A stretch of 64,000 nucleotides of DNA. Origin: Escherichia phage T5. Both the position numbers and the translations under genes were made by a program. The stretch lies in the sequence record AY692264.1; one strand, 5' to 3'. Positions 1-64,000 of the stretch are shown piece by piece. The notes below the pieces were generated by a model that made no database searches, was not told where the DNA came from, and was given only the letters and a program-made list of their open reading frames with translations. Numbering within the stretch: position 1 is the stretch's first letter; every line of letters starts with the position of its first letter.

Positions 1-123
1 TGTCCACTGCCTCCGGCGAAAATACTTAGTCTGCTAACCGCCACCCCCGTTACTATTACCATGCTAACTGTTTCACCCTGCAACCATTTTAATTGCAGGG
101 TGAAACAATTTCAACTTTAATTA

Positions 124-858
124 TTACGCAACTTTTAATTTCTCAATATATTGTTGCGGGCTGCAACTATATTCTGCGCGTTCTTCTTCGGTCATACCTT
201 CCCAACATAATTGCAGGCGGTCGGCTAGGAACTGATAATCATTATCATCCTCAAGAGATTCATCAATAAAGGTTTCACCTATCAATGTCACGCCGATTGA
301 TAGAATATCATTAACGGCTTGTGCGTCCAGCGTTTTAAATCCGTATGACGCTGCCGCTGATAGCACGCCTTTATGATCATCAATCATTGTAAAATCAGCG
401 TTCGGATATAATTGTTTGAATAGCCCAAAATAGTAACTTTTATAAACTGCGTCTTTGCTGTGGTATATCTCGCTAACTTTATCAGCCTCAAAATATTTGT
501 GTAGTGTATCGCGGGAAAATACACGGATATTACTATCACCACGACCGCGCAACCCTTGTTTACGCAAATAATAATAGTCCGACTTGCTCATTAGTCGAGC
601 GGTGCAAATAATGTTTAAAGTATTTGCGTCATTCATGCACTGGCGCATATATGTAACAAGGGGCAATAGTGTATCTTGCATTATTAAATCATGTTTGCAG
701 GCTTCATTTTTATACTTATTTAAATCTAAATTGCCCTCGCTATCAAAGCAAGGCGCTACACGATGAAACGAATTAATGATAGTGCCGTCCAGATCCCAAA
801 TCATGACGCGGGAAATATGCGGGAAATTACGGGTAATATTCGTTTTAACTTGATTCAT
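124..858 (-). CDS. dmp: HAD-superfamily phosphatase, probable 5'-deoxyribonucleotidase (dmp-like)
   Basis: 244 aa ORF with HAD motif I (WDLDGT) near N-terminus; first gene of pre-early block upstream of A1/A2 as in T5. Confidence 0.6.
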   Translation of the reverse strand: MNQVKTNITRNFPHISRVMIWDLDGTIINSFHRVAPCFDSEGNLDLNKYKNEACKHDLIMQDTLLPLVTYMRQCMNDANTLNIICTARLMSKSDYYYLRKQGLRGRGDSNIRVFSRDTLHKYFEADKVSEIYHSKDAVYKSYYFGLFKQLYPNADFTMIDDHKGVLSAAASYGFKTLDAQAVNDILSIGVTLIGETFIDESLEDDNDYQFLADRLQLCWEGMTEEERAEYSCSPQQYIEKLKVA

Positions 859-938
859 TTTGTTACGTTCTCCATTTGAGGGATTAGATTAATTCAGCAT
901 TACCCGCTATTAAATAGCGGGTAATAATAAATTAACTA

Positions 939-1334
939 TTAAAGGCCATACGCTAGCGCATCAGCGATAAAACTAACATCCTCGCCCGATACGCTGGAAC
1001 GAATGCCAGCGCATGTATACACCTTTGCGCTCATTAGCTGATCATCAAGGCAAGCGGGGCAAGGTGCGACTACTGCGAAAGCTAAACCGGATTTTACCGC
1101 GTCAATAATGATTGTTTCCTGTTTCATAGTGTCAACATAAACACCTTTTGCTTTAATATGGCTTGTTAGTTTGCCCTGCATATATGCAAACGTTGTAACT
1201 TGCATCGCGTCATTGAAATCTAATAGCTCATCAATAACGTGACCGGCCTCGACGTGATAACGCTGACCATTAGAATAAACCAGAACAATAGAAGACTGAG
1301 CGCGATCGAATGGGATACGGTTAGATTTAGCCAT
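939..1334 (-). CDS. hypothetical pre-early protein
   Basis: 131 aa ORF co-oriented with pre-early block. Confidence 0.45.
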   Translation of the reverse strand: MAKSNRIPFDRAQSSIVLVYSNGQRYHVEAGHVIDELLDFNDAMQVTTFAYMQGKLTSHIKAKGVYVDTMKQETIIIDAVKSGLAFAVVAPCPACLDDQLMSAKVYTCAGIRSSVSGEDVSFIADALAYGL

Positions 1335-1370
1335 GTTTATAACTCCAATTAGTTTAATAAGGGATTTAAT

Positions 1371-1649
1371 TTATTTGCTAGCTTCAAGACTTACAACAAA
1401 AGCGAGATTTGTTTCTTTCCATACGTCAGGAATATCATTTTCCTGTAAATGGTCTTTCGCTTCATACTCATTTTCAAAAGAATAAAAATCGCCGGACTCA
1501 ATTATATAAATATGCCCGTTTAGTTCATTTTGATAAATATAACAATTATTATCTTTTAAATTGCGGTATACAGTACCATGCCGTAAAACATCAAGCGACC
1601 ATGTATCAGCGGTGTTTTTCATGCTGGGAAGATTAATTTTAATAGCCAT
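1371..1649 (-). CDS. hypothetical pre-early protein
   Basis: 92 aa ORF, tight spacing with neighbours. Confidence 0.4.
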   Translation of the reverse strand: MAIKINLPSMKNTADTWSLDVLRHGTVYRNLKDNNCYIYQNELNGHIYIIESGDFYSFENEYEAKDHLQENDIPDVWKETNLAFVVSLEASK

Positions 1650-1705
1650 TTAATTTAGCTCCTGTAATAGCGGCTATATCTCAAGCCGCTAGGGGAATAA
1701 TTTAA

Positions 1706-3376
1706 TTACGCAAAGAATTTACCATTCTTAAAGTCAATCAAAGTGCGTTGACCGTTTGCATAGGTAATAATATGCGTTTGAGTCCAGCTAGACGCGCCAA
1801 CGTTGTAACCCATGTCCAGACTACCAGTCACGCCAGCGGTATAAACGCCGCCGTAAATGCTGGCGGTGTGGGTGTGTCCGGTGTTTAATTTGCCCAATTT
1901 CTTAAACTGTTTCGGGTTGCCACGGCTCCCGTTAATGCCGTTGTGACCGTGTACGCCGCATTCAATGCCTGCAATCTTGAAAGATTGGTCAGTGGTCAGG
2001 AAAATGGCGTTAAATTCACAGCCTGCAACCTTGCGCAGCGCATAATCAAGCACGTTAAAAGTATCGTCTTTTTCTGCAATAGCTCCATAAATCGCAGCAT
2101 TCAGGCGGTGATATAGTTCCGCGTTTGCTGGGTCGTCTTTAATGTTAGCATTACGATCATCTAACCAGCGGGATAGCGCCAGATCATGATTAGATTCAAC
2201 AATGATTGTTTGAGAAAAATCACGCTCCATTGATTCCAGTACGCGCCCCGTATCGATAAGATCATCTAATACCTTATCACGTCCGGCGGCATATTGTTTC
2301 GCTAGGAATACGCCAGATGCGCGGTTGTGATGGTTGCGTGATGTAAAATCATGCACGTCGTGTACAAACTGATATTTTGGTTTAAGAATATCAACAAGCC
2401 CGTAGGTGTCACCATGCCCCCAAGACGCAGCGGCGCACTCCTCATCTAATTTTTCAGCGTGAATGTCGCCATATTGTAAACCTAAAACGTGCCCCGTTGT
2501 TTCATAACATCCGGCAGGAGTGGCGCAAGTATTCAAATCATAAAACACGCCGCTCTCGTCCATCGTTTCAAGCTGGCGCACAAAAAACTCACCGTCCTCG
2601 TCAAACTCAACAATAAGCGCACCGAAGTTATGCAGCGCCTCGGCCTTTTGTCCTGCTTTCTGCTGGATGTAATTTTTTAGCGTTGCCGTTCCGGTTGAAT
2701 ACATACGGCGCACAATTTCACCTTTTAAAGCTGGCACGCTTTCGGCGGTGATTTTAGCCGCTCCAATTGCTAGACCTTCAAGATTCAGCGCGGTTGCAGT
2801 TTCAGCGAATCCAGAAAGCGGATAATCTGCGGTGGGTAAAACGTTAATTTCAGCCATGAAAGCAAATCGGCGATTATTTAAAAACACGTTTTTATTGCAG
2901 ATATATTTGTCAAATGCGGAATCGTATCTGATACCGTCGGCGCCCTCGCCATTTTGAAAACCGTTTTTGTTATAGATAAACTTGCTAACCAGCAAATCAG
3001 CGCCGATAAATTGGGCGTATTGTTCAAGTGAGGCTAAAAAGTTTTTATGCGGGAACGTATTATTCTGAATCGATGTAATAATAAAGCGTTTACCTTGTTT
3101 TACTTCCCATTGCTCAACCGTGCTAGAAACAATCCCCGCCGCTTCTGGGCGCTCATCGTTTTTAATGGCTTTTGCTACTTTCGCCGCTTTCGGTTTCGCT
3201 GGTTTATTTGCTTCCAGCCAGTCACAAATTGCGGTAGAGTGTTTTGTTGTATCGTAAACCATTTTTGAAATATCGTCGCAAACTTCCAATTTAGTAGCGC
3301 GCAGACGTTTACCGTAGAAATTAAAGTCAGCGGCCATTTTCAGGATAACGGTTTGTTTTTCTGCGGAAATAACCAT
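1706..3376 (-). CDS. A1: A1 protein, calcineurin-like metallophosphatase-fold nuclease
   Basis: 556 aa, same length as T5 A1; metallophosphatase motifs GDIH, GNHD-like, GHTH; followed by 135 aa A2-like ORF. Confidence 0.7.
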   Translation of the reverse strand: MVISAEKQTVILKMAADFNFYGKRLRATKLEVCDDISKMVYDTTKHSTAICDWLEANKPAKPKAAKVAKAIKNDERPEAAGIVSSTVEQWEVKQGKRFIITSIQNNTFPHKNFLASLEQYAQFIGADLLVSKFIYNKNGFQNGEGADGIRYDSAFDKYICNKNVFLNNRRFAFMAEINVLPTADYPLSGFAETATALNLEGLAIGAAKITAESVPALKGEIVRRMYSTGTATLKNYIQQKAGQKAEALHNFGALIVEFDEDGEFFVRQLETMDESGVFYDLNTCATPAGCYETTGHVLGLQYGDIHAEKLDEECAAASWGHGDTYGLVDILKPKYQFVHDVHDFTSRNHHNRASGVFLAKQYAAGRDKVLDDLIDTGRVLESMERDFSQTIIVESNHDLALSRWLDDRNANIKDDPANAELYHRLNAAIYGAIAEKDDTFNVLDYALRKVAGCEFNAIFLTTDQSFKIAGIECGVHGHNGINGSRGNPKQFKKLGKLNTGHTHTASIYGGVYTAGVTGSLDMGYNVGASSWTQTHIITYANGQRTLIDFKNGKFFA

Positions 3377-3417
3377 AATAATAAAACTCCATTAAAGGGA
3401 TTAAAAAACGTTTGTTA

Positions 3418-3433
3418 TTGGCAATATTGCCAA
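3418..3433. promoter_or_regulatory. perfect 16-bp palindrome TTGGCAATATTGCCAA upstream of A1
   Basis: exact self-complementary 16-mer about 40 bp upstream of the A1 start codon; adjacent hairpin AACGCC-N9-GGCGTT at 3438-3459. Confidence 0.5.
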
Positions 3434-3472
3434 ATATAACGCCTTGAATAATAGGCGTTATAATTTGCAACA

Positions 3473-3670
3473 TTAATTTAAAGGCATAAGGCTAGAACTA
3501 ACACCACAAGCAACGGCGGCAATAAAACAAATCAGACCTAAACGCTTTGCTAACTTAGATTTACGTTTAAAATAATACGAATCTAAATCATTTTGAAAAT
3601 AAGCGAACAATAACGAGGCCGCCATAATAAACAAGCCTAGAATGAGGGATTCAGTAGGGTAAAAGATCAT
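3473..3670 (-). CDS. small membrane protein
   Basis: 65 aa ORF with two hydrophobic segments. Confidence 0.35.
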   Translation of the reverse strand: MIFYPTESLILGLFIMAASLLFAYFQNDLDSYYFKRKSKLAKRLGLICFIAAVACGVSSSLMPLN

Positions 3671-3726
3671 TTTAAAACTCCAGTCAAAGGGAAATTATAG
3701 TGGGGAATATTCCCCACTAATTAAAT

Positions 3727-4134
3727 TTATTCGCCTGCGGCTTGTTTTACTTCATCGGCAACGCCTAACAGTTGCGCCACGGCGTCCAGCGTTTCCAATT
3801 TTGCACTTTCCAGTGATGCCAGATCGTCAGCGTCTTTGATAATACCGGAATCGATGGCATGTTTTGCAATCACACGCACGTAGTGCGCTTTGCGGATAGA
3901 ACTGCCGCCGCCAACCTTGCGAGGTTTATCGCTTTTCTGATACGCTTTCGCGCTGGTCAATTTTGAGCGAACAGACACGGGAGAAGCCGCGCCAACTGCT
4001 TTTGCAATCTCTTTTAAACCGTCGCTATTTGCGAAATCTAAACCGTTTTCATTAATTAACTGCTGGTACATGGAAACAGCTTTCTGAGTGTTTTCTTCAT
4101 TCCAAGCGAATTTTGCGGTTTTAGCGTTAGTCAT
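3727..4134 (-). CDS. A2: A2 protein (DNA-transfer associated, pre-early)
   Basis: 135 aa ORF immediately upstream of A1 in transcription order, matching the T5 A2-A1 arrangement and size. Confidence 0.65.
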   Translation of the reverse strand: MTNAKTAKFAWNEENTQKAVSMYQQLINENGLDFANSDGLKEIAKAVGAASPVSVRSKLTSAKAYQKSDKPRKVGGGSSIRKAHYVRVIAKHAIDSGIIKDADDLASLESAKLETLDAVAQLLGVADEVKQAAGE

Positions 4135-4170
4135 GATGTAACTCCTGTTTATTTAATTTAAGGGATAAGA

Positions 4171-4218
4171 TTAACATAATGTTAATCGTTATATCCCCCG
4201 AACTACTAGGGGATATAA
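4171..4218. promoter_or_regulatory. palindrome TTAACATAATGTTAA plus 10-bp inverted repeat TTATATCCCC/GGGGATATAA
   Basis: seen directly between A2 start and upstream ORF stop; candidate operator or terminator hairpin. Confidence 0.4.
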
Positions 4219-4229
4219 AAGTAACACTA

Positions 4230-4481
4230 TTACGCTACGGCTTCCCATTTTTCGTTACGCTGGGCAACCTTTACAACGTCGCCGGATTTAACCCGAACGT
4301 TGTAAACAGTTTTTCCGTTGTTACTCCGTTCCGTTTCAGCGTATACCGCATCAATTACATCAAACGGCATAAGCGCCGCGCCTTTAATGCGTTCGGTTTT
4401 TCCGGTTACCTCATCCGTTTTAGTAACGAAAGGGATAAAAACGGATTGACCAATTTTTGGCGCAGTAGTAACGTTTTGCAT
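4230..4481 (-). CDS. hypothetical pre-early protein
   Basis: 83 aa ORF. Confidence 0.4.
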   Translation of the reverse strand: MQNVTTAPKIGQSVFIPFVTKTDEVTGKTERIKGAALMPFDVIDAVYAETERSNNGKTVYNVRVKSGDVVKVAQRNEKWEAVA

Positions 4482-4683
4482 AATATAAACTCCAGTTTAT
4501 TAAGGGGGATTGTTCCGCATTACCTGCTGTAAAAGTAGTGGCAGGTAATAAGCAACAATCCGCTCGCCAATATAATCAATTTAAAGAACTCCACTCAGGC
4601 CGCTATATCCCAGTTAGGGGGCGGGACACATTATGGTAAGTGCCGACCGTCATATTTTATCAAGTTATCGCTCTCATCGAACT

Positions 4684-4974
4684 GGGTACATCTTAAAGCC
4701 TATCGGCTAGGGTGTCAAACTATTTTTTGCAGTTTTTTATGATTTTCTTTCAAGTCAATCATAATGTTTCGCCAGATCATTTCCAGACCTTGCTGGCGGC
4801 CTTTCTTGTACTGCCTAAATCGATATTTTACCGATTGCTGGGCTATTGTCAACAATTTTTTAGTAGTACCATCTAATTTTTTAGCTGGTTTACCAGTGAT
4901 CAATAAAGTTTGTTTCATATCGTCGATTCCTTATAATATATAAGTTTACCGCCGATAGACTTTAAGATGTACCC
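4684..4974. repeat. 24-bp inverted repeats (23/24 match) flanking a 243-bp segment
   Basis: GGGTACATCTTAAAGCCTATCGGC at 4684-4707 and its near-exact reverse complement at 4951-4974. Confidence 0.6.
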
Positions 4975-5410
4975 AATTTTTAAAGAGCGTGGCGGTAAAC
5001 TTCCCGCCGTGTAGTTCGTCATTGCCGCCCTACGAGATAAATAATAGGGGATACCCAAAAATGGCGCAACCTTATTTTTGTAAAGAAACGTAAAGAAGGC
5101 AACACGTCCGGCGCTCACCTAAGTTTAAAGGAAACGGGCGCGCGAATACCATAAAACCTAGCAGGTTGGCAAGTAATTTTTTCCTTTATATTTGCCTTGC
5201 CCTAGTTGACAAATCTTAGAAAGCTCGTGGTGACGATAAACGGGTTATCCCCTTATGATGGGATGCCTGAAAAATTTACCGCGTCAGAAAGCGTTTTAGG
5301 CGGCTTATTTTCGATTTAACAAATATTTAACAAAAGCAAAATTGAAAAATAGTTGGAAAAGATATTGACTTTTAAAAATCAAGACTAAACGAGTTATTTT
5401 ATAAAATTAA

Positions 5411-5929
5411 TTAATTGACAATTCCAAATTCAGCTTTTTTAGTTTCTACCCATAATAATAACTCTTGTAAATCATAACCTGATTTACTAACACTTTTGTT
5501 ACTAGTAGGATCTTTAACTATAGCGCGCAAATAGTTTCTTCCGTTATTATCAACTCTAGAACCATTATAATAGATATGCTTAGGCAACTTATTAGCACGC
5601 TTATAATCTTTCTTGTTATTCATATTCTGCTTATGGTCTACTAAGCGAAGATTATTAATGTTATTATTAGCACGGTTACGATCATTATGATCGATTGTTA
5701 GATTGCTATCAATCTCACCATTAAATAATACCCATATTATTCTATGCACTGCGTATTGTTCGCCTGCTAACTTTACTCGATAGTAACCTGTGTTACTATA
5801 ATGCCCTGCAATATCACCCACCTTACTATTACCTTTCTGTACTTTCCATCTTAGAAATGATGGGGATGTTTCATCATAATAAAAGTTATCATTAGCAAGC
5901 GAATAATCTATATCTTTAAATAGACCCAT
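5411..5929 (-). CDS. HNH homing endonuclease
   Basis: 172 aa; HNH-type motif ...DHNDRNRANNNINNLRLVDHKQN... Confidence 0.65.
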   Translation of the reverse strand: MGLFKDIDYSLANDNFYYDETSPSFLRWKVQKGNSKVGDIAGHYSNTGYYRVKLAGEQYAVHRIIWVLFNGEIDSNLTIDHNDRNRANNNINNLRLVDHKQNMNNKKDYKRANKLPKHIYYNGSRVDNNGRNYLRAIVKDPTSNKSVSKSGYDLQELLLWVETKKAEFGIVN

Positions 5930-6186
5930 TGTTATAGTTTCCTTATGTTATTAATTTAATCTCTATTATATTATATCAAAACCATTAGCAAACTACCTAA
6001 TGAGTTTTTCAGGTTTAATTAGCAGACTCATAATCACTTTAAAATCCTATTAGCCAACTAACTATATTTTGTTATATAATAACTGCATAAATTAGTTAGT
6101 GAGAAACACTATCATTTAAGTTATCCACAGCCTTATACATTTTGTAAATTAACTTGACACAATAGGAAGGCTTTATAGCACTTTTA

Positions 6187-6228
6187 CACAGACTTATCCA
6201 CAGGTTATTCCACTGTATAAATATACAG
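6187..6228. repeat. DnaA-box-containing repeat, left copy (inverted relative to 9411-9460)
   Basis: TTATCCACA boxes at 6121-6129 and 6195-6203; 16-mer CTGTATAAATATACAG at 6213-6228 identical to 9411-9426. Confidence 0.6.
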
Positions 6229-6443
6229 GGTAAATGGAAAACATATTATAATGATGCCCAAAATAAGCGGCCTAAAACGCTTTCTAACGAGCAAAACGCT
6301 ATAGGGTAATATTAAAGTAAAGCCTCAACGCGTCGCCCTGGTGGCTTCGCCGTGTTTTGCTCTTTACTATACCGCTGCGCGGTTAGCATAAAACTAGGCG
6401 CTAGGCAAGGAAAATAAAAAGGTAAAATAATATTTGCCTATGC

Positions 6444-6473
6444 TAGAAAATTACCTTTATCATTCACTCACCG
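6444..6473 (+). promoter_or_regulatory. candidate sigma70 promoter for plus-strand module
   Basis: TTGCCT, 18-bp spacer, TATCAT upstream of ORF 6495. Confidence 0.3.
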
Positions 6474-6494
6474 ATTAACGAGGGAGGCCAACAA

Positions 6495-7505
6495 ATGCGG
6501 CTATATAAACCAGATAACGCAACCGTCTTAAAGGGCGCCTTGCGCAACCTGCTGGATGGTAGCAGGACAACCAGCATTAAACATTTTATTAACAAGGCTG
6601 AAACTATTCACCAAAACTTTTTTAATGATTATGATGCCTATGATATGGATAGTTTTCTACCCCTATATAAGCAGGGGGCAACGATTATCTTATATAATCG
6701 TGATTGCCATATCTTTACGGGCAGGGGAGCGGGGCCGGATACTGATTTTATTGTTGCGCAGGGTAATAATATCGTTGCGTATCATAGCAATTCAGGCCGT
6801 CAATCATTTAATATAAATAATTTTGAGCTTGTTGGGCTTGAATTAATAAACGGACTTTCTAGCCTTGAGGGATTTTTAGATGTTATCTGGAAGTATTTAT
6901 CTGCTGGATGGCATAGACCTGATAGTGATGGATCTCAATATACGGCTGTAATGGCTTTTGATGGCGACGGTAATTTTTTATTACCATCGGAATTATATCC
7001 GTATGTATATAATGAGCTAGTACAAGAAGCGGGTTTTATTTTCTGGAAAGATGAGAATCAGATCATTGACAACACGGAAAAACATGCTGTAAATTCTAAC
7101 ACTCAAAGCGTTAACACTCAAATCACTGAAAACAAAGGAAAAAATGCCATGACCAAGATCGCTAATATCGTTGCCGCTAATAAATCCGCCGTTGTAAATG
7201 CTGCAAAACTGGAAGCGGGCAAAATTGCATTAACTCAAATCACGAAAGTAGCGGCTAAAAAAGCACCATTTATGATTAAAGGTTATATTGATACGCCTAT
7301 TGGTCGGGTAGTTATTGCTAACCTGCTGAGCGTAGCGGTTGACCAGTACGCCCCTAGCAACCAAAAGGCGAAAGCGGTAGCGGGTGCAGCTATGGAAGCG
7401 GCTATGCTAGAAATGGTGCAAAGTTTTAACATCGCTGAAATGATTGATGAAATGGTGAAAGGTATTGATATTTCTACTTTTACCGTTAACACCGAAAGCG
7501 AGTAA
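6495..7505 (+). CDS. hypothetical protein
   Basis: 336 aa ORF with GGAGG RBS; C-terminal Ala/Lys-rich region. Confidence 0.55.
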   Translation: MRLYKPDNATVLKGALRNLLDGSRTTSIKHFINKAETIHQNFFNDYDAYDMDSFLPLYKQGATIILYNRDCHIFTGRGAGPDTDFIVAQGNNIVAYHSNSGRQSFNINNFELVGLELINGLSSLEGFLDVIWKYLSAGWHRPDSDGSQYTAVMAFDGDGNFLLPSELYPYVYNELVQEAGFIFWKDENQIIDNTEKHAVNSNTQSVNTQITENKGKNAMTKIANIVAANKSAVVNAAKLEAGKIALTQITKVAAKKAPFMIKGYIDTPIGRVVIANLLSVAVDQYAPSNQKAKAVAGAAMEAAMLEMVQSFNIAEMIDEMVKGIDISTFTVNTESE

Positions 7506-7533
7506 TAATTAACCTAATGTAAAGTTTTGTAAA

Positions 7534-7560
7534 GGTCGCCATAATCGGCGGCCTTTTTTG
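7534..7560 (+). terminator. rho-independent terminator
   Basis: GGTCGCC-N5-GGCGGCC hairpin followed by TTTTTT. Confidence 0.55.
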
Positions 7561-7590
7561 TTATAATGCCTTTACACCGTTTGAGGACGG

Positions 7591-7854
7591 TTGAAAATTT
7601 TCCCAAAATTTTGGAGGCTTAAAATGGTTGCTTATTCTTCTTCTGACGCTCTTTTCACTGGAAAAGGCTGGGTATCAAATCGCTGGATCATTCAAGAAAT
7701 GGTGCAGGAGTTCGGCATTGCTAAAACTTACACTACCATTCAGGCGCTTTATGATAATGATCAAATCGATCAGCAAACGGCGGGCTTTTTGCTGGATACC
7801 CTGAAAGCGGAACACTGTACTAAAAAACAAGCCGCCAAAATTGTTTTAATGTAA
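7591..7854 (+). CDS. hypothetical protein
   Basis: 87 aa ORF. Confidence 0.45.
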   Translation: MKIFPKFWRLKMVAYSSSDALFTGKGWVSNRWIIQEMVQEFGIAKTYTTIQALYDNDQIDQQTAGFLLDTLKAEHCTKKQAAKIVLM

Positions 7855-7903
7855 TTAATAACGGGGCGTTACTTTCGCCCCACTAACTAGGGGAGTATTA
7901 CAA

Positions 7904-8083
7904 ATGGTTATTTTTCGAGCTATTCTGGCAGGTATCTTGGGCGCTATTCTGACCCTTTTTGCTACCGCTTACGGTATTCAAGATTCTTATTGTGGTTTAG
8001 TAAATACTAAACCTATGGTTATTATTGGCGCGGGTATCGCTGTATTTTCTTATCTGCTGGGCTGCATGAATAAAGGAGAATAA
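7904..8083 (+). CDS. small membrane protein (59 aa, below ORF-track cutoff)
   Basis: read manually: GGGGAG RBS then ATG; two predicted TM helices (MVIFRAILAGILGAILTLFATAYG...). Confidence 0.4.
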   Translation: MVIFRAILAGILGAILTLFATAYGIQDSYCGLVNTKPMVIIGAGIAVFSYLLGCMNKGE

Positions 8084-8085
8084 AA

Positions 8086-8298
8086 ATGATCCGCAACGTT
8101 TCTCTTGCTCGTTCAAAGGGTTTTAAGCTGGTGGATGTTAACACATTCGAGCGGGAAGATTGTAAAATCGAATATGTAGCACGTAATAAAAACGCCTTTC
8201 GTGTTACAGAAAAGAAATTTGATAAGCGCGGCAACGTGATAGCTGAAACGGTTAAACATTTTGCCACCTTTTACGCGGCTTTTCGTGGAGTGTTATAA
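8086..8298 (+). CDS. hypothetical protein
   Basis: 70 aa ORF with AAAGGAG RBS. Confidence 0.45.
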   Translation: MIRNVSLARSKGFKLVDVNTFEREDCKIEYVARNKNAFRVTEKKFDKRGNVIAETVKHFATFYAAFRGVL

Positions 8299-8299
8299 A

Positions 8300-8644
8300 A
8301 TGGTAATTTATGAAGGCAATCGCTTTGTTGCTATTTGCCGACCGGGATTATTAGCAAACTACTTAAATCAGGTGTCACCTGAATATAAAGGCGTCATTAA
8401 TATTTATGAGGGCAAGGCGCATTATAAGATTAATGCGGTCGTTGCCCGTGAATTAGCATTTCAATTTTTGACTTTCGCATCTTGTGATATTCAGGTCATG
8501 GGTGAAGCGTTAATTGCAGAAAATGAAGATGATTTTATTAATATCTTCCGCAAGGTATACACCGAGCGCCTGATAATGAAAGGCGCATATATTCAGTCAA
8601 CTGCGGAAAGTATTGAAACAGCTTTCAGAAAGGTGGCGCAATGA
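8300..8644 (+). CDS. hypothetical protein (start adjusted to internal ATG)
   Basis: ORF 8261-8644 in track; ATG at 8300 directly follows upstream stop. Confidence 0.4.
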   Translation: MVIYEGNRFVAICRPGLLANYLNQVSPEYKGVINIYEGKAHYKINAVVARELAFQFLTFASCDIQVMGEALIAENEDDFINIFRKVYTERLIMKGAYIQSTAESIETAFRKVAQ

Positions 8645-8953
8645 AGCTATATATTTTCGTTGGTAATGTTGAGGCTGCGAATGATTCCGCTGGTGGCGAT
8701 AACGTTCGCCACTATTGGCAAAAATATATTTACTAGGGTTATTATGATTACACTGATTTGCGTTAAAGCCGAAGGCGACACGATAGCGCGAGAAGGGCAA
8801 AAATATAAAGCCCAAAAAGATCAATTACTCAAAACAATTGAGCGTTACAAAATACCCGATCTCAAGTATTCCGTAGTAGGACGCGATGGGATTCTAAGGG
8901 CGACACTTGAGAACGCTATCTTTGAGATAGTCAACTAATAACGGGGCGTTATT

Positions 8954-9157
8954 ATGAGCAATAAAATTATTGTGACCAAAACTACCACAATGGTAGACGT
9001 TTTTTATGTGCCCGATACGCCGGAGAATCGGGGAGCGGTCGAGCGGGGCGAGTATGATAGCGTTATTTATGATGCCGATGGTTATTATCAGCATTTGGTC
9101 GATTCCTACGGGGAAGAGGAGAAGATCACGCATCGATTACCCGAGGGGGATTTATGA
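8954..9157 (+). CDS. hypothetical protein
   Basis: 67 aa ORF. Confidence 0.4.
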   Translation: MSNKIIVTKTTTMVDVFYVPDTPENRGAVERGEYDSVIYDADGYYQHLVDSYGEEEKITHRLPEGDL

Positions 9158-9272
9158 AACGATGGTTTAATCACTGGTATAAACGGTTTTTAGTACGGCA
9201 TCGCAAGTCTAGACAGCAAGATGATTGGCGGGAAATGGCAAAGCGTAACAATTGCCCACTTCTCTGATAACC

Positions 9273-9297
9273 GACGGGGATCAGCTCCCCGTTTTTC
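9273..9297 (+). terminator. rho-independent terminator
   Basis: ACGGGGA-loop-TCCCCGT hairpin followed by TTTTTC. Confidence 0.6.
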
Positions 9298-9410
9298 ACG
9301 CCTCCAGTTAAATCCCCCTTTGTTTTAGTATCCCCATCAAAATTAAACGCGTTAGAATGCGATCTAGGACGTTTTAGGCATATATTAGAATTATTCACTG
9401 CGTAGGAATA

Positions 9411-9515
9411 CTGTATAAATATACAGTAGGATAACCTGGGGATAAGTCTGTTGATAACGCTTCAAAATGGCTAGGATTTTGTCAAGGCGAATCGTGCTGT
9501 TGATAAGTCTGTGGA
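9411..9515. repeat. DnaA-box-containing repeats, right copies
   Basis: CTGTATAAATATACAG at 9411-9426; GATAAGTCTGT(T/G)GATAAC at 9441-9458 and 9493-9510; TGTGGATAA DnaA box at 9507-9515. Confidence 0.6.
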
Positions 9516-9547
9516 TAACTTAAATAACAGTGTTTCTCACTTCCGTT

Positions 9548-9730
9548 TTTAAATACGAATCATTATCATTCGTATTCCGCTTTTTAAATGAGAATCATTC
9601 CGCTTTTTAAATGAGAATCATTTCACTTCCTGAATAGTTCTCATTCCCTTTCTTAAATGAGAATCATTATCATTTGCATTTCACTTTTTAAATGAGATTG
9701 ATTCTCATTATCATTCGCATTCAGGCGAGC
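9548..9730. repeat. direct repeats of about 19 bp (TTTTTAAATGAGAATCATT), about 5 copies
   Basis: seen directly; irregular 22-43 bp spacing; no regular spacer structure. Confidence 0.6.
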
Positions 9731-9749
9731 AGGGCAATTGCCCTGCGCT

Positions 9750-10500
9750 TTTGTGCAAATCCGACATTTGCCCCCATGGATTACGCGTGGGCGTGTATGT
9801 GCAAATCCGACAATTTTTGGTAGTGTGCGAATCCGACCCGAAAAATTTTTATAGTGTGCAAATCCGACAATGAATTTTCCCAAAAACTCCAGCAATCACG
9901 AACTGCGTTCGAATCCTGTGGAATTAGCTAGAGTATGTGCAAATCCGACATGTGTTGAGATGTGCGAATCCGACAAGATTTTTGTGACTTCGATGGGAGG
10001 GTGTGTGATTGTATGGGTTTGAGGGGAAGATGAGAGAGCGAGAGAAATTTGGGAGGCTAGAAGGATATGGGCGCAGGATTGGTGCGGAGCACCTGATTTG
10101 CGGGGATTTTGGGGAAGAGTTGAGATAATTTGGGAAGATTTGAGATAGGTGCAGAAAAAGTAAAATTTTATTAGCTAAAGGGGGCAAAATAGCTTGACAA
10201 GTGAAAATTTCTGTGGTTCTAAAAACTCAGGCAATCATGGGCCTTCGGCCCGAAATAATGCTGCTATTTTCAGGAGAGTAAGAGTTCCTAAAAACTTAGG
10301 CGTTTGTGCAAATCCGACCATAAATTTCTAGAAACACAATGTGCAAATCCGACAGTAATTTCTGGAAATGTGTTTTCAAAAAATGTCTTCTAGAAATAAC
10401 CGCCCTCCCTATAACCGCCCTGTATTAAACCGCCTATTGCTGGAGTTTCTAGGAACATGAAAACTGCCCTAGAGTATGTGCAAATCCGATGAATATTTTT
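9750..10500. repeat. array of about 9 copies of 14-bp motif TGTGC(A/G)AATCCGAC, all same orientation
   Basis: copies near 9754, 9795, 9822, 9853, 9938, 9961, 10303, 10331, 10478; extra copy inside ORF at about 12151. Confidence 0.65.
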
Positions 10501-10850
10501 GTGTGATCCCTAGAATTTATACTTATCAATTTCCTAGAAACTCAGGAGTCTAGAAGAAAGTGTTGTGCCATCCTAGCAGATGAGCGGCAACAGGTGTATC
10601 ATCTTGAATGTAAATTATATGGTCAAAAGTTTTACTTTTATTTTAAATATAAGATCCCCCAGGGTTCTCATATAGAGCTTTGCCCCCGCCAGAAGGTCTC
10701 GTGATGTTTCTAGTAATTTATATTAAATTACTTATTAACTTGTCCTATCGCTCCGTATCCTCCGCTACAAGTTAGTAATTTTAAATTACTGAACCACCAC
10801 ACCTTCTGTGTGGCAACTCTAAATGGTTAATTCTATTAACTCATAGAGTT

Positions 10851-10879
10851 ATGATAACATACATTTAGCTATCTGTCAA
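10851..10879 (-). promoter_or_regulatory. sigma70 promoter (TTGACA-17-TATCAT) firing into noncoding repeat region
   Basis: minus-strand read TTGACAGATAGCTAAATGTATGTTATCAT; no ORF over 20 aa downstream for several hundred bp. Confidence 0.5.
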
Positions 10880-10935
10880 CGAAAGTTTGTATTTGAGTCT
10901 CGGTACAGGTATTGTGCACCGAGATATGCAGAGTA

Positions 10936-11820
10936 TTATAATAATTCTTGGTATGCTTTTTGATACGCCTCAGTATCTGTAGGTGTATCTTTTGCTAACG
11001 CAATTAGTTCATCTGTTATCTGAACATTCGTACTATAACGTTGGTGGAACTCTTCTGGGATTTCTAGGTATCTATTTATGAACGCTGCAGCAAGCGGTGT
11101 AACTAACCCAATTTCTAGGGATAACTTAACTTGTTTCTCATAAATTAAATACTGAGAATCAGATGGGATTGGTGGGGTTACATCAACTTTTTCTGGTTCT
11201 TTTTCTGGAAGCAATGGATTGTTATACAATGCTTCATCTGGAAGCACAGATTTACGCTCTTTAAATATATAAGTTTCTAGATCCGATGCTTTAGATCCTG
11301 AGTAAACAGCGAAGATGCTAGCTTTACCTTGTGATGCCCTAACTGGTAAATAGTTAGTTGGGTAACTCCTTAATGCATCATGGAATGGACTTCCTGAGTA
11401 TTTGTATGTATCCCCATAGAGATCATCAATATTCATTCGTTCATCTTCAAAGATATGGAAAGAGCTAAATGATGGGATGGTGAAGTATTCCATCTGTAAC
11501 CCATAAACTAAGAAACGATGTGCATATGCGCTAATCTTTAAGACTGTGAATGCTTTCTCACCTTCTTTATAAGAATTGCCCTTTGAAGTAACTTGATAAC
11601 GCTTACAAAACATCTCTACTAAACGTTTCTCATTAATATTGAGTGAGGAATATAAACGTCCATTTAGCCCTAGAAGGGCATCAAACATAAATGCTAACTT
11701 ATCTTTTTCTTCTTGAGACAGTTCTGGAAATGGTAATACTTTGGCATTAGGAACATTATTGTTCTCTTTAGGTTTTGTTTTACCAGCATTTTGTCTTAGT
11801 TTATCTTTAAAGTTATACAT
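10936..11820 (-). CDS. hypothetical protein
   Basis: 294 aa ORF. Confidence 0.55.
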   Translation of the reverse strand: MYNFKDKLRQNAGKTKPKENNNVPNAKVLPFPELSQEEKDKLAFMFDALLGLNGRLYSSLNINEKRLVEMFCKRYQVTSKGNSYKEGEKAFTVLKISAYAHRFLVYGLQMEYFTIPSFSSFHIFEDERMNIDDLYGDTYKYSGSPFHDALRSYPTNYLPVRASQGKASIFAVYSGSKASDLETYIFKERKSVLPDEALYNNPLLPEKEPEKVDVTPPIPSDSQYLIYEKQVKLSLEIGLVTPLAAAFINRYLEIPEEFHQRYSTNVQITDELIALAKDTPTDTEAYQKAYQELL

Positions 11821-11901
11821 TATTTATCTCTCATTTTTTAAGGTCTGGATGACCTTCTTTTTATTTTAGAGCCTCCGTAGAGGCTCATGTATTAGGAATT
11901 A

Positions 11902-12510
11902 TTAATCCTTTTTATTCTCATTAATAACAGCTCCTAGTGCTTCAAGGATAGTATCATTTATACTCCCAGGCCTAAGATTATTAAAGTGAGTAACATAGAT
12001 GGGACTTTTAAAACCTTCAGTATCCACAGGTGCTACGCTTTTCATGTCAGATTCAAAAGCTTCTTGAGTATGTTTCAATTGTGCAGAAGGTCCATAATCT
12101 TCACCAACTCGATATGAGGAATTATTTTCTATAACGCCACCGCATGGAACATTGTGCAAATCCGACGTTATTTTAGGACTGTTCCACATTGTAATTGGCC
12201 CCGATTGCCACGGATCTCGAATAGTCACAGGAGTACTAGGACGGTTAACCTCAGTCTTCACAAGCTTATAACCAGCATCGATTAGTGTATTAATTAGATT
12301 ATCAGCGGGAATACGAGCCTTGCCAAAAATCTTACGAGCGTTGTTGAGCCTACCTTCAAAATCTTTACATGCTTTAATATTAGTGTGTGCAAAGGTTAGC
12401 TTCATAGATTTGAACTGTACGGTAGCAGTTAAATCTTTAAAAGCATAATCCCACGTATTCAGTTCATGATCTGGTACTACTTGAATAGATTGCTGTGCAT
12501 ATAAAGTCAT
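11902..12510 (-). CDS. hypothetical protein
   Basis: 202 aa ORF; contains one copy of the 14-bp motif. Confidence 0.5.
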   Translation of the reverse strand: MTLYAQQSIQVVPDHELNTWDYAFKDLTATVQFKSMKLTFAHTNIKACKDFEGRLNNARKIFGKARIPADNLINTLIDAGYKLVKTEVNRPSTPVTIRDPWQSGPITMWNSPKITSDLHNVPCGGVIENNSSYRVGEDYGPSAQLKHTQEAFESDMKSVAPVDTEGFKSPIYVTHFNNLRPGSINDTILEALGAVINENKKD

Positions 12511-12695
12511 TATTTATTCTCCAGTTTGTCTAACATCTTATGAGCTGCTAGGTTATATTGTTTAAGTTCACGATTAAGGATTTGGTTCTCACATTTTAGT
12601 TCTAGGTTCTCCTTGTTAAGGAGATGGCAGATTAGTAGAAGTGCTAGTATAACTAGCAGAGAACCTACGAGCATTAAAAGAAAAAGAGTTTCCAT
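12510..12695 (-). CDS. small membrane / coiled-coil protein
   Basis: 61 aa, N-terminal TM helix, overlapping start-stop. Confidence 0.4.
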   Translation of the reverse strand: METLFLLMLVGSLLVILALLLICHLLNKENLELKCENQILNRELKQYNLAAHKMLDKLENK

Positions 12696-12928
12696 TATTT
12701 AATTCCCATGTAACGTTTGAGATACGTGATGAAGTCTTCTGTTGTATGTTCTACGCTACCCTGAACCACAAACAACTTTAAAGCCTCACGCTGTAATTTA
12801 AGAGCAGCTAACTCACCACGTAATTTTATTATATCTTCCGCTAGTTCTCTAGCTCTGCGCATAATAGCAAATGATACAAATGTTACAATAAATAACATAA
12901 CTGCTAAAATAATTACTATGATCTCCAT
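12695..12928 (-). CDS. small membrane / coiled-coil protein
   Basis: 77 aa, N-terminal TM helix then coiled-coil. Confidence 0.4.
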   Translation of the reverse strand: MEIIVIILAVMLFIVTFVSFAIMRRARELAEDIIKLRGELAALKLQREALKLFVVQGSVEHTTEDFITYLKRYMGIK

Positions 12929-13206
12929 ATTAACATCCAGCTCTTATCGTATATTTGGGCATGTTCTACTAATTCATTTATCGATGTAGAATTATCGTAG
13001 ATACCCTCTAGTAAACGTTTTCTGTCAAATTTATCAACCAAATACTCCGCGCCATTTATCACTACCCTATACAGCTCTGGAACTAAAGGATGTTTGTTTG
13101 GTATTGGGCGACTACCTAAGTCTATTTCGTTTTTACCCCACTCTGTTTTAAACAGTCTGTTGCTAAGTGCTGCTAGTGGGTTTGACCATACAATATAGCT
13201 ACTCAC
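12916..13206 (-). CDS. hypothetical protein
   Basis: 96 aa ORF. Confidence 0.4.
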   Translation of the reverse strand: MSSYIVWSNPLAALSNRLFKTEWGKNEIDLGSRPIPNKHPLVPELYRVVINGAEYLVDKFDRKRLLEGIYDNSTSINELVEHAQIYDKSWMLIWRS

Positions 13207-13643
13207 TATTTATCTCCATTCTTAGCTTTGAAAACTTATTATACCAAACTATATGATTATCGTCAATTACAAATTTATGGTAACATGCTGGTACGGTATA
13301 AGTTCCATAATCCGTGACACGCTGCACAACCTTGTGTGCGCACAGTCGACATCCATGACCCTCTAAATGAGATCTAGCAGTTTGCCAGTAATAACCCTCA
13401 TGGTCTGGACAATAAATCTCTACTTGTTGCTGCATTGTTTTATAGTTTACACGCTCATACCCAAAGAAAGCCCCGTGAGCTGCAATAGCTTTCTTGATAA
13501 ATATAAGGTTTAGCGCTTCTTGTTGAAAGTCGGGGTGTAGTTGCTTAATCTTAGTTCTATTAATAGATCCATCCGATTTGATGAACCTATTTATTGGAAA
13601 GTTGTTAGCTTCCTCGATTAATAGTTCATTTACTTTCTCTCTC
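13199..13643 (-). CDS. hypothetical Cys/His-rich protein (start adjusted)
   Basis: track ORF 13199-13747 overlaps upstream ORF; internal Met (MREKVNELL) at 13643 fits; CPDH...H..GCRLCAH motif. Confidence 0.4.
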
Positions 13644-13646
13644 ATA

Positions 13647-13850
13647 TTAGATACTCTCACAGTTAAGGTAGAAACATTCGTAAACATCTCCAGTAAACTC
13701 TTTATCTTGTAGTAAACACTTAGCTTGGTCTTCCGGTACTCCAGCATCTAATAATTGTTGTTTACTTGGCTTTTCAGCGAATACTTTTACAAAATACTCA
13801 CCATCCTGATTATACTCATTTATATCTCTGGTAAGGACATATACTTGCAT
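13647..13850 (-). CDS. hypothetical protein
   Basis: 67 aa ORF. Confidence 0.4.
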   Translation of the reverse strand: MQVYVLTRDINEYNQDGEYFVKVFAEKPSKQQLLDAGVPEDQAKCLLQDKEFTGDVYECFYLNCESI

Positions 13851-13863
13851 TTGAAGTTCCTTG

Positions 13864-13898
13864 AAAACATAAAAGGCCAGAACAATTAAGTCCTGGCC
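13864..13898 (-). terminator. rho-independent terminator (minus strand)
   Basis: GGCCAGG-loop-CTGGCC hairpin followed by T-run on minus strand. Confidence 0.5.
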
Positions 13899-13906
13899 TC
13901 CTAAAA

Positions 13907-14278
13907 TTAATGAAGTTGTTTACCACTTCGTAACATAGTGGCCGTTTCCATAAGACCTAGCGTAGTATCACGCTTATTGATCTGTTTACCAAGTTCATCG
14001 GTACGTTTACCAATGTAAGCGTTAATAGCCATATTCATAGCTGTAGCGAGATCTTCTTTGGTTATCTCTTCATCATCTAAAGCTAATTTAGCCAAAGAAT
14101 CAAATGTGCTAGAGAGTCCTATAAGATCTGAGGTTTCTCCAGCCAAAATAGGATTAATATTATCTACTGTTACTTCTAGCATGGAGTTGACAATATCTTC
14201 ACCATCTATTAGACCAGTTTCAATATTACTCTCCCACTCCTTCATCTGCTCCAATAATGGATTTTTCTTTTCTGTCAT
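13907..14278 (-). CDS. hypothetical acidic protein (start adjusted)
   Basis: track ORF 13907-14344; internal Met reduces overlap with upstream ORF. Confidence 0.4.
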   Translation of the reverse strand: MTEKKNPLLEQMKEWESNIETGLIDGEDIVNSMLEVTVDNINPILAGETSDLIGLSSTFDSLAKLALDDEEITKEDLATAMNMAINAYIGKRTDELGKQINKRDTTLGLMETATMLRSGKQLH

Positions 14279-14687
14279 GGTAGAGGTTTCCTGTGTCAGT
14301 CGGTAAGAAGGATGATTGCGTTTTAGGTGGATGTTGCTTAGCAATCCAGTTAAGAATCAGCACGCGACTAGGAACAATATCGGTGTTATACCAAAAATCG
14401 TGAACCCATTGACGAGCATCTTCAAACTTACCAAATTTATATGCTTTCTTAAACAATTCAAATCCAAAACAATCTGGTGTAAAGTCTACTTCGCGATATT
14501 GAATTACTTTAGAACCAGTTAGGTCTTGGATCGCTGCATTAATTTCTGTATGCGAGAATTTTGTTTCATGAAACTTATTAAAGAATCGGTAGTTGAAGCG
14601 TCCGTTCGTTTCGACAAATAACTGGATGAAGAGATCGTTAAATTGGTTATCAAACCAGTAATTTTGTAGTTGTTGTAGTGCTGTCAT
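14226..14687 (-). CDS. hypothetical protein
   Basis: 153 aa ORF. Confidence 0.45.
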   Translation of the reverse strand: MTALQQLQNYWFDNQFNDLFIQLFVETNGRFNYRFFNKFHETKFSHTEINAAIQDLTGSKVIQYREVDFTPDCFGFELFKKAYKFGKFEDARQWVHDFWYNTDIVPSRVLILNWIAKQHPPKTQSSFLPTDTGNLYHDRKEKSIIGADEGVGE

Positions 14688-14884
14688 TTACGAACCCCGT
14701 TAATTGCCATAATGATGCCTTCGTACATAAAAGGAAGTAACCCAGAAGTATAGAATATATTTTCCGTTATTCCTAGATGCCGAAAAAGTATATTAAACAA
14801 TGCTGTTAGAAATACAATCTGAGGCAGTAATACAAAATACTCAGTTACAATCTTTGGTGCCTGATAAACAAGACGTTTTACCAT
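14684..14884 (-). CDS. small membrane protein
   Basis: 66 aa, hydrophobic. Confidence 0.35.
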   Translation of the reverse strand: MVKRLVYQAPKIVTEYFVLLPQIVFLTALFNILFRHLGITENIFYTSGLLPFMYEGIIMAINGVRK

Positions 14885-14983
14885 TGTTTTTAAGTCTCCT
14901 TATTACTTTGGCCTGCTCCACAATAATGAAAACTGCGAGTACTAATAGTGCTATTAGTCCCGCAGTAATTGGTACTAGATCAA

Positions 14984-15361
14984 TCATGGGAGACGCCATA
15001 CGTAATTAGCTGTCTGTAGGACTTCGGAAACATCATCATGTTGCATCACTACAGACGTTGGAGAGTAACTATTCGCCAGTTCTGTACGAACCATCTCACG
15101 TTCTTCTCCAGTTTCAATATTTTTAACAACCACCTTCATTTTGAGAGGTGTCAGTTCAGAGAGCGGTTTCCAAGAGTCCTCAATTGCAATTCCTACCTTT
15201 TTCTCGATTACCATGAGAACTTCTAGTGTGTCATCTGGAATACTAATATTATTATTTACAAACTGTAACAGCTCATGCAAAGTATTTAATTCGTTAAAAT
15301 TAAGTTTCATCTTTAAGAATATCCTCAACCATATCACAGGACTGTTGTAATTCGTCAGCAA
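14984..15361 (-). CDS. hypothetical protein
   Basis: 125 aa ORF. Confidence 0.45.
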   Translation of the reverse strand: MLTNYNSPVIWLRIFLKMKLNFNELNTLHELLQFVNNNISIPDDTLEVLMVIEKKVGIAIEDSWKPLSELTPLKMKVVVKNIETGEEREMVRTELANSYSPTSVVMQHDDVSEVLQTANYVWRLP

Positions 15362-15545
15362 TGCGCTTAATATCGGTCTTCGTCACTTTACCGATTAACA
15401 TCACCAGTAACATAGAAAGTATAATAAGTGGGACTGGAATAACAAATAATGCTACCTTAGCTATATTCTTTGGTGTCCATGTGTGATACTTAGTAACTAG
15501 AACTCCTACCACGATTAGGTAAAATGCTAGAATAAACATCATCAT
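15300..15545 (-). CDS. small membrane protein
   Basis: 81 aa, two TM segments. Confidence 0.4.
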   Translation of the reverse strand: MMMFILAFYLIVVGVLVTKYHTWTPKNIAKVALFVIPVPLIILSMLLVMLIGKVTKTDIKRIADELQQSCDMVEDILKDET

Positions 15546-15823
15546 TTTTTAATCTCCGTGATTATCTGTGTACGCATTACTTTAGCAGGTAATTTACTAT
15601 TCCCAACTATTGCTTCTATATTATTTAATTTTTCCTTAAGAATATCCGAGCGTCTTTGTGCTAATTCAATATCTTGCTCTTGCTCTAGTAACCGGTGATG
15701 TAGCCCATCATTAGTAATGAGCATACTTTCCATGTTTTTTCGTGCGTTTACAATCCCAATAACTCCACCAATCGCTACTAGCGTAGTAAGAATTAGTAAT
15801 CCAATAAGAATTTCAACCAACAT
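15542..15823 (-). CDS. membrane-anchored coiled-coil protein
   Basis: 93 aa, N-terminal TM helix. Confidence 0.4.
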   Translation of the reverse strand: MLVEILIGLLILTTLVAIGGVIGIVNARKNMESMLITNDGLHHRLLEQEQDIELAQRRSDILKEKLNNIEAIVGNSKLPAKVMRTQIITEIKK

Positions 15824-15986
15824 TAAATATCCTTACATTTTTCATTGTTTGGAACTAGTTTACACATCTCCACATTTAACTCGTGGATAGAATTGTCTAG
15901 TTCTGCTAAACGTGTGTGAAGAGAAACTATACTATATATTAATACCCCTAAAAGGAATGATAGCATAAAAATGGATATTCTTTCCA

Positions 15987-16256
15987 TTATTTCTTACCTT
16001 TCAGTTGCTTAACTTCACGCTCAAAAGATGCTGCACGACGTTCGGCAGTCGCTTGATGCTCTTTAGCAAAACGTGCTTCTTGTTTCGCTAAGTTAAAGGC
16101 CATAGCGTTCTTGTTTAGAGAATCATACATCTTTTTCATTGCCGGAATAGACATCTTCATGAGCTGGCCCTCAAAACCCTGCATGTCGAGGAGAATTGCC
16201 AGAACGTTAGCCATTTCATTTTTAGTCATGTTTTCCATTAGAATTTCCTCTCTCAT
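15987..16256 (-). CDS. hypothetical protein
   Basis: 89 aa ORF downstream of promoter at 16271. Confidence 0.45.
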   Translation of the reverse strand: MREEILMENMTKNEMANVLAILLDMQGFEGQLMKMSIPAMKKMYDSLNKNAMAFNLAKQEARFAKEHQATAERRAASFEREVKQLKGKK

Positions 16257-16270
16257 TAATTTATGAACTT

Positions 16271-16299
16271 ATTATACAGAATTTTAAGGCTTAAAGCAA
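16271..16299 (-). promoter_or_regulatory. T5-type early sigma70 promoter (TTGCTT-17-TATAAT)
   Basis: plus strand shows ATTATA at 16271-16276 and AAGCAA at 16294-16299. Confidence 0.7.
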
Positions 16300-16316
16300 C
16301 TGAATTTTTTAATTAC

Positions 16317-16748
16317 TTACCAATCGTTAACAACACCAGAGAACTCAGAAGCAAAAACTTTCTCAAATTTTTCTGCAATTTCAGGATGATCTTTACAGAT
16401 TAACTCAATACATGCTTCTGGAGTCATTCCTTCGTCTTCAGGATCACCGTAATATTTGTCCCAAAGATCATCAGGGATGATGTGCTCTGCCAAATCTTGG
16501 AAAGAAATTAACTGATAACGTTCTGCCTCCTCGGGGATAAGGATTTCACAAAGATCTTTATCTATATCACTACGGTAATCAGCAATTAGCAAGGCATTGC
16601 AAGCATGGCACTCCCAGACCATCAAGCGTTCAGAAATAGGATTAGACTTATCCTGAACGTAGGACTGAAACAGGGTTCGGAAAGTAGCTTTAACTTGTTC
16701 AAACTTATCTGCTGCTGCGAAAACTAGAGCTTTATCAACTTTGTTCAT
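16317..16748 (-). CDS. hypothetical acidic protein
   Basis: 143 aa ORF. Confidence 0.5.
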   Translation of the reverse strand: MNKVDKALVFAAADKFEQVKATFRTLFQSYVQDKSNPISERLMVWECHACNALLIADYRSDIDKDLCEILIPEEAERYQLISFQDLAEHIIPDDLWDKYYGDPEDEGMTPEACIELICKDHPEIAEKFEKVFASEFSGVVNDW

Positions 16749-16778
16749 TTTGTTTCCTTCTCATCAATTTATAAAGTA

Positions 16779-16807
16779 ATTATACAGAAACTTAAGCATT
16801 TTAGCAA
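16779..16807 (-). promoter_or_regulatory. T5-type early sigma70 promoter (TTGCTA-17-TATAAT)
   Basis: ATTATA 16779-16784 and TAGCAA 16802-16807 on plus strand. Confidence 0.7.
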
Positions 16808-16915
16808 ATAAAACTTTTAATTAAAATACCTAGTCCTGTACCAATAGCAATACAAATGATTATAAGTATTGCTACTGCTTGTATGACTCGTTTAATAATA
16901 GCCTCAGCTATATAC

Positions 16916-17437
16916 TTAGACATTTAACATCCAGCTAGTTTTATCATGAGAAGTATACTTACCACTCATAATGTCTTCCAGTCGTACTGGTGATTTTGCA
17001 TACTCTACACAAACGTTAATATAGCGAGAGTCTCCCATTAACTCAAAATGAGTATGCCCGTGTAAGTTCTTCTTGCCCCTTAACTCTTCTGGATGTACTG
17101 GAGCATGGGAAAGCCAAAAGTTTTTATACTTAACTAGGGATTGTACATTATCTACTACTCCTACTAAGTCTTTGAAAGATAACCTTTCTCGTTCTAAGTC
17201 GTGGTTCCCCAAAACTAACGTAGTTCTAACATTACTAAAGAGTTTTTCGAATTTCTCCAAACCATCCCTAGATACAAATGCATCCCCTAAAATATAGAAT
17301 ACTGTACGCTTATCTTTCATGGATATAATAGTATCCATAATAAATTCATCATGCTCTTCCATAGTAGAGAAGATTGGCCTGAATTTAGTAATATTTGCAT
17401 GCCCTAAGTGGAGATCGCTCCAAAAGCAGACTTTCAT
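16916..17437 (-). CDS. calcineurin-like metallophosphoesterase
   Basis: 173 aa; motifs SDLHLGH, GDAF, GNHD, GHTH. Confidence 0.7.
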   Translation of the reverse strand: MKVCFWSDLHLGHANITKFRPIFSTMEEHDEFIMDTIISMKDKRTVFYILGDAFVSRDGLEKFEKLFSNVRTTLVLGNHDLERERLSFKDLVGVVDNVQSLVKYKNFWLSHAPVHPEELRGKKNLHGHTHFELMGDSRYINVCVEYAKSPVRLEDIMSGKYTSHDKTSWMLNV

Positions 17438-18312
17438 TAAAGAATCCTCTGTATGCCACAGCTATCTTCTCGAAGCGTGGTAAATGTTGTGATTTTCCCA
17501 GTTTCATCATTAACTTGCGCAACCGTCAACTGCCCGTTGAAAACACCGCCAGTATCTAGGTAAACACGATTCTGGTATAAAATAGGGTAAGGTACTCCGG
17601 TATGTCCATGAAATACAAAGTCTACTCCATTAACTGGAGGTACTTCTACCATGTATTTTTCTTTAAACTCAGAATAACGCTGGAAATACGGGTGTTCCTC
17701 ACCATTTTTAGACAAATGGAGGCCTATTTCTTGGATTACATCTCGATCCCATAAGTATGGTTCCACATGGTACCCAGGATGGTCATGTGGGTCTTCCTTA
17801 GCTGCTTCTACTTGTGCAATAAGGTTATCCCATACTGGGGTTTCTACTTCGTTACCACATTCTTTGTACGTAAAAGGTACACCACCATGAACAACACCAT
17901 ACTTCTTGCCACGATGTTTAACAGTTAGGAATACTGGAAGTTTTTCAGCCATGTCTTCGGCAATATTTTTAATGGTATCTGCATCTAGTTCATTCATAGC
18001 CCATATACCACCGTTATACATCCAGTTAGCCCAATCTCCTACAATCATAAACTGGTCATGATTTCCACGAACGCTACAGAAACGTGGATTATATAAGAAT
18101 TTAGCTAGAACTTGTAGATTCTGCGTGCCTCGGTCAATTAAATCCCCTACACATACAACGCAATCTTTCTTACCGTTATAGCCAGCTAATTGTAGAGCAT
18201 CTTCTAGCAAATCGTTGCACCCATGAATATCTCCAACAAAGAATAAGTTAACATCATCAGGTACTACTAGTGTTTTATGTACATTAAATTCTTTTTTCAT
18301 AATTATTCCCAA
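17437..18312 (-). CDS. serine/threonine protein phosphatase (PPP family, lambda-PPase-like)
   Basis: 291 aa; GDIHG, GDLIDRG, RGNHD motifs. Confidence 0.75.
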   Translation of the reverse strand: MGIIMKKEFNVHKTLVVPDDVNLFFVGDIHGCNDLLEDALQLAGYNGKKDCVVCVGDLIDRGTQNLQVLAKFLYNPRFCSVRGNHDQFMIVGDWANWMYNGGIWAMNELDADTIKNIAEDMAEKLPVFLTVKHRGKKYGVVHGGVPFTYKECGNEVETPVWDNLIAQVEAAKEDPHDHPGYHVEPYLWDRDVIQEIGLHLSKNGEEHPYFQRYSEFKEKYMVEVPPVNGVDFVFHGHTGVPYPILYQNRVYLDTGGVFNGQLTVAQVNDETGKITTFTTLREDSCGIQRIL

Positions 18313-18548
18313 ATAACATTTAAAATAGTTGTACCATAATTATTTGATAGTTTTAGAGTATAACCCTCTTTATTGAGGGCTTTTATAGCTTCATAACTAA
18401 TTTCGTCACGATTAAGCTGTACAAAAGAACCTCCAATCTCTACAGAAGATACTATCCTCCGCTTAACCCATCTATACGTTTTCTTTCTGCTCTTGAGAAG
18501 AGCAGCTCTATTAACTCTAGATAAACGTTTTGCTTGCTCTGCTAACAT
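18303..18548 (-). CDS. hypothetical protein
   Basis: 81 aa ORF downstream of promoter 18576. Confidence 0.4.
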   Translation of the reverse strand: MLAEQAKRLSRVNRAALLKSRKKTYRWVKRRIVSSVEIGGSFVQLNRDEISYEAIKALNKEGYTLKLSNNYGTTILNVIWE

Positions 18549-18575
18549 TTAATCCTCCTATCAATCTATACAAAT

Positions 18576-18604
18576 ATTATACCAAAATTTTTAGCTGAAA
18601 GCAA
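18576..18604 (-). promoter_or_regulatory. T5-type early promoter (TTGCTT-17-TATAAT)
   Basis: ATTATA 18576-18581, AAGCAA 18599-18604. Confidence 0.7.
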
Positions 18605-18605
18605 G

Positions 18606-18638
18606 TAAAATAAAAGCCTGATCCGCTAAGATCAGGCT
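18606..18638 (-). terminator. rho-independent terminator (minus)
   Basis: AGCCTGATC-loop-GATCAGGCT hairpin with T-run on minus strand. Confidence 0.55.
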
Positions 18639-18645
18639 TGGTTTA

Positions 18646-18936
18646 TTAATCCTCTGGATTATCATCCAGGAAATTTTTAATGGCTTCGTGCATAGTTTCT
18701 TTACGAAGCTGACGTCCAATCAAAATATGATTAGCTTCTACTCGACCATTAGGTAATCGATCTGCCAGAACTACTACAGGAACTTGGCGTACACCAAATT
18801 TCTGCATTAATTCTGTATTATCAGTCTCTTTATGGATTTCCAAATTATAGTCATTGACTACTTTATCAAATACTGGCTCAAACATTTTGCAAGGATTGCA
18901 AGTGGAACCTTTTAATAGGTATACTAATTTACTCAT
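18646..18936 (-). CDS. thioredoxin/glutaredoxin-like protein
   Basis: 96 aa with CNPC redox-type motif near N-terminus. Confidence 0.45.
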   Translation of the reverse strand: MSKLVYLLKGSTCNPCKMFEPVFDKVVNDYNLEIHKETDNTELMQKFGVRQVPVVVLADRLPNGRVEANHILIGRQLRKETMHEAIKNFLDDNPED

Positions 18937-19360
18937 AGTTATTAATGGCCTCTAAGAAGTTTTTCATAGTTTTTACGGTTGCGGTGCTCAGATCAAGATT
19001 TACACCCAAACACTCGGTTAATGCTTCCTGATAAGGAGCCTTTAATCTGCCTTCTGGGACTTCTACCTTCTTATATTCTTTATTTTTGACCTTTTTAATC
19101 ATAGTCTCTAGTACAAGAAGCGGTAATTTAGCACCTTCAATATCAGTACCCAAAAGTTCAGTTAAAATTTTATTAAGATCAAGACGAGTTAACTTTTTGC
19201 CCTTAGACATAGATGCACCTACCTTTGTATCAATAGATTTTTCCGCTTTCTTTTCGAGCTTTTTGTACTCAGGAGAGTCATGATCACGGAGTGCAATGTT
19301 TAGCTCGTAATGTGGTATACGAAAATGTTCCGCCATTTGAGTGTAGAAACGATCAGACAT
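18929..19360 (-). CDS. hypothetical protein
   Basis: 143 aa ORF downstream of consensus promoter. Confidence 0.5.
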   Translation of the reverse strand: MSDRFYTQMAEHFRIPHYELNIALRDHDSPEYKKLEKKAEKSIDTKVGASMSKGKKLTRLDLNKILTELLGTDIEGAKLPLLVLETMIKKVKNKEYKKVEVPEGRLKAPYQEALTECLGVNLDLSTATVKTMKNFLEAINNYE

Positions 19361-19393
19361 AATATATACCTCTCTTAACTAATTTATGTATAT

Positions 19394-19422
19394 ATTATAT
19401 AATAACTAGGGCTAAAAGTCAA
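19394..19422 (-). promoter_or_regulatory. sigma70 promoter (TTGACT-17-TATAAT)
   Basis: minus-strand read TTGACTTTTAGCCCTAGTTATTATATAAT. Confidence 0.7.
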
Positions 19423-19435
19423 CTACTTTTTTATC

Positions 19436-19852
19436 TTAATCTACTACATGTATAAATCTTTTCCTAACTAGATACATAGTTATTGGATAAATTGAGTACA
19501 TAAGTATCGGGGAGAAAAGGGTGAAATACGCTGTAACTCCCCCAGCTAACATCAAAGGTATTAATGCTAGAGTAAGGGCCATAAGAACCATACCGAATGA
19601 AACAGCCAAAGCTATGGATATAGGATTCTCTAGTTCCATCCATAACCAACAATATTTCGTATCTCTATGGCAATTGCATTTACAAACACCGAATGAACCC
19701 ATAATTATATACTCTAGTACGTGAATAACCTTTATTAATAAGCTATTTCTAGTAGTTAATGCAAGGATAGTAAAGACTATCATTAAAACGAATACCACTA
19801 GACTTATTTTCCAGATACCTAGCAGCATCATAGTGAATAGTTCTGCAAACAT
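19436..19852 (-). CDS. polytopic membrane protein (lysis-associated?)
   Basis: 138 aa with 3-4 hydrophobic helices, adjacent to endolysin. Confidence 0.4.
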   Translation of the reverse strand: MFAELFTMMLLGIWKISLVVFVLMIVFTILALTTRNSLLIKVIHVLEYIIMGSFGVCKCNCHRDTKYCWLWMELENPISIALAVSFGMVLMALTLALIPLMLAGGVTAYFTLFSPILMYSIYPITMYLVRKRFIHVVD

Positions 19853-19893
19853 GGCTTTCTCCTATCTTCAAAAAATTATTAAAGCCCCCTTTG

Positions 19894-19919
19894 CCTAAAA
19901 AGGCGGGAGTACTCCCGCC
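19894..19919 (-). terminator. rho-independent terminator (minus)
   Basis: GGCGGGAGTACTCCCGCC hairpin followed by T-run on minus strand. Confidence 0.6.
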
Positions 19920-19930
19920 TAAGTTATTAA

Positions 19931-20344
19931 TTAAACTAGTTCGACATGACCGCCATCATAGGTACCACGTTTTATTTCATCGTGATAGTCTCCCGAAGCA
20001 TTCCAATCAGCACCAAAACGAAGTTTAATGCCTAGTTCTTTACCAGCTTGTTCAAAAGCCTTTTTAACTGCCCAAAATGCTTCCAAGTCATTCCAATCAA
20101 TTTTGCCATTAATATACGGAGCAAAATCAATAGCATCCCCAGTAATATGTTTGCTTTTACTAGGATCTTTTAGAAATGAAGTGCCATTAGCAATGTTCTG
20201 GGCACTTTGTGCTACTGTACGAATACCTTGCACGATTGTGAAATCATACGGAGATAATTCTAAAGCCCTACGAGCTACTTTTTGTAGTTCGGGCTTAACG
20301 GTGGCTAATTGTTTTTCGCTATTTTTACCAAATTTAAAACTCAT
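19931..20344 (-). CDS. lys: endolysin, zinc L-alanyl-D-glutamate peptidase type
   Basis: 137 aa, same size as T5 endolysin; H..D...H metal-binding pattern (HITGDAIDF ... GGHVEL). Confidence 0.7.
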   Translation of the reverse strand: MSFKFGKNSEKQLATVKPELQKVARRALELSPYDFTIVQGIRTVAQSAQNIANGTSFLKDPSKSKHITGDAIDFAPYINGKIDWNDLEAFWAVKKAFEQAGKELGIKLRFGADWNASGDYHDEIKRGTYDGGHVELV

Positions 20345-21051
20345 ATTGACCTACCTAAAGATCTCTGTTGTGGGGAACAGAGCTTTGTTAAGTATTCCTT
20401 AAATTGTTCTGAATCGGCAATATCTACTGGTTTATCTCTCCAAGCAATACCAATATACCCAGCATAGATATTGTTTAGATTGAAATACGGACACGTGTAA
20501 ATATAATTAAATATTACGTTTTTAAACGAAGGGATATCTTTCCCCATATATTTATTAACCTTTACAGTTAAATCCGAAGCATAGTTAAAGCCTTCTAGGT
20601 GACGTCTGTATAATTCAGACGTTTTATTTACTGCTTTATCGGCCAAGTCAGCCCTATCTAATTGCGCATTGCTTTCCCATGCAATAATGTTAGAGTAATC
20701 ATTAATGGCATCGGGTTTATACTTGACGACAAAAACAGCATCCGCACCCGTTTGAGAAAAGAGTACCATGCTCTTTTCTCTAGCTACATTAGGAAAGTTA
20801 TCTATCCTTTGAGTTTGAACATCCTGTAGAACCGCAGACGTGGAGAAAGTCTTTAAGAATGACATCACCTCACTAGTATTACTAACAAATAAGAAAATAA
20901 TGACAGCAACTAAGATAGTTAGCAGACGTTTAAGAAGCGATGCTGGGTCTTTCGCTTCTTGGAGCAGTACTGTTAATAATTGTAAGAACTTTTCCAATTT
21001 GTAACCTCCTCTAACCAGTACCATTATACTAATTTTGGAGGAAAATTTCAA
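20341..21051 (-). CDS. putative holin / membrane protein upstream of endolysin
   Basis: 236 aa, N-terminal TM segment, start overlaps lys. Confidence 0.4.
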   Translation of the reverse strand: MKFSSKISIMVLVRGGYKLEKFLQLLTVLLQEAKDPASLLKRLLTILVAVIIFLFVSNTSEVMSFLKTFSTSAVLQDVQTQRIDNFPNVAREKSMVLFSQTGADAVFVVKYKPDAINDYSNIIAWESNAQLDRADLADKAVNKTSELYRRHLEGFNYASDLTVKVNKYMGKDIPSFKNVIFNYIYTCPYFNLNNIYAGYIGIAWRDKPVDIADSEQFKEYLTKLCSPQQRSLGRSI

Positions 21052-21153
21052 TGGGTTTTTAAATGTTACACTTGGAGCATAAAATTATGTCGTTGTCAAG
21101 AAGAATTTTAGATAAAAGAAAAGCCAGGGTACTTAACCCTGGCTTAAAATTAC

Positions 21154-21753
21154 TTACTCTTCATTGTGCTCCCCGGATTGAGGTAACTGCGCTTTATTGT
21201 ATTGCTCAGATCGATATTTTGCCAAGATTTCGATACGCTTATGAATTTCCTTGCTATCTAGATAGATATTTTTGTTGTCTTTTACCATCTCGTCGATTTC
21301 ATCTATTGAGAAGAACGGATAGTAGACATCTAGCATCATATCTTCTACGAACTTGTTGTAAGATTCATAGGCTTTCTTGATTTCTTGACCTTTCTCACAG
21401 AACCCGCCAGAGAACGTGTGTCCCATTAACGTAGCATGTGGATGTACTACCCATCCATGACAAGATAGGAAAATTGTGCAGTAAGCAGAAGCACTAGGAC
21501 CAATCAGGTGTCCTATAACTGTTCCACGGCAATTAGCAATTAAGTTAGATAACTGTGCAGCAGTATCAACATAACCACCGGGGCCATTAATCATCAGATT
21601 AATTTCGTCGTCCTCATTTGCCTGCATAAGTACCATTGATAAATCACGGTATTCATCCGGCGGACCAAGTTCTTCATCAAAGAAAAAGGTATACTCATTA
21701 GATTGGCGAATGGAGTGGAACAGGTTAGTCTTTTCTTCTTTTTTATTAGTCAT
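21154..21753 (-). CDS. ClpP-like serine protease
   Basis: 199 aa; INGPGGYV and GPSASAYC motifs resemble the ClpP catalytic core. Confidence 0.6.
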   Translation of the reverse strand: MTNKKEEKTNLFHSIRQSNEYTFFFDEELGPPDEYRDLSMVLMQANEDDEINLMINGPGGYVDTAAQLSNLIANCRGTVIGHLIGPSASAYCTIFLSCHGWVVHPHATLMGHTFSGGFCEKGQEIKKAYESYNKFVEDMMLDVYYPFFSIDEIDEMVKDNKNIYLDSKEIHKRIEILAKYRSEQYNKAQLPQSGEHNEE

Positions 21754-21765
21754 AGCGATCCTTGA

Positions 21766-22518
21766 TTATCCAACTAGTGGTTCTAGCTCTAAGTCACAGA
21801 AGTTATACATTTCTAGTTTAAGGTTATTGATACCATCGAATTTATTAACTAATTCGTGAGTGATATATTTTGCAGGAATACCACTTTCAGATGGATGATC
21901 TGATTTAATAGTGAACTTCTGCTCAGCGGGCACTACATTTACTAGTAAAGAATCCATATCTAAATGGTTCGTCTCTCTGAGTAACTCTCCTTCATTGGGG
22001 AATCTCACATCTGTTATTACGGCGACATCTGGGTCGTCTTTAGCGATGGATTGCTCCAGAATTATGAGCCAAATGCGTTCATGTACCAGCTGCCTTCCTA
22101 GCTCCGTTCCTACGAGCTGTAACATTTTTCTCGGAGAAATAAATAAACTATAAAGTCCGTCTTCTTTATTCTCTGAGATAAGTTGTTGAGGATTAAGATA
22201 TTTTTCCTCAAAAATCGGCCAAACGTACGAGAAGTCTTCAAACTTATCGATACCGTATTTAAACCATACGTCTCTAGCTCGCTCCAATTGAGATTGTGTG
22301 ACCGTAAACCATTGGTCAATCTCTTTCCCCCTGCGCTCTCCTAGAAACTCTGGAGTTACGCCGAGGATTACGGATGCAAGTTCATAAACGGGCTTAGCAA
22401 AACTGTAACGACGGGATAAACACGTTGGATACGTGTCATTACACCAATCGATAATTAATTTTGCAACGGTATCTTTTCCCGAACCAGCTTCACCATGTAA
22501 ACCGACTAATACTGACAT
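21766..22518 (-). CDS. dnk: deoxynucleoside monophosphate kinase
   Basis: 250 aa, Walker A GEAGSGKDT at N-terminus. Confidence 0.6.
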   Translation of the reverse strand: MSVLVGLHGEAGSGKDTVAKLIIDWCNDTYPTCLSRRYSFAKPVYELASVILGVTPEFLGERRGKEIDQWFTVTQSQLERARDVWFKYGIDKFEDFSYVWPIFEEKYLNPQQLISENKEDGLYSLFISPRKMLQLVGTELGRQLVHERIWLIILEQSIAKDDPDVAVITDVRFPNEGELLRETNHLDMDSLLVNVVPAEQKFTIKSDHPSESGIPAKYITHELVNKFDGINNLKLEMYNFCDLELEPLVG

Positions 22519-22871
22519 TAATCTTTCCTATTGTTAATTGGTGGATAATATACTAAACAACGTTTTTCTTGCAAATCTTGGCGGTAGAAGCAAACCATAC
22601 TTGTCAGTCGTGAGATATAAGAATATTCTGCCTCACGGCATTTTGCCAACATATTCCAATCTTTATATGGTACAACAACTACTACGCCATCTTCCCCATT
22701 TGTAGCTAATTTCTTTTCAAACTTAAAGTCAAAGCTACAAGGTTGAAGCCCTTTAGGCCAATCTACGTGAGCTGTTGGTAGCTCATGTGTAGGTTCTGGC
22801 TTTATTTCTTGTGCACAGCCTGTGATTGTGATTGCGGCTGCGAGCAGTATTCCAAGTTTCCAGTTAAACAT
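22518..22871 (-). CDS. lipoprotein, candidate o-spanin
   Basis: 117 aa; signal peptide with lipobox ITGC; overlaps 3' end of upstream TM/coiled-coil ORF. Confidence 0.4.
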   Translation of the reverse strand: MFNWKLGILLAAAITITGCAQEIKPEPTHELPTAHVDWPKGLQPCSFDFKFEKKLATNGEDGVVVVVPYKDWNMLAKCREAEYSYISRLTSMVCFYRQDLQEKRCLVYYPPINNRKD

Positions 22872-23245
22872 GCTAATCTTTCCTCGAACTCCTTACTCTG
22901 CTTTTTAGCAATTAATGTAACCAATCCAGGCTTTGCAGCTATAATATCTTGACGACTAAGTGCCTTATCAAGCTGATTAATTTTCTTGTCTAGATCTGCT
23001 TGCGAAACATTATTCATTGTGAAATACTGATTCATTCGAGTCTCACGAAGTTCACTCTCAGCCCTCACATTATTAAGGGAGGTTTCTAGAGAAGAGATCT
23101 TTTTAGTAGCTACTGCAAGATCGCCTGCTAGAGTCTCAACCTTATTAACTAAGTGATAAGCACCGAATCCTATGCCTATCGCTAGACCTGCTCCCAGGAT
23201 ATACATCTTGTTATTCCAAACTAAGTCTACAAACCATTTCCGCAT
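22802..23245 (-). CDS. TM plus coiled-coil protein, candidate i-spanin
   Basis: 147 aa; N-terminal TM helix then long coiled-coil. Confidence 0.4.
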   Translation of the reverse strand: MRKWFVDLVWNNKMYILGAGLAIGIGFGAYHLVNKVETLAGDLAVATKKISSLETSLNNVRAESELRETRMNQYFTMNNVSQADLDKKINQLDKALSRQDIIAAKPGLVTLIAKKQSKEFEERLACLTGNLEYCSQPQSQSQAVHKK

Positions 23246-23742
23246 TAGCCTGTACTCGCAAACTCACCGTGGAGTTCTTTGAGTTTGGTATCCCGCCATT
23301 TTATAGCCTCTTCCAAACTCTTAAGTGTTTTCGAAACTTGCTTACCATGTTTGGTAATTCTTACTTGGTAAGTCCCATTTGTTTTTCTATGGATATTTTT
23401 AACGCCTAAATGGTTATCGCTTCTTACTTTTTGGTTACAAGCGTTATCAGATCTTGTAGCAGGCCTTAGATTCTCAAATCTATCATTAGTTGAGTCTTTG
23501 TCCTTGTGATCAACTATTTCAGGCCATTCTCCAGTATGCCATGCATAGATTAATCTATGTGCCCCTATAGCTAGGGAACCATTATATAGTTCAACTACTC
23601 TATGCCCTGTACTTTGTCTAGATCCTGCTACTGTTCCGGCGAATATCTTATTAAAATGTTCGTCCCCTTCCCTGGGTTTCCAGATAAGATTACCATCTTC
23701 TTGGTAATCGAACATTCTTCTTAGCTCTTCCTTACTGATCAT
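23245..23742 (-). CDS. HNH homing endonuclease
   Basis: 165 aa; HNH motif (HRLIYAWHTG...VDHKDKDSTNDRFENLR). Confidence 0.65.
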   Translation of the reverse strand: MISKEELRRMFDYQEDGNLIWKPREGDEHFNKIFAGTVAGSRQSTGHRVVELYNGSLAIGAHRLIYAWHTGEWPEIVDHKDKDSTNDRFENLRPATRSDNACNQKVRSDNHLGVKNIHRKTNGTYQVRITKHGKQVSKTLKSLEEAIKWRDTKLKELHGEFASTG

Positions 23743-24437
23743 CTTTTCATATTCCTAAAAGAAGTAACAGTATCAAATCCATGTGCAGCTAAGCGATCCT
23801 TATCGGAAATCGTAATAGTATTTGGTTCACCGGTTCCTAACACGCCCCAGATATATTGCTCGATCATCTGGTGCAAACGGTATAAGTTACTTTCAATTTC
23901 TTGCCACGGAATACCTGACTGATGGAAACGAATGTTAGTCTGAATCACGAAGTTACGAACATCATCGTTATCGTTCTTCTTGATACCTTTCACATACGCA
24001 ATCGGTACACGCAGTTCGGACAAGATACGTTCTGCTTTAGGTTTTGCTTCAACGAGCAAATCACGCATTGTTTCACGAACATCTCCACGACTCTTATCCA
24101 TTAAGTAGGAGCGAGCATGCAACCCCATCTCTTCCATTTTATCGAACATAGTGTCGAGGTCGAACGTTTTGAAGCTAAATGCTGGATGCCAGCAGTACAG
24201 CTCGTGCAGCCAGTAAACTTCACCTGCAACAAACAGTGGGTTTACAAAGTATTCGAAGTCGCCACGGAAAGATAGTGAACCCTCACGAAATACTTGGCGA
24301 GTATGCACAATGTTCTTTTCTGCATCATCAGTTACCTTAACCAGTAACTCTTCAGTTTTACGCTCCCAAACACGATCGGGGTCAAACAAACTGTTCTGCA
24401 AATCATACACATCTGCAAATTTAGAAATGATTCTCAT
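23739..24437 (-). CDS. hypothetical protein
   Basis: 232 aa ORF. Confidence 0.55.
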   Translation of the reverse strand: MRIISKFADVYDLQNSLFDPDRVWERKTEELLVKVTDDAEKNIVHTRQVFREGSLSFRGDFEYFVNPLFVAGEVYWLHELYCWHPAFSFKTFDLDTMFDKMEEMGLHARSYLMDKSRGDVRETMRDLLVEAKPKAERILSELRVPIAYVKGIKKNDNDDVRNFVIQTNIRFHQSGIPWQEIESNLYRLHQMIEQYIWGVLGTGEPNTITISDKDRLAAHGFDTVTSFRNMKR

Positions 24438-24468
24438 ATTTAATCCTCTTGCCTCAATCTATGAATAT

Positions 24469-24497
24469 ATTATACAAAAGTTTGGGCATCTATGCAA
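24469..24497 (-). promoter_or_regulatory. T5-type early promoter (TTGCAT-17-TATAAT)
   Basis: ATTATA 24469-24474, ATGCAA 24492-24497. Confidence 0.65.
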
Positions 24498-24510
24498 CTA
24501 AAATTTTATT

Positions 24511-24548
24511 ACAAAAATAGCCCAGTCGCAAAAGTGCAGGCTGGGCTT
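24511..24548 (-). terminator. rho-independent terminator (minus)
   Basis: AGCCCAG-loop-CTGGGCT hairpin with T-run on minus strand. Confidence 0.55.
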
Positions 24549-24591
24549 TGTCATTATTTGCTTTTGCTAGTAAGTTGACTTAGTGTCAATC

Positions 24592-24972
24592 TTATGTAAT
24601 ATTAGTTTCTCTAGCTTTGCGTAGTACCCCTGCATTTCTCCATAGCTTAATATCGTCCACTGTTTCTTTATAAGGAGCTATGGTAAAACCTAGCGGGCCA
24701 GCACTAAATAATCCTAAGAATCCTATTGCACGCATATAGAATAAACATTCTTCACCTGTCATTTCTTCAACTGCTTTTCTTTGTTTTTCGTTTTCAAACT
24801 CGTGCTCCTTGTTGTCTATACGAAGGTGTTTAATGAACCATTCAGCAGAATATTCATCTAAGTGTCTAAGTATAGCTACTGCATACCCGGCGCCAATTAA
24901 AAACCAAGTGGTAACAAGAATTAGTACTATGGTCATATCATCTCCAGTTAAGGTCAGCGACCAACTCACCAC
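24592..24972 (-). CDS. membrane protein
   Basis: 126 aa, N-terminal TM helices. Confidence 0.45.
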   Translation of the reverse strand: MVSWSLTLTGDDMTIVLILVTTWFLIGAGYAVAILRHLDEYSAEWFIKHLRIDNKEHEFENEKQRKAVEEMTGEECLFYMRAIGFLGLFSAGPLGFTIAPYKETVDDIKLWRNAGVLRKARETNIT

Positions 24973-25046
24973 TTACCGCACTAAGGGGCACGACTCCCTT
25001 ATCCGTAACAGTTGCAGGTGACGCAACTCGGTCCTACGCGAGTTCT

Positions 25047-25331
25047 TTAGTTATTCTGCATTTCTGCTTTAAATTTTTTCATATTACGAGTTTTTCTGTA
25101 ATAGAAAAATACAGATGCTGGTCCTAGCAGAATATCCATAATAAATATTGCAGCTCTAGCACATCTTAGCAGCGTTTTATCGTCAAGAGGTGGCAGGTCT
25201 GATGGACGTGTTTTATGCGCAACATACAAGAGCACATCTTTATTCTTAGAGATGAATAAATCATCTATTAGGCTGTAGATAGCAACTACAGACCCGATAA
25301 CAAACCAAAGAGCAAATGGAGAGATAATCAT
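25047..25331 (-). CDS. membrane protein
   Basis: 94 aa, two TM helices. Confidence 0.4.
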   Translation of the reverse strand: MIISPFALWFVIGSVVAIYSLIDDLFISKNKDVLLYVAHKTRPSDLPPLDDKTLLRCARAAIFIMDILLGPASVFFYYRKTRNMKKFKAEMQNN

Positions 25332-25657
25332 TTCAGATCCTTTTCACTAATTAAAATATTTGTAAATAGTGGAGTATTTCCTAAACTCATGGCTGGTCCA
25401 AATGTATTCATGGCTACCCATAACTGCACGGTTATCATACCGTCTTTAATCGCCGGATCTTTATACTCCTCGATACGTTTCTTGGCAAAAGCAACTATGT
25501 CTGGATTATTTTTATTTTCCTGAATATAGTCATGCCAAAACTGGGTATTCTCACTACGTAGGAATGTTAAAATATCCTTAGTTGCTGGAATCTGCACTGT
25601 GCTGTTGATGTTTAGTCTTTTCACGTTCTTCTCTCTGTTATTCTTTAGGAAACCCAT
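25328..25657 (-). CDS. hypothetical protein
   Basis: 109 aa ORF. Confidence 0.4.
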   Translation of the reverse strand: MGFLKNNREKNVKRLNINSTVQIPATKDILTFLRSENTQFWHDYIQENKNNPDIVAFAKKRIEEYKDPAIKDGMITVQLWVAMNTFGPAMSLGNTPLFTNILISEKDLK

Positions 25658-26150
25658 TAAACTCTTCGATGACTGCTAGAGTTCCGTGCAATTCTAATCG
25701 TAATCCATTAGCTTTGTATACTGCAGATTCTAAGTCTTCATAGTTAAAATAACCACCAAATATATTATTTCCCGTGGAATTTCGCACCATTACTTGCCAT
25801 TTCTGTGCCTTTGTACTCCAAGACACACCTAAGTATCCAGAGTTACTAGTGGATTTACGATTTCTACTATTTTCTTGTCTGTTAGATTCTCTAAGATTAA
25901 CCCATCTGTTATCCGACCTAATCCTATTAATGTGATCAACTTCCTCTGGAAGTTTACCTGTCATATATAGGAAAGCTAGTTGTTGTGCATAATATGCTTT
26001 TTTATCAAGCCTTATTTGGATATACCCATCAGACCTTAACGTGCCTGCAAATGCACCTACCTTTAGTCTACCTCTTAGGATTTTATTAGTAAATTGTCCT
26101 GTCTCAGGATTATATTCTAGCAGTTCTTTTAACCTTTCTTGAGTAATCAT
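25638..26150 (-). CDS. HNH homing endonuclease
   Basis: 170 aa; VDHINRIRSDNRWVNLRESNRQEN motif; paralogous to 41331-41855 and 61574-62107. Confidence 0.65.
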   Translation of the reverse strand: MITQERLKELLEYNPETGQFTNKILRGRLKVGAFAGTLRSDGYIQIRLDKKAYYAQQLAFLYMTGKLPEEVDHINRIRSDNRWVNLRESNRQENSRNRKSTSNSGYLGVSWSTKAQKWQVMVRNSTGNNIFGGYFNYEDLESAVYKANGLRLELHGTLAVIEEFNGFPKE

Positions 26151-26554
26151 TCTTCTACTTCCACATCACAATCATAACGACAAGTAAACGAGTCAGAATT
26201 GTTGGAACGTTGGGTAGTAATATTACCGTTACGCTGAATGGTAATAGCTGGAGTAGAGAAGTTTTTATTGGTCATAATTTCTATATTACCATTACGCTCC
26301 CTTACTAATCTGACTTTACCATATTCAGTAATGATGCCATTTTGTTGGACTTTAACATTACCGTTTTTCATAAAAACTTTGGTAGATGCTAGAGAACCGA
26401 AACTAACTGCCGAAACCATCAGTGCAACAATAAACTTATTCATCATGGTCTTCCTCACTACAGTCACGGCATACATCATAATCGTTGAAGGAATGTTCGT
26501 GAGCTTCACACCACCAAGAACAAGAATCACAGAGGAATATTTCGGTTTTCTCAA
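26147..26554 (-). CDS. secreted or membrane-anchored protein
   Basis: 135 aa with N-terminal signal or TM segment. Confidence 0.4.
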   Translation of the reverse strand: MRKPKYSSVILVLGGVKLTNIPSTIMMYAVTVVRKTMMNKFIVALMVSAVSFGSLASTKVFMKNGNVKVQQNGIITEYGKVRLVRERNGNIEIMTNKNFSTPAITIQRNGNITTQRSNNSDSFTCRYDCDVEVEE

Positions 26555-26717
26555 GTGCTTGGCCTAAAAGATCATCAGCTTCCCCAGCAGTAATCTTCAA
26601 TCCACATACATCTGCCACACGTTCTTTAATTAAGCGACCTGCCCCATGATAAGACATGCAGGTTCCAACAACACTATGCTCGACAACGTGAATGGCACAG
26701 TCTAGACGAGTTTTCAT
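26436..26717 (-). CDS. Cys-rich small protein
   Basis: 93 aa; multiple Cys/His; 3' overlap with downstream ORF so one of the two may be miscalled. Confidence 0.35.
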   Translation of the reverse strand: MKTRLDCAIHVVEHSVVGTCMSYHGAGRLIKERVADVCGLKITAGEADDLLGQALEKTEIFLCDSCSWWCEAHEHSFNDYDVCRDCSEEDHDE

Positions 26718-26747
26718 TTCAAACCTCCCTCATCAATTTATATAAAT

Positions 26748-26776
26748 ATTATAACAAGAAAAGAGAGGTTTAGCAA
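26748..26776 (-). promoter_or_regulatory. T5-type early promoter (TTGCTA-17-TATAAT)
   Basis: ATTATA 26748-26753, TAGCAA 26771-26776; flanks nearly identical to promoters at 28626 and 32030. Confidence 0.7.
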
Positions 26777-26793
26777 ATGAATTATTTCAGAAA

Positions 26794-27141
26794 TTAGTCG
26801 TAGCACCACCATAACCCACGCTTACGCATGTCATGATCGCGATTATAGTCGTAATTTTCTGGATCTTTCATCACGCGGTGGAGTTCTTGACGATTACCTT
26901 GACGAACCATTTTATTAGAATGCCACTTAACACTCTTACTAACAGAACTCCAGCTATAACCATCCTTTTTCTCATTACGAATGGTTGCTTCTTCCATTTC
27001 TTGTTCTACCTTATCCCAGGATTTAGCATAAGTAACACGAATCCAGTAGCCACCCGCTTTGAGGAAAGTATATTCCTGGGTGTAATTAGCTTTAGACTTC
27101 CACCACTGATCACCAGATTGTTTACGATAAGTACGGCTCAT
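26794..27141 (-). CDS. hypothetical protein
   Basis: 115 aa ORF. Confidence 0.45.
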   Translation of the reverse strand: MSRTYRKQSGDQWWKSKANYTQEYTFLKAGGYWIRVTYAKSWDKVEQEMEEATIRNEKKDGYSWSSVSKSVKWHSNKMVRQGNRQELHRVMKDPENYDYNRDHDMRKRGLWWCYD

Positions 27142-27226
27142 ATTACCTCCATTAAGTCTTTTAAATTAACCTAATGTGGATGAATTTTATTATACATAAA
27201 TTATTTACCTATATACAGAAAAACCC

Positions 27227-27261
27227 CAGACTACTTATTCAATAGCTGGGGTTTGTTATTA
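27227..27261 (-). terminator. rho-independent terminator (minus)
   Basis: CCCCAG-loop-CTGGGG hairpin followed by TTTTT on minus strand. Confidence 0.55.
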
Positions 27262-27262
27262 A

Positions 27263-27577
27263 TCACAGATCGGGGTGCTTATCTTCTAAACAGTCCGAGC
27301 TAATATATTCTCCGGATCCTACGAAGCCATCAAATTCATCATTTGAAATATCCGTAATCATTGCTTCCATTTTCCTAATCTCCGAGGTTTTCATCCCTGC
27401 TTTACTATTCTTAAAGTGTTTGCGAGGATTCCCGCACATCCAACAAGAACAGATACAAGGAGTAGTAGTGATAATACCTAACCGTTTAGGGCTTTCTTCA
27501 TGTGGGAAGACTGTCCAGTATTTCTTGCGGTTGTTCTTCACACGTTGCCGGTGATGACGTCTTAATGCTCGATCCAC
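27263..27577 (-). CDS. Cys-rich small protein
   Basis: 104 aa; TPCICSCWMCGNPRKH motif. Confidence 0.4.
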   Translation of the reverse strand: MDRALRRHHRQRVKNNRKKYWTVFPHEESPKRLGIITTTPCICSCWMCGNPRKHFKNSKAGMKTSEIRKMEAMITDISNDEFDGFVGSGEYISSDCLEDKHPDL

Positions 27578-27658
27578 ACATTTCTCCTAAAACTTGGGAG
27601 ATAAATGGAGTTTGCTCGACTACCTTACGTAGTTCGTAGAAACTGTATCCAAGCCCCA

Positions 27659-28027
27659 TTACATCGCCTGAGTAAATGTACGACTAATAACGTCGTTCTG
27701 CTGTTCACGCGTCAGTGCGTTAAAACGCACAGCGTACCCTGAAACACGGATAGTTAATTGAGGGTATTTTTCAGGATGTTTCTGTGCATCCAAAAGCTGA
27801 TCACGACTTAACACATTGACATTTAGGTGTTGACCACCTTCAATTTGAGGGGCGACTTCCACTTTGACTTCACGAAAGGATTCGGGGTCAAAATGAGGTG
27901 TAATACCTTCTAGATCTTCAACTAGAACTTTTTGTTTAAGTTCACCATCTTTAGAATATAATTGAATAATCTGATTATTATGAACAATATTAATTACGCC
28001 AGATTTAAGATTTTGATACGCTTTCAT
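27659..28027 (-). CDS. hypothetical protein (start adjusted; N-terminal 25 codons of track ORF lie inside a tRNA)
   Basis: internal Met MKAYQNL preceded by AGGAG RBS. Confidence 0.45.
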
Positions 28028-28040
28028 TAGATCTCCTGGT

Positions 28041-28116
28041 TGGTAGTTAGTAGTGGATTTGAACCACTGTAGTCGCTCCGTATGAAGGAGGTGCATAACC
28101 ACTCTGCCAACTAACT
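28041..28116 (-). tRNA. tRNA, anticodon CAU (Met or lysidine-Ile)
   Basis: manual cloverleaf: acceptor AGTTAGT/ACTAACT, T-arm AGTGG-TTCAAAT-CCACT, anticodon loop TTCATAC, CCA encoded. Confidence 0.6.
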
Positions 28117-28212
28117 ATTATGTTTTACTAGGCTAAGTAAGTATTCTTTGTACTCCTTAGACCAACTAGCTTTTTTAAACTTTCCTGGACGCATAGTCTT
28201 AATTCCTAGATT

Positions 28213-28289
28213 TGGTACTCCGGGAGGGATTTAAACCCCCGATCTCTCGGTTATCAGCCGAGTGCTTTAGATCGCTAAGCTACCGAAGT
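28213..28289 (-). tRNA. tRNA-Ile (GAU)
   Basis: acceptor pairing ACTTCGG/CCGGAGT, anticodon stem CTCGG/CCGAG with loop CTGATAA; atypical T-loop TTTAAAT. Confidence 0.55.
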
Positions 28290-28304
28290 ATTAAAATATT
28301 TACA

Positions 28305-28595
28305 TCACACACTGTCTAAGTAAGAAGTATAATGGAACTTAGTTTCTCCAGCCTTATCTACTTCTACCTCAGTTCGAGGTACTTGACGAACCACACCATA
28401 AATCATCTTATATCGGATGCCTCTAGCTGGTTCATGATCTTTTGGAAATACTTGTTTGACCGTTACTACTTTATACCCTTCACGCGGTGTTAACACAACT
28501 ACTTGATCACCCTCTTTGATTTTCCAAGAAGATGGAAATTCATAGGTGTATCTTTGGCCACCAGTTTGGAATACTACAGAAAGATAACGTTTCAT
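28305..28595 (-). CDS. hypothetical protein
   Basis: 96 aa ORF downstream of promoter 28626. Confidence 0.45.
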   Translation of the reverse strand: MKRYLSVVFQTGGQRYTYEFPSSWKIKEGDQVVVLTPREGYKVVTVKQVFPKDHEPARGIRYKMIYGVVRQVPRTEVEVDKAGETKFHYTSYLDSV

Positions 28596-28625
28596 TTGGT
28601 TTCCCTCTCATTAACTTATATAAAT

Positions 28626-28654
28626 ATTATAGCAATAAATAAGAGAGAAAGCAA
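28626..28654 (-). promoter_or_regulatory. T5-type early promoter (TTGCTT-17-TATAAT)
   Basis: ATTATA 28626-28631, AAGCAA 28649-28654. Confidence 0.7.
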
Positions 28655-28669
28655 ATGAATTTTTAAGTT

Positions 28670-28744
28670 TGGTGCTCCCACTAGGAATCGAACCCGGTTC
28701 AGATGCTTATAAGGCAACTGCATCACCAACAATGCTTTAGGAGC
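28670..28744 (-). tRNA. tRNA, anticodon UAU as read (Ile-like)
   Basis: acceptor GCTCCTA/TGGGAGC, D-stem GCAT/ATGC, anticodon loop CTTATAA, T-loop TTCGATT, CCA encoded. Confidence 0.5.
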
Positions 28745-28911
28745 GATGATCCCGTTATTTCAACGGGATTTCTTTTTCAAATACAGGGGATTTATCTGAC
28801 ATTACTGTCATTGCCAACTGCTGAAGAAACTCGAAAGTTAGCTTTAAACGTTCTTCGCCTAATTCAATCTCAACGTATTTCTTTTGTTTGTCAACCTTTA
28901 ATTTTAGGTTA

Positions 28912-29163
28912 TCAGCCATTAGAGAGTACAGTACTGGTAGTTGGCAATACTACAGATGAAGCAACAGTGTTTAAATGCTTTCTCCAGTCTAGGTTAAATT
29001 GTTTTCGAAACTCTTCATAAGGTTCTTCTGGATAAAAGCTAAAACCTCCTTTCTCATCATTCAGGATAACAGAGCCGTCAGTTTGTTCATATGCTCGATA
29101 TGTTTCTCCAATAATGATAACTCGCTTATCAGTACTTTTATTACGAAACTCAAAAACGTGCAT
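28912..29163 (-). CDS. hypothetical protein
   Basis: 83 aa ORF. Confidence 0.4.
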   Translation of the reverse strand: MHVFEFRNKSTDKRVIIIGETYRAYEQTDGSVILNDEKGGFSFYPEEPYEEFRKQFNLDWRKHLNTVASSVVLPTTSTVLSNG

Positions 29164-29179
29164 AGTGTTTCCTTAAAGT

Positions 29180-29255
29180 TGGAGCGGCTAGAGGGAATCG
29201 AACCCTACTCAGCGAGGCTTGGAAGGCCTGCGACACAACCCGTGTGCTTAACCGC
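29180..29255 (-). tRNA. tRNA-Gly (UCC)
   Basis: acceptor GCGGTTA/TAGCCGC, anticodon loop CTTCCAA, T-arm GGG-TTCGATT-CCC, CCA encoded. Confidence 0.55.
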
Positions 29256-29262
29256 GATTATT

Positions 29263-29340
29263 TGGCAGGGGATATTGGATTTGAACCAATGATCTCGACT
29301 TCAAAGGCCGAAGCTTTAGGCCAAGCTAAGCTAATCCCCA
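29263..29340 (-). tRNA. tRNA-Gln (UUG)
   Basis: T-arm ATTGG-TTCAAAT-CCAAT, anticodon stem TCGGC/GTCGA with loop CTTTGAA. Confidence 0.5.
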
Positions 29341-29346
29341 ATTGTT

Positions 29347-29422
29347 TGGCAGAAGGTAGTGGGTTCGAACCACGATCAGTGGTTTCAGAGATCCCAGCCT
29401 TAACCGACTTGGCTAACCTTCT
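29347..29422 (-). tRNA. tRNA, anticodon unresolved
   Basis: perfect acceptor pairing AGAAGGT/ACCTTCT, T-loop TTCGAAC, CCA encoded; anticodon arm could not be folded cleanly by hand; 5' end overlaps HNH ORF 3' end. Confidence 0.45.
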
Positions 29423-29981
29423 TCTTAATACTTTTTGGATCTTTACCTGTTAAGGATTTATAACGTTTACGTAGTCCGTTATCAGATAATCCTAACTCTT
29501 TTGATGCTTTAACCCATGAATAGTTTATTACCCAATATTCTATTTGCTCTGCTGTAATATCAGGGCTACTCTTAGGTTTACAATCAAAACAAGTTTTAGA
29601 TGAAGAATTTATTTGTTTATTACAGTAAGGGCATTTATTACCACCTATTGTATGTCCTCTTTCAACTGTAGTTTTTATTCTATGATCTTGCTTGGTCATG
29701 ACTACTAGATTATCTAAGGAAAAATTCAATTTATTCCTATCTTTGTGATCCACTTCTAGCTCAGATTCTAGTGAAGGTAAATCTTTAAATACTCTAGCTA
29801 GTAATCTATGTAATACGATAGAGACATTCTTGCCCTGTTCATAGAATGTTACAAACGGATATCCTGCACTACCTAAATGATGTGTGAGTAATTTATTACT
29901 CTTGGTAGAGTAAACTTCTCCATATGGAGAGATTAAGTATTCGGGATATTCCGGAATTACTTTGAAATTTTCTAATTTCAT
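29400..29981 (-). CDS. HNH homing endonuclease with C-terminal HTH-like domain
   Basis: 193 aa; HNH motif EVDHKDRNKLNFSLDNLVVMTKQDH; paralog of 31025-31609. Confidence 0.65.
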   Translation of the reverse strand: MKLENFKVIPEYPEYLISPYGEVYSTKSNKLLTHHLGSAGYPFVTFYEQGKNVSIVLHRLLARVFKDLPSLESELEVDHKDRNKLNFSLDNLVVMTKQDHRIKTTVERGHTIGGNKCPYCNKQINSSSKTCFDCKPKSSPDITAEQIEYWVINYSWVKASKELGLSDNGLRKRYKSLTGKDPKSIKKKVSQVG

Positions 29982-29982
29982 C

Positions 29983-30183
29983 TTATTCTACAGGAACCGT
30001 GGCGATTGGCTCAGGTTCTTCAAGGCGCTTACCTTCATGATCTACTCGAATGACTCCGCATCCTTCGCAAACCACAACTGCACCATAACCTTCTTTGACT
30101 TCGGCTTCTGTAATCAGACCAGATAAGTCACCAGTATCTCTGCCCCACATATCAATGGAGCATTGTTTGCAGAAATCAGCCAT
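29983..30183 (-). CDS. small zinc-ribbon protein
   Basis: 66 aa with two CxxC pairs (CKQC ... CEGC). Confidence 0.4.
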   Translation of the reverse strand: MADFCKQCSIDMWGRDTGDLSGLITEAEVKEGYGAVVVCEGCGVIRVDHEGKRLEEPEPIATVPVE

Positions 30184-30208
30184 ATTTTATTTCCTATTTA
30201 AGTTAATT

Positions 30209-30285
30209 TGGGGTGGCTAGTGGAATTCGAATCCACATAGGCCTGATTCACAATCAGGATCATTAACCAATTATGATATAGCCAC
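30209..30285 (-). tRNA. tRNA-His (GUG)
   Basis: acceptor GTGGCTA/TAGCCAC, D-stem TCAT/ATGA, anticodon stem CCTGA/TCAGG with loop TTGTGAA, T-arm GTGGA-TTCGAAT-TCCAC, CCA encoded. Confidence 0.75.
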
Positions 30286-30514
30286 AATTGAAAACTCGCA
30301 GGGTTAGCGAAACCATCCTCAATTAGCATGTTCTAGAATACTAATCAAGTTATCTCCTATTGCACGCAGCTCAAGACGAGTACGAATTTTCAATTGTGGC
30401 GGCTCTCAGAAACTCTTCTATTCTAGCCCCAGAAGCTTACCCCCGAACGCATGTCGGGAAAGTCTTTCCAAGCGCATCAAATAGCACCGTTACACTTTGA
30501 GCCATTGATATATC

Positions 30515-30599
30515 AAGGAACAGAAGGAGTTGAACCTTCACGAGATAGACCATTTATCTCAACCGCTTTTAAGGTATATTTCTAGGAGTGGATGTTCCT
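30515..30599 (-). ncRNA. tRNA-like element, long-arm type, fold unresolved
   Basis: T-arm GAAGG-TTCAACT-CCTTC and acceptor pairing AGGAACA/TGTTCCT seen; D and anticodon arms not resolved by hand. Confidence 0.3.
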
Positions 30600-30654
30600 A
30601 GTAAACCTATTCGGCAGTCCCGTCTACCAATTCCGGCATATTCCAAGAATTTTT

Positions 30655-30828
30655 TATAAACCAGCAGAAGCCTCATTTAAAGCATCAACAATAGCTTCAC
30701 GCTGGGTCATTCCATACCCAGTGGAGTCTAGGTGAGGCAAATAGGCTGCCCATCCATTATCTGTTTCATGAAGGCATGCTTTAAATTTTTTACCGTCCTT
30801 CATTGTTACAGTAACTGTTTTGCTCATA
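30655..30828 (-). CDS. small protein (57 aa, below track cutoff)
   Basis: read manually; AAGGA RBS then ATG (MSKTVTVTMKDGKKFKACLHETDNGWAAYLPH...). Confidence 0.35.
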
Positions 30829-30847
30829 AGGATTCCTTATAGTTAAT

Positions 30848-30937
30848 TGGAGGAAGGTAATGGAGTCGAACCATCACCGTATCACTACAGCGGGCTAGTT
30901 TTCAAGACTAGTTGCGTACCACTACGCCCTACCTTCC
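30848..30937 (-). tRNA. tRNA-Ser (UGA), type II
   Basis: 90 nt; acceptor GGAAGGT/ACCTTCC, anticodon stem CTAGT/ACTAG with loop CTTGAAA, long variable arm, T-loop TTCGACT, CCA encoded. Confidence 0.65.
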
Positions 30938-30944
30938 ATTTGTT

Positions 30945-31038
30945 TGGCGGAAAAGATGGGAGTTGAACCCATAAGGCAATATTGCTATTACTCAACCGAT
31001 TTCCAATCGGGTTTAGTCGCCAGTCTATTTGCTTTTCC
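30945..31038 (-). tRNA. tRNA-Ser (GGA)-like, type II
   Basis: acceptor GGAAAAG/CTTTTCC, anticodon loop TTGGAAA, variable-arm hairpin GCAAT/ATTGC, T-arm ATGGG-TTCAACT-CCCAT; unusually long (94 nt); 5' end overlaps HNH ORF. Confidence 0.45.
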
Positions 31039-31609
31039 GTTGTTCTGTTAATACTTTTGGGCTTAATCCAGTTAGTTTAGTATACCTCCTGCGCAAAGTG
31101 GACTCTGATACTTCTAACTCTTTAGCTGCCTTAACCCACCCCATTAATAAAACCTTTTCAGTTATGTCGTCTAAAGACAATTCTGGTTTTATCAACCTTC
31201 CTGTAGGTTTTGGCTTACAATTTGTACATGTTACAGATCTCTGAAGCATTAGACTCCCACATAGGGGGCAAGGTACTCTACTGTCAGACCACCCATTATC
31301 TTTATTAGTTTTCCTCTGATGTTCTATTTTTGATAGGACTTGAAGATTATCTTTAGATAGATTCAGTCTATCTCTATCCTTATGATCTACCTCTAATTCA
31401 GGGTCAAATAGATTATATAAGTCCCCAAATACATGAGAAATAATTCGGTGTATAAGTACAGAGGTTTGTTTACCATTTATCTGTAATTTTACAGCAGGGT
31501 ATCCATCAACTATATATCTTGATAAAACTTTATTAGTAAATGTAGAGAACACATCCCCCGCCTCATTTACTAAATACCCTGGTGCATCTTTTATTGGTAC
31601 AAACTGCAT
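31025..31609 (-). CDS. HNH homing endonuclease with C-terminal HTH-like domain
   Basis: 194 aa; ELEVDHKDRDRLNLSKDNLQVLSKIEH; paralog of 29400-29981. Confidence 0.65.
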   Translation of the reverse strand: MQFVPIKDAPGYLVNEAGDVFSTFTNKVLSRYIVDGYPAVKLQINGKQTSVLIHRIISHVFGDLYNLFDPELEVDHKDRDRLNLSKDNLQVLSKIEHQRKTNKDNGWSDSRVPCPLCGSLMLQRSVTCTNCKPKPTGRLIKPELSLDDITEKVLLMGWVKAAKELEVSESTLRRRYTKLTGLSPKVLTEQRKSK

Positions 31610-31626
31610 ACATAAATCCTATGAGT

Positions 31627-31711
31627 TGGTGGGGCTAGGGAGACTCGAACTCCCACGCATTTAAGCTACGGAATCTAAGGCCGTATTGTCTACCAGTTCC
31701 AGCATAGCCCC
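31627..31711 (-). tRNA. tRNA-Leu (UAG), type II
   Basis: 85 nt; acceptor GGGGCTA/TAGCCCC, anticodon loop CTTAGAT, T-arm GGGAG-TTCGAGT-CTCCC, CCA encoded. Confidence 0.65.
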
Positions 31712-31716
31712 GAATT

Positions 31717-31791
31717 TGGTGGACAAAGAGGGACTCGAACCCTCCCTACCAGATTGCAAGTCTGGTGTGCTCCCGCTGACACTATTCGCCC
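31717..31791 (-). tRNA. tRNA-Ala (UGC)
   Basis: acceptor GGGCGAA/TTTGTCC with G-U pairs, D-stem GTGT/ACAC, anticodon stem CCAGA/TCTGG with loop CTTGCAA, T-arm GAGGG-TTCGAGT-CCCTC. Confidence 0.7.
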
Positions 31792-31990
31792 AAATTATTT
31801 AGTTTACTAAGGCTATTAGCTCGGCGTAACTACAGCACCTTCGCTTCAAGCGGAAGGAACCGCGTCATCTCGCAAACCCAATACACTATTCAGTTGCCGC
31901 TGAATCTAGTGGACTAATCTAGAACTTCTCCCAAATCGTAGGGATCGTGCTTTTTGGCAGCCAGTCCTAGGTCGAGCTAATACCTTAGTG
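31792..31990 (-). ncRNA. unassigned structured segment (candidate stable RNA or tRNA-operon leader)
   Basis: about 200 nt between promoter 32030 and tRNA-Ala with no ORF over 12 aa; hairpins CCTTCGC-TTCAA-GCGGAAGG and CTAG-N9-CTAG. Confidence 0.3.
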
Positions 31991-32029
31991 AACTATGATG
32001 GGGATTTCTCCTCATCAATTTATATAAAT

Positions 32030-32058
32030 ATTATAACAAGAAATTAAGCATTAAGCAA
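32030..32058 (-). promoter_or_regulatory. T5-type early promoter (TTGCTT-17-TATAAT) heading the tRNA operon
   Basis: ATTATA 32030-32035, AAGCAA 32053-32058. Confidence 0.7.
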
Positions 32059-32083
32059 CTGCGTTTTTGAAATTTCTTGGACT

Positions 32084-32157
32084 TGGTACTCGGTGATAGA
32101 ATCGAACTATCACAACCGCCGTGTAAAGGCGGGGTTCTCCCATTATACTAACCGAGC
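32084..32157 (-). tRNA. tRNA-Val (UAC)
   Basis: acceptor GCTCGGT/ACCGAGT, anticodon stem CCGCC/GGCGG with loop TTTACAC, T-arm GATAG-TTCGATT-CTATC, CCA encoded. Confidence 0.7.
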
Positions 32158-32164
32158 AAAAATT

Positions 32165-32242
32165 TGGTGGGTTGCACAGGACTCGAACCTGTAACCTATG
32201 GTTTAAAAGACCAGTGCTCTAAACCAGTTGAGCTAGCAACCC
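32165..32242 (-). tRNA. tRNA-Lys (UUU)
   Basis: acceptor GGGTTGC/GCAACCC, D-stem GCTC/GAGC, anticodon loop CTTTTAA, T-arm ACAGG-TTCGAGT-CCTGT, CCA encoded. Confidence 0.7.
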
Positions 32243-32410
32243 TTAGTAACCATTATATACTTCTTTAATAGTATGGACTTTCAAATAAAGGTGATTAGTA
32301 CTAAACTCCGCCATTACTTCTTTTTCATTTTTTCCATAATGTGCAAGTAAGGATTTTGATGTATTCTTACCTAAACGTTTGTCACTTACTACTAATCGAA
32401 ATACTTTCAT
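32243..32410 (-). CDS. small protein (55 aa, below track cutoff)
   Basis: read manually; GAGGA RBS then ATG (MKVFRLVVSDKRLGKNTSKSLLAHYGKNEKEVMAEF...). Confidence 0.35.
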   Translation of the reverse strand: MKVFRLVVSDKRLGKNTSKSLLAHYGKNEKEVMAEFSTNHLYLKVHTIKEVYNGY

Positions 32411-32430
32411 TTCGAAATCCTCTATTAAAA

Positions 32431-32508
32431 TGGAAGCGGGTGCAGGAATCGAACCTACCTCTTTCTAGCTTATGAGACTAGCGATCTCTACCAGAGATCT
32501 AACCCGCA
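32431..32508 (-). tRNA. tRNA-Met (CAU)
   Basis: D-stem GATC/GATC, anticodon stem CTAGT/GCTAG with loop CTCATAA, T-loop TTCGATT, CCA encoded. Confidence 0.65.
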
Positions 32509-32514
32509 ATTGTT

Positions 32515-32591
32515 TGGTCTCCAATGAAGGACTCGAACCTTCAACCCCACCGCCCCAAACGGTGTACTCTAGCCAATTGAGCTAATCGGAG
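32515..32591 (-). tRNA. tRNA-Pro (UGG)
   Basis: acceptor CTCCGAT/ATTGGAG, D-stem GCTC/GAGT, anticodon stem CACCG/CGGTG with loop TTTGGGG, T-arm GAAGG-TTCGAGT-CCTTC. Confidence 0.7.
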
Positions 32592-32595
32592 AAAA

Positions 32596-32754
32596 TTATT
32601 TCTTCAGCCACAACATGCTTAATCCTAGCATTGTAAAGCCTGTACTTAATCCTATTACCTTTTCTATCATAGAAAAGTTATCTATGTTAAATCCTACTAT
32701 TACTATAGGGATAACCCAAGTACACATGAATACTGATGCAATTTTATACTTCAC
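32596..32754 (-). CDS. small hydrophobic peptide (about 43-52 aa)
   Basis: read manually; GAGAAGGAAAG RBS, GTG or downstream ATG start; TM-like sequence (WVIPIVIVGF...). Confidence 0.3.
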   Translation of the reverse strand: MKYKIASVFMCTWVIPIVIVGFNIDNFSMIEKVIGLSTGFTMLGLSMLWLKK

Positions 32755-32787
32755 TTAGCTTTCCTTCTCTTCACTTTATAAGATATA

Positions 32788-32815
32788 TTATACAGAGAAT
32801 TAAGCATAATAGCAA
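32788..32815 (-). promoter_or_regulatory. T5-type early promoter (TTGCTA-16-TATAAT)
   Basis: ATTATA 32788-32793, TAGCAA 32810-32815. Confidence 0.6.
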
Positions 32816-32959
32816 CTACATTTTTCATAAATTTACTTATTGTGTAGGCCACCTGGAGGCTACCAACCCCACGGCTGACAAAGAAGTTTGCGAGACTTCT
32901 CTTAAAAGCCAGAATAGACCCGCCGATCTATCGGAACCTACATAATAAGTAAACTTTAT

Positions 32960-33110
32960 AGTGTCATCCTAGACAGGATTCGAACCTGCTATCACTTGTG
33001 CGGACTTACGAGAACCATTCTTTCACTCGAATCGAACGAGCTTCTGCCCTCGCCAAGTTGGTTTCCCCATCAACCACGCTAGAATGTTAGATTGTTTTCA
33101 GTGCAAGAGT
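32960..33110 (-). ncRNA. two T-arm-like motifs without resolvable cloverleaf (degenerate tRNA or structured RNA)
   Basis: GCAGG-TTCGAAT-CCTGT and GCTCG-TTCGATT-CGAGT equivalents on minus strand; no matching acceptor stems found by hand. Confidence 0.25.
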
Positions 33111-33207
33111 CCGAGTCTTGGACACGACCGCTTCGCAAGTACATAGGCAGCTTATCATGAGTCAGCACTTCCGAATTGCTAGCTCCGTGTTCTGCACTGA
33201 AATTTTA

Positions 33208-33555
33208 TTAGTTTAACCGTAAAGTATTATCTACTTCACCATTAATTGTTCGGCACTCCTCTGGGATTGCCGGAGTGGCCTTGTATTCCCACCACTCAGC
33301 ACCATCATATTCCCCACGTTCTAGCCAAGTTCCGTCGGCAAACCATACATTACCATAAAGTAATTGTCCACCGTATCCAGAATCATATTCAAAGTCTAGG
33401 TTATCAAGAAAATCCTCAATATCTTCTTCTGTATAACCTAAAGGTAATACCCAAACTTTTTTATCCCCATAATACCCGAATTCTATTTTAATACACTTAA
33501 CTTCAGAATTAGTATTTTTTAAGGCAAGTAACAGCTCTTCTTTGGCATTACGCAT
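33208..33555 (-). CDS. hypothetical protein (start adjusted; track ORF start runs into tRNA-Asp)
   Basis: internal Met MRNAKEELL at 33555. Confidence 0.45.
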   Translation of the reverse strand: MRNAKEELLLALKNTNSEVKCIKIEFGYYGDKKVWVLPLGYTEEDIEDFLDNLDFEYDSGYGGQLLYGNVWFADGTWLERGEYDGAEWWEYKATPAIPEECRTINGEVDNTLRLN

Positions 33556-33580
33556 AGTATATTCCCATACTGAATTAATT

Positions 33581-33657
33581 TGGCGCGACCGATGGGATTT
33601 GAACCCACATTCTCTCCCGTGACAGGGGAGTACCATTACCAAGCCAGCCCCGGTCGC
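33581..33657 (-). tRNA. tRNA-Asp (GUC)
   Basis: acceptor GCGACCG/CGGTCGC, anticodon stem CTCCC/GGGAG with loop CTGTCAC, T-arm GTGGG-TTCAAAT-CCCAT, CCA encoded. Confidence 0.7.
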
Positions 33658-33666
33658 ATAATTTAT

Positions 33667-33846
33667 TTACTCAGCTTTGAGTTGTGATTTCAACCAGTTA
33701 GTAAACCCCAGCTCAGTTACGCAATCTTTATCAATACGTTGCAGGTCTCCTAGAACCGTACTTAGATGCTTAACTGATACAGCGTCACCACTTTTGCGAG
33801 CAGCTTCAATCAACTCTCGCAGTACATAAAGCATATTCATGCCCAT
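33667..33846 (-). CDS. small protein (59 aa)
   Basis: read manually; start overlaps upstream stop (TAATG). Confidence 0.35.
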   Translation of the reverse strand: MGMNMLYVLRELIEAARKSGDAVSVKHLSTVLGDLQRIDKDCVTELGFTNWLKSQLKAE

Positions 33847-34016
33847 TATTTCATCCCCAATGCTTGGTTAAAAGATTGTTCTGTCATAACTGCTGAAACT
33901 TTGGCGAAATCAAACTTTTTAGGGTTCGTAGTGATCTCAGCAACGTTGGAAGTTTTAACAGTTTTCGTAGTACGAATACCGCGAGTGTTAACACCAATGA
34001 CGATCAAGTTTTTCAT
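33846..34016 (-). CDS. small protein (56 aa)
   Basis: read manually; GAGGAAG RBS, downstream of promoter 34048. Confidence 0.35.
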   Translation of the reverse strand: MKNLIVIGVNTRGIRTTKTVKTSNVAEITTNPKKFDFAKVSAVMTEQSFNQALGMK

Positions 34017-34047
34017 ATTTCGCTTCCTCTCATTAATTTATGAAAGT

Positions 34048-34076
34048 ATTATACAGAAGTTTAAGTATTTAAGCAA
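34048..34076 (-). promoter_or_regulatory. T5-type early promoter (TTGCTT-17-TATAAT)
   Basis: ATTATA 34048-34053, AAGCAA 34071-34076. Confidence 0.7.
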
Positions 34077-34084
34077 ATAAATTT

Positions 34085-34552
34085 TTAAGTTTTAGTGACA
34101 GCAGGCTTATAAAATGTATGTCCCTTAATCTTAGTTGTTTTCTTAAACTTCTTTGTCCAGTATGGTTTATCTTTACCACTATGGAAGTATAAAGCTCCAT
34201 GTGTAGGATCTTGTGGTAAATCAACGTAGTATATCACTCTAGCTAAATTCTTGGCGGTTTGCCAAGCCTCATCGGTTTTATCGACTTTTGGTCTCTTAGA
34301 TACCCAAGAGAACTGGTTAGACTGATATACTACTTTACAGTAGGAATCTGGAAATTTGCCGGAGTTTACACGGTTTTTAGTAACCTGTGCAACCGCCATC
34401 ATTCCCTTTATGCCCTCACCACGACTCTCGAAATAGATATTTTTAGCAATGCAATCTATTTCTTTTGCATCGTGCGATGCTTGACTACTAAAGCTGAAGG
34501 TAAGGGCAGCTACTAAAAGCAAAGCTGCCTTCATTCTTTTTACTCCTGCCAA
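34085..34552 (-). CDS. secreted SleB-like cell-wall hydrolase
   Basis: 155 aa; N-terminal signal peptide; NIYFESRGEG ... QVTKNRV ... YQSNQFSW resembles SleB/Hydrolase_2 signature. Confidence 0.55.
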   Translation of the reverse strand: MAGVKRMKAALLLVAALTFSFSSQASHDAKEIDCIAKNIYFESRGEGIKGMMAVAQVTKNRVNSGKFPDSYCKVVYQSNQFSWVSKRPKVDKTDEAWQTAKNLARVIYYVDLPQDPTHGALYFHSGKDKPYWTKKFKKTTKIKGHTFYKPAVTKT

Positions 34553-34857
34553 TCGTATTCAATACGATTGGGGTTTTCTTTGTATCCCAAGTCAAGCAAA
34601 TCATTACGCATAGTTTGCTTAGCTACGGGATTCGAGGTTACTAGTACCACTTTCTTTGGTCTCTGCCCAAATTCTAAAAGTAAACGAAGAATTTGATAAC
34701 CTTCCATACCATCTACAGCCAAATCGTTATCGAAATAAACAAAATGGCCAGTGGTATCAGTTTTATTCAGAAACTCGATAGCGGCTTCTGGGGTTCGAAT
34801 GATAATGTCCATTCCGTGAAGATTACGCACATCATCAATCAAAATATGAAAAGTCAT
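34540..34857 (-). CDS. hypothetical protein (possible receiver-like fold)
   Basis: 105 aa ORF; weak resemblance only. Confidence 0.35.
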   Translation of the reverse strand: MTFHILIDDVRNLHGMDIIIRTPEAAIEFLNKTDTTGHFVYFDNDLAVDGMEGYQILRLLLEFGQRPKKVVLVTSNPVAKQTMRNDLLDLGYKENPNRIEYDWQE

Positions 34858-34887
34858 AATAGCCTCGTTTCATCAATTTAAAAATAT

Positions 34888-34916
34888 ATTATACAGAAAA
34901 CTTAATAAATTAGCAA
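34888..34916 (-). promoter_or_regulatory. T5-type early promoter (TTGCTA-17-TATAAT)
   Basis: ATTATA 34888-34893, TAGCAA 34911-34916. Confidence 0.7.
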
Positions 34917-35299
34917 ATACATTTTTAAATTGTGAAACTAGTAAACCGATAAACAGCCTAGAGGCGCCACAGGCCATATCTTACGAGCCATGTACCTTTG
35001 ATCTAGGGTTTGAATCATCAACGAATACTTTGCATCTTTTAGCTTTAGAAGTTTAGAAGTTTGAGTTCTTTAAACTTTTCAGCTTTCATACTTAAATGTT
35101 GATCTTTGAAGTTGTGTCGGTAATATCAACGACTTTTTGTTTTTACGTGTCAGATTAAATGTCTGATGTAATAAACATAATCTCCAATAGATTATACTTT
35201 ATAGTATGGTCAGCGGTCTTATTTAACCTCGTATTTCAACCGCTGCTGCGAGGTAAGATGCTTGGGCTTTCGTCTACCGATTTACTAGCTTTTAAATTA

Positions 35300-35938
35300 T
35301 TACTCTACTTCAATGAAGGTAGAGGCATTAGACTCGGACAGAACAAAGTCAACATTTGTTGCAAAGTCCTGGTATTCCTCGTCATGCTGTTTAATCAGCT
35401 TCTCCAGTCCCAGCGGATCAATCAAGAATGGAGTATTCTTGAGTTCCAACAGGTTGAGCTGCATTTTAACTTCATCTTCGGAAGTTTTCTTATCGCGGGT
35501 AGCCATGCTATCCTGCAAACGCTCATATTTAGCATCAAACTGTGCTTTCTGCGTATTAAACTTAACCGTAGCGGCATGGAACTGCTTACGCATATTAGCC
35601 AGCAACTGAGCTTTAAGCTCCATAGAACGCTTAGCTTCAATTGCTTCTGCAACAGTCATTTTACGAGAACCGATCTCAACGATCGTTTCTGCGTTGCTCT
35701 TAATCAGAGCAGCTTTGATACGATCACGCTGGGACATCATATCCAGCAGAGACTGGAAATCAGTCTTAATACGAGTAGACAGGGCATCTACTTCGATTGC
35801 GGCGCCAACTACAACCTGGTTTTTATCCTTACCTTCACCAACAGCGATCAGAAGCTGTTGTTCAGTAGCTTTACGGATTTTAGCTTCCAGAGATTTGATG
35901 GTTGCCAGAGCACGAGTTTTAGAAATACGAGTGGTCAT
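35300..35938 (-). CDS. coiled-coil protein
   Basis: 212 aa; chosen over antisense plus-strand ORFs on operon direction and residue composition. Confidence 0.5.
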   Translation of the reverse strand: MTTRISKTRALATIKSLEAKIRKATEQQLLIAVGEGKDKNQVVVGAAIEVDALSTRIKTDFQSLLDMMSQRDRIKAALIKSNAETIVEIGSRKMTVAEAIEAKRSMELKAQLLANMRKQFHAATVKFNTQKAQFDAKYERLQDSMATRDKKTSEDEVKMQLNLLELKNTPFLIDPLGLEKLIKQHDEEYQDFATNVDFVLSESNASTFIEVE

Positions 35939-35990
35939 TGTTTCTTCCTTATATGAAGTTTAAGATTTGAATTTGTTTAAAGTTGGTCTA

Positions 35991-36173
35991 TTACAGACCA
36001 ATTGCCAGTAGGGTACGCAGAACAGTATCTTTACTGTTATCAATTTTAGGATTAGCACGATTTAGCAGATCAAAGATTTTCTGGACACCTGATTGACGTT
36101 CAGCCATACGACGGATACCCAGATTACGAGTAGCTTTCTTACCATTTTTACGAACATTTTTAGATACTGGCAT
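35991..36173 (-). CDS. small basic protein
   Basis: 60 aa, Lys/Arg-rich; downstream of promoter 36214. Confidence 0.4.
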   Translation of the reverse strand: MPVSKNVRKNGKKATRNLGIRRMAERQSGVQKIFDLLNRANPKIDNSKDTVLRTLLAIGL

Positions 36174-36213
36174 ATTTGTTTTCCTTTTGTTGTTTTCTCA
36201 AATTTATGAATAT

Positions 36214-36242
36214 ATTATACAGAATTTTGAAGCTGGAAGCAA
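36214..36242 (-). promoter_or_regulatory. T5-type early promoter (TTGCTT-17-TATAAT)
   Basis: ATTATA 36214-36219, AAGCAA 36237-36242. Confidence 0.7.
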
Positions 36243-36243
36243 A

Positions 36244-36945
36244 TCAAATTTTGATTTTTTCGACCATAGCTGCAACACAATAGCTCTCAACTAAGGCATC
36301 GAATGCTGGGTCATGTTTAACTGGGTAGATTCCATAACGAATGGTGTCCATCTTCTCCATCTTAGCTTTTGCCCAGCTAATCCCCTCTGCTTCTAGGTCT
36401 TTGTAGCTATAACCAGCCTGCATCCAGAGATTGCGGAGAGATCGAACATTGCCCAAGTTCCAGAATTTCCACGGAACTATTTCTTCATTGGTTCCAGCAT
36501 GAAACGTATTTGCAGAATAGATAGTCATATCAAATTCTGGGCCGTTGCCATAATACAAAGCATTCTCACCTAGAGCCAACTCCATAATATTTTGGGCCAT
36601 AGAGTAAGCAGCATAGTTAGAGCCGAGTTTATTAGTACAACGATGTTTACCATTTTGGAATGCAATCAGCTTTGGATTACGATCGTTCATAGCTTCCATA
36701 ATATGGAGAGCTGATGGACTATTTTTAGCTTGATCCATCCAGAATGCTAGAGTAGATGCCGTAACTTTAGCTCCAGAATTAAGCTGATCTTGTACATCCA
36801 AAGTAACAAACACTAGATCGGGGTCTTTATCAATTCCATGCATAGCCACAAAAGCGAAAGAAGGCATTGCGATATGAGTAGTACCGCAATCTCCTGGAGT
36901 TCCTAGAGATTCAATATCTAGCATACCAAATGGTTTTACTTTCAT
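36244..36945 (-). CDS. hypothetical protein, possible DEDD-type exonuclease
   Basis: 233 aa; N-terminal FGMLDIESLG resembles exonuclease motif I; weak. Confidence 0.35.
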   Translation of the reverse strand: MKVKPFGMLDIESLGTPGDCGTTHIAMPSFAFVAMHGIDKDPDLVFVTLDVQDQLNSGAKVTASTLAFWMDQAKNSPSALHIMEAMNDRNPKLIAFQNGKHRCTNKLGSNYAAYSMAQNIMELALGENALYYGNGPEFDMTIYSANTFHAGTNEEIVPWKFWNLGNVRSLRNLWMQAGYSYKDLEAEGISWAKAKMEKMDTIRYGIYPVKHDPAFDALVESYCVAAMVEKIKI

Positions 36946-36973
36946 AACTTATCTTTTATTGCGTAGAAAACTA

Positions 36974-37210
36974 TTAAAGAGCTGTCTCTTTAATAGACTC
37001 CCACTTCTTGAGGTCTTTAGAACCAGGAAGCATATCCTCACTGACATCCCAGTTCTCTTCCATAGAGAAGTCAGGCCATTCATTCCAGCTACCTTCCAGC
37101 TCTTCATAACAGGTATTCATTACCTCATGACTAGAAAGTCGTGTATAATCTCTAGCGGATTTATGGGTGCTAGCACGGTTAAAATCATTCTTTGCTACAA
37201 AATTACGCAT
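36974..37210 (-). CDS. hypothetical acidic protein
   Basis: 78 aa ORF. Confidence 0.4.
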   Translation of the reverse strand: MRNFVAKNDFNRASTHKSARDYTRLSSHEVMNTCYEELEGSWNEWPDFSMEENWDVSEDMLPGSKDLKKWESIKETAL

Positions 37211-37252
37211 AGTTTCTCCAAAATATGAGGGGCTTTCGCCCCTATTTATCTA

Positions 37253-37768
37253 TTACTTCGCTTTACGCTTGCGAGCTGGTTTAGCAGATTTACGAGCAGA
37301 ATCGCCCGTGAATTTAATCCCTACACCGTAGCACAGAGCACGAACGTTATCTTTGCTATACTCTACACCGAAGATATTTGGCTTAACAGAACCAAACTGT
37401 CCACGAGCATCACGCAGTACATCTGCCGTTGGTTTACGCTTCTGGTTAACTGCTTTCTCATAATCTTTCATGGCCATGCCATTACGAGAGAACAATTCAG
37501 CTCCAGCATTGAAACTCAGTGTTACTGGAACAGATTTGTGACCATAACCCTGTACATAGGTCACAAGGCGGGCTACAGAACGAGTAGCATTCTTAGCCTT
37601 CGGCTTTTGACGAATCGGAGCCGGACGATTCAGTGCCTGTGCAGCTTGAGCATCAGTAGGATGCTTGCGCAGGTGGCGTTCCAGACGAGCTTTGCGGTTA
37701 GCCTCAGTCTGCGGGAAAGTTTTAACTGTAGTAGCTGCTTGAGTTTTTGCGTTTTTCTGCTTAGCCAT
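37253..37768 (-). CDS. basic, probably nucleic-acid-binding protein
   Basis: 171 aa, strongly Lys/Arg-rich at both termini. Confidence 0.5.
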   Translation of the reverse strand: MAKQKNAKTQAATTVKTFPQTEANRKARLERHLRKHPTDAQAAQALNRPAPIRQKPKAKNATRSVARLVTYVQGYGHKSVPVTLSFNAGAELFSRNGMAMKDYEKAVNQKRKPTADVLRDARGQFGSVKPNIFGVEYSKDNVRALCYGVGIKFTGDSARKSAKPARKRKAK

Positions 37769-37806
37769 TATTTGTTTTCCTTTTTGTTTATCAATTTATG
37801 AAGTAT

Positions 37807-37835
37807 ATTATACGAGAATTTGAAGCGTTTAGCAA
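37807..37835 (-). promoter_or_regulatory. T5-type early promoter (TTGCTA-17-TATAAT)
   Basis: ATTATA 37807-37812, TAGCAA 37830-37835. Confidence 0.7.
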
Positions 37836-37851
37836 ATGAATTTTTTAAAAA

Positions 37852-38130
37852 TTATCTGCCGACCATCTTAGCTTGTTCTTCATCAGAAACGTATTGATAT
37901 GCACCCTTGTTATACGCCGGAGCAGTGCACATCTTCTTACGCTCAATTTCTTCTTGAGCTTTACGTTCACGTTCTGCCAATTCCTCATCCAGATAAACTA
38001 AACGTTGTTCTGGAGGAGGTGGAAGACGTGTTTCTGGCTCACCAATATTAGCCTTTCTTATTTGACGAGGTGATTGTGCACGTTTTCTCAACGGTTTAAA
38101 TCCTAATGAATTTGAGTTATAAATTCGCAT
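37852..38130 (-). CDS. hypothetical protein
   Basis: 92 aa ORF. Confidence 0.4.
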   Translation of the reverse strand: MRIYNSNSLGFKPLRKRAQSPRQIRKANIGEPETRLPPPPEQRLVYLDEELAERERKAQEEIERKKMCTAPAYNKGAYQYVSDEEQAKMVGR

Positions 38131-38157
38131 AAAGCCCTCCTCACTTTCAATACGAAT

Positions 38158-38186
38158 ATTATACTAAATTAGAGGGCTTTAAGCAA
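38158..38186 (-). promoter_or_regulatory. T5-type early promoter (TTGCTT-17-TATAAT)
   Basis: ATTATA 38158-38163, AAGCAA 38181-38186. Confidence 0.7.
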
Positions 38187-38206
38187 GAAGATTTTTAATT
38201 TATTTA

Positions 38207-38695
38207 TCACATCTCGGCCATTTCAGCTTCAGTAATAACTGTGTTACACAATGCATCTACAGCTTCATTACCACTAATACCAGAATGTCCTTTAACCTTA
38301 ATAAAGGTAGGATTAGTATTGTGGAAGTTAATGTATTGCTGGGTTAATTTAAATGCTTCTTGCCAAAGTTCTAGATTAAGAGGAACTTCACCATCTGCTT
38401 TCTTCCAGCCTTTCCTTTGCCAAGAGAACATCCAGCTTTCCATACCATTTTTGCAATAAGCAGAATCAGTATAGATAACAATTGGTCTATTATCTTTTTT
38501 AACTGACCAACGTAGAGCTTCTACAATAGCTGTGAGTTCCATCTCATTATTTGTAGTTTTAGGACTATAACCAGATTTAGAGCCTAAACGATCGTCGTTA
38601 TCATCATAGACAATAAAACCCCAAGCACCCGGGCCAGGGTTGGACTTACAAGCGCCATCTGTATAAACATGGAAAACTGACATTATTTGCTCCAA
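38207..38695 (-). CDS. rnh: ribonuclease H
   Basis: 162 aa; RNase H1 signature (YTDGAC ... ELTAIVEAL ... YTDSAY ... GHSGISGNEAVDAL). Confidence 0.85.
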   Translation of the reverse strand: MEQIMSVFHVYTDGACKSNPGPGAWGFIVYDDNDDRLGSKSGYSPKTTNNEMELTAIVEALRWSVKKDNRPIVIYTDSAYCKNGMESWMFSWQRKGWKKADGEVPLNLELWQEAFKLTQQYINFHNTNPTFIKVKGHSGISGNEAVDALCNTVITEAEMAEM

Positions 38696-38744
38696 TTAAT
38701 AGTTACCCAATAGCCTTCACGCTAATTATGATCAAGTAAAATAT

Positions 38745-38774
38745 ATTATATTTGAAATTATACCTAATAAGCAA
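38745..38774 (-). promoter_or_regulatory. T5-type early promoter (TTGCTT-18-TATAAT)
   Basis: ATTATA 38745-38750, AAGCAA 38769-38774; GCCC-loop-GGGC hairpin at 38791-38810 between thyA stop and promoter. Confidence 0.6.
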
Positions 38775-38816
38775 GTACAATTTCAAATATAATAGCCCCC
38801 GAAAGGGCTATTTGAG

Positions 38817-39656
38817 TTAAGAAGACATCTTAGCTTTAAGAGCTGGGTGAGGATCGTACCCCTCTAAATGGAATGACCAAGCTGCCGTATTATTTTCTAG
38901 TAAGTCGTAAAGATCTACAAATTCTGGCATTACTAGAGTCGGTAGAGGGCGTGGCTTGCGTTTTACCTGTTCTTCTACCTGTTCCATGTGGTCATTATAG
39001 ATATGAGTATCACCGCCACTAAAGATAAGATAACGAGGTTTTAATCCTGTCAGTTTTGCTAATATATGCGTTAGCAAAGCATAGCTAGCAATATTGAAAG
39101 GTAAACCGAGGAAACAATCCACAGAGCGTTGTGTCCATTTAAGATCTAGGTATCCATCGTTACTTACATAGCACTGGAAGCCGTAGTGGCAAGGGGGTAA
39201 TGCCATTTTATCAAGTTCAGCTACGTTCCATGCAGAAACTAGATGTCTGCGGCCATGAGGATTATTCTTGAGTCCTTCAATAAGTTCTAGAATCTGATCT
39301 CGCCCACCAAAGTTACGCCACTGTTTACCATATACTGGTCCTAGATTACCCTTATCATACCCCATACTTATAGCTTGGTCTTCATAATTTGGAGTCCAGA
39401 TGGTCCACTGTCCTTCGTCACGACCAAATGTGAATACACGTAGATCATGAAGATTTGTGGAACCAGACAAGAACCATAAAAGTTCTCCTACTACTGATTT
39501 CCAGGCTAGGCGTTTAGTAGTTACAGCCGGGAACCCTTCACGTAGGTCAAACTTAGCATAGGAATCAAAAATTGAAACTGTGCCCGTTCCTGTACGGTCA
39601 TTACGGGGTTCACCTAGTAAAATTACATCTGTCAAAATTTTTAAGTATTGTTGCAT
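38817..39656 (-). CDS. thyA: thymidylate synthase
   Basis: 279 aa; conserved ThyA blocks including PPCH active-site region. Confidence 0.9.
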   Translation of the reverse strand: MQQYLKILTDVILLGEPRNDRTGTGTVSIFDSYAKFDLREGFPAVTTKRLAWKSVVGELLWFLSGSTNLHDLRVFTFGRDEGQWTIWTPNYEDQAISMGYDKGNLGPVYGKQWRNFGGRDQILELIEGLKNNPHGRRHLVSAWNVAELDKMALPPCHYGFQCYVSNDGYLDLKWTQRSVDCFLGLPFNIASYALLTHILAKLTGLKPRYLIFSGGDTHIYNDHMEQVEEQVKRKPRPLPTLVMPEFVDLYDLLENNTAAWSFHLEGYDPHPALKAKMSS

Positions 39657-40189
39657 TAATAAGTAACCAATTCCTGTACAAATCGCAGGCTGTTATCACT
39701 GTTTGCGCCAACTGCATAGACTAATCGAGTGGATTCATAGTTATAATCCAGTATCATACTATCTAGGTGTGTATCTGCTTCTAGTTTCTGCTCGCTAAAG
39801 ATTGTAGATACAAAAGCACTTTCAATATGCCCATGTTGGTACATTTCTAGAAGAAGATTAGCTCCACCTAGAACTACTGTTTGCTGATCTTTTAGAAAAG
39901 TAGGTAATGTATCACCTATCATTGATATGGGAGTGTAAATATCGTGTGTAATATCATCTGGCAGTGGACGATCAGCACGAATAAATAGGTCAGAAGCCCC
40001 AATCATACGTTCCCTAACGGCATATGGAAGAGCTAAATAAGTACCTGCCCCAATAATAATATTATCAGGATTTAGTACATCTAATTGTGAATAAAAAGCA
40101 TCTAGTTCTTCTTTAAAAGAACCCCAGGGAAGCTTACCTCGGAGGCCGAACTCCCCATTCGGCCCAACTGCATACATTGCTGTAATCAT
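39656..40189 (-). CDS. frd: dihydrofolate reductase
   Basis: 177 aa; N-terminal MI-A-AV-G...LPW motif; follows thyA as in T5. Confidence 0.65.
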   Translation of the reverse strand: MITAMYAVGPNGEFGLRGKLPWGSFKEELDAFYSQLDVLNPDNIIIGAGTYLALPYAVRERMIGASDLFIRADRPLPDDITHDIYTPISMIGDTLPTFLKDQQTVVLGGANLLLEMYQHGHIESAFVSTIFSEQKLEADTHLDSMILDYNYESTRLVYAVGANSDNSLRFVQELVTY

Positions 40190-41331
40190 AGGAAATCTCC
40201 AAATTCATTGCCCAGATCTTTCAGAGTATCAGTAGAGGTCTCAGTTACCTGACCTACACGGTAGGCTGCACCAATCTGGATTTCTTGTGGAGCAGGCTGT
40301 AGAGAAGTAGTATCCAACCAGTTCATGATCCACGGAATAGGGTTTTTAGTGATTACTGGTAAGTGACTAGGCCATTCTACACCAATGTGCATAAATGCAT
40401 TACGCCCCACAAAGTACAAGTATTCTTCTAGAAGTTCTGCATTCAAACCAATCAGACTACGACCTTTGAAGATGAAATGACCCCATTCAATTTCAGTTTT
40501 CAGAGTTTTCAGGAGCTGTGCTGGTGCTTTAGCCACTGCTTCGTCTACCAGATCTTTGTCAAACTGCTGGAACATAATCTGGATGATTGCTTTAGACATC
40601 TGGGTGTGCAGAGCCTCATCTTTAGCAATTAATTGCAGATTTTTAGCAATACCTTGCAGAATATCGTTCTCTGCTAGAGCAAAAGTACATGCAAAGGATG
40701 CGTAGAACTGCATTGCTTCCAGACCGTAGATTGCAAAATAAGCGTCTAATAACTTAGCCTGAGTTTCACGTTTAACTTCAGGGAACTCAGTTTCTGGATA
40801 TGTATTGTCACCACGATGATCACGTACTGCGATGAAATACTGACCTAATTGGTACAGTTCATCGAACAGTTCAACAGAATCTGCGATACGTGCAAATGCT
40901 TCTTGGTTTTTAGTTACAGAATCAATAAATTCTGCTGGATCAGTCAGCACATTACGAATAATATTACTATAAGCACGACTATGCAGGTCTTCAAAATAGC
41001 TCCACTGCTTGAGCATACCTTCCAATTCTGGACGGCTTACAAGCGGCATAATAGCTGCTTCAGGCGCGCGACTAATGAAAGAATCTGTTTGAGTCTGCCA
41101 TGCTAAGTTCAGGAGTGTGATTTCCTGGATTTCACGTGGGAGATTGGGCCATTGTTTCTTATCTGCTTCCAGACTGATTTCAGTTTCAGTCCAAAATTGA
41201 GAGCGAGCTAATAACGCCAGCCTTTCTAGCTCTGGATGGGCTACTCGTACATAATCTGCAATACCAAGAGAATCACCGAGAAATAGATCTTTATTGGTAT
41301 GATCCCAGTTTAAGTTAAGTAAAGTTGTCAT
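40186..41331 (-). CDS. nrdB: ribonucleotide reductase small subunit
   Basis: 381 aa, ferritin-like RNR R2 profile, adjacent to nrdA. Confidence 0.8.
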   Translation of the reverse strand: MTTLLNLNWDHTNKDLFLGDSLGIADYVRVAHPELERLALLARSQFWTETEISLEADKKQWPNLPREIQEITLLNLAWQTQTDSFISRAPEAAIMPLVSRPELEGMLKQWSYFEDLHSRAYSNIIRNVLTDPAEFIDSVTKNQEAFARIADSVELFDELYQLGQYFIAVRDHRGDNTYPETEFPEVKRETQAKLLDAYFAIYGLEAMQFYASFACTFALAENDILQGIAKNLQLIAKDEALHTQMSKAIIQIMFQQFDKDLVDEAVAKAPAQLLKTLKTEIEWGHFIFKGRSLIGLNAELLEEYLYFVGRNAFMHIGVEWPSHLPVITKNPIPWIMNWLDTTSLQPAPQEIQIGAAYRVGQVTETSTDTLKDLGNEFGDFL

Positions 41332-41855
41332 TAGTTCTCCTGTTTATCTGTGTTTCTAAGTAGTGTTGGGTCTTTGGTTATAGAGAGAATTAAAGAATCT
41401 CGATACTCTATCGCCTCTTCTAGAGTTGGGAGAGTTTTCACATATTCTTTTCCGTTAATGGATTTTCTAACTTGAAATCCAGACCCTTTCTTCCGAATAT
41501 TCTTAGTACCCAATATATTGTTTTTACTGGTTTTTCTATTTTGACTATTTAACTGCCAGTCCGCTTCTCTTAGATTAGTCCACTTATAGTTTAGTGAATC
41601 TCCATCTATATGGTCAACCATAACTTTAGGTAAGTTTCCTGTCATGTACAGGAAAGCAATATTTTGTGCGGGATACTTCTTACCCTTGATTTGTATTACT
41701 AAGTCTTTTCGGTTAGGATCTACTGAGTGGGGTTTTAAACAGCCAGCAGGTAGTCCTCTTACTTTATTGTGTACTTCCTGGTTATTTAACCAAGTAAATG
41801 TTCCTTCATCTGGATTATACTCCAGAATCCTTTTTAATTCATCTTGTGTTATCAA
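41331..41855 (-). CDS. HNH homing endonuclease inserted between nrdA and nrdB
   Basis: 174 aa; paralog of 25638-26150 and 61574-62107 (shared MITQE(E/D)LKR N-terminus). Confidence 0.7.
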   Translation of the reverse strand: MITQDELKRILEYNPDEGTFTWLNNQEVHNKVRGLPAGCLKPHSVDPNRKDLVIQIKGKKYPAQNIAFLYMTGNLPKVMVDHIDGDSLNYKWTNLREADWQLNSQNRKTSKNNILGTKNIRKKGSGFQVRKSINGKEYVKTLPTLEEAIEYRDSLILSITKDPTLLRNTDKQEN

Positions 41856-41957
41856 AACTAATCTCCTTAACTAATGGAGATATTATAGCAAATCAGGTAG
41901 CGATTAGCAAGTAAAATTTCAAAGAAAAAGGAGACCCGAAGATCTCCTTGTTTTTTA

Positions 41958-44289
41958 TTATAACTGGCAACCACCAGAAGCACAACCCGCTGCTTCTTCA
42001 CCAGCTCCTCCACCATTCGCAGTGTTGAAGTTTGCGTAGTACCAAGTCTTCCAACCATATTTAACAGCAGTCATGAAATCACGAACTACTACCGGGCCAG
42101 GAATGATTTCATTCTCAAACTTGGTGTAGTCATAGTACATATTAGTACTGATAGACTGGCTGAAGAATTTCTGCATAGTTGCTACCCATTTGATCCATTC
42201 AATACGATCTACATCATAAGCCAGTTTATAGCTCATTAACGTTTCCCAGTCGGTTGCACCTGGAGCAATTGCAATTACTTTATTCACTGCACTACCCTTG
42301 ATAGATACAATCTTACGGGGTGGTTCAATAGAGTTAGTAACCCCTAACAGAACGGAAGAACTTTCTCCCGGCATCTGCGCAGTCAGAACAGAATTACGCA
42401 TACCGTACTTCAGAATGTCTGCACGCAGAGATTCCCAATCCATTTCTAGACCTACGGATACCAACTCATCAACAGTTTTCTTATACGTGTCGATTACCAG
42501 GATTCCTTTGGATGGTTTAGTACGATTAAACCATTCACATGCACCTTGCTCTTTGGCTAGACGTACAGAGGCTTTATGCAGGAAGTAGGACAATTTTTCA
42601 GCTTCACGATGAATCCAGTTACGAGCCTCAATACCTTCATAAGCCAGACCTTCTGCTGCCATTGCACCTGCTGCGTTCATAAGGCCAATACCAACGTTAC
42701 GACGTTTCTTAGCTGTATATTCCATGGTCGGGAACGGATAGTCCTGAATTTCAATAATTGTATCAACGAATTTCAGGAGGATGTAGCAAGTTTTTTCCCA
42801 CTCAGCCAGAGATTCCATGCGTCCAAGTACAACACCACCTAAGTTACACAGAGATACTTCACCAATATCCTCCGGCTTCATTTGATCAAGTTGTTCTTTT
42901 GTTTTATACAGTTCCGTGATATGATGGAACGGGCGTGTAGGTTGAGTAATTTCAACACAAAGGTTTGTCATACGGATCGGATCAAGGAAGTTACCGTGAC
43001 GATTAGATTCCCCGATGTGGTGAGCATACATACGTCCTGTTTCCATTCGGATACGTAGCCAAGTATCTAGGATTTCTTTTGCAGAGACTTTAGGAGCTGT
43101 TGGAACTGTTTTTCCTTCGTGGTCGATCTTTGTAAGAGATGCCACACGTTTCTCCGCTGCCACATAGATTTCTTCAAATTTAGCCTCGTCATCACTATAA
43201 AACGCTTCATGAACTTCTGGAGCATAGAAGTATGACATTAGCGTAATATCTTCATTTTTCAGATAACGTTTTAACAAAAGATTGTTGAAGCTCAGGGAAT
43301 AATCCATCTTATCGATTTTATTCTCATCTGTAGCACGTTGTTGCTTAACCTGCATCAATTGAATGATTTCAGGGTCAAAGTATGGATAAGATACTGTAGC
43401 AGAACCACCACGAGTTTGCTGAGTATTAGCCTTTACTGATCGGTCAATGTGTCGATAATATGGCAGTTTTCCGGAATGCGGGAATGCCCCATTTCGCACC
43501 GGATCAGCAATTGATCGGCTTTCAAGATGATACCCGATTCCCGCTCTGGCTGCGACCATTTTGAAAACGATGTGCTCGGCTGTGTCGATTGAATCCAATG
43601 TGTCAGTGGAATCCACGAGGCAGCAACTAGCAAATCCACGGTCACTAGAGCGCAAGCCAACCAATGGCGGCGTAGGAACGTTGATTTTGTGGAGCGACAT
43701 TGCATTGTAGAGATCGATTGCATCTAGAATTGTCCAGTTGGGTTGAGATAACATCGCCATTGCCATACCCATATAGGCAAATTGCGGAGTTTCGTAAATT
43801 TCGCCAGTTGCGATATTACGACGGGAATACTTATCAAAGAATTGTTTCAATCCTCCGCTAGTGAAAAGACGGTCACGATCATGGTCAATAACCTGATTCA
43901 AAGCCTCAAACTGCTCATCGGTAATCCATGCACTCATGTCTTCCCATGCACCTACACTAACCATATGATCGTGGAAGAAGCGTAGAGAAGGTGGTTCGAA
44001 GGAATCATAAAGACGTTTACGCATCTGCGCAAGACGTAATTCCTTTGCTGGCACGTCGTATGCTGGATTATCTTTAATAAGACTTTCAGCAGCCTTAATT
44101 AAAGCATCCATCAGAGTATCGGAATCTACAACCCCTTTAGGCAGAGTTTTTTGAGCAGCCATAGTAATGGCAGACCAACTTACATCAACTGTTTTACAAC
44201 CATACTCTGCCCAACCATTGAGTTTTTCAGGAGCAAAGTCTTCTACAGTACCGTCACGTTTAATTACTTTTTCAATGCGATGGCTCATT
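41958..44289 (-). CDS. nrdA: ribonucleotide reductase large subunit (class I)
   Basis: ATP-cone start VIKRDGTVEDF; start set to MSHRIEKV with AGGA RBS (track ORF extends 34 codons further upstream). Confidence 0.85.
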
Positions 44290-44631
44290 TGGTTTTCCTT
44301 TTTATAGTTATCAAGATTTAGGAAATAGTTTACTTTATTCTCAGTCATTTGGCAAATAAAATTTTCTGATAGAAAAGGCCCGAGTATTTTCATACCCAGG
44401 CCTTCTGTGTTGTCAGTCTAGTTTTTGGCCACTTAAGTTCTCAGCAGAATATCTATTGAGGTACTTAGTTCATTATAATTGAAGGGCCGATTTGGATTTG
44501 AGGTTACAATTTTCCACGCTAGGGTAGTCTTAGGACTTTCTTCCCCTTCCTTACGTGTAATCATATTAGCAGCACTCAATGAGGTACGGTGAATTTTAGT
44601 TTTTCGGTGTAGATGTACAACGTTTCCCATA

Positions 44632-45393
44632 TTACACCTTCCCCATGTCTTTAAAAATATCGTAGAATGCTTTAGACTCAGCAGAACGAACGTTATCAAT
44701 TAATTCGATCATTGAGAATGGAGCATTTTCATATTTCTCATAAACTTCCATAAGAAGTGCTAGACCTGAGTCACCTTTAATGTCTTTCTGAGCTATATCT
44801 CCGCAGATAATTAAACGGCAGTCTTGTCCTACACGAGTTAGTAGACAAACCATTGCCTCAACGGAAATATTCTGAGCTTCATCGACAATTACATAGGAGT
44901 TGTTGAAAGTTCTGCCACGAGCATGTTCTATAGCCAAAAATTTAATTTTCTGACGTTCGACATATCCCTTATAGGCATGATCACCGATGGCCCATTTCAT
45001 ACCATCAGCTATTGGCTCCAACCAAGGCTCTAGCTTTTCTGCTAGATCACCAGGAAGCATACCAAGAGACTTACCTAGAGGTTCATTAGGACGTACGAGA
45101 ATCACTTGCTCAATATCTGAGTGAATGTCTACGAGTTCCTGAGCTGCAAGAACAGACGGGATAAAGGTTTTACCAGTACCCGGCTCACCAATACCCACAG
45201 TCACTGTATTGTTCTTGATCATATTGATATATGATTTTTGCTCTCGGTTTTTACCTACTAGGGATTTAGCAACTGGATTAGCGTAATCATTAGAAAAATC
45301 AGCCTGAATTACGTTATTCTCATATTTGTTGCCACGCTTTCTTGAACCATTACGGTTCTCTCTTTTTTGACGTGCTTTTCCCATAAATAACAC
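44632..45393 (-). CDS. phoH: PhoH-like ATPase
   Basis: 253 aa, Walker A GIGEPGTGKT. Confidence 0.8.
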   Translation of the reverse strand: MLFMGKARQKRENRNGSRKRGNKYENNVIQADFSNDYANPVAKSLVGKNREQKSYINMIKNNTVTVGIGEPGTGKTFIPSVLAAQELVDIHSDIEQVILVRPNEPLGKSLGMLPGDLAEKLEPWLEPIADGMKWAIGDHAYKGYVERQKIKFLAIEHARGRTFNNSYVIVDEAQNISVEAMVCLLTRVGQDCRLIICGDIAQKDIKGDSGLALLMEVYEKYENAPFSMIELIDNVRSAESKAFYDIFKDMGKV

Positions 45394-45457
45394 TCCTATA
45401 GTGTACTTCGCTAACAGAGGATCAACAAAAAGATCTTGTTTATCAACTTACAAATAT

Positions 45458-45486
45458 ATTATACCAATATATACAGTAAAAAGCAA
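45458..45486 (-). promoter_or_regulatory. T5-type early promoter (TTGCTT-17-TATAAT) for phoH operon
   Basis: ATTATA 45458-45463, AAGCAA 45481-45486. Confidence 0.7.
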
Positions 45487-45696
45487 CTACAATTTTAAAT
45501 AAGCCTATGATATTGCATTTAAATAAAAAATTTGCTTGCTTTTAATGGGAAATGTGTGGTATTAGATAATCATTTTATACCGCGTACATAGGCGCAGGAT
45601 TATACTATTTTAAGTACAAAATAGCAAATAAATTTTTTAACAATTTGCTAACCTTTTAGCACAGATCAAAATACAACATCTAAGAGAAAAATTATA

Positions 45697-45725
45697 TTGA
45701 CATCTGCCCTTGAATAAGCTATAAT
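45697..45725 (+). promoter_or_regulatory. consensus sigma70 promoter (TTGACA-17-TATAAT) for nrdD
   Basis: exact consensus hexamers; divergent from the phoH promoter, marking the strand switch. Confidence 0.8.
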
Positions 45726-45754
45726 AGTAGTCTTAGTTAGAGAAGGAGGGTATA

Positions 45755-47629
45755 ATGAATCGCAATGATGAACTAAAATACAAGGAAATGCAGTCCTTGA
45801 TTAGAAACTGCAAAGAAATTATTGAGGGTTCTGCTGATGAAGAGCTTCTCTTTAATAATGCGAATAAACCCTCTGAGCGTTTCCCTACACAAAGGGATAT
45901 GCTTGCAGGGGAATTGAGTAAATATCTGATTCTAGAAGAAATGCCAGTTCAGATTCGAAATGCTCATATGATTGGAGATATTCATTTCCATGATGCTGAC
46001 TACGCTGCATTAGGCATGACTAACTGTTGCCTAGTAGCTCTAGAAGATATGTTGAAAAATGGTATGAAAGTTGGTAATGCTGAAATTAGTACACCAAATT
46101 CTATTACTACTGCGGCGGCTATTACAGCTCAAATTATCACACAGGTTAGCTCCCATCAGTATGGTGGTACTTCTGTAGACCGATTAGATGAAGTATTGGC
46201 CCCTTATGTTCGTAAGTCTTATGATAAGAATCATGCGTTTGCAAAACGTTGGACTAAGGATGAAGCCAAAGCATCAGTAATGGCTACGGAGATGACTGAA
46301 AAAGAAGTCTATGATGCTTGTCAGGGTCTAGAGTATGAGATCAATACGATGTTCAACTCTAATGGTCAGAGTCCATTTATTACTTTTGGTTTTGGTCTAG
46401 GAACTTCTTGGGAAGCACGTCTAATACAGAAAGCAATACTGAAAGTACGTATGGATGGCTTAGGCATCAATAAACGTACAGCTATCTTTCCGAAACTGGT
46501 GTTTGTTCTGCGTGATGGCGTAAATATGAAGCCTGGAGATGTTAATTATGACATCAAGAAGTTAGCTATGAAATGTACTGCTGAACGTATGTATCCAGAC
46601 TATATCAGCTATGATAAGGTTGTGGAAGTTACTGGTGACTATAAAGTTTCTATGGGCTGCCGTTCATTCTTAGCTGCTACAGAAGATGGTGAAACTGCCG
46701 GTCGTAATAACTTGGGTGTTGTTTCTGTAAACTTGCCTAGAATTGCTATCGAAGCTGAAGGGAATATTGATCTATTCTTTGATTTGCTTGAGCTACGTGT
46801 GGATACAGCGTTAAAAGCATTGGAGTGGAGAGTTGATCGCTTAAAATACATTCAAGCTAAAGCCGCACCCATCCTCTATATGTCAGGGGCCTTTGGATTA
46901 CGCTTAGGGCCTGATGAATATGTATTCGATCATTTCTATAACCGTGCTTCTGTATCTCTGGGGTATATTGGTTGCCATGAAATGCTACAGTTCATGTTTG
47001 GCAAAGATGTAGATACAATGTCTGAGACCTGCATCAAGTTTGTTCAGCGTGTATTGCAGTACATGCGGGATAGGGTCGATCAGAAGAAGGAAGAGACTAA
47101 GTTAGGTTATAGCCTGTATGCTACACCATCAGAGTCCCTATGTGATCGCTTCTGTCGTCTAGACCGTGAATATTTTCCGGAGCATGAAGATATTCTGTCC
47201 AAAGGATACTACACTAACTCTCACCACCTTGATGTGGAACGTAAAGTTGCTCCTAACGTGAAATTTGATTACGAATCTAACTTTACTCCGATTGCTTCTG
47301 GTGGGTGTATCTCTTATGTAGAACTACCAGATATGAAACGATTCCCAGATGCACTGGAATGGGTTATTAATTATGCTGCTAGTAAGGTTCATTACTTCGG
47401 TATTAATACTCCAGTGGATTCCTGTGGTAAATGTGGATTCTTAGGTGAAACAGTAGCATCCGAAGATGGATTTAAGTGCCCTATCTGTGGTAATCATGAC
47501 CCTGAAACTCTTGAAGTAACTCGTCGAGTTTGTGGGTATCTTGGAAATCCAGGTGCTCGTCCGTTTAACCCAGGAAAACAACATGAGGTTATGGGCAGGG
47601 TGAAACATCAGGATATTCGAGCTAAATAA
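45755..47629 (+). CDS. nrdD: anaerobic ribonucleoside-triphosphate reductase (class III)
   Basis: 624 aa; C-terminal glycyl-radical motif RVCGYLG and Cys-rich zinc site. Confidence 0.9.
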   Translation: MNRNDELKYKEMQSLIRNCKEIIEGSADEELLFNNANKPSERFPTQRDMLAGELSKYLILEEMPVQIRNAHMIGDIHFHDADYAALGMTNCCLVALEDMLKNGMKVGNAEISTPNSITTAAAITAQIITQVSSHQYGGTSVDRLDEVLAPYVRKSYDKNHAFAKRWTKDEAKASVMATEMTEKEVYDACQGLEYEINTMFNSNGQSPFITFGFGLGTSWEARLIQKAILKVRMDGLGINKRTAIFPKLVFVLRDGVNMKPGDVNYDIKKLAMKCTAERMYPDYISYDKVVEVTGDYKVSMGCRSFLAATEDGETAGRNNLGVVSVNLPRIAIEAEGNIDLFFDLLELRVDTALKALEWRVDRLKYIQAKAAPILYMSGAFGLRLGPDEYVFDHFYNRASVSLGYIGCHEMLQFMFGKDVDTMSETCIKFVQRVLQYMRDRVDQKKEETKLGYSLYATPSESLCDRFCRLDREYFPEHEDILSKGYYTNSHHLDVERKVAPNVKFDYESNFTPIASGGCISYVELPDMKRFPDALEWVINYAASKVHYFGINTPVDSCGKCGFLGETVASEDGFKCPICGNHDPETLEVTRRVCGYLGNPGARPFNPGKQHEVMGRVKHQDIRAK

Positions 47630-47637
47630 GCTAATCA

Positions 47638-47670
47638 GCCAGGTTGCTAGTCGACCTGGCTTTTATTTTA
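47638..47670 (+). terminator. rho-independent terminator
   Basis: GCCAGGT-loop-ACCTGGC hairpin followed by TTTTATTTTATTT. Confidence 0.65.
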
Positions 47671-47671
47671 T

Positions 47672-47700
47672 TTGCTTTCAGCTAAAAATATATGTATAAT
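47672..47700 (+). promoter_or_regulatory. T5-type promoter (TTGCTT-17-TATAAT)
   Basis: TTGCTT 47672-47677, TATAAT 47695-47700, then GAGGAGG RBS. Confidence 0.75.
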
Positions 47701-47729
47701 AGATTTATAAATTTGAGGAGGTAGGAATT

Positions 47730-48110
47730 ATGACTTTAAAACCGTATATAGTGGAGTCTACGTGTGGTGGTTTCCACCTGGGTGTGGATGATATTGCTGA
47801 GGCTGTCTTTGCTGCCACAGGTGATTACTCTCATATAGAGGGTGCTGGATACCCCACCGTTATTGGTGATTGGGTGGAAACAAATCTAGATGTATCGCCT
47901 TATAACCCGTATTGCTTGTTTGATGAAGATAGAGATGAGGTAAAGTGTAATCTTGAATTTGTGTATAATAGAGTATTAAAAGTATACCAACGTAGTCCCG
48001 ATGGGTACGAAGATATTACTTGTAGTATTAAACAGTATCTTAAAGATGTATACTCTAGTTTTTCTGACGAAGACCTAGAAACAGTTGCAGTGGAGTTTAA
48101 TAATGACTAA
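47730..48110 (+). CDS. hypothetical protein
   Basis: 126 aa ORF; no radical-SAM CxxxCxxC motif, so not an NrdG activase. Confidence 0.5.
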   Translation: MTLKPYIVESTCGGFHLGVDDIAEAVFAATGDYSHIEGAGYPTVIGDWVETNLDVSPYNPYCLFDEDRDEVKCNLEFVYNRVLKVYQRSPDGYEDITCSIKQYLKDVYSSFSDEDLETVAVEFNND

Positions 48111-48336
48111 GAATGTGAAACACCTTAAATATCGCTTAATCTATAACGGACGTATGGAAACGGAAGAGCTAGCTCAATTAGCTATTAATTCTAATGAGGT
48201 TATGGTGCGTGCGCTAGCAATTGAAAAGTTGCGGGCTTCTTATGAAAGTCGTATTATGGAATTAGAGGAGAAACTTTATGGACTTCTTGAATCAGAAGCT
48301 AAAAGTAGTCCAGAGGGCGAGACTTCTAATCAGTAG
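48085..48336 (+). CDS. hypothetical protein
   Basis: 83 aa ORF. Confidence 0.4.
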   Translation: MQWSLIMTKNVKHLKYRLIYNGRMETEELAQLAINSNEVMVRALAIEKLRASYESRIMELEEKLYGLLESEAKSSPEGETSNQ

Positions 48337-48390
48337 TGGAGTAATTTTACTCCAAAATATTATCTAGGGGTTCAAGAGAGGAATCATATA

Positions 48391-49209
48391 ATGCGTAGGC
48401 TAATTATTATTAGTGGTGCAGGTTTGAGTGTTGAAAGTGGTGTACGAGCCTTCCGTACGGATACTGCTAGTGGTAAAGCATTGTGGGATGATTATGATCT
48501 AGAAGAGGTATGTAATATTCATGCCTTTCGTGGTAACTTTTATCATAAAACCCATATGTTTTACAACAAGCGACGTGAAGAGCTAAAAACTGTTGAACCT
48601 AATCTTGCGCATCTTCGTATTGGTGAATGGTATAAGAAATATCCGGGTCAAGTAGTAAATTTGACTACTAACGTTGATGACCTTATTGAGCGTGCTGGTG
48701 TTCCGCATAGTGACATTCTGCATATTCATGGGTATTTAAAAGAGGTTGTTGTAGCTGACAGCTACAATAGTAGCAATAAACGAGTTATTGATGTAGGGTA
48801 CAATTCTATTGACCCAGATGATTATAAATGGGTTAAACCTAATGTAATCTTCTTTGGTGAGCATGCTCCAGCGTACACAGAAATGTATAATATTTTTGAT
48901 GGTATTACCAGTCAAGATATGATCGTTGTAGTTGGTTGCTCTAACCAAGTAATTAACTTCTACTGGGAATTATTCCCTATTCTTAACCGTACTGCTGCGA
49001 AACTTATGGTAGTTAACTACTATGATAGTGCCCTAGCATCGAAACCAGGCTATCAAGGTATGACTCGTAGTGATATGTACCAACTGGAAGATCGTGGTAT
49101 TCCTTACTGGAGTAAAGGTGCGGTAGATGCTTTCAGTGATCCTGGTTTTATTGCTCGTGTAGAAGCTCATCTAGAGGGTAGACCTTATGTGTCAGGAAGT
49201 AAGAAATAA
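48391..49209 (+). CDS. Sir2-like (sirtuin family) NAD-dependent protein
   Basis: 272 aa; GAGLSVESGVRAFR (Rossmann NAD motif), TTNVDDL, HIHGYL blocks in sirtuin order. Confidence 0.55.
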   Translation: MRRLIIISGAGLSVESGVRAFRTDTASGKALWDDYDLEEVCNIHAFRGNFYHKTHMFYNKRREELKTVEPNLAHLRIGEWYKKYPGQVVNLTTNVDDLIERAGVPHSDILHIHGYLKEVVVADSYNSSNKRVIDVGYNSIDPDDYKWVKPNVIFFGEHAPAYTEMYNIFDGITSQDMIVVVGCSNQVINFYWELFPILNRTAAKLMVVNYYDSALASKPGYQGMTRSDMYQLEDRGIPYWSKGAVDAFSDPGFIARVEAHLEGRPYVSGSKK

Positions 49210-49372
49210 TGAATGGGATATTTTCATAACTGAGTCTGGCACTTGGTGCTATAGATTTGCCTATAGGTTTCCTAGTGTAAGAAAACGGCTGGGATACACA
49301 TATAAAATTATCTACACTACAGATAATATATGGTTATCCTCTGGAGATGAGGGGAAACAGATATGTCCATAG
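49187..49372 (+). CDS. small protein, paralog of next ORF
   Basis: 61 aa; shares G(T/S)WCYR core with 49363-49545. Confidence 0.35.
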   Translation: MCQEVRNNEWDIFITESGTWCYRFAYRFPSVRKRLGYTYKIIYTTDNIWLSSGDEGKQICP

Positions 49373-49545
49373 TTAAATCTGTGTATACACATCCCGATGA
49401 TATATTTGTATGGGCGGATGGTAGTTGGTGCTATCGATGTGAGCTATGGGAAATGGACTATAAATCCGATGACTATGGTGTCATATATGTTGATACAGTT
49501 GAGTATGATACGTTCTTAGAAAGGGACAAAAATGGAAATAAGTAA
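49363..49545 (+). CDS. small protein, paralog of previous ORF
   Basis: 60 aa. Confidence 0.35.
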   Translation: MSIVKSVYTHPDDIFVWADGSWCYRCELWEMDYKSDDYGVIYVDTVEYDTFLERDKNGNK

Positions 49546-50038
49546 TACTCCAATTATTTTTCTAGACATTGATGGGGTGCTCAATTCGAGCATCTCCCAC
49601 CATCATGCACCTGATGATGAAAAGATTTTCTTTGGAAGTGACTGGGTTTTTAAACCGCTTCTCAAGGCTTTTCAGGACTTTATTCGTCCTTCTCCAATAA
49701 TGATTGTTGGGGTATCTTCATGGTTCTCTGTCAGGAATGAGATGGAGAACGTTCAGATTATGACCGGGTTAGGTCTTATAGACCGTTTTCTTGGTACAAC
49801 GGATTTTACTGGTGGTGGGCTATCTAGGGGTAATTCTGTTCTTCGCTTCGTTGAAAAGCATAAGCTCAAACATTGGTGTGTGCTGGATGATGCTGGTGCT
49901 ATGATGTATCAGTATCCAACGGTTATAGTCAATGGTAGAACTGGAATAAATCTTCAAGATTTAAGAGCTGTTAGCTATATGTTAGAATTTAGTCCAGATC
50001 TTGAAATGTGTAAAGCCCTACAACAATTTAAGGTGTAA
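49532..50038 (+). CDS. HAD-like hydrolase
   Basis: 168 aa; HAD motif I FLDIDGVLN at N-terminus. Confidence 0.5.
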   Translation: MEISNTPIIFLDIDGVLNSSISHHHAPDDEKIFFGSDWVFKPLLKAFQDFIRPSPIMIVGVSSWFSVRNEMENVQIMTGLGLIDRFLGTTDFTGGGLSRGNSVLRFVEKHKLKHWCVLDDAGAMMYQYPTVIVNGRTGINLQDLRAVSYMLEFSPDLEMCKALQQFKV

Positions 50039-50040
50039 AT

Positions 50041-50469
50041 ATGTTTAATAATGTATTCTCTAAAGAAGCTAATCCAATATTGGTTAATTTTTGGCGTACT
50101 CTTCCAGCCAACCTGTACAATGAGGCTATTAATGCTCTAAAAATATGGTGTGAGAATAATGAAATCTCCTTTGCTTTTAAAGGCGAGATTGAAGAAGCTC
50201 CCTGTATTGGTTTAATTGTGCAGGTAGAGGATGGTCTTGAAGAGATTGTCGGCTGGAAAGAGTTAGATGAAATGGGCTTGGTTTTTGCATTAAACTATAA
50301 GCTGTTTATGCCTAATAAACACCGTATTGTTGTTAACTATAAAACCAGTGAATCTCCTGGCTTTCAAGTTAATGAACATTACGGTTGGTCTTACTCACCG
50401 GAAGAAGTAAATGATGGTATCCAAAAACTTCGTCGTTTTGGTTATCAAATTCCGGGTTTAACTGCCTAA
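50041..50469 (+). CDS. hypothetical protein, tandem paralog A
   Basis: 142 aa; shares PCIG ... MGL(V/I)(F/V)ALN(Y/F)(K/S)LF ... PGL with next ORF. Confidence 0.45.
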   Translation: MFNNVFSKEANPILVNFWRTLPANLYNEAINALKIWCENNEISFAFKGEIEEAPCIGLIVQVEDGLEEIVGWKELDEMGLVFALNYKLFMPNKHRIVVNYKTSESPGFQVNEHYGWSYSPEEVNDGIQKLRRFGYQIPGLTA

Positions 50470-50478
50470 GGAGGCACA

Positions 50479-50871
50479 ATGGAACAAATATATTGGCGTC
50501 AGATTGATCCTAGTTTGGTGAAGTGTGCAGAGAAGCTGCTACAACGTTGGTTGGGGGTAAGACAAGCCTCCTTCACTTTTCCGGAGCAGCAAATAGACGA
50601 TCCCTGTATTGGTGTTTTCCTATCAGGCTACGCTGGGGAATGGGAATTGGATTGGAATGAATTGTCTGCTATGGGTTTAATTGTTGCACTAAATTTCTCT
50701 TTGTTCCATCCACGTGGTTTGGCTATATGTCGTGTGCCTGATGATGGTTGTTCGCCCCATCTTTTACGGGTGGAAGATGATATTTGGGAGTACACTCCAG
50801 ATACTCTCAAAGAAGCTAAAGAACAGTTAAACCGTGTTGGGATCTATGTTCCAGGCCTGAATGATGAATGA
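50479..50871 (+). CDS. hypothetical protein, tandem paralog B
   Basis: 130 aa. Confidence 0.45.
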   Translation: MEQIYWRQIDPSLVKCAEKLLQRWLGVRQASFTFPEQQIDDPCIGVFLSGYAGEWELDWNELSAMGLIVALNFSLFHPRGLAICRVPDDGCSPHLLRVEDDIWEYTPDTLKEAKEQLNRVGIYVPGLNDE

Positions 50872-50895
50872 TTTTTATTAGCTGAACTCTGATTA

Positions 50896-50922
50896 CCGAG
50901 TCATTTTGGCTCGGTTTTCTCT
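50896..50922 (+). terminator. rho-independent terminator
   Basis: CCGAG-loop-CTCGG hairpin followed by TTTTCT. Confidence 0.55.
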
Positions 50923-50962
50923 GTACTCAAAGACACTGATAGCACCATCCGGAAAATTTTAC

Positions 50963-50991
50963 TTGCAGGATGCCCAAAATCTTGATATAAT
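50963..50991 (+). promoter_or_regulatory. sigma70 promoter (TTGCAG-17-TATAAT)
   Basis: TTGCAG 50963-50968, TATAAT 50986-50991; about 500 bp without ORF follows. Confidence 0.65.
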
Positions 50992-51488
50992 ATTTATATT
51001 GAATTGAGAGACATTAGTAAAAATTGATTTTGCTAATTTTTCTTGTTTACAATCCGCGATACGGAACAGTTAGGCTGCCCCATTAAGGGTTGTTTTAACT
51101 GTTACTAGTGTTTATATTGCATTAGTTAATATTCAATTAAGTGATCTGTGTACCCTGAATTCGGAAAGGTAAATCCAAACCGTGCATATTTAGCTCGTTA
51201 TATAGGCAGAGTTTTATATGGGGGTGCGAACGAAAAGAGCAGCGAATGGCGGCACGTACAGTAGTCACCTACCAATAGGATAGTGAGGACAAATAGAATC
51301 GGCTTAGCGGCCAATGACCTAGGTTCTATTCTGTATATGAGCGAAGAGAGCACAGCACTGAGATATGATAACTTATTCATATTGTTTGATGATAATTGAT
51401 GTTTACGTAAATAGTAGTAATAGTTGTTCTATTCTTTCTGAATAGTCCTAAAGAAAAGATTTCGATTAACCAACACAGGAGTATTGTT
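50992..51488 (+). other. ORF-free segment of about 500 bp (candidate replication origin or ncRNA)
   Basis: promoter-proximal, no ORF of 60 aa or more; inverted repeat AACAGTTA...TAACTGTT; immediately upstream of helicase-like gene. Confidence 0.3.
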
Positions 51489-54275
51489 GTGTTTTCTATC
51501 CTCCAAGGTCACGCCGGATTTTCTCGTGATTTAGCAACAGGTATTTGGCGAGAAATCAAAGCGGAAGATTATACCTTTGCCAAGCGATTCTCGAAAGAGC
51601 ATCCAGAAGGTAAACCAGCTTCTATGCCCTTCAAATTTGATGTAATAGAAGAGCACGACCCACAAAGCCTTGCCGAAATGTTACCCCTCATGAGACGTTT
51701 AACGTCTGACCCTCATATCGTTGCGGTGCGAGGTCGATGTCTCGCACCTAAAAATAATGTGCGACGTAAGAAAGGTAACTTTAATGTATCTAATCCTAGT
51801 AATATTATTGCTATGGACGTGGATGGTATCCTAGATACCGGTGGGTATGACAAATTTAATCTTGTTGGTATGGCCCGCCACATTATTAAGATGTTGAATA
51901 GTATTAGTGAGGATATGTTTCCTCTTGATGCAGGGTTTATTGCTCATGCATCGTCTTCGGCTGGGCTAAAACCAGGTATCCGAATGCACTTAATGCTAGA
52001 ATCTAACGTCAAGGTAACTCAGGGTCAGCTAAAGTTCTTATTTACATCTATCAACGATAGTAGTAAGCAAAAATTTGGTTTTGATATTGCCGACCTAGCT
52101 TATTATTCATCTGTCCAGCTCCACTATTTTGCCGACCCCTTATTTAGCGATGGTATTGTTGATCCGTTTAAAGCGGAGAGTAAGCCACGTCTGGTGTATG
52201 TTAAAGGTTCGAAAGTAAATTTGCCCAATAATCTGGTTGACTATGAAACAACTAGAGGGGAGTTTAAGGAAGGGTTTTATTCTTTACTTGATCAAATTAA
52301 AGGCAAAAAGATTGCTTCTGATAAAGTAGAAGAAACCATCAGCGAGTTAGAAGAGGCTGATGATGGAGTGTATTTGCGTATTATCCCCAAACTATACCAT
52401 AGAGCATTAGAGGATGGTGTTGATTTTGCATGGCTAGAACGTGAGATTAAACCAGCTTTATCTGAATATATTGCAACTAAAGATAACAGTCGTAATATTC
52501 AAGATTACTTTAATAACGGTCGTAAGCAGGCTCTCAAAGCGTTTGTTAATAATTCTAAACGTGAGATTCCATTAAATCTGAAAGGTGTTCCACTTAAGAA
52601 ATTAGAAGTGGATTCTCCACCAGAAGTTCCATACCTGAAGATTAACATTGTGCCCCCAAAAGGCCATATAACATTTGTTAAGGCAAGTCTTGGTACTGGT
52701 AAAACTACGGCAGTAACTAAATGGCTGGACGCAGGTGTTCTTCCAGGCAACTTTTTAGCAGTTACAAATACTAGAGCACTGGTATCTTCAAATGCCAAGA
52801 AATTTAGTGCAGGACAATACGATAAGTCTGTAGATATGCTCAACTTTAAACGTGGAGCTATCGATCGTATGTCCACAACTATTCACTCTTTGCATAAGTT
52901 CAAAAGTTTTATTGGGCAAATAGACACCATTTTTATTGATGAATGTGACGCTGTAATGAATGACCTATTATTCGCCCCTGTTGTTAAACAACGTCGCGAG
53001 TGTATTCAAGTTCTACGTGACATCCTTATGACAGCTAAGACTGTAATCTTATCCGATGGTGATATTAGTGCTGAGACGATTGAAGCATATGGTTCTCTAA
53101 TTGATTTTGATAAACCAGTAGCATTTTATAATCATCACCGTAAAATGCTGTCAAAAGCACACGCTTATGAGTTTCCTGATGAATCCAGTATTTGGGTTGC
53201 ACTTCAGACTTCTCTAGAGATGGGTGAGAAATCTATTCTAGTATCTGATTGTGGCCCGGATGAGCTGAATGAGAAGGGTATGGCACTGCGTCGTAATACG
53301 GGTGCGTTAGTTAAGGAAATCCATTCAAACTCCACCTCAGATGTGGATATTCGACGTATTCTGGATTATACAACTAATGAGCTAATTGATCAACAAATTG
53401 ATTGCTTATTATGTAGTCCATCCGTAACGAGTGGCGTTGACTTTAACTATTTCGATAATGTGTTTGTTATTACTAGAACCAGTAATCAAGCGCCAAACAT
53501 GCGTTTCCAAGCAATCAGGCGCGACCGTGGTGCCCAGAACATCTATTATTTTATTGATAAATCTACGAGTGGATTCTCTGCAGGTTCTGAGCAATATAAT
53601 ATTGATGAAGGTTGGCTGGAGTTAGCACAGCAATTATACGCACGTCGTAGAGAGCTGGAATCTAGAAACTATACTAGTACCTTACGTTATTATTTGCTTG
53701 ATCAGGGTGCAACTATTGATATTTTCAGCGAAAGCTGGGGAACTATTGAAGGTGCTGGTAAAGAATATACAGAAGAGCGAATCAAAGCTATTCTGCATTC
53801 AACTCCAGATTATTGTGCCCCACGTCATGCAGATGCATATGAAGCTAAACTACTTCTTGTTCGCTATTATCATCTTGAGTCTATTAAAGATGTAACAGTT
53901 GAGCATGTCGAACAATATATCAAAGATAAACCGAATGATCGAGCTGCATTCTTCCATAAGATGCACGAGATGTTCTGGGAAGATATTAAGAAGTGTTCAA
54001 ATGTGACCATTAAACCATTCATAGAGGCTCTGAAAGGTAAGAAGAAAGACTTCTTCCTTAAAACAGGTCAGAGTGCCAACCCAAAATATGCTAGAATGTA
54101 TCTTGGTATGATGGGTATTGGTAAGGATATGAACACTGAAAATATTGTAGACTGGTACAGAACCTATTGTAAAATCGAGTGTATGCCAATTCCTTTCAAA
54201 TTCATGACAGAGGAAGAGAGGGCTATGGCAGAAGAAGTAATGTCCGAACTTGGAGCAACTAATGAAGATGCATAA
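51489..54275 (+). CDS. large Walker A/B NTPase, probable SF2 helicase or origin-binding protein
   Basis: 928 aa; GTG start with AGGAG RBS; Walker A SLGTGKTTAV and Walker B IFIDECD. Confidence 0.6.
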   Translation: MFSILQGHAGFSRDLATGIWREIKAEDYTFAKRFSKEHPEGKPASMPFKFDVIEEHDPQSLAEMLPLMRRLTSDPHIVAVRGRCLAPKNNVRRKKGNFNVSNPSNIIAMDVDGILDTGGYDKFNLVGMARHIIKMLNSISEDMFPLDAGFIAHASSSAGLKPGIRMHLMLESNVKVTQGQLKFLFTSINDSSKQKFGFDIADLAYYSSVQLHYFADPLFSDGIVDPFKAESKPRLVYVKGSKVNLPNNLVDYETTRGEFKEGFYSLLDQIKGKKIASDKVEETISELEEADDGVYLRIIPKLYHRALEDGVDFAWLEREIKPALSEYIATKDNSRNIQDYFNNGRKQALKAFVNNSKREIPLNLKGVPLKKLEVDSPPEVPYLKINIVPPKGHITFVKASLGTGKTTAVTKWLDAGVLPGNFLAVTNTRALVSSNAKKFSAGQYDKSVDMLNFKRGAIDRMSTTIHSLHKFKSFIGQIDTIFIDECDAVMNDLLFAPVVKQRRECIQVLRDILMTAKTVILSDGDISAETIEAYGSLIDFDKPVAFYNHHRKMLSKAHAYEFPDESSIWVALQTSLEMGEKSILVSDCGPDELNEKGMALRRNTGALVKEIHSNSTSDVDIRRILDYTTNELIDQQIDCLLCSPSVTSGVDFNYFDNVFVITRTSNQAPNMRFQAIRRDRGAQNIYYFIDKSTSGFSAGSEQYNIDEGWLELAQQLYARRRELESRNYTSTLRYYLLDQGATIDIFSESWGTIEGAGKEYTEERIKAILHSTPDYCAPRHADAYEAKLLLVRYYHLESIKDVTVEHVEQYIKDKPNDRAAFFHKMHEMFWEDIKKCSNVTIKPFIEALKGKKKDFFLKTGQSANPKYARMYLGMMGIGKDMNTENIVDWYRTYCKIECMPIPFKFMTEEERAMAEEVMSELGATNEDA

Positions 54276-54780
54276 ACCAATGCCTCCTATGGCATTTATC
54301 CTAGAAAAGCTTAGGTATGACGAAAGTACCGGGGACTTAATTTGGTTATCTGGCCCAAGGAAGGGAAAGGTGGCGGGCTCCAAAATGAAAACTGGAAGAC
54401 AGTTAGAGTTTACGATAAATGGGGAGCGGACAGCTTACTTAGCCCATAGAATAATCTGGTTTATAAAGACAGGCGAAGATCCTGGGGATAAAACTATCGA
54501 CCACAAAGACGGTGATAGTTTAAACAACTTGTGGGATAATTTACGTAAGGCTACCTATTCCGAAAATGGAAAGAATAAGAAGTGTTCTACTAATTCTACC
54601 GGATTCACTGGAGTTGTAAAACGAGGTAATAGATATATGGCCTACGCTTACTGCGAGGGAAAGCAGCATATTTTTGGTAGACGAGATACCCCGGAAGAAG
54701 CCCATCAGCTATACCTTAGGGGAGTTAAAGAACTGTTTGGTGAATTTAATCCCTCGGAGAGATATGACAGTGAAGAATAA
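54250..54780 (+). CDS. HNH homing endonuclease
   Basis: 176 aa; HRIIWFIKTG...IDHKDGDSLNNLWDNLR. Confidence 0.65.
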   Translation: MEQLMKMHKPMPPMAFILEKLRYDESTGDLIWLSGPRKGKVAGSKMKTGRQLEFTINGERTAYLAHRIIWFIKTGEDPGDKTIDHKDGDSLNNLWDNLRKATYSENGKNKKCSTNSTGFTGVVKRGNRYMAYAYCEGKQHIFGRRDTPEEAHQLYLRGVKELFGEFNPSERYDSEE

Positions 54781-54997
54781 AAAATGGGAAACAAGGAAGT
54801 TTCCAGTAAAAGAACGTAAAGTTCCTGTTTATGATACTTCGGAGAAGCTATGTAGGGTGGTACCGCACAGATTAGCTGGCATCCCTAACATATCCGAATG
54901 GTTACTTAAACAACGGAGGACTAGCGTATCCCTTCGCATAGGGTTTGAGTTAGATAAAGTATATGCTGAACTTTCTTCTTTGCTCAAAGAATCATAA
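54764..54997 (+). CDS. hypothetical basic protein (start adjusted)
   Basis: track ORF 54674-54997 overlaps HNH gene; internal ATG at 54764. Confidence 0.35.
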   Translation: MTVKNKKWETRKFPVKERKVPVYDTSEKLCRVVPHRLAGIPNISEWLLKQRRTSVSLRIGFELDKVYAELSSLLKES

Positions 54998-55006
54998 AAA
55001 ATTTAT

Positions 55007-55035
55007 TTGCTTTCAGGAAAATTTTTCTGTATAAT
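55007..55035 (+). promoter_or_regulatory. T5-type promoter (TTGCTT-17-TATAAT)
   Basis: TTGCTT 55007-55012, TATAAT 55030-55035, then GAGAGGAG RBS. Confidence 0.75.
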
Positions 55036-55066
55036 AGATTCATAAATTTGAGAGAGGAGTTTAAAT

Positions 55067-55771
55067 ATGGCTGGTTCTCGCAGAAAGAAACATATCCATG
55101 AAATCCCGGATGAAGTCTTTAAAAAAGTTATAGAGCATCTGGAAAACGGTGGTACTAAGAAAGCAGCATGTGAAATGCTCGGCGTATCATCCAATCCAAC
55201 TATGGAAAGGATGATTGAAGAGTGGCAAGACCGCCAGATTCAAGTTGCCGAAATGAAGAAAAAGAAACGTGGTACACTCATTGAAGGTATTGAGTTGGCC
55301 AACGTTATTGAACAGTATCTATCTGGCGATTCTTTCGAAGAGATTGCCGATCGTAATTACCGCTCTGTAGCAATGGTTAAATCTGTTCTGGAACGCTATG
55401 GTGCTCTGCTTCGTTTGAACGATATTGTAGATCCATTGAATCCACCAATTATTCCTGATGATGCTGTAGCAGAAGAATTTGAGGTAGGTGAGCTTGTTTG
55501 GGTTCCTGGATACCAGTGTATTGGTGAAATCAAAAAAGCAATGGATAACCCTGTTGGTTGTTACCGTGTTTGGCTTCTATCAGAAGGCAAACAACAGAAC
55601 GTTCATTATATGAATTATGAGCTGGCCTCTGTTAAACACCTGGAAAAGTTAGGGGTTGATGTAAAATCTCTGGGGTATAAATGGACTCGGGAAGAAGTCA
55701 TTACGTTGATTAACGAAGCTGTTAAGGCCGCCTTGAAACTTGATAAAGAAAAAGGAAAACGCCGTGAGTAG
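55067..55771 (+). CDS. hypothetical protein, possible HTH regulator
   Basis: 234 aa; N-terminal region resembles an HTH (TKKAACEMLGVSSNPTMERM). Confidence 0.45.
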   Translation: MAGSRRKKHIHEIPDEVFKKVIEHLENGGTKKAACEMLGVSSNPTMERMIEEWQDRQIQVAEMKKKKRGTLIEGIELANVIEQYLSGDSFEEIADRNYRSVAMVKSVLERYGALLRLNDIVDPLNPPIIPDDAVAEEFEVGELVWVPGYQCIGEIKKAMDNPVGCYRVWLLSEGKQQNVHYMNYELASVKHLEKLGVDVKSLGYKWTREEVITLINEAVKAALKLDKEKGKRRE

Positions 55772-56015
55772 ACTAACTGATTTACTTAAAGATGGGGAAG
55801 TAAAAACACTATATCGTAGAAGCTGGGATAACGATAATAACGGCTTAGTGTTACTAACTTTAGATGCTGACTCGGATGTAGCTACTCAGCATACCTGGGT
55901 AGCCGGTAATTATCCATATAGCGAGGTTGTTTCATTAACAGTATGCGAAGCTATTGCAGACGATTGGGAGGTTGCCAGCATTGAGGGTATGCTCGCTGTT
56001 GGCCTGGTGGAGTAA
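55740..56015 (+). CDS. hypothetical protein
   Basis: 91 aa ORF. Confidence 0.4.
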   Translation: MIKKKENAVSRLTDLLKDGEVKTLYRRSWDNDNNGLVLLTLDADSDVATQHTWVAGNYPYSEVVSLTVCEAIADDWEVASIEGMLAVGLVE

Positions 56016-56032
56016 CTACTTAAAAATTTCAG

Positions 56033-56061
56033 TTGCTTAATCCTACAATTCTTGATATAAT
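56033..56061 (+). promoter_or_regulatory. T5-type promoter (TTGCTT-17-TATAAT)
   Basis: TTGCTT 56033-56038, TATAAT 56056-56061. Confidence 0.75.
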
Positions 56062-56118
56062 ATTCTCATAGTTTGAAAGAACTATTCTGTTTAATTCTTA
56101 ATTAAGGAAATATAAAAT

Positions 56119-56529
56119 ATGACTACTCCAACTCAGTGGACTGATGAACTGTTCGAAAAAATGTCTTCCGAATACGTTGCTCGTATGGAGCAATTCCCAG
56201 AGGATGAACGTCCGGGTGTTAGCATGGAAATTGTTAGCGAAATTGCCCAGGAAAATGGTGTAACTCCGAACGGTTTTCGTATGAAGCTGACTAAAGCAGG
56301 TTTGTATATTAAGAAAGCTGCTGGTTCTACTTCTAAATCTAGCGCATCTACTGGAGAAAAAGCTTCCGGTGGTTCTCGTACCTCCAAAGCTCAAGCCCAC
56401 GCCGACCTTCGCGCAGCATTCTCTGATGCTGGCTTAGCACCAGATTTTCTGGATGATGCAATTATCGACAAACTGACCGGTAAAGCGGCTGCTCATCTGG
56501 CAGAAGCAATCCGAGCTATCACTAAGTAA
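56119..56529 (+). CDS. hypothetical protein
   Basis: 136 aa; Ser/Ala/Lys-rich C-terminal half. Confidence 0.5.
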   Translation: MTTPTQWTDELFEKMSSEYVARMEQFPEDERPGVSMEIVSEIAQENGVTPNGFRMKLTKAGLYIKKAAGSTSKSSASTGEKASGGSRTSKAQAHADLRAAFSDAGLAPDFLDDAIIDKLTGKAAAHLAEAIRAITK

Positions 56530-56565
56530 TTTTAGATAAATCCACCAACAAAAGGAACTATAGCT

Positions 56566-56862
56566 ATGACTAAAGCTGAAATTATTGCACAGTGCGAAAA
56601 ATTTGGTGAGTTTTATCTTCATTACGAGAAACTTCGTCAGAAAGGAACCACGTACCTTCAGGGTACAATGGAATTTGATCCGGCCCAAGATAAATATCTG
56701 GCTGAGCGTATTAAACGCGAACGTATTCGTAAAGCGAAAGATGATGAAATCCTTGTCTTCTCTCGTACTAATGATAGCTTCCGTTTTATTCCTGTCGAGA
56801 AAGTCCGTCGTGTGACTAGCCTCCAATCAGAGTTAGATCGTGCTTCTCCAGTAGGCCGATAA
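56566..56862 (+). CDS. hypothetical protein
   Basis: 98 aa ORF. Confidence 0.45.
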   Translation: MTKAEIIAQCEKFGEFYLHYEKLRQKGTTYLQGTMEFDPAQDKYLAERIKRERIRKAKDDEILVFSRTNDSFRFIPVEKVRRVTSLQSELDRASPVGR

Positions 56863-56872
56863 GAAAACAATT

Positions 56873-56895
56873 AGCCCCTATATGGGGCTTTTTGT
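56873..56895 (+). terminator. rho-independent terminator
   Basis: AGCCCC-TATAT-GGGGCT hairpin followed by TTTTTG. Confidence 0.65.
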
Positions 56896-56912
56896 GTATT
56901 TGGGATATGTAA

Positions 56913-57221
56913 ATGAGCGAACAGGTAAATCAAAACTATGAAGGACACGTTGATGACCAGTCCATCATACTTTGGGAGAAGGAGGGGGAACAAGTAAGAT
57001 TAACAGTATCTGAATTTCGTGGGAATCTATACATGGGTATTCGTTACTGGCTTCTTGATATTAATGATGAATGGTTTCCAACGAAATCTGGCTTCTCTTT
57101 TCCTTACACCCTAGAAACAACATCACAGCTTTTCTATGCGTTTACACAGATTCTTAGCGAATCTGAGGTTTTACATGAAGTACAGAAACGAGCTGAAGAA
57201 CTCAAAGCCAAGAATGCCTAG
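56913..57221 (+). CDS. hypothetical protein
   Basis: 102 aa ORF. Confidence 0.45.
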   Translation: MSEQVNQNYEGHVDDQSIILWEKEGEQVRLTVSEFRGNLYMGIRYWLLDINDEWFPTKSGFSFPYTLETTSQLFYAFTQILSESEVLHEVQKRAEELKAKNA

Positions 57222-57235
57222 TTCTTGGCTTTTTC
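57207..57235 (+). terminator. rho-independent terminator
   Basis: GCCAAGAA-loop-TTCTTGGC hairpin followed by TTTTTC. Confidence 0.55.
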
Positions 57236-57248
57236 TTTATAAATGTAT

Positions 57249-57277
57249 TTGCTTTCAACTCAGTTTTGTTATATAAT
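57249..57277 (+). promoter_or_regulatory. T5-type promoter (TTGCTT-17-TATAAT)
   Basis: TTGCTT 57249-57254, TATAAT 57272-57277. Confidence 0.75.
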
Positions 57278-57308
57278 ATTTATATAAATTAATGAGAGAT
57301 ATAAATAA

Positions 57309-58280
57309 ATGACTAATGTAAAAGAATTTATTAAACGCTGTCAAGAAGCATATTATCAAGGCATGTCTTTAATCTCTGATGAAGAATATGATCGCCTGGT
57401 AAAACGCTTCCCGTTAGAGGAAGAGATCGGGCCTAAGGGTGATATTCCACATCTATATCGTATGTATTCTTTACAGAAAGTTTACTATAACCGTGGTGAT
57501 AAACCACCATTCAATCCTTTAGGTCAGGTGGAAACCGATAAGTTAGATGGTTGTGCAATTTCTCTGCTATATATTAACGGCGAATTTGTTCAAGCATTAA
57601 CCCGCGGTAATGGTATTCTGGGGAATGATGTCACAAGCAACGTAAGATTGCTGAACATTCCTAAAAAGATTTCCCAAAAAGTACCTACTCAAATCACTGG
57701 TGAAGTTCTAATTACAAAAGAAGTAGAAAATAAACGTAACTTTGCCTCTGGTGCTATTAACCTCAAAGATAGCGATGATTTCGTACAACGTATCGGGGAA
57801 GGTGGTTTAATCTTCGTTGCATACGGTATCCAGTGTTCTGCTGAATCTGTAGGTATTACAGAAGCATATTTAAAAGATATGCTTTGGCTAGAGAATGAGA
57901 ACTTCTTAACAGTTGTTAATGTGCGTTCCTTCTTTAAATGGATTCCGACGGACGGTAAAGTTGTTCGTATTAATGACAACAACAAATTCTTCCGTGAAGG
58001 CTGGACTAATAAATTCCCTCGTGGAGCATTCGCTATTAAAGAGGATGAAGAAGGCGAGATTACAACTCTTACTAAAGTTGAATGGCAGGTAGGGGCTTCG
58101 GGTAAAGTAACTCCAGTTGGTTATTTTGAACCGGTAATTATTGATGATGCTACAATTGTTAAAGCAACTCTTAATAACGTTGATTATATTAACTCTCTCG
58201 ATCTAGAGATCGGTTGCCAGATTCGAGTGATTCGTGCTGGTGGTGTAATCCCGTGCATAGTAGAGCGAGTATACGATTAA
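57309..58280 (+). CDS. ligA: NAD-dependent DNA ligase, N-terminal (adenylation/OB) subunit
   Basis: 323 aa; KxDG adenylation motif (KLDGCAIS); ORF ends before the zinc-finger/HhH/BRCT part, which is a separate downstream ORF. Confidence 0.8.
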   Translation: MTNVKEFIKRCQEAYYQGMSLISDEEYDRLVKRFPLEEEIGPKGDIPHLYRMYSLQKVYYNRGDKPPFNPLGQVETDKLDGCAISLLYINGEFVQALTRGNGILGNDVTSNVRLLNIPKKISQKVPTQITGEVLITKEVENKRNFASGAINLKDSDDFVQRIGEGGLIFVAYGIQCSAESVGITEAYLKDMLWLENENFLTVVNVRSFFKWIPTDGKVVRINDNNKFFREGWTNKFPRGAFAIKEDEEGEITTLTKVEWQVGASGKVTPVGYFEPVIIDDATIVKATLNNVDYINSLDLEIGCQIRVIRAGGVIPCIVERVYD

Positions 58281-58423
58281 TACATAACCCTTTGCTACCC
58301 ATCTACCATATCGGAATTATAAAGTGGTTATTGACATTTTCGCCGCTTAGGTATATACTATTATCATTCAGTTGAGGGATAGAAAGTTATGGCGAGGGTA
58401 AGCAAAGTTAGTTAAAATTGTAG

Positions 58424-58452
58424 TTGCTAAATGCTTAAATACTTGCTATAAT
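58424..58452 (+). promoter_or_regulatory. T5-type promoter (TTGCTA-17-TATAAT) between the ligase halves
   Basis: TTGCTA 58424-58429, TATAAT 58447-58452. Confidence 0.75.
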
Positions 58453-58479
58453 ATTTATATAAATTGATAAGGAAGAAAT

Positions 58480-59262
58480 TTGATGAAAATCGAAATTCCA
58501 ACACAATGTCCCTCTTGTGGTTCTAAGCTAGATCTTGTCAACGGACAATTATTCTGTCGTAATAAGTCCAACTGTCCAGCGCAATCAAGTAAGTTAATTG
58601 AGAACTTCTGTACAAAAATGAAGTTAAAGGGCTTTGGCCCGAAAACTATTGAGAAGCTGGAGCTGACGAAGATTTCAGAACTATTTTACCTAACCGAAGA
58701 AGATTTGGTTAGAGCCGTGGGTAGCAAGGTTGCCGCTAAGTTAATTAGCGAATTAAATACTAAAGTTCGCGGAGACATTGACTTTGGTTCAGTTCTCGGT
58801 TCTTTAGGAATCCCTCTAATTGGAGAGGTTGCAGCAAAGAAATTATCCCAAAATTGCACTAGCTTTCAAGATGTGAAGGCTGACGGCAAGGCTGGAGAAA
58901 ACTATAAAGCCTGGCTAAATTCCCCACAAGGCAAGGATGTAATCGAATTACCGTGGAAATTCTCAAAGGGTATTAAGGGTGCTAAAGCTGAGGTCATCAT
59001 CACTGATGGTCTAGTAGCCCAGCCAAATGGAATCACGGTGTGTATTACCGGATCTTTGCAAGATTTTGCAAATCGAACGGATGCAACAAACTATTTAGAA
59101 GGTCTAGGATATACGGTTAAGAAATCCGTTACCAAAGACGTCAAATACCTAATCTGTGAGGATGAATCGAAGCGTTCTTCCTCATCTTATAAGAAAGCCG
59201 AAACGAATGGGATAGAAATCCTGTCGATTAAAGAACTATTGGAGAAAAATAATAATGTCTAA
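58480..59262 (+). CDS. ligB: NAD-dependent DNA ligase, C-terminal (zinc-finger/HhH/BRCT) subunit
   Basis: 260 aa; four-Cys zinc finger CPSCGS...CRNKSNCPAQ, HhH-like and C-terminal BRCT-like region. Confidence 0.75.
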   Translation: MMKIEIPTQCPSCGSKLDLVNGQLFCRNKSNCPAQSSKLIENFCTKMKLKGFGPKTIEKLELTKISELFYLTEEDLVRAVGSKVAAKLISELNTKVRGDIDFGSVLGSLGIPLIGEVAAKKLSQNCTSFQDVKADGKAGENYKAWLNSPQGKDVIELPWKFSKGIKGAKAEVIITDGLVAQPNGITVCITGSLQDFANRTDATNYLEGLGYTVKKSVTKDVKYLICEDESKRSSSSYKKAETNGIEILSIKELLEKNNNV

Positions 59263-60022
59263 ACTGAACTGGAACGTAGAAGGTGTAACCGAGTCTCTGA
59301 AAGCAAAAGCCACTGCTCTGGGTGTTGATGTAATCTCTCAAGAACAAGTAGCTGCTATCGCTGCTGAACTGGCTGCTGAAACTGGCAAAGACGTTACCGC
59401 TCGCTCTGTTGGCTCTAAGCTGCGTAAAGAAGGTTTCGAAGTACAGAAAGCTAACGAAGTACAGAAATCCCCGTGGACTCCTGAGCAGGAAGCTGAACTG
59501 GTTGATTTCCTGAACGCTCATGCTGGTCAGTATACTTATGCTGAAATCGCTGCTGCTGTAGCTGGTGGTCAATTTGGTGCTAAGCAGGTACAGGGTAAGA
59601 TCCTGAGTCTGGAAATGACAGCATCTGTTAAGCCGACCGAAAAAGCTGCCGCTGTTCGTTCCTTCACTCCGGATGAAGAAACTGACTTTGTTAATCAGGT
59701 TGTTGCTGGTGCTACTATTGAAGCTATCGCTGCTCACTTCGGTCGCAATATTAAGCAGATCCGTGGTAAAGCTCTGAGTCTGCTTCGTGAAGGTCGTATC
59801 GCGGCTATGCCGGTACAGGAAACTTCAAGTGCTAAAACTCGTGAAGATCTGCTAGAAGGTCTGGATCTGGTTAACATGACCGTTGCTGAGATCGCTGAGA
59901 AAACTGGTAAGTCTGAGCGTGGTGTTAAATCTATGCTGTCTCGTCGTGGTCTGGTTGCTAAGGACTATGATGGTGCCGCTAAGCGTGCTAAACTGGATGC
60001 AAAAGCTGCGGCTGCTGAATAA
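59255..60022 (+). CDS. abundant-type DNA-binding protein (D5-like) with internal repeats
   Basis: 255 aa; strongly biased codon usage (ctg/gct/ggt/aaa); about four ~50-aa repeats. Confidence 0.45.
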   Translation: MSKLNWNVEGVTESLKAKATALGVDVISQEQVAAIAAELAAETGKDVTARSVGSKLRKEGFEVQKANEVQKSPWTPEQEAELVDFLNAHAGQYTYAEIAAAVAGGQFGAKQVQGKILSLEMTASVKPTEKAAAVRSFTPDEETDFVNQVVAGATIEAIAAHFGRNIKQIRGKALSLLREGRIAAMPVQETSSAKTREDLLEGLDLVNMTVAEIAEKTGKSERGVKSMLSRRGLVAKDYDGAAKRAKLDAKAAAAE

Positions 60023-60040
60023 TCTGGTAAATTAAACCTA

Positions 60041-60072
60041 AGGGGAGGGGGCTATGCTCCTTCCCCTTTTTG
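60041..60072 (+). terminator. rho-independent terminator
   Basis: AGGGGAGGGGG-loop-CTCCTTCCCCT hairpin followed by TTTTT. Confidence 0.7.
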
Positions 60073-60105
60073 CATTTAGAAGGCACGAAAGCGTGCAAAG
60101 GAGAA

Positions 60106-61577
60106 TGACCTTGTTTAACGTGCAAGCTGTAGTGTTGAAGATGCTTCTAGCTTCCGAACAGAAGCAAATAGCATTGGAAACATTCTCAAAACTGCATAAA
60201 GATCATTTTAATGACGCTTTCTCCTCAATTTACCAAGCCGTCCAGAATTATTATAAAAAATATAACACAATGCCGTCCATTGACGCACTGATGCTTGAGG
60301 CTAATAGGAACGCCCGCCTTTCTCAAGCTCTAGTCGTTTTAGCTAACACTCAAATTCCAGAAGTTAGCATGGAACAGGCACTTGAAGTCCTAGAGGCCGA
60401 GTATACACAGGATTTATTCCTGAAGCTTCTAGAAACAGACGTGCTTCAAGATTTAACAATGCTGGATCAGGGAGAAATTCTTAACCGAGTTGCCTCCCTT
60501 CACTTAAAATTAGAAGAGAAAGTAACGAATACTGGAAAAGTATTCAACGCAGATAACATGCGTATTTTCCAGAGAGAAGAAGATACCAAACTGAACTTAA
60601 TCGCTCTTGGTATTTGTAATGAGTTCGACGCTCAAATTGGTTTAGCTCGCACAGAAACGTTACTGCTTGGTGGTTGGCGTGGTACTGGTAAATCCATTAT
60701 CTGTTCAAACATACAGGTTCAGCAATATTTGAATGGAGATATTGCTCCATACTTCTCAATTGAGATGAAAGAACATGAAGTATTTAGACGTAATCTAGCC
60801 ATGTTAGCTGGTGTATCAGCACTAGCAATGCGAAATAATACTCTAGAAGGTGCAGCTCTGTTGAGATTAGCCAGAACTAGAGCTAGAATGTTTAACGGTG
60901 GTGAAGAGCTTTTCGATAACTTCGTTAAACAATACACAATGGCTAAGATGAGTGATTTCTACGATATGGAAAGTAAGCTAATAGAAGGATATGAGCTACA
61001 TACTCCTATGATTATTGTTTATGATCCTGAGCTGTCTATTACAACAGTTGACGTAGAATTAAATAAATTAGTTGCTAGATATGGGGATAAAGTTACAGTA
61101 GCTTTACTTGACTATATTAACCAAACCCGACTTCCAGATTCTAAAACCATTGATATGTATGACTGGAAAGAACAGATGGTTGTTAGCTCGTCTTTCAAAT
61201 CCATCTGCCAGAAACATAACGTGGCTGGTGTAGCTCCTTACCAGATTGATCAAGATGGTAGAACACGTATGTCAAAAGGGATTCTTGATTCCGCAGACAT
61301 GGCTGCTAATCTTAATGCTGCAAAAGCTGATAATGGTCAAGGTGCTATTATGTTTGACTTCGTTAAGACCCGTTCTTCTGATAGCGTGAAGTTTATGCCT
61401 AAAATGAACTGGGAAACCCTGCGGATGGATAACACTACCAACCTAGCAATGGAAGATATATCTCAAATGGAAGCTGAGTTCGTTATCCCTATTGAGAAGG
61501 ATAAGCCGGCTCAATCTAAACGTGCTAAGAAAGACAAAGCTGAAAATTCAACAGGTGAACAGGCCAGCGATATATGA
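60106..61577 (+). CDS. replicative DNA helicase (DnaB/RecA-fold)
   Basis: Walker A GGWRGTGKS; start set to MTLFNVQ with AAGGAG RBS (track ORF starts inside the terminator). Confidence 0.7.
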
Positions 61578-62107
61578 TAACACAGGAAAGGCTAAAAGAG
61601 TTATTTGATTACTCCCCAGGAACTGGGGAGTTTACTAGAAAAGTATCTAGAGGTAATCAGAAAGCTGGTAGTATAGTAACCAGAAAAGACTCTAACGGTT
61701 ATATAATTATTGGTATAGATGGCAAGGATTACAAAGCCCATCGGATGGCTTTTCTATTTATGGAAAATACATTACCGGAAAAAGTAGACCATGTAAATAG
61801 AATACCCTTTGATAATAGGTGGTGTAATCTAAGAGATGCCACAGCCCAGGAAAATAGTAGAAATAAAACCGCATGTAGTAAGTCTGGATACTTGGGAGTT
61901 GCTTGGGATATCGAAAAACAAAGATGGAGAGTTCAGGTAAGAGACTCTAATAGCACTCTTAAAAATGGTGGCAGATTTAAGTATGAGGAGCTAGAGCTAG
62001 CTGTAAATTCAGCAAATATACTAAGGACTAAGTTACATGGAGAACGTGCTGTTATAGAAATTTTTGATACATCTAATTATCCTTCACTGGAGGAGTTAAA
62101 TTCATGA
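61574..62107 (+). CDS. HNH homing endonuclease between helicase and primase
   Basis: 177 aa; paralog of 25638-26150 and 41331-41855. Confidence 0.7.
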   Translation: MITQERLKELFDYSPGTGEFTRKVSRGNQKAGSIVTRKDSNGYIIIGIDGKDYKAHRMAFLFMENTLPEKVDHVNRIPFDNRWCNLRDATAQENSRNKTACSKSGYLGVAWDIEKQRWRVQVRDSNSTLKNGGRFKYEELELAVNSANILRTKLHGERAVIEIFDTSNYPSLEELNS

Positions 62108-62994
62108 GTCGAATAACAGAATTACTTGATCTTAAGGGAATTGAGTATAAAGATACTGGTGGAGATATTTTAATCTGTTGTCTCAATCCAGATCATGACG
62201 ATAAACACCCAAGTTTGCGTATTGACCCTGAAACAGGTATTATGCACTGCTTGAGTTGTGGCTTCGGTAAAGGTATACCGAGCATTTACCATTATTTTAA
62301 TGAGACTCAGTACCGACAGTCCCCAAGGCTATCGCAAGTACGTAAAAAGATTTCAGAGATTAGGAATGGATCAACGAATCTTGCAATTCCTGAATCTGCT
62401 TACCTTTTCGAAGGTGATTTCCGAGGTATAAGTTCTAAGACCTTGAAGAAATATTTTGCTTTCCAACACCAAGCAGACTGGGAAGGCAGAATTGTATTCC
62501 CAATCACAGATGCTGTTGGACGCAATATCCTATTTTTGGGTCGTTCTATAAACAGTTCTGCCCCTCCTAAATACTTAGTAAAACCAAAACAAGTTTCACC
62601 ACCAATTTTTCCTGTACGATATAATACTCCGGTTCTTATTCTAGTTGAAGGCATCTTTGATATGCTGAACCTAGAGGATAATGGTATAGACTATGCTTCT
62701 TGCTGCTTTGGTACACATCAGTTTACTTCGGATAACATTGCAGATAAGTTCAGTCCTTATATTATTGCCGGTGTAAAAATTGTTGTTATCTTACTAGATA
62801 ATGATGCTTCTGGTAATAAAGCTGCACAAGCATTGGCCAAGCTAATTCGTACAAAAACGCGTTTAACACCTGTAGTTGCTAACTTTCTTCTGCCTGAAGG
62901 TAAAGACCCGGGTGACTTAAATAAAGAAGAGATTGATACGTTAGCAAAACGTATTGAAATTTTAGTTGCTGAATCGCTTAAAGATTTGGTATAA
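62104..62994 (+). CDS. DNA primase (zinc finger plus Toprim)
   Basis: 296 aa; N-terminal Cys/His zinc-binding region, Toprim-like acidic motifs (LVEGIFDM, LDNDASG). Confidence 0.75.
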   Translation: MSRITELLDLKGIEYKDTGGDILICCLNPDHDDKHPSLRIDPETGIMHCLSCGFGKGIPSIYHYFNETQYRQSPRLSQVRKKISEIRNGSTNLAIPESAYLFEGDFRGISSKTLKKYFAFQHQADWEGRIVFPITDAVGRNILFLGRSINSSAPPKYLVKPKQVSPPIFPVRYNTPVLILVEGIFDMLNLEDNGIDYASCCFGTHQFTSDNIADKFSPYIIAGVKIVVILLDNDASGNKAAQALAKLIRTKTRLTPVVANFLLPEGKDPGDLNKEEIDTLAKRIEILVAESLKDLV

Positions 62995-63056
62995 TATATT
63001 GGTAAGTTAGAGAAGAAACACTGAAGTTATACTTACTTACCAAGAGGAGATTAAAT

Positions 63057-64000
63057 TTGAAAATCGCAGTAGTTGATAAAGCTCTAAACAACACTCGTTA
63101 TGATAAACATTTCCAGCTATACGGCGAGGAAGTTGATGTATTCCATATGTGTAACGAGAAGTTGTCCGGTCGTTTGCTCAAAAAGCATATTACTATCGGA
63201 ACTCCGGAAAACCCATTTGACCCGAATGATTATGATTTTGTTATACTGGTAGGTGCCGAACCTTTCCTGTACTTTGCAGGTAAGAAAGGTATTGGTGATT
63301 ATACCGGTAAACGTGTAGAGTATAATGGATATGCTAACTGGATTGCGAGTATCAGCCCAGCCCAGTTACACTTTAAACCTGAAATGAAACCAGTTTTTGA
63401 TGCAACAGTAGAGAATATCCACGATATTATCAATGGTCGTGAGAAGATTGCAAAAGCTGGTGATTACCGTCCTATTACTGACCCTGATGAGGCTGAAGAA
63501 TATATCAAGATGGTGTATAATATGGTTATCGGACCCGTCGCATTCGACTCCGAAACCTCAGCACTATACTGTCGAGATGGTTATCTGCTTGGTGTTTCTA
63601 TTTCTCACCAAGAGTATCAGGGTGTATATATCGATTCTGATTGTCTCACAGAGGTTGCAGTATATTATCTCCAGAAAATTCTGGATAGTGAAAACCACAC
63701 TATTGTTTTTCACAACTTGAAGTTTGATATGCACTTTTATAAGTACCATCTGGGACTTACTTTTGATAAAGCACATAAAGAACGCAGGCTCCATGATACC
63801 ATGTTGCAGCACTATGTTTTAGATGAACGTCGTGGTACTCATGGCTTGAAATCTCTAGCAATGAAGTATACCGATATGGGTGACTATGACTTCGAACTAG
63901 ATAAGTTCAAAGATGATTACTGTAAAGCACATAAAATCAAGAAAGAAGATTTCACCTATGATTTAATTCCGTTTGATATTATGTGGCCATATGCTGCGAA
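63057..64000 (+). CDS. DNA polymerase (family A), N-terminal part with 3'-5' exonuclease domain; truncated by window end
   Basis: open frame to window end from TTG at 63057 after AGGAGA RBS; Exo I motif FDSETSAL; not in ORF track because no stop in window. Confidence 0.7.
   Translation, partial: MKIAVVDKALNNTRYDKHFQLYGEEVDVFHMCNEKLSGRLLKKHITIGTPENPFDPNDYDFVILVGAEPFLYFAGKKGIGDYTGKRVEYNGYANWIASISPAQLHFKPEMKPVFDATVENIHDIINGREKIAKAGDYRPITDPDEAEEYIKMVYNMVIGPVAFDSETSALYCRDGYLLGVSISHQEYQGVYIDSDCLTEVAVYYLQKILDSENHTIVFHNLKFDMHFYKYHLGLTFDKAHKERRLHDTMLQHYVLDERRGTHGLKSLAMKYTDMGDYDFELDKFKDDYCKAHKIKKEDFTYDLIPFDIMWPYAA

Follow-up and report, generated by a model that had tools for sequence, protein, structure and literature searches.

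Genes and promoters of the locus

The window analysed here is a stretch of 64,000 nucleotides from the left end of Escherichia phage T5 (AY692264.1). Region 4400-5500 of this window is 100% identical to the T5 genome (AY543070 / NC_005859) at the same coordinates, and the inverted repeat that is the subject of this analysis therefore sits in the left terminal repeat, within the first-step-transfer, or pre-early, DNA. AY543070 annotates T5.007 (4230-4481), T5.008 or hdi (4715-4918, minus strand), T5.009 (4915-5022, minus strand) and the HNH endonuclease gene hegG (5411-5929), which lies outside the arms of the repeat, together with the promoters P-D/E20 and P-H22 (the latter at 4799-4873). T5.007 belongs to DUF7177, and the neighbours T5.007, A2 and the HNH endonuclease include no recombinase. 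No Rfam family was matched in 3500-7000 at E <= 1.

The repeat has been recorded before. AY587007 (Wang et al. 2005) lists an inverted repeat A at 4682-4706 and A' at 4950-4974 (IRA/IRA'), with putative pre-early promoters T5P1 (4663-4737, minus) and T5P2 (4795-4880, minus), and a 2020 preprint by Davison (bioRxiv 10.1101/866236) names 4682-5310 "Repeat Region 1". Both describe the feature studied here and term the region untranslated, with no assigned function; both are silent on arm A being the core of P-D/E20, on hdi lying between the arms, and on the covariation of the arms. The pre-early region governs host takeover and the two-step DNA injection, and its promoters, including P-D/E20, are classic strong promoters that have been reused in expression vectors. 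The conserved repeats around them have gone without an assigned role for twenty years.

The original prediction treated 4500-5400 as a GC-richer noncoding island whose only open reading frames were weak. Both of the 67-aa minus-strand frames that it listed (4715-4918 and 4915-5118) exist. The first, lying in the segment between the arms, is the real and characterised gene hdi (T5.008), whose product matches Pfam DUF7416 (E = 1e-37) and has 61 database relatives. The frame is intact in 23 of 23 distinct relatives, so the protein-level conservation that had been proposed as a check is present. Variable codons in hdi are mostly synonymous (synonymous-only changes occur for example at L5, L6, G9, P11, L15, A26, S29, G40, L45, R50 and L56), and this bias, in what is ordinary coding sequence, overturns the gene-free framing of the 243-bp segment. 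GC content across 4500-5400 is 0.35-0.44 and does not exceed that of A1/A2 on the left (0.45-0.50); only in comparison with the AT-rich HNH gene to the right (0.25-0.34) is the interval GC-richer. The absence of convincing genes in the surroundings holds in that 4482-4714 and 4919-5410 contain no conserved ORF, but these intervals do carry promoters and conserved leaders.

Mahata et al. 2023 (PMC10714956) reported that T5.008 blocks the growth of E. coli and named it hdi, for a host division inhibitor that targets FtsZ. In that study resistant mutants mapped to ftsZ (G191, F268), Hdi destabilised Z rings during infection, and a T5 hdi deletion mutant was outcompeted. The cloning primers match exactly 4916-4935(-) and 4713-4732(+), which identifies the protein as the product of the ORF between the arms; the paper covers the protein only, and not the repeat or the hdi transcript.

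The second frame, at 4915-5118, in which T5.009 is annotated, behaves differently. The T5.009 product ranges from 16 to 56 aa and is frameshifted after residue 7 in several relatives, its start motif is missing in 12 loci, and neither T5.009 nor the longer ORF has a Pfam match. The block 5098-4919 combines near-invariant nucleotides with indels of 1 and 2 nt. Judged by this pattern of sequence variation, the second ORF is not conserved as a protein, and the block is a conserved noncoding leader. The untranslated leader of hdi is placed at 4919-5034 (minus) and holds a GC hairpin (GGCGG at 5008-5004 with CCGCC at 4995-4991), a box, GCTCTTTAAAAA, at 4988-4977, and arm A'.

Two strong leftward promoters overlap hdi. 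The core of P-H22 (4825-4852, minus; TTGACA-16-TAAAAT) falls in hdi codons 23-32 and is the best sigma-70 match in the region, with hexamers that are invariant or nearly so in the hdi codon comparison. The core of P-D/E20 (4690-4718, minus; TTGACA-17-TAAGAT) is the second-best match; its -35 overlaps the hdi stop codon, and it drives T5.007-A2-A1. A 2026 preprint places the experimentally characterised P-H22 fully, and P-D/E20 partially, over hdi, and reports that fragments carrying P-H22 and P-D/E20 could not be cloned. AY587007 (as T5P1, 4663-4737) and the 2026 preprint agree in putting P-D/E20 over the end of hdi. A published P-D/E20 sequence was not found in accessible papers, so the position used here was taken from AY587007, from the match to the hexamers and from the preprint. 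The AY543070 feature "promoter P-D/E 20" at 4338-4664 excludes the TTGACA/TAAGAT hexamers at 4718-4690.

The arms in T5 and its relatives

A repeat search of the sequence returned arms at 4669-4707 and 4951-4989, each 39 nt long, 82% complementary and 243 nt apart, and the 23/24 core that had been predicted at 4684-4707 and 4951-4974 is there. The 25-nt repeat core has exactly two occurrences in the 64-kb window, where 0 are expected. When the first 12 kb were shuffled 30 times and scored on a like-for-like measure, the highest score was 16; the repeat itself scores 19. Arm A (IRA; 4669-4707, minus) is the 3' arm on hdi-sense RNA. On the minus strand it reads GCCGATAGGCTT-TAAGAT-GTACCCAGTTCGATGAGAGCG, in which the final 12 spacer nucleotides of P-D/E20 are followed by its -10 (TAAGAT) and by about 21 nt that contain its start region. 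Arm A' (IRA'; 4951-4989, minus) is the 5' arm and lies in the untranslated leader; its sequence is CGCTCTTTAAAAATTGGGTACATCTTAAAGTCTATCGGC, and it ends 32 nt before the hdi ATG. At its other end hdi lies 7 nt from arm A.

No intrinsic terminator was predicted at either arm, and A' has no correctly spaced -35 on either strand. A rightward promoter at A' was considered and rejected: the plus strand of A' carries TAAGAT, but only TTTACC lies 12 nt upstream and there is no TG extension, so that it does not form a usable promoter, and the same is seen in all relatives.

To place the arms in a wider context, at least 45 hdi-bearing loci were gathered from IMG/VR, GenBank phages and metagenomes. The IMG/VR and metagenome scan added 34, 5 and 14 loci, and most of the diversity came from GenBank phage records. 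Both arms are found at the same locus in every hdi-bearing relative examined, with A always in the promoter core and A' always in the leader, and their complementarity is kept across Tequintavirus, Epseptimavirus, Sugarlandvirus and Myunavirus. The gap between the arms ranges from 238 to 438 nt, with values of 243, 244, 245, 248-250 and 259-261 nt, and of 398, 404, 410 and 438 nt where an extra small ORF lies between A' and hdi. Because the spacing and the intervening genes vary, complementarity itself is the conserved property.

The changes within the arms match one another. GGGUAC/GUACCC, as in T5, has become GGGAAC/GUUCCC in 15 sequences, the form carried by Epseptimaviruses, one C-G pair has become U.G in 13 sequences and U-A in 2, and in TrudiGerster a -10 of TAATAT is matched by ATATTA in A'. 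Three loci (L038-L040) extend the near-perfect duplex to 41-43 bp. In Klebsiella phage AmPh_EK80 (Sugarlandvirus) the arms are largely different in sequence but still pair, as GGGATTCTATAAAAAGCGTTATCGGC and GCCGATAACGCTTTATTATAGAATCTC; the latter lies inside TTGACA-17-TATTAT, and two ORFs, one of them Hdi-like, occupy the space between the arms. Pectobacterium phage My1 belongs to another subfamily, Mccorquodalevirinae. It carries two modules in tandem, and in each of them a leader segment complements the spacer and -10 of the next promoter (25/25 and 15/16); an Hdi-like ORF lies in the second module.

Gene content between the arms shows some variation of its own. The extra small ORF between A' and hdi was seen in L009, L024 and L041 (in all three an insert of about 155 nt) and in L044, L045 and L046, and is of two unrelated types, one starting MQTIYNDHPATHDTIEKIEQW and the other containing ITVEQAE. 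The Salmonella phages GSW6 and S124 (L045, L053) encode a divergent Hdi nearer to the Klebsiella form (QQGLPM.WDNMM); their hdi genes are without the internal P-H22 hexamers, and both arms are retained.

Pairing statistics were computed on an alignment of 39 distinct sequences over a 24-pair core helix. Standard pairs are formed in 99.9% of the 936 cells, and the core spans at least 24 bp in 39 of 39 sequences; controls in which one arm was slid against the other are only 31-45% paired. Changes on both sides occur at 5 core pairs; 0 of 500 shuffles attain these values, and RNAalifold, unprompted, predicts the same long-range helix. Where only one side has changed, the result is a G.U pair on the hdi-sense strand at 12 sites (96 cells), versus 3 sites (17 cells) on the opposite strand, and within the core alone at 7 sense sites (45 cells) versus 1 antisense site (1 cell). 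As a caution, the strand asymmetry depends on about 15 variable sites in related sequences (binomial p of ~0.02). Strand-biased C>T mutation was tried as its cause and rejected: outside the helix, C/T and A/G polymorphisms are equal per base (27/109 and 40/161), and a mutational bias of this kind therefore fails to account for it. Folding gives -124.5 kcal/mol (z = -8.7) for the T5 sense strand, whose minimum free energy structure includes the long-range helix as a 28-bp core plus a 7-bp distal segment (35 bp), and -112.2 kcal/mol (z = -5.4) for the antisense strand. Arm A is also constrained as a promoter, and covariation alone does not separate RNA pairing from gene conversion or from a DNA-binding factor shared by the two arms.

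A candidate RNA helix and its alternatives

The original prediction offered a long-range RNA stem, a miniature inverted-repeat element and a protein recognition site as possible identities of the structure. The comparative data, namely the RNAalifold result, the pair counts, the compensatory changes and the G.U pairs on the sense strand, favour the first. We tentatively prefer to read the arms as the two halves of a long-range RNA helix, formed on leftward (hdi-sense) read-through transcripts and functional as RNA, and we regard this as a serious possibility held short of conviction.

For both arms to be on one transcript, initiation must occur upstream of 4989, and the two characterised promoters start downstream of A'. 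Since P-H22 starts between the arms and P-D/E20 inside arm A, their transcripts cannot form the helix. The only candidate source predicted for a transcript carrying A', hdi and A together is a further promoter-like site, here called P-up (5041-5069, minus; TTGCGC-17-TATTAT), with its -35 at 5069-5064, its -10 at 5046-5041 and a start expected at ~5034. In 16 diverse loci from four genera the hexamers and their spacing are kept and the spacer sequence has diverged, in the context TCTTTAC-N3-TCTTTACAAAAATAAGG-TTGCGC-(16-17 nt, variable)-TATTAT-TTATCTCGTAGGRCGGCAA. Kept hexamers and spacing around a variable spacer are a promoter-like signature, and P-up is proposed as a predicted promoter on this basis. 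Its -35 is weak (3/6 match); it was not flagged by the promoter scan of the region and is unannotated in AY543070 and AY587007. P-up and, ahead of it, a duplicated TCTTTAC motif and an A-tract (together 5041-5098, minus) are kept from T5 to the Klebsiella and Pectobacterium phages.

A natural deletion bears on the activity of P-up. In Escherichia coli phage Wa28 (LC788710.1; L047) the P-up leader is joined to codon 5 of T5.007, and A', hdi, P-H22, P-D/E20, A and the T5.007 start are gone. Within the 1.4 kb that precede A2, a gene described in the literature as essential, P-up is then the sole promoter-like site, which suggests leftward firing from P-up and transcripts that continue into A2. 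Wa28 has lost the hdi module with both its arms, and the module as a unit is therefore dispensable.

The alternative that survives best places recognition at the level of DNA. A' would then be a second copy of the P-D/E20 core, bound by the promoter's own factor (RNA polymerase, an A1-RNAP complex that dampens the pre-early promoters, or A2), and its role would be that of a decoy or an auxiliary operator, perhaps with hdi and P-H22 placed in a DNA loop at the time of pre-early shutoff. Auxiliary-operator and looping systems are known from lac O1/O3 and gal OE/OI, which likewise have two inverted copies a few hundred bp apart, one over the -10 and start of a promoter, and a promoter between them. 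The T5 arms differ from these in that they come without a known cognate protein, with unconserved phasing, with diverged but self-complementary sequence and with an RNA-like tolerance of mismatches. The operator-like overlap of one arm with the -10 and start of a strong promoter, and the conservation of both arms, would be expected of such sites, and candidate factors are on record: the literature describes A1 as needed for pre-early shutoff and as interacting with RNA polymerase, and A2 as binding DNA. Among relatives, however, helical phasing is not kept, since the spacing differs by 1-2 bp in some cases, by about half a turn of the helix in others and by over 150 bp in yet others. Arm sequences diverge strongly from genus to genus and from one My1 module to the other, each matching its own partner. 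Mismatches that are almost only G.U on one strand are a property of RNA and not of duplex DNA, and A' is without a usable -35. The protein recognition site of the original prediction is thus weakened by variable spacing and strand asymmetry; it stays as a rival that we consider unlikely.

It is less probable still, in our estimate, that the repeat has no function of its own and is an old duplication of the promoter core, kept alike by gene conversion or by hitch-hiking with constrained neighbours. Gene conversion does produce concerted change of both arms, T5-like phages recombine frequently, and the entire module can go missing, as in Wa28. But gene conversion predicts no strand-specific G.U bias, and a short repeat whose arms lie about 250 bp apart has persisted across two subfamilies while its flanks have fallen to ~75% identity or become unrecognisable. 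A' is also as conserved as the promoter arm, though it lies in no conserved ORF.

A mobile cassette or MITE, with hdi carried on a small element between terminal inverted repeats, is very improbable. In its favour, one small gene is closely bracketed by the repeats, at distances of 7 nt and 32 nt, and the content between them differs among relatives, with extra ORFs in some. Against this, there are only two arm copies in 64 kb, the flanks (GAACT/AATTT for the 24-nt arms, GTTAT/TGGCG for the 39-nt arms) form no direct repeat, no transposase lies nearby and the HNH gene is outside the arms, and the essential A2/A1 genes are driven by a promoter whose core is arm A. In the comparison with related genomes that had been suggested, for presence or absence of the segment, no relative examined has an empty site with a single arm, and the loss in Wa28 is a larger deletion that also takes out the promoters and the start of T5.007. 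With two copies only, no target-site duplication, no empty/filled polymorphism and an arm that is itself a promoter core, the miniature element of the original prediction can be set aside. An invertible switch, in which recombination between the arms would flip P-H22 and the P-D/E20 -35 and redirect transcription rightward, fits the geometry (the arms enclose P-H22 entirely as well as the P-D/E20 -35, and the -10 is in an arm) but is just as hard to credit, with 0 inverted arrangements among 424 phage records matching an inversion-junction query (the best coverage, 81%, being the native arrangement) and no recombinase gene in the region.

Returning to the RNA helix, a transcript would start upstream of A', most likely at the predicted P-up at ~5041-5069, carry A' in its leader and continue through hdi and across P-D/E20, which is arm A. 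If A' and A pair, hdi would lie in a loop closed by a helix of 28 bp, which the distal segment lengthens to 35 bp in T5 and which reaches 41-43 bp in some relatives. Host RNase III needs roughly 20 bp and accepts duplexes of 28-43 bp as substrates; cleavage could make the helix a processing or insulation site. The cut would split the mRNA for toxic Hdi from the T5.007-A2-A1 message and set the stability or dosage of each. As the 3' arm ends near the P-D/E20 transcript start, cleavage would detach the Hdi message close to the 5' end that the T5.007-A2-A1 message has of its own. P-up firing, read-through, helix formation in vivo and RNase III cutting are steps that we infer, and RNase III cleavage in particular should be given less weight than a functional RNA helix as such.

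RNase III processing helices flank 16S and 23S rRNA in rrn operons, and RNase III sites occur in the early region of phage T7. The proposed T5 helix resembles these in being a long near-perfect duplex, on a polycistronic transcript, made from sequences on either side of a unit; the T7 sites are local hairpins, whereas the T5 arms enclose loops of 250-440 nt and cleavage in T5 is the proposed step. We know of no described precedent for a processing helix whose 3' arm is at the same time the core of the following promoter, as it would be in T5.

A broader and more speculative possibility is that the pre-early operons of Demerecviridae are built from self-insulating promoter modules. Each leader would carry the antisense of the next promoter's spacer, -10 and start, so that read-through RNA folds into a duplex ending at that promoter and is cut or otherwise handled to give a defined mRNA whichever promoter was used. 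T5 would have one such module (hdi) and My1 two in tandem.

The repeat, the hdi gene and the two strong promoters were already known. We did not find in the accessible literature the identity of arm A with a promoter core, the covariation of the arms across four genera with G.U tolerance on the sense strand, the tandem version of the design in My1, or the conserved promoter-like site and leader ahead of the module. A processing helix, if real, would explain how a toxic FtsZ inhibitor is handled separately from the essential A2 and A1 genes on the same strand, would name the transcript that encodes Hdi, and would illustrate how a promoter and an RNA structural element can share sequence. Should the RNA-helix reading fail, what is left is a repeat that had been annotated before, placed around a gene that had been characterised before. 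Since A' overlaps neither a promoter nor a conserved ORF, mutations in it would leave both intact, which opens the idea to a direct test.

Leader hairpins and a second repeat

Several smaller structures lie in the leaders on either side of hdi. In the hdi leader (4977-5008, minus) the box GCTCTTTAA(A/C)AA comes after a GC-rich hairpin, an arrangement also seen in L034, L042, L044-L046, L051, L052 and L053. The hairpin shows compensatory changes, for example GGCGG/CCGCC versus GGTAAGG/CCTTACC. In Epseptimavirus and Sugarlandvirus (2 copies) and in My1 (4 copies) the box lies downstream of each pre-early promoter; T5 has 1 direct copy and a degenerate inverted copy in arm A. A local 12-bp hairpin (4942-4953 / 4991-5002) was considered as a conserved alternative structure and rejected, as it is altered on both strands without compensation in L018 and is missing in L038, L040, L044 and the Klebsiella phages.

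The 5' leader of T5.007 (4482-4689, minus) is conserved and is transcribed from P-D/E20. Just ahead of the ribosome-binding site it contains a 21-bp imperfect hairpin (4507-4527 / 4541-4561), in which C>T and G>A changes compensate one another in L015 and L019, and this suggests that 4507-4561 is a conserved RNA structure. A second inverted repeat, IRB/IRB' (5275-5311 / 6260-6296; 37 nt, 86% complementary), flanks the HNH gene hegG, which is absent from most relatives; according to Davison, the hegG insertion splits one ancestral repeat region.

Follow-up and report, generated by a model that had tools for sequence, protein, structure and literature searches.

Free-standing HNH homing endonuclease genes in the left half of a bacteriophage T5 deletion genome

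The heg genes of a T5 deletion strain

The DNA analyzed here, a window of 64,000 nucleotides (sequence record AY692264.1), represents the left half of the bacteriophage T5 genome, with 99.9-100% identity to AY587007 and AY543070. It contains eight genes for HNH endonucleases (Table 1), whose regions are 100% identical in sequence to known heg genes of T5. In GenBank AY543070, the eight are named, in the order of the window, hegG, F, E, D, C, H, I and J and annotated as H-N-H endonucleases TflI, II and V-X; the full T5 set in that record comprises hegA and hegC-J, that is, F-TflI, II, IV, V and VI together with P-TflVII-X. The prefix 'P-', for putative, is attached to 4 of the 8 genes in the window.

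All eight open reading frames (ORFs) listed in a preliminary description of the sequence are real, each matching Pfam HNH_3 above the curated cut-off. The same description spoke of nine HNH genes while giving only eight coordinates, and eight is the number in the window, because an 8.2-kb deletion takes out hegA. Window and AY543070 coordinates are equal up to 28,000 and are separated beyond that point by fixed offsets of 3, 8,205 and 8,056 bp. Local megablast aligned window positions 1-33683 with positions 1-33680 of AY543070, and window positions 33674-46932 with positions 41879-55138. The ninth T5 homing endonuclease gene, hegA/F-TflIV, lies at AY543070 36379-37062, inside the deleted segment of the tRNA region.

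A further HNH gene in the window was ruled out by a hidden Markov model built from the eight and run against six-frame ORFs, with the next best match at E = 5. Likewise, when every ORF of 75 amino acids or more (128 in total) was scanned against Pfam, exactly eight proved to be HNH_3 members; a weak single match to GIY-YIG or T5orf172 could lie outside the 25 of 60 matched families that are listed. Ten unannotated ORFs near the endonuclease sites and in the tRNA region included no gene resembling a homing endonuclease and yielded either no Pfam match or matches to DUF and glycine-radical families only.

Table 1. Coordinates of the heg genes, the flank blocks and the deletion junction in the window
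Feature	Position	Strand	Description
hegG (P-TflVII)	5411..5929	-	HNH_3 E 1.5e-15; phrog_99; T5.010 in AY543070; left terminal repeat, pre-early/first-step-transfer DNA
hegF (F-TflVI)	23245..23742	-	HNH_3 E 5.4e-13; AP2-like C-terminus; between T5.047 and spanin gene T5.045
hegF block	23757..23868	-	last ~120 nt of T5.047; candidate target or immunity region
hegE (F-TflV)	25638..26150	-	HNH_3 E 1.1e-14; AP2-like; closest paralogue hegJ
hegD (F-TflII)	29400..29981	-	HNH_3 E 1e-9; NUMOD4 E 3.1e-6; Cys4 zinc ribbon, HTH tail; phrog_59; I-HmuI-like
hegC (F-TflI)	31025..31609	-	I-HmuI-like paralogue of hegD
Deletion junction	33674..33683		8,198 bp missing relative to wild-type T5; 10-bp direct repeat GCTTTGAGTT at the bounds
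hegH block	41206..41326	-	first ~126 nt of nrdB, mostly synonymous; candidate target or immunity region
hegH (P-TflVIII)	41331..41855	-	HNH_3 E 1.3e-7; AP2-like; TTG start; between nrdA and nrdB
hegI block	54197..54254	+	last ~60 nt of the origin-binding-protein gene
hegI (P-TflIX)	54262..54780	+	HNH_3 E 1.4e-12; AP2-like; start overlaps 3' end of the origin-binding-protein gene
hegJ (P-TflX)	61574..62107	+	HNH_3 and AP2; between D6 helicase and primase genes

The heg genes and their variability among T5-like phages are already known, and the GenBank names of the genes date from 2004. Nine homing endonucleases have been counted in T5, compared with two in AKFV33, and the nrdA-nrdB interval has been described as a hotspot (PMC3326045); differences among T5-like genomes have been attributed mainly to homing endonucleases, and the F-Tfl endonucleases have been described (PMC10644984). 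Since the genes were annotated in 2004 and come and go between relatives, the finding is correct but ordinary, and as a discovery it matters little, the genes, their number in T5 and their variability being on record. The checks reported here confirm that the genes and their biology were correctly identified from sequence alone, and they correct the count of homing endonucleases for this deletion strain.

Genomic setting

As the preliminary description had it, all eight genes are free-standing: gene maps place each of them between genes, in no intron or intein, and the junctions are tight, with overlaps of start and stop codons in the form of ATGA or TAATG (for hegF, ATGA upstream and TAATG downstream). 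The hegJ cassette forms a precise insert of 530 bp, bordered on either side by ATGA, and in non-carriers the genes that flank a cassette site directly adjoin each other. Wild-type T5 has two copies of hegG, one per terminal repeat. The 3' end of hegD overlaps tRNA-Gln(CUG) (29347-29422) by 23 nt and that of hegC overlaps tRNA-Ser(GGA) (30945-31038) by 14 nt; a tRNA-Leu gene lies 18 nt upstream of hegC.

The annotation bears out the locations first proposed for hegH and hegJ at the nrd and helicase-primase junctions. A general placement at tRNA and replication-gene junctions describes five of the eight, namely hegD and hegC among tRNA genes together with hegH, hegI and hegJ, because hegG, hegF and hegE lie elsewhere. 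The hegI frame is indeed open from the TTG at 54250 that was first taken as its beginning, but the annotated start is the downstream ATG.

Domain architecture and paralogy

The HNH_3 matches range from E 1.5e-15 to 4.7e-6, with scores of 26.6-57 bits against the curated gathering cut-off of 24.8; hegC, at 26.6 bits, is barely over it. PHROGs assignments divide the genes into six members of phrog_99 and two, hegC and hegD, of phrog_59, and this division coincides with two architectures: the six phrog_99 proteins combine the HNH domain with a C-terminal AP2-like domain, and those of phrog_59 consist of NUMOD4, HNH, a zinc ribbon and a helix-turn-helix (HTH) tail.

All eight genes are full length, with intact catalytic DH...N...NL...N/H motifs. 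In the alignment of the six paralogues, D72, H73, N85, L86, R87, N94 and N97 are invariant. The motif VDHKD...NL...H is common to hegC and hegD; the hegD sequence can be aligned with VDHKD in I-HmuI, from which we carried over the presumed roles of the catalytic residues. The predicted fold resembles that of a solved member of HNH_3 (group 2 of the His-Me finger nucleases). An AP2-type C-terminal fold, with a three-stranded sheet packed on a helix, was recovered in hegJ, the one protein on which the structural comparison was run, and the tail of hegJ is the only one to match Pfam AP2, at E 0.014, below the cut-off; a profile search of the PDB found no AP2. Relative to the HNH-AP2 homing endonucleases of Magnani et al. 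(2004), as these are presented in the passages of PMC5714182 and PMC10448857 that cite them, the AP2 sequence signal in T5 is weak.

The paralogous groupings first noted are real, although one of them was described by the wrong motif. The N-terminus MITQE(E/D)LKR, said to be common to three genes, occurs literally in no copy, the actual N-termini being MITQERLKEL in hegE and hegJ and, from the TTG start, ITQDELKRIL in hegH. The three proteins are nonetheless related, with 55% (hegE/hegJ, over 165 aa by BLASTP), 45% and 37% identity. The common HTH-like tail of the hegD and hegC products is borne out by 41% identity over 189 aa (BLASTP) and is predicted by modeling to form a three-helix HTH-type bundle.

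Presence and absence among T5-like phages

The suggestion that the genes may differ between related phages was borne out by a presence/absence comparison, in which a gene was counted together with its flanks in matching phage records, duplicate RefSeq/GenBank entries and non-independent isolates included. On this count, each gene has 12-74 carriers among 361-470 matching records, about 3-17%, and the site is cleanly empty in most others. The numbers are 16/439 for hegG, 40/444 for hegF, 12/361 for hegE, 18/452 for hegD, 21/453 for hegC, 74/440 for hegH, 23/470 for hegI and 61/444 for hegJ. Non-carrier records are 503-531 bp shorter at these sites.

An independent IMG/VR sample displays the same pattern. 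In this sample, hegF is present in 7 of 28 genomes, hegI occurs among T5-like loci in T5 and L034 only, and hegC and hegE have no further carrier. At the nrdA|nrdB site, 5 of 27 IMG/VR genomes have a hegH orthologue, 7 have other HNH lineages and 15 are empty. The hegE slot in relatives is empty or holds either an unrelated 124-aa ORF or a different HNH gene, and the hegG slot contains other HNH lineages or truncated copies. Thus, the genes are far from universally conserved at identical sites, because each is absent from most relatives and some of the sites are occupied by other HNH lineages.

Selection and activity

Among carriers, dN/dS is 0.02-0.13 where dS is at least 0.1 (dS reaches 0.4), so that the heg coding sequences are under purifying selection. 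The values are 0.05-0.13 for hegF and, for hegH, 0.00-0.06 in the three comparisons whose dS is 0.1 or more and 0.17 in the fourth (dS 0.03). The preliminary description called the endonucleases active, and the intact motifs and low dN/dS argue for this, as does the literature. In the passages of PMC10644984, PMC2330249 and PMC3326045 that cite Akulenko et al. 2004 (pmid 15456135), F-TflI, II and IV are recorded as site-specific endonucleases. In E. coli, expression of hegG alone has a toxic effect and leads to compaction of the nucleoid; the gene is dispensable and is found in <15% of Demerecviridae (bioRxiv 10.64898/2026.04.02.716235).

These observations bear on the possibility that the genes are decaying relics, no longer able to cut and kept only by slow deletion, with the polymorphism produced by random loss and ordinary recombination. 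Decay is where a homing cycle is expected to finish, truncated HNH ORFs do occur at the hegG slot in relatives, and the putative status of four of the genes in GenBank would agree with such an origin. Against this stand the full length and intact catalytic columns of 8/8 genes, the low dN/dS at dS up to 0.4, the toxicity of hegG and the activity of F-TflI and II in the cited passages, and we consider decay highly improbable.

Flank blocks that co-segregate with hegF, hegH and hegI

For hegF, hegH, hegI and hegJ, we compared carriers and non-carriers for near-fixed differences within ±1.5 kb of the gene; further carriers of hegC, hegD and hegE were too scarce among the loci for such a comparison. 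In hegF, all 27 of 27 such differences fall at -126 to -15 from the gene start, and identity to T5 over the adjacent 250 bp is 97.5% in carriers versus 85.0% in non-carriers. In hegH, 26 of 26 are found at +6 to +126 after the gene; identity over the adjacent 250 bp is 95.9% in carriers versus 85.0% in non-carriers, with no difference farther out. For hegI, 16 of 17 are confined to -60 to -3, and this block is weaker than the other two because it depends on only two carriers. There is nearly no flank block at hegJ (3 sites). In the population data, the co-segregating flanks extend to about 126 bp or less, and up to 750 bp in the case of hegJ; at more than 1 kb from the endonuclease gene, carriers and non-carriers are alike. 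Furthermore, hegJ has diverged to a dS of ~0.38 among carriers that are 97-99% identical in their flanks, showing that the history of hegJ is decoupled from that of its flanks. No earlier description of such blocks in T5-like phages was found in the literature searched.

The blocks are consistent with a recoded target site that travels with the nuclease gene, and we give roughly even chances to the proposition that the sharply delimited and mainly synonymous blocks of hegF, hegH and hegI represent immune, recoded versions of the sites that these enzymes recognize or cleave. That the block boundary is the same in nearly all carriers also fits a single ancestral foreign import that ordinary recombination then spread without any cleavage. 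If the recoded-target reading holds, T5-like phages would constitute a natural panel of HNH-AP2 nucleases with targets readable from comparative genomics, and hegH and the unrelated MobE of T4 would have converged on the 5' end of nrdB. The cleavage sites of three uncharacterized or putative enzymes can thus be sought in the short blocks of T5.047, of nrdB and of the origin-binding-protein gene, a lead of use to anyone wanting sequence-specific HNH-AP2 nickases or cutters, and also for studying how recombination boundaries are set by homing endonucleases in the Tequintavirus genomes used for phage therapy.

Homing as the proposed explanation

Taken as a whole, the eight genes are very probably free-standing HNH homing endonuclease genes of T5 left in the deletion strain, selfish cassettes for which a homing mechanism can be proposed. 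Each is a small cassette placed precisely between two phage genes, with which it would be co-transcribed. Its product couples an I-HmuI-type His-Me finger nuclease core to a module that would read sequence: the AP2-like beta-sheet/helix domain in six of the proteins and the zinc ribbon with helix-turn-helix in hegC and hegD. During co-infection with a relative that lacks the cassette, the enzyme would nick or cut the empty allele in the neighboring gene near the site of insertion; during repair by recombination, the genome with the cassette would then serve as template for copying in the nuclease gene with a short stretch of flank, and the carrier's own target, recoded mostly synonymously, would be spared from cutting. 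The cleavage positions, the immunity by recoding and the biased inheritance in mixed infections are what we infer. The proposal that the genes drive marker exclusion is supported only indirectly, by the short flank blocks that co-segregate with them; nothing in the literature searched demonstrated homing or marker exclusion directly for any T5-like phage, and no cross experiment with such phages was found there.

A different possibility is that some of the HNH enzymes have been domesticated by the phage, to introduce the site-specific nicks of T5 virion DNA, to help with the early breakdown of, or damage to, host DNA or to attack co-infecting competitors for the benefit of the phage. The products of hegC and hegD resemble I-HmuI, whose nicks are strand-specific. 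Specific nicks are present in the DNA of both T5 and BF23 (PMC10644984). That the two phages have them in common speaks against such a role, as does the restriction of each gene to about 3-17% of the records matched; on the grounds of prevalence, we judged the HNH enzymes unlikely makers of the nicks. A part in the early takeover of the host could be suggested by the location of hegG in first-step-transfer DNA and by its toxic, nucleoid-compacting effect when expressed alone; the same study found, however, that host DNA degradation requires A1 and can be achieved by A1 alone, that hegG expression degraded no DNA and that a phage lacking the segment from hegG to gene 017 is viable (bioRxiv 10.64898/2026.04.02.716235). 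An intron-encoded homing endonuclease is reported to help in competition between phages (PMC11620839). Against domestication, the strain represented by the window does without hegA and is still a sequenced phage genome. Overall, domestication seems improbable to us, if less so than decay.

Under the homing explanation, several known systems offer comparisons. One of them is I-HmuI of Bacillus phage SPO1 (PDB 1u3e), which hegD matches in sequence at E 2.5e-10; its gene is part of a group I intron, in contrast to the T5 heg genes, which are free-standing between genes. In addition, hegC and hegD contain a Cys4 zinc ribbon that I-HmuI does not have, and in the remaining six an AP2-like domain takes the place of the HTH.

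For position, the closest parallel to hegH is T4 MobE, a free-standing HNH homing endonuclease gene between nrdA and nrdB, whose product nicks the 5' region of the recipient nrdB, with a recombination point there (PMC2790892). The gene hegH occupies the same intergenic slot, and its carrier-specific substitutions are all in the first 126 nt of nrdB. This positional parallel has been pointed out before (PMC3326045). The two enzymes differ in HNH subfamily, MobA-E being assigned to group 1 and HNH_3 to group 2 (PMC5714182).

T4 SegB, like hegC and hegD, is encoded by a free-standing homing endonuclease gene among phage tRNA genes; it is a GIY-YIG enzyme, whereas hegC and hegD are of the HNH type, and biased inheritance is a feature of SegB (PMC2330249). 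Processing of the tRNAs in the transcript has been proposed to limit SegB expression, with F-TflI and II named as a parallel (PMC2330249).

Gene inventory of the window

Open reading frames (ORFs) are present at all eight positions listed in the preliminary description, and each matches the Pfam profile HNH_3 above the curated threshold (E-values from 1.5e-15 to 4.7e-6). That description counted nine HNH genes in the window, whereas a Pfam scan of all 128 window ORFs of at least 75 amino acids found exactly eight HNH_3 members, and a hidden Markov model built from the eight detected no further copy among six-frame ORFs of the window (next best E = 5). Nine is the number of homing endonucleases quoted for wild-type T5 (PMC3326045; bioRxiv 10.64898/2026.04.02.716235), and the ninth gene, hegA/F-TflIV (AY543070 36379-37062), falls within a deletion of the window, together with a TOPRIM ORF and much of the tRNA cluster. 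All eight genes are already represented in public annotation and in the literature; F-TflI, II and IV are cited as site-specific endonucleases from Akulenko et al. 2004 in PMC10644984, PMC2330249 and PMC3326045.

HNH genes (names and positions from the AY543070 annotation; last column, records with the whole query/records with any match) and the deletion junction
Feature	Synonym	Window	AY543070	Site	Records
hegG	P-TflVII	5411-5929			16/439
hegF	F-TflVI	23245-23742			40/444
hegE	F-TflV	25638-26150			12/361
hegD	F-TflII	29400-29981	29397-29978		18/452
hegC	F-TflI	31025-31609	31022-31606		21/453
hegH	P-TflVIII			between nrdA and nrdB	74/440
hegI	P-TflIX			after origin-binding-protein gene	23/470
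hegJ	P-TflX			between D6 helicase and primase	61/444
Deletion junction		33674-33683	33681-41878 (8,198 bp)	10-bp direct repeat GCTTTGAGTT	

The neighbors initially assigned to hegH, hegJ, and the tRNA-cluster genes hegC and hegD agree with maps and annotation. A general location at tRNA or replication-gene junctions holds for five of the eight genes and fails for hegG, in the terminal repeat, and for hegF and hegE, among small early genes. The proposed N-terminal motif MITQE(E/D)LKR is only approximate, reading MITQERLKEL in hegE and hegJ and (TTG) ITQDELKRIL in hegH.

Along its entire length, a 22.5-kb piece of the window is 99.9% identical to AY587007 (Escherichia phage T5). Local alignment to AY543070 yields two offset segments (window 1-33683 = T5 1-33680; window 33674-46932 = T5 41879-55138) and a collinear remainder. 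This makes the window the left 64 kb of a T5 genome from which 8,198 bp of tRNA-region sequence are missing, with a junction that is spanned by no record of the phage collection. We take the deletion to resemble the heat-stable T5 deletion strain T5 st0. About 150 bp of nrdD (window 46932-47076), present in the window and AY587007, are missing from AY543070/NC_005859, which explains the different annotated lengths of this gene in two public T5 records (1875 versus 1725 nt). ARAGORN identifies tRNA-Ile (anticodon tat) at window 28670-28744, annotated as tRNA-Thr (UGU/ACA) in both GenBank records, and makes no call for the annotated tRNA-Gly (UCC) at about 29177-29255. The AY543070 annotation places two of the major single-strand interruptions of T5 DNA at window 9748 and 22336; one of the two lies inside dnk, ~900 bp from hegF.

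Two protein families

In BLASTP comparisons, hegE pairs with hegJ (55% identity across 165 amino acids), hegH is linked to hegE (45%) and hegF to hegI (38%), hegG stands far from the other five, and hegC and hegD make up a pair of their own (41% across 189 amino acids). PHROGs concurs, with six proteins in phrog_99 and hegC and hegD in phrog_59. hegD contains a NUMOD4 motif (Pfam) and matches the solved structure of I-HmuI (1u3e, E 2.5e-10). The phrog_99 members hegG, F, E, H, I and J are HNH-AP2 endonucleases, an assignment that sequence methods alone did not establish and for which hegJ was the one structural test; this architecture is already known among phage homing endonucleases (PMC5714182, PMC10448857).

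Distribution and maintenance

Queries made up of one gene plus 500 bp of sequence on either side were searched against 50,697 phage records, including RefSeq/GenBank duplicates and related isolates. Each gene is absent from most matching records (Table), in line with the expectation that the genes differ among relatives; universal conservation, named beforehand as refuting, was not seen. In non-carrier records, one flank runs directly into the other and the matched region is 503-531 bp shorter, which indicates clean absence of the cassette. IMG/VR contigs, an independent sample, gave a matching result. Homing endonucleases have been described as the chief source of differences among T5-like genomes (PMC10644984), and hegG has been reported in less than 15% of Demerecviridae (bioRxiv 10.64898/2026.04.02.716235).

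Catalytic columns are invariant across alignments of the HNH paralogues, and dN/dS relative to the T5 copy among carriers is 0.02-0.13 where dS is at least 0.1, alike for hegJ, hegH and hegF, from which we conclude that the genes are maintained as working proteins. Expression of hegG in E. coli is toxic and compacts the nucleoid; the gene is dispensable and causes no bulk DNA degradation (bioRxiv 10.64898/2026.04.02.716235). The views that the heg genes are dead relics or domesticated nucleases serving nick formation or host takeover are disfavored by their low prevalence and dispensability, together with the intact motifs and the strong purifying selection.

Insertion anatomy

In non-carriers, the D6 stop overlaps the primase start as ATATGAGT; T5 carries a 530-bp insert (hegJ) exactly at this overlap, with ATGA re-created at both ends. 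An ATGA overlap with the upstream stop codon also occurs at the starts of hegF and hegE, the 3' ends of hegH and hegF reach one base into the start codon of the following gene, and hegI starts within the final codons of the origin-binding-protein gene. hegD and hegC overlap the next tRNA gene by 23 and 14 nt, respectively, which fits the suggestion that F-TflI/II expression is limited by tRNA processing (PMC2330249).

Flank blocks linked to the cassette

In 250-bp bins, identity to T5 is higher in carriers than in non-carriers upstream of hegF (97.5% versus 85.0%), downstream of hegH (95.9% versus 85.0%) and in three bins upstream of hegJ (97-99% versus 95-97%); the gap is confined to cassette-adjacent bins and disappears past about 1 kb. 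We defined near-fixed sites, within 1.5 kb on each side, as those with one base in at least 80% of carriers and another in at least 80% of non-carriers. All 27 such sites for hegF lie at -126 to -15, all 26 for hegH at +6 to +126, and 16 of 17 for hegI (two carriers) at -60 to -3; hegJ has only three, at +51 to +66. The hegF, hegH and hegI blocks consist of dense, mostly synonymous substitutions with a sharp outer edge, and the 42 codons of the nrdB block include only two amino-acid differences. The mapping of these carrier-specific recoded blocks is the only new element of our analysis; for hegF, hegH and hegI it yields predicted target sites that can be tested.

A block boundary common to most carriers is compatible with a single old import of foreign DNA, which could have spread by ordinary recombination. 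The simplest and standard reading of the flank and cassette data is the free-standing homing endonuclease model; the initial observation is essentially correct, and its interpretation is supported. Under this model, the enzyme would attack the neighboring gene in a cassette-less genome, repair would copy the cassette and a short flank into it, and the recoded carrier flank would escape cutting. A close functional parallel to hegH is T4 MobE, also located between nrdA and nrdB, which nicks the 5' end of the recipient nrdB (PMC2790892), where the hegH-linked block also lies. Mosaics occur among the IMG/VR relatives: L089 has a partial block, L108 combines a T5-type block with a different HNH gene, and L086 pairs the HNH gene seen in L108 with an empty-type block. 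Copies of hegJ differ at dS of about 0.38 between genomes with flanks 97-99% identical, and the history of the cassette is thus decoupled from that of its surroundings.

Slots shared by several HNH lineages

The IMG/VR sample shows that some insertion sites are slots occupied by several lineages. Among 27 genomes, the nrdA/nrdB site holds a hegH orthologue in 5, other HNH lineages in 7, and is empty in 15. The hegG slot contains HNH genes just 52-64% identical to hegG as well as truncated copies; shortened HNH ORFs (~120 amino acids) in this terminal-repeat slot (L151/L167 2029-2391; L155/L156 about 1587-2034) resemble copies in decay, a state anticipated toward the end of a homing cycle. The hegE slot (window 25624-26150, T5.052/T5.050; L113 7054-7426; L126 about 7400) has three allelic states: an unrelated 124-amino-acid ORF (MNNLDPRIKF...) in most relatives, an empty site, or an HNH gene, namely hegE in T5 and different ones in L128 and L123.

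Relatives also carry HNH genes at sites empty in T5, including D5/D6 helicase (L009 7371-8012; L028 7344-8012), T5.110/D2 (L016, L024 and L027, about 2187-3244), downstream of thy, and others; the first two imply that nuclease slots in the replication module outnumber those visible in T5. An HNH gene directly downstream of thymidylate synthase is found in 7 of 27 relatives (loci L083-L109, about 5676-7540), and thy itself in several relatives is only 54% identical or undetected by tblastn, which suggests gene replacement beside a nuclease slot. The NAD-dependent ligase of T5 is split into ligA and ligB (window 57309-59262), which are separated by ~200 bp. Two relatives have ~800 bp between the ligase halves (L016 6112-6910; L036 6074-6879), so something has been inserted there; the insert does not match our HNH model and may be a mobile gene of a different type, which could be the source of the split.

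Follow-up and report, generated by a model that had tools for sequence, protein, structure and literature searches.

Paired inverted repeat arms with DnaA boxes and LexA-operator-like palindromes in the left terminal repeat of bacteriophage T5

Layout of the locus

The window, a 64-kb stretch of phage T5 DNA, was 100% identical to bases 1-64000 of AY543070 (NC_005859) with the same coordinates. Two imperfect inverted repeats of 131 bp each (6098-6228 and 9411-9541) lie in the left terminal repeat of T5, which is the first-step-transfer DNA, and enclose the rightward pre-early operon T5.011-T5.017 (Table 1). Each arm was delimited by joining two inverted-repeat segments detected in a repeat search of the window, the pairs being 6098-6136/9503-9541 (39 nt, 92%) and 6188-6228/9411-9451 (41 nt, 88%), and the left and right arms matched at 93 of 131 positions in an ungapped alignment. 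A weaker inverted homology related the inner flank of the left arm to about 9345-9410, including 6265-6289/9350-9374 by repeat search. From the inner end outward each arm carries a LexA-operator-like palindrome, a GGATAACC motif and two DnaA boxes with a 3-bp gap, followed by a spacer particular to the arm (about 51 nt, with a conserved TTGACA), a second DnaA-box pair and a AGTGAGAAACAC end.

Table 1. Features of the two arms, the enclosed cassette and the adjoining injection-stop region (window coordinates)
Feature	Position	Strand	Detail	Basis
Left arm, IRC-spacer-IRD (names from Wang 2005, Davison 2020)	6098..6228		Leftward hegG promoter on one side, rightward 011 promoter on the other	Repeat search; AY587007 repeats C and D
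Perfect DnaA box TTATCCACA in IRC	6121..6129	+	Degenerate partner TTATACATT at 6133-6141	
Consensus DnaA-box pair	6182..6202	+	TTTTACACA 6182-6190 and TTATCCACA 6194-6202, 3 bp apart	
LexA-operator-like palindrome CACTGTATAAATATACAGGG	6211..6230		Inner end of left arm; CTGT-N8-ACAG; includes 16-mer 6213-6228	
Inner flank of left arm ('L-type')	6229..6294		CTAAAACGC...TCTAACG motifs	Flank comparison, 34 phages
Promoter of rightward pre-early operon	6411..6489	+		AY543070 annotation
Accessory pre-early cassette T5.011-T5.017	6495..9157	+		CDS annotation
Internal rho-independent terminator	7534..7559	+	After T5.011	Annotation
Cassette-closing terminator	9275..9296	+	About 115 nt ahead of right arm	Annotation
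LexA-operator-like palindrome TACTGTATAAATATACAGTA	9409..9428		Inner end of right arm; 'palindrome D' (palD) of AY587007	
Right arm, IRD'-spacer-IRC'	9411..9541		Left edge of repeat-rich injection-stop region	Repeat search; AY587007; Davison 2020
DnaA-like box pair	9437..9457	-	TTATCCCCA 9437-9445 and TTATCAACA 9449-9457, 3-bp gap	Davison 2020
DnaA-box pair	9498..9518	-	TTATCAACA 9498-9506 and perfect TTATCCACA 9510-9518, 3-bp gap	
Iteron-like direct repeats of iss region, outside right arm	9534..9975		23-nt TTTAAATGAGAATC-type and GTGCAAATCCGAC repeats	Repeat search; annotations
Major nick	9748/9749			Annotation

The block between the arms was, as the first-pass annotation had it, a plus-strand module with its own terminators, and is served by a promoter for which experimental characterisation is stated in Annor 2026. 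The further claim that the first 45 kb has no other plus-strand block was wrong, T5.077-T5.079 (38064-39671) being on the same strand. Divergent promoters (minus strand 5938-6012, plus strand 6411-6489) lie on either side of the left arm. T5.011 is a member of DUF7566 in Pfam, which gave no match for the other six cassette proteins (T5.012-T5.017). A published T5 mutant deleted from hegG through 017 is described as viable, so that the cassette is dispensable as a block, and genes 011, 013 and 015 are reported to be toxic to E. coli.

The 100% match to T5, the existing repeat and injection-stop (iss) annotations and the description by Davison (bioRxiv 10.1101/866236, 2020) make it certain that the arms are both copies of a published T5 terminal-repeat element. 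Repeats C, D, D' and C' of AY587007 correspond to 6098-6136, 6188-6228, 9411-9451 and 9503-9541 with an offset of about -76 to -79, and Davison described the same 131-bp elements with paired DnaA boxes, conserved in 25 T5-like phages, as well as the variable region between them. The spacer was 51 nt by our count and is given there as '52'. The earlier suggestion that the repeats might be the equivalent of the T5 injection-stop region was therefore borne out more literally than proposed, as the window is T5 itself and the right arm falls inside the annotated iss (9140-10149). The bracketing repeats with DnaA boxes were thus already known and nothing about them differs from the published element.

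DnaA boxes and LexA-operator-like palindromes

Perfect TTATCCACA boxes occurred three times in the 64 kb and all were within the arms, at 6121 (+), 6194 (+) and 9510-9518 (-); of the positions first assigned to them (6121, 6195 and 9507), 6121 was right and the other two were shifted. Four of the nine strict boxes (TTWTNCACA) in the window were located in the 262 bp of the arms (Poisson P about 7e-8), as were three one-mismatch boxes (P of 2e-9 for boxes with at most one mismatch), while the window as a whole was not enriched (9 strict boxes observed against 8.3 expected). Half of the boxes of the right arm deviate from the consensus, and T5 is reported to carry 7 DnaA boxes instead of 8 (Davison 2020). 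The same work credits the DnaA boxes in iss to a 1987 paper. Like the clusters of oriC, datA and DARS, the arms hold several 9-mers matching or nearly matching TTATNCACA, with constant phasing and orientation over some 130 bp. They differ from those clusters in the 3-bp gaps, the lack of an unwinding element and the half of the boxes that are off-consensus; DnaA binding is predicted for the arms and a role in replication is unexpected (Davison 2020). It is plausible from these motifs that the arms form a protein-bound boundary.

The identical 16-mer CTGTATAAATATACAG was present as exact copies at 6213-6228 and 9411-9426, as first noted, and had no further copy in the window, against a chance expectation in 64 kb of about 0.11 matches even with 2 mismatches permitted. 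In both arms it lies in a palindrome resembling the E. coli SOS box, which has the consensus TACTGTATATATATACAGTA and the core CTG-N10-CAG (PMC2994835, PMC3009722). On a scoring matrix derived from 18 native E. coli LexA sites the right-arm palindrome reached 26.3 bits, above the best native site (24.4) and close to the consensus itself (27.7), and the left-arm palindrome was the second-best match in the 64 kb at 20.2 bits, inside the native range of 6.6-24.4 bits obtained when each native site was left out of the matrix in turn. The next-best match in the window scored 13.9 bits. Agreement with the SOS-box consensus was 19 of 20 positions for the right-arm site and 16 of 20 for the left. The CTGT-N8-ACAG core was retained in 29 of 34 left arms and in the same number of right arms, and six of the ten exceptions had a CCAG variant also found in the native recN, uvrB and dinI sites.

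The T5 palindromes share with E. coli SOS boxes the CTGT-N8-ACAG dyad, an AT-rich centre and scores above or within the native range, whereas they are candidate operators in non-coding DNA of a virulent phage, beside DnaA boxes, where a promoter of an SOS-regulated gene is putative only. No mention of the LexA-operator resemblance of the arm palindrome was found in the searchable literature, and the near-perfect score of the shared palindrome as a predicted LexA (SOS) operator seems to be a new point.

The 16-mer copies are identical on the same strand, which reflects the orientation of a central AA. Among relatives the AA can point either way, with 19 arm pairs inverted and 15 direct among 34.

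Conservation of the arms

The 131-nt element was found in 533 phage records, mostly in 2 or 4 copies each. A comparison was made of 34 distinct arm pairs, 28 of which were T5-type (A1 at least 90% identical), and the architecture of a 131-bp unit with box pairs 3 bp apart and a spacer was present in all 34. Vibrio phage VCPH, with A1 and A2 only 34% and about 31% identical to those of T5, had it as well, and there DnaA boxes again lie next to iteron-like direct repeats. In more distant Demerecviridae (A1 38-49% identical) no element of this kind lay within 10 kb of A1. The invariance of the motifs while phage proteins diverged to about 30% identity would favour host ligands that evolve slowly.

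Of the two copies the right arm is the better conserved, with a mean identity of 92.9% among right arms and 86.6% among left arms (91% and 77%, respectively, for the spacers). Sugarland-like phages had a truncated left arm, and Davison (2020) reports that Type 4 phages have none. The viable hegG-017 deletion mutant of T5, which lacks about 5391-9160, has lost the whole left arm, so the bracket as such is not essential. Left-to-right identity was 76.6% within a phage and 76.4% between phages, which indicates that the arms exchange no sequence; they evolve as orthologues, without homogenisation or concerted evolution.

Inversion of the cassette

Comparison of the arm pairs supported the description of the module as cassette-like, as its content varied among relatives over a length of 1590 to 4624 bp, and the module was inverted en bloc in Sugarland-like phages and Eos. 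In Sugarland and Eos the homologues of T5.011 and T5.015 were in reversed order and on the reversed strand, the opposite orientation also occurred in My1-like phages, and the arm-adjacent flank types were swapped in the inverted-cassette phages (flank comparison, 34 phages). In the published reading, Sugarland-type phages simply lack genes 011-015 (Davison, bioRxiv 10.1101/866236). On this comparison the 'missing' gene 011 is instead present and inverted with its flanks swapped, and the en bloc inversion in some related phages seems to be a new point.

The proposal of an invertible segment held only as far as one old evolutionary inversion. Orientation was identical in 28 of 28 distinct T5-type arm pairs, and phages with A1 66-74% identical shared the opposite one; the exception was vB_Kpn_3 (A1 88%), which has the Sugarland orientation and is likely chimeric. 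The genomes thus point to a single old event and not a switch. The Mu G, P1 C and Salmonella hin segments likewise have a gene block amid inverted repeats with both orientations seen among relatives, but T5 differs in having no invertase, in arms that are long, imperfect and not homogenised, and in an orientation fixed per lineage, and its cassette behaves like the product of a rare homologous-recombination event. A phase-variation-like switch operating within phage populations would fit the inverted repeats around a gene block and the two orientations, with swapped flanks, among Demerecviridae. We consider it barely credible, since orientation tracks phylogeny apart from the probably chimeric vB_Kpn_3, the arms are not exchanging sequence, and no serine or tyrosine recombinase domain was found in the 17 terminal-repeat proteins (Pfam identified only the HNH_3 of hegG and three DUFs). 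Moreover, inversion would bring no obvious change in expression because promoter and terminator flip along with the cassette.

A transposon- or MITE-like cassette was rejected, as the outer flanks aattagtt (6090-6097) and tccgtttt (9542-9549) are not duplicated and no transposase domain was found in the 17 terminal-repeat proteins.

Possible roles of the arms

The reading we favour, which we hold to be about evenly balanced between right and wrong, is that the arms are docking sites for host proteins, with the right copy as functional core, the left copy as a dispensable duplicate and an exchangeable cassette between them. Each copy would dock host DNA-binding proteins already in the cell when the DNA enters, the candidates being DnaA, as published, and LexA, which is added on sequence grounds. 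The right copy would be part of the cis-acting region that halts first-step transfer, after which A1 and A2 would permit second-step transfer. Cleavage of LexA is unlikely to be needed for that second step, as T5-type phages form plaques on recA hosts. The left copy would be a dispensable, more degenerate duplicate and the DNA between the arms an exchangeable set of accessory pre-early genes. As inverted repeats, the arms would have supported homologous recombination that turned the cassette round at least once during evolution, with no programmed switch. The model of Davison (2020) has DnaA causing the injection stop. Mapping has placed the iss only roughly, at 9.1-10.1 kb, and the direct repeats just beyond the right arm are equally good candidates for the stop signal. 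The T5 genome is ejected whole in vitro with no stop (as cited by Davison, bioRxiv 10.1101/866236), so that the stop mechanism could be unrelated to the arm motifs.

A bolder form, which is possible but doubtful, is that the T5 first-step boundary may be a composite landing pad in which a LexA operator is fused to phased DnaA boxes. A nucleoprotein complex built on the entering DNA by LexA and DnaA jointly, and not by DnaA on its own, would then pause transfer or control first transcription in a manner tied to the SOS state, and the arms would also have served as recombination substrates through which the accessory cassette was flipped between lineages. On this reading the LexA-operator/DnaA-box pairing would be shared by T5-like phages of Escherichia and of Vibrio as a conserved feature.

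The same motifs could instead be LexA/DnaA-controlled transcriptional operators or insulators for the toxic cassette and not a DNA-transfer signal, for instance by control of inward promoters overlapping the palindromes or by a block to read-through into or out of the cassette. Overlap with a promoter is the rule for LexA operators, and a consensus scan placed inward promoter-like sites with the -35 TATACA inside each palindrome (plus 6222-6249, minus 9417 to 9390), the arrangement TATACA-16 nt-AATAAT (GATAAT in 2) being retained in 21 of 28 T5-type right arms. The divergent promoters around the left arm, the terminator ahead of the right arm and the reported toxicity of 011, 013 and 015 agree with such a role. 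However, promoter-like matches in the region (20 against 13.5 +/- 3.4 expected) were not clearly above chance, the -10 of the left arm is unconserved in most relatives, and no usable -10 lies 16-18 nt from the conserved spacer TTGACA. A promoter in the right arm would read antisense to the cassette and make no evident product, and the conservation of its -10 is inseparable from the general 90% conservation of the right flank. We regard this role as unlikely.

A recognition or cleavage site for A1/A2, acting in the restart of transfer or in terminal-repeat processing or circularisation, would match the restriction-like part of Davison's model (bioRxiv 10.1101/866236). A1 and A2 are the sole essential pre-early genes and are required for second-step transfer, A2 is a DNA-binding dimer of the kind that dyad-symmetric sites suit, and the arms accompany these two genes in all T5-like phages examined. 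Co-divergence would be expected of a phage protein and its own site, yet the palindrome and DnaA boxes are near-unchanged between T5 and VCPH despite the divergence of A1 and A2 given above. The motifs are also very close to two host consensus sequences and an A2 site is putative only, and this role appears distinctly unlikely. A replication origin or plasmid-like maintenance site is suggested by the clustered, phased DnaA boxes adjoining 23-nt and 13-nt direct-repeat arrays, a combination shared with VCPH. It is nonetheless very improbable, as T5 origins have been mapped near the genome middle and replication genes are absent at the first-step stage (both as summarised in Davison 2020), neither 72,556 plasmids nor 5,426 E. 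coli genomes contained a homologue of the arm, and no AT-rich unwinding element was identified.

Conclusions

The finding of bracketing repeats itself adds nothing to the published description of the element, to which three points can be added: the top-grade score of palD as a predicted LexA operator, the inverted 011 and the evolution of the arms without concerted change. The inverted cassette, probably a product of recombination between the arms, corrects the view that Sugarland-type phages are without genes 011-015. Why T5 DNA stops after 8% entry has been a standing question since the 1960s. For that question the comparison directs mutagenesis to the right arm instead of the bracket, since a left arm can already be deleted, and nominates LexA beside DnaA as a candidate second host factor.

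Identity of the region and earlier descriptions

The interval 5800-9900 matched Escherichia phage T5 (AY543070.1 and NC_005859.1) at the same positions, 5800-9900, with 100% identity by megablast, and the coordinates are therefore those of the T5 genome. The two inverted-repeat arms and the cassette between them, the rightward pre-early operon T5.011-T5.017, lie within the left terminal repeat, the first-step-transfer (FST) DNA that is first into the cell. The first-pass annotation had proposed an equivalent of the T5 injection-stop repeats, which was correct, as the DNA is T5 and the arms are its annotated and published repeats. The second T5 genome record, AY587007, carries the annotations 'inverted repeat C', 'D', 'D'' and 'C'', which are exactly the four inverted-repeat segments once a 76-79-nt offset is allowed for, and its 'palindrome D' is the right-arm 20-mer. 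Davison ('Phage T5 two-step injection', 10.1101/866236) described the 131-bp IRCspacerIRD and IRD'spacerIRC', with eight DnaA or DnaA* boxes paired 3 bp apart (seven in T5), a constant spacer, elements conserved in 25 T5-like phages, arms set a variable distance apart with a variable region in between, and a left copy absent in 'Type 4' phages. In the same source injection was proposed to be halted by membrane-bound DnaA, and first notice of the boxes was attributed to a 1987 paper. Experimental studies of these sites were called lacking in a 2023 BF23 paper. Because the AY587007 annotation and the Davison 2020 description already exist, the arms and their DnaA boxes are a rediscovery of a known feature.

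Coordinates of the arms, the cassette and related features in T5
Feature	Left or sole position	Right position	Details
Left terminal repeat	1-10219		FST DNA
Arms	6098-6228	9411-9541	131 nt
Outer inverted-repeat pair	6098-6136	9503-9541	39 nt, 92%
Inner inverted-repeat pair	6188-6228	9411-9451	41 nt, 88%
Palindrome	6211-6230	9409-9428	Inner end of each arm
16-mer	6213-6228	9411-9426	CTGTATAAATATACAG
Central dinucleotide	6220-6221	9418-9419	AA or TT
Inner flanks	6229-6294	9345-9410	CTAAAACGC...TTCTAACGCG-type motifs
Left-arm outer end	6097-6119		GAGAAACACTATCATTTAA
Injection stop signal (iss)		9140-10149	Annotated
iss repeats		9584-9710	23 nt, TTAAATGAGAATCATT
Iteron-like repeats, first array		9539-9722	23 nt, TTTAAATGAGAATC-type
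Iteron-like repeats, second array		9745-9975	GTGCAAATCCGAC
T5.011	6495-7505		Plus strand
Deletion junction primers	5361-5390	9161-9186	Annor et al.
P12	37954-38028		Promoter of T5.077-T5.079
T5.077-T5.079	38064-39671		Plus strand
Bidirectional terminator	39678-39720		

Anatomy of the arms

Both repeat pairs were returned by a repeat search of the window and together gave two 131-nt arms, ungapped and equal at 93 of 131 positions, with diverged centres. The 16-mer occurred exactly twice and at the positions first claimed. The perfect DnaA box TTATCCACA was present three times in 64 kb, always within the arms, and four of nine strict TTWTNCACA boxes fell in the 262 bp of the arms (Poisson P ~7e-8). 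The earlier placing of DnaA boxes in the arms held, while two of their coordinates were off by 1-3 nt.

Alignment of 34 distinct arm pairs revealed one architecture, which from the inner to the outer end consisted of the palindrome CTGTATAwwTATACAG, GGATAACC, the box pair TGTGGATAAg-tc-TGTGGATAAc, an arm-specific spacer with TGTCAAG, a second box pair and, outermost, TTAAATAACAGTGTTTCTCACT. A promoter in the spacer was rejected on reading the alignment, as TTGACA was present in every arm but with no acceptable -10 at 16-18 nt. As to a structured RNA, no Rfam family reached its gathering score in 5300-10900, and no match to the arm was returned from plasmid or E. coli genome collections that would indicate a host or plasmid origin.

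The motifs of the inner flanks were kept in T5, Sugarland, Eos and My1-like phages. Iteron-like direct repeats are located directly outside the right arm, and the left-arm outer end shows complementarity to the 23-nt iss repeats as well; judged from sequence, the arm outer ends and the iss direct repeats may share a common motif. In Vibrio phage VCPH, arrays at 10130-10430 of its locus had the same relative position with other repeat sequences (CAACTGTTGCG-type and AGTGCGAAA-type).

A LexA-operator-like palindrome

The core of the palindrome is CTGT-N8-ACAG, and the right-arm 20-mer TACTGTATAAATATACAGTA was equal to the SOS-box consensus (PMC3009722 and PMC2994835) at 19 of 20 positions. Scored with a LexA matrix of the 18 native E. 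coli sites in PMC3009722 Table 4, the right-arm palindrome reached 26.3 bits (consensus 27.7, best native site 24.4) and the left-arm palindrome 20.2 bits, with the next best match in 64 kb at 13.9; the native recA and sulA sites scored 19.2 and 18.8 bits. The core was intact in 29/34 left arms and 29/34 right arms, and six more arms had a CCAG variant that is also present in native E. coli LexA sites. The central dinucleotide was always AA or TT and never AT or TA, and its orientation differed among close relatives and between arms (19 pairs inverted, 15 direct). This variation suggests small hairpin-type flips or no constraint at the dyad centre, and free flipping would be expected where a dimer leaves the central bases of its site uncontacted. 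Davison 2020 (10.1101/866236) makes no mention of LexA or SOS, and the literature searched, with Davison 2015 (PMC4743489) and the 1987 and 2005 papers outside that scope, contained nothing relevant on LexA with T5, T5-like or pre-early.

Conservation among relatives

The comparison covered terminal-repeat regions of GenBank phages together with 72 loci from IMG/VR for which A1 served as the anchor; A1 and A2 are pre-early proteins needed for second-step transfer. The element was present in 533 phage records, usually in 2 or 4 copies each, with an inter-arm distance of 1590-4624 bp. Among 28 T5-type phages right arms shared a mean identity of 92.9% and left arms one of 86.6%, while left and right arms were 76.6% identical inside one phage and 76.4% across phages. 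As these last two values are the same, the arms evolve as orthologues without ongoing exchange, and concerted evolution or active flip-flop of the arms was rejected. The spacer was the discriminating part (91% right/right, 77% left/left, 58% left/right).

The right arm of VCPH, a phage whose A1 is 34% identical to that of T5, was built in the same way and had iteron-like repeats after it. Neither arm nor LexA/DnaA composite motif was located <=10 kb from A1 at 30 loci of distant Demerecviridae (A1 38-49% identical), and in IMG/VR the composite occurred in T5-like contigs only.

Inversion of the cassette

The DNA between the arms comprises seven CDS on the plus strand (T5.011-T5.017), along with a promoter and two terminators. 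This is not the sole plus-strand block of the first 45 kb, as had been thought, since T5.077-T5.079 are also plus-strand; that block is inside the minus-strand early region with its own promoter and bidirectional terminator. Alone among the cassette genes, T5.011 has homologues in the Sugarland, Eos and My1-like lineages, and its product is a member of Pfam DUF7566 over the full length (E 1e-113). The 70-aa T5.014 is annotated in RefSeq NC_005859 as 'endonuclease nicking abasic sites generated by host uracil glycosylase Ung', the nuclease gene is '015' in a recent T5 paper, and ORF015 of AY587007 is T5.014 of AY543070 (8086-8298 / 8300-8644); three gene-numbering schemes are thus in use, and annotations may be off by one gene.

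Once the loci had been oriented by their right arms, the homologue of T5.011 adjoined the left arm on the plus strand in T5, Spc35 and phage 1586. Klebsiella phage Sugarland (36% identity, E 4e-40), Eos (31.5%, E 3e-40) and vB_Kpn_3 had it toward the right arm and on the minus strand. A T5.015-like gene in Eos was reversed too, in order and strand. Across all loci, 011 was divergent from A1 in every phage with A1 >=90% identical and co-directional in all phages of the 66-74% range (Sugarland-like, Eos, the locus L048, My1-sized), as well as in the probably chimeric vB_Kpn_3 (A1 88%). The vB_Kpn_3 record (MZ079855.1) looks chimeric or misassembled, with an A1 88% identical to that of T5 beside a Sugarland-like cassette, a split 011 homologue of which one part is 94% identical to T5, A2 and T5.007 each matching in two pieces, and implausible annotations (RecT, DnaD, head morphogenesis).

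Inverted-repeat homology extended ~65 nt inward of the palindrome in two flank types. The left-arm flank of Sugarland and Eos was of the T5-type right-arm flank type (alignment scores 25-31 vs 8-11), and the marker ATTTTA[AGT]G, present in 20/28 T5-type left flanks and 0/28 right flanks, was at the right arm in these two phages. Both flanks looked R-type in My1-like phages and vB_Kpn_3, which are uninformative on the inversion end-points. The flip took in genes and flanks alike, a pattern consistent with recombination inside the arms. Davison (10.1101/866236) noted ORFs 'read in the opposite direction', yet called 011-015 missing and replaced. Orientation did not differ among T5-type phages, and a recombinase domain was absent in 17/17 terminal-repeat proteins. 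Because of these two observations the flip is, as far as sequence comparison tells, one old inversion and no switch. The suggestion of an invertible or cassette-like segment is borne out in an evolutionary sense, with variable content and an old flip, and fails as an active switch. A transposon-like cassette was also rejected, with no target-site duplication at the arm ends and no transposase.

Possible roles of the arms

The arms are putative docking sites for host proteins present before phage gene expression; host ligands are favoured because the motifs do not change even as the identity of A1 and A2 falls to ~30%. Candidate ligands would be DnaA, as published, and LexA, which is added here. 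First-step transfer would pause in a cis region to which the right arm belongs; the left arm may be a degenerate duplicate that the phage can dispense with. Annor et al. (bioRxiv 2026) describe T5 mutants including one without hegG to 017, a viable phage with smaller plaques. The positions of its junction primers place the whole left arm within the deletion and spare the right arm, so a two-arm bracket is not required for infection.

Among other readings, the arms could serve a toxic cassette as transcriptional operators or insulators (T5.011 is reported to be toxic in E. coli), which is possible although unlikely. That they are target sites of A1/A2 is doubtful, given the same invariance of the motifs beside diverging A1 and A2. 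An origin is very improbable on the data, and a programmed switch of the cassette, in view of its uniform orientation in T5-type phages and the lack of a recombinase domain, is hardly credible. The small additions made here are the LexA-operator reading of the palindrome and the en-bloc inversion of the cassette, both of which give testable predictions.
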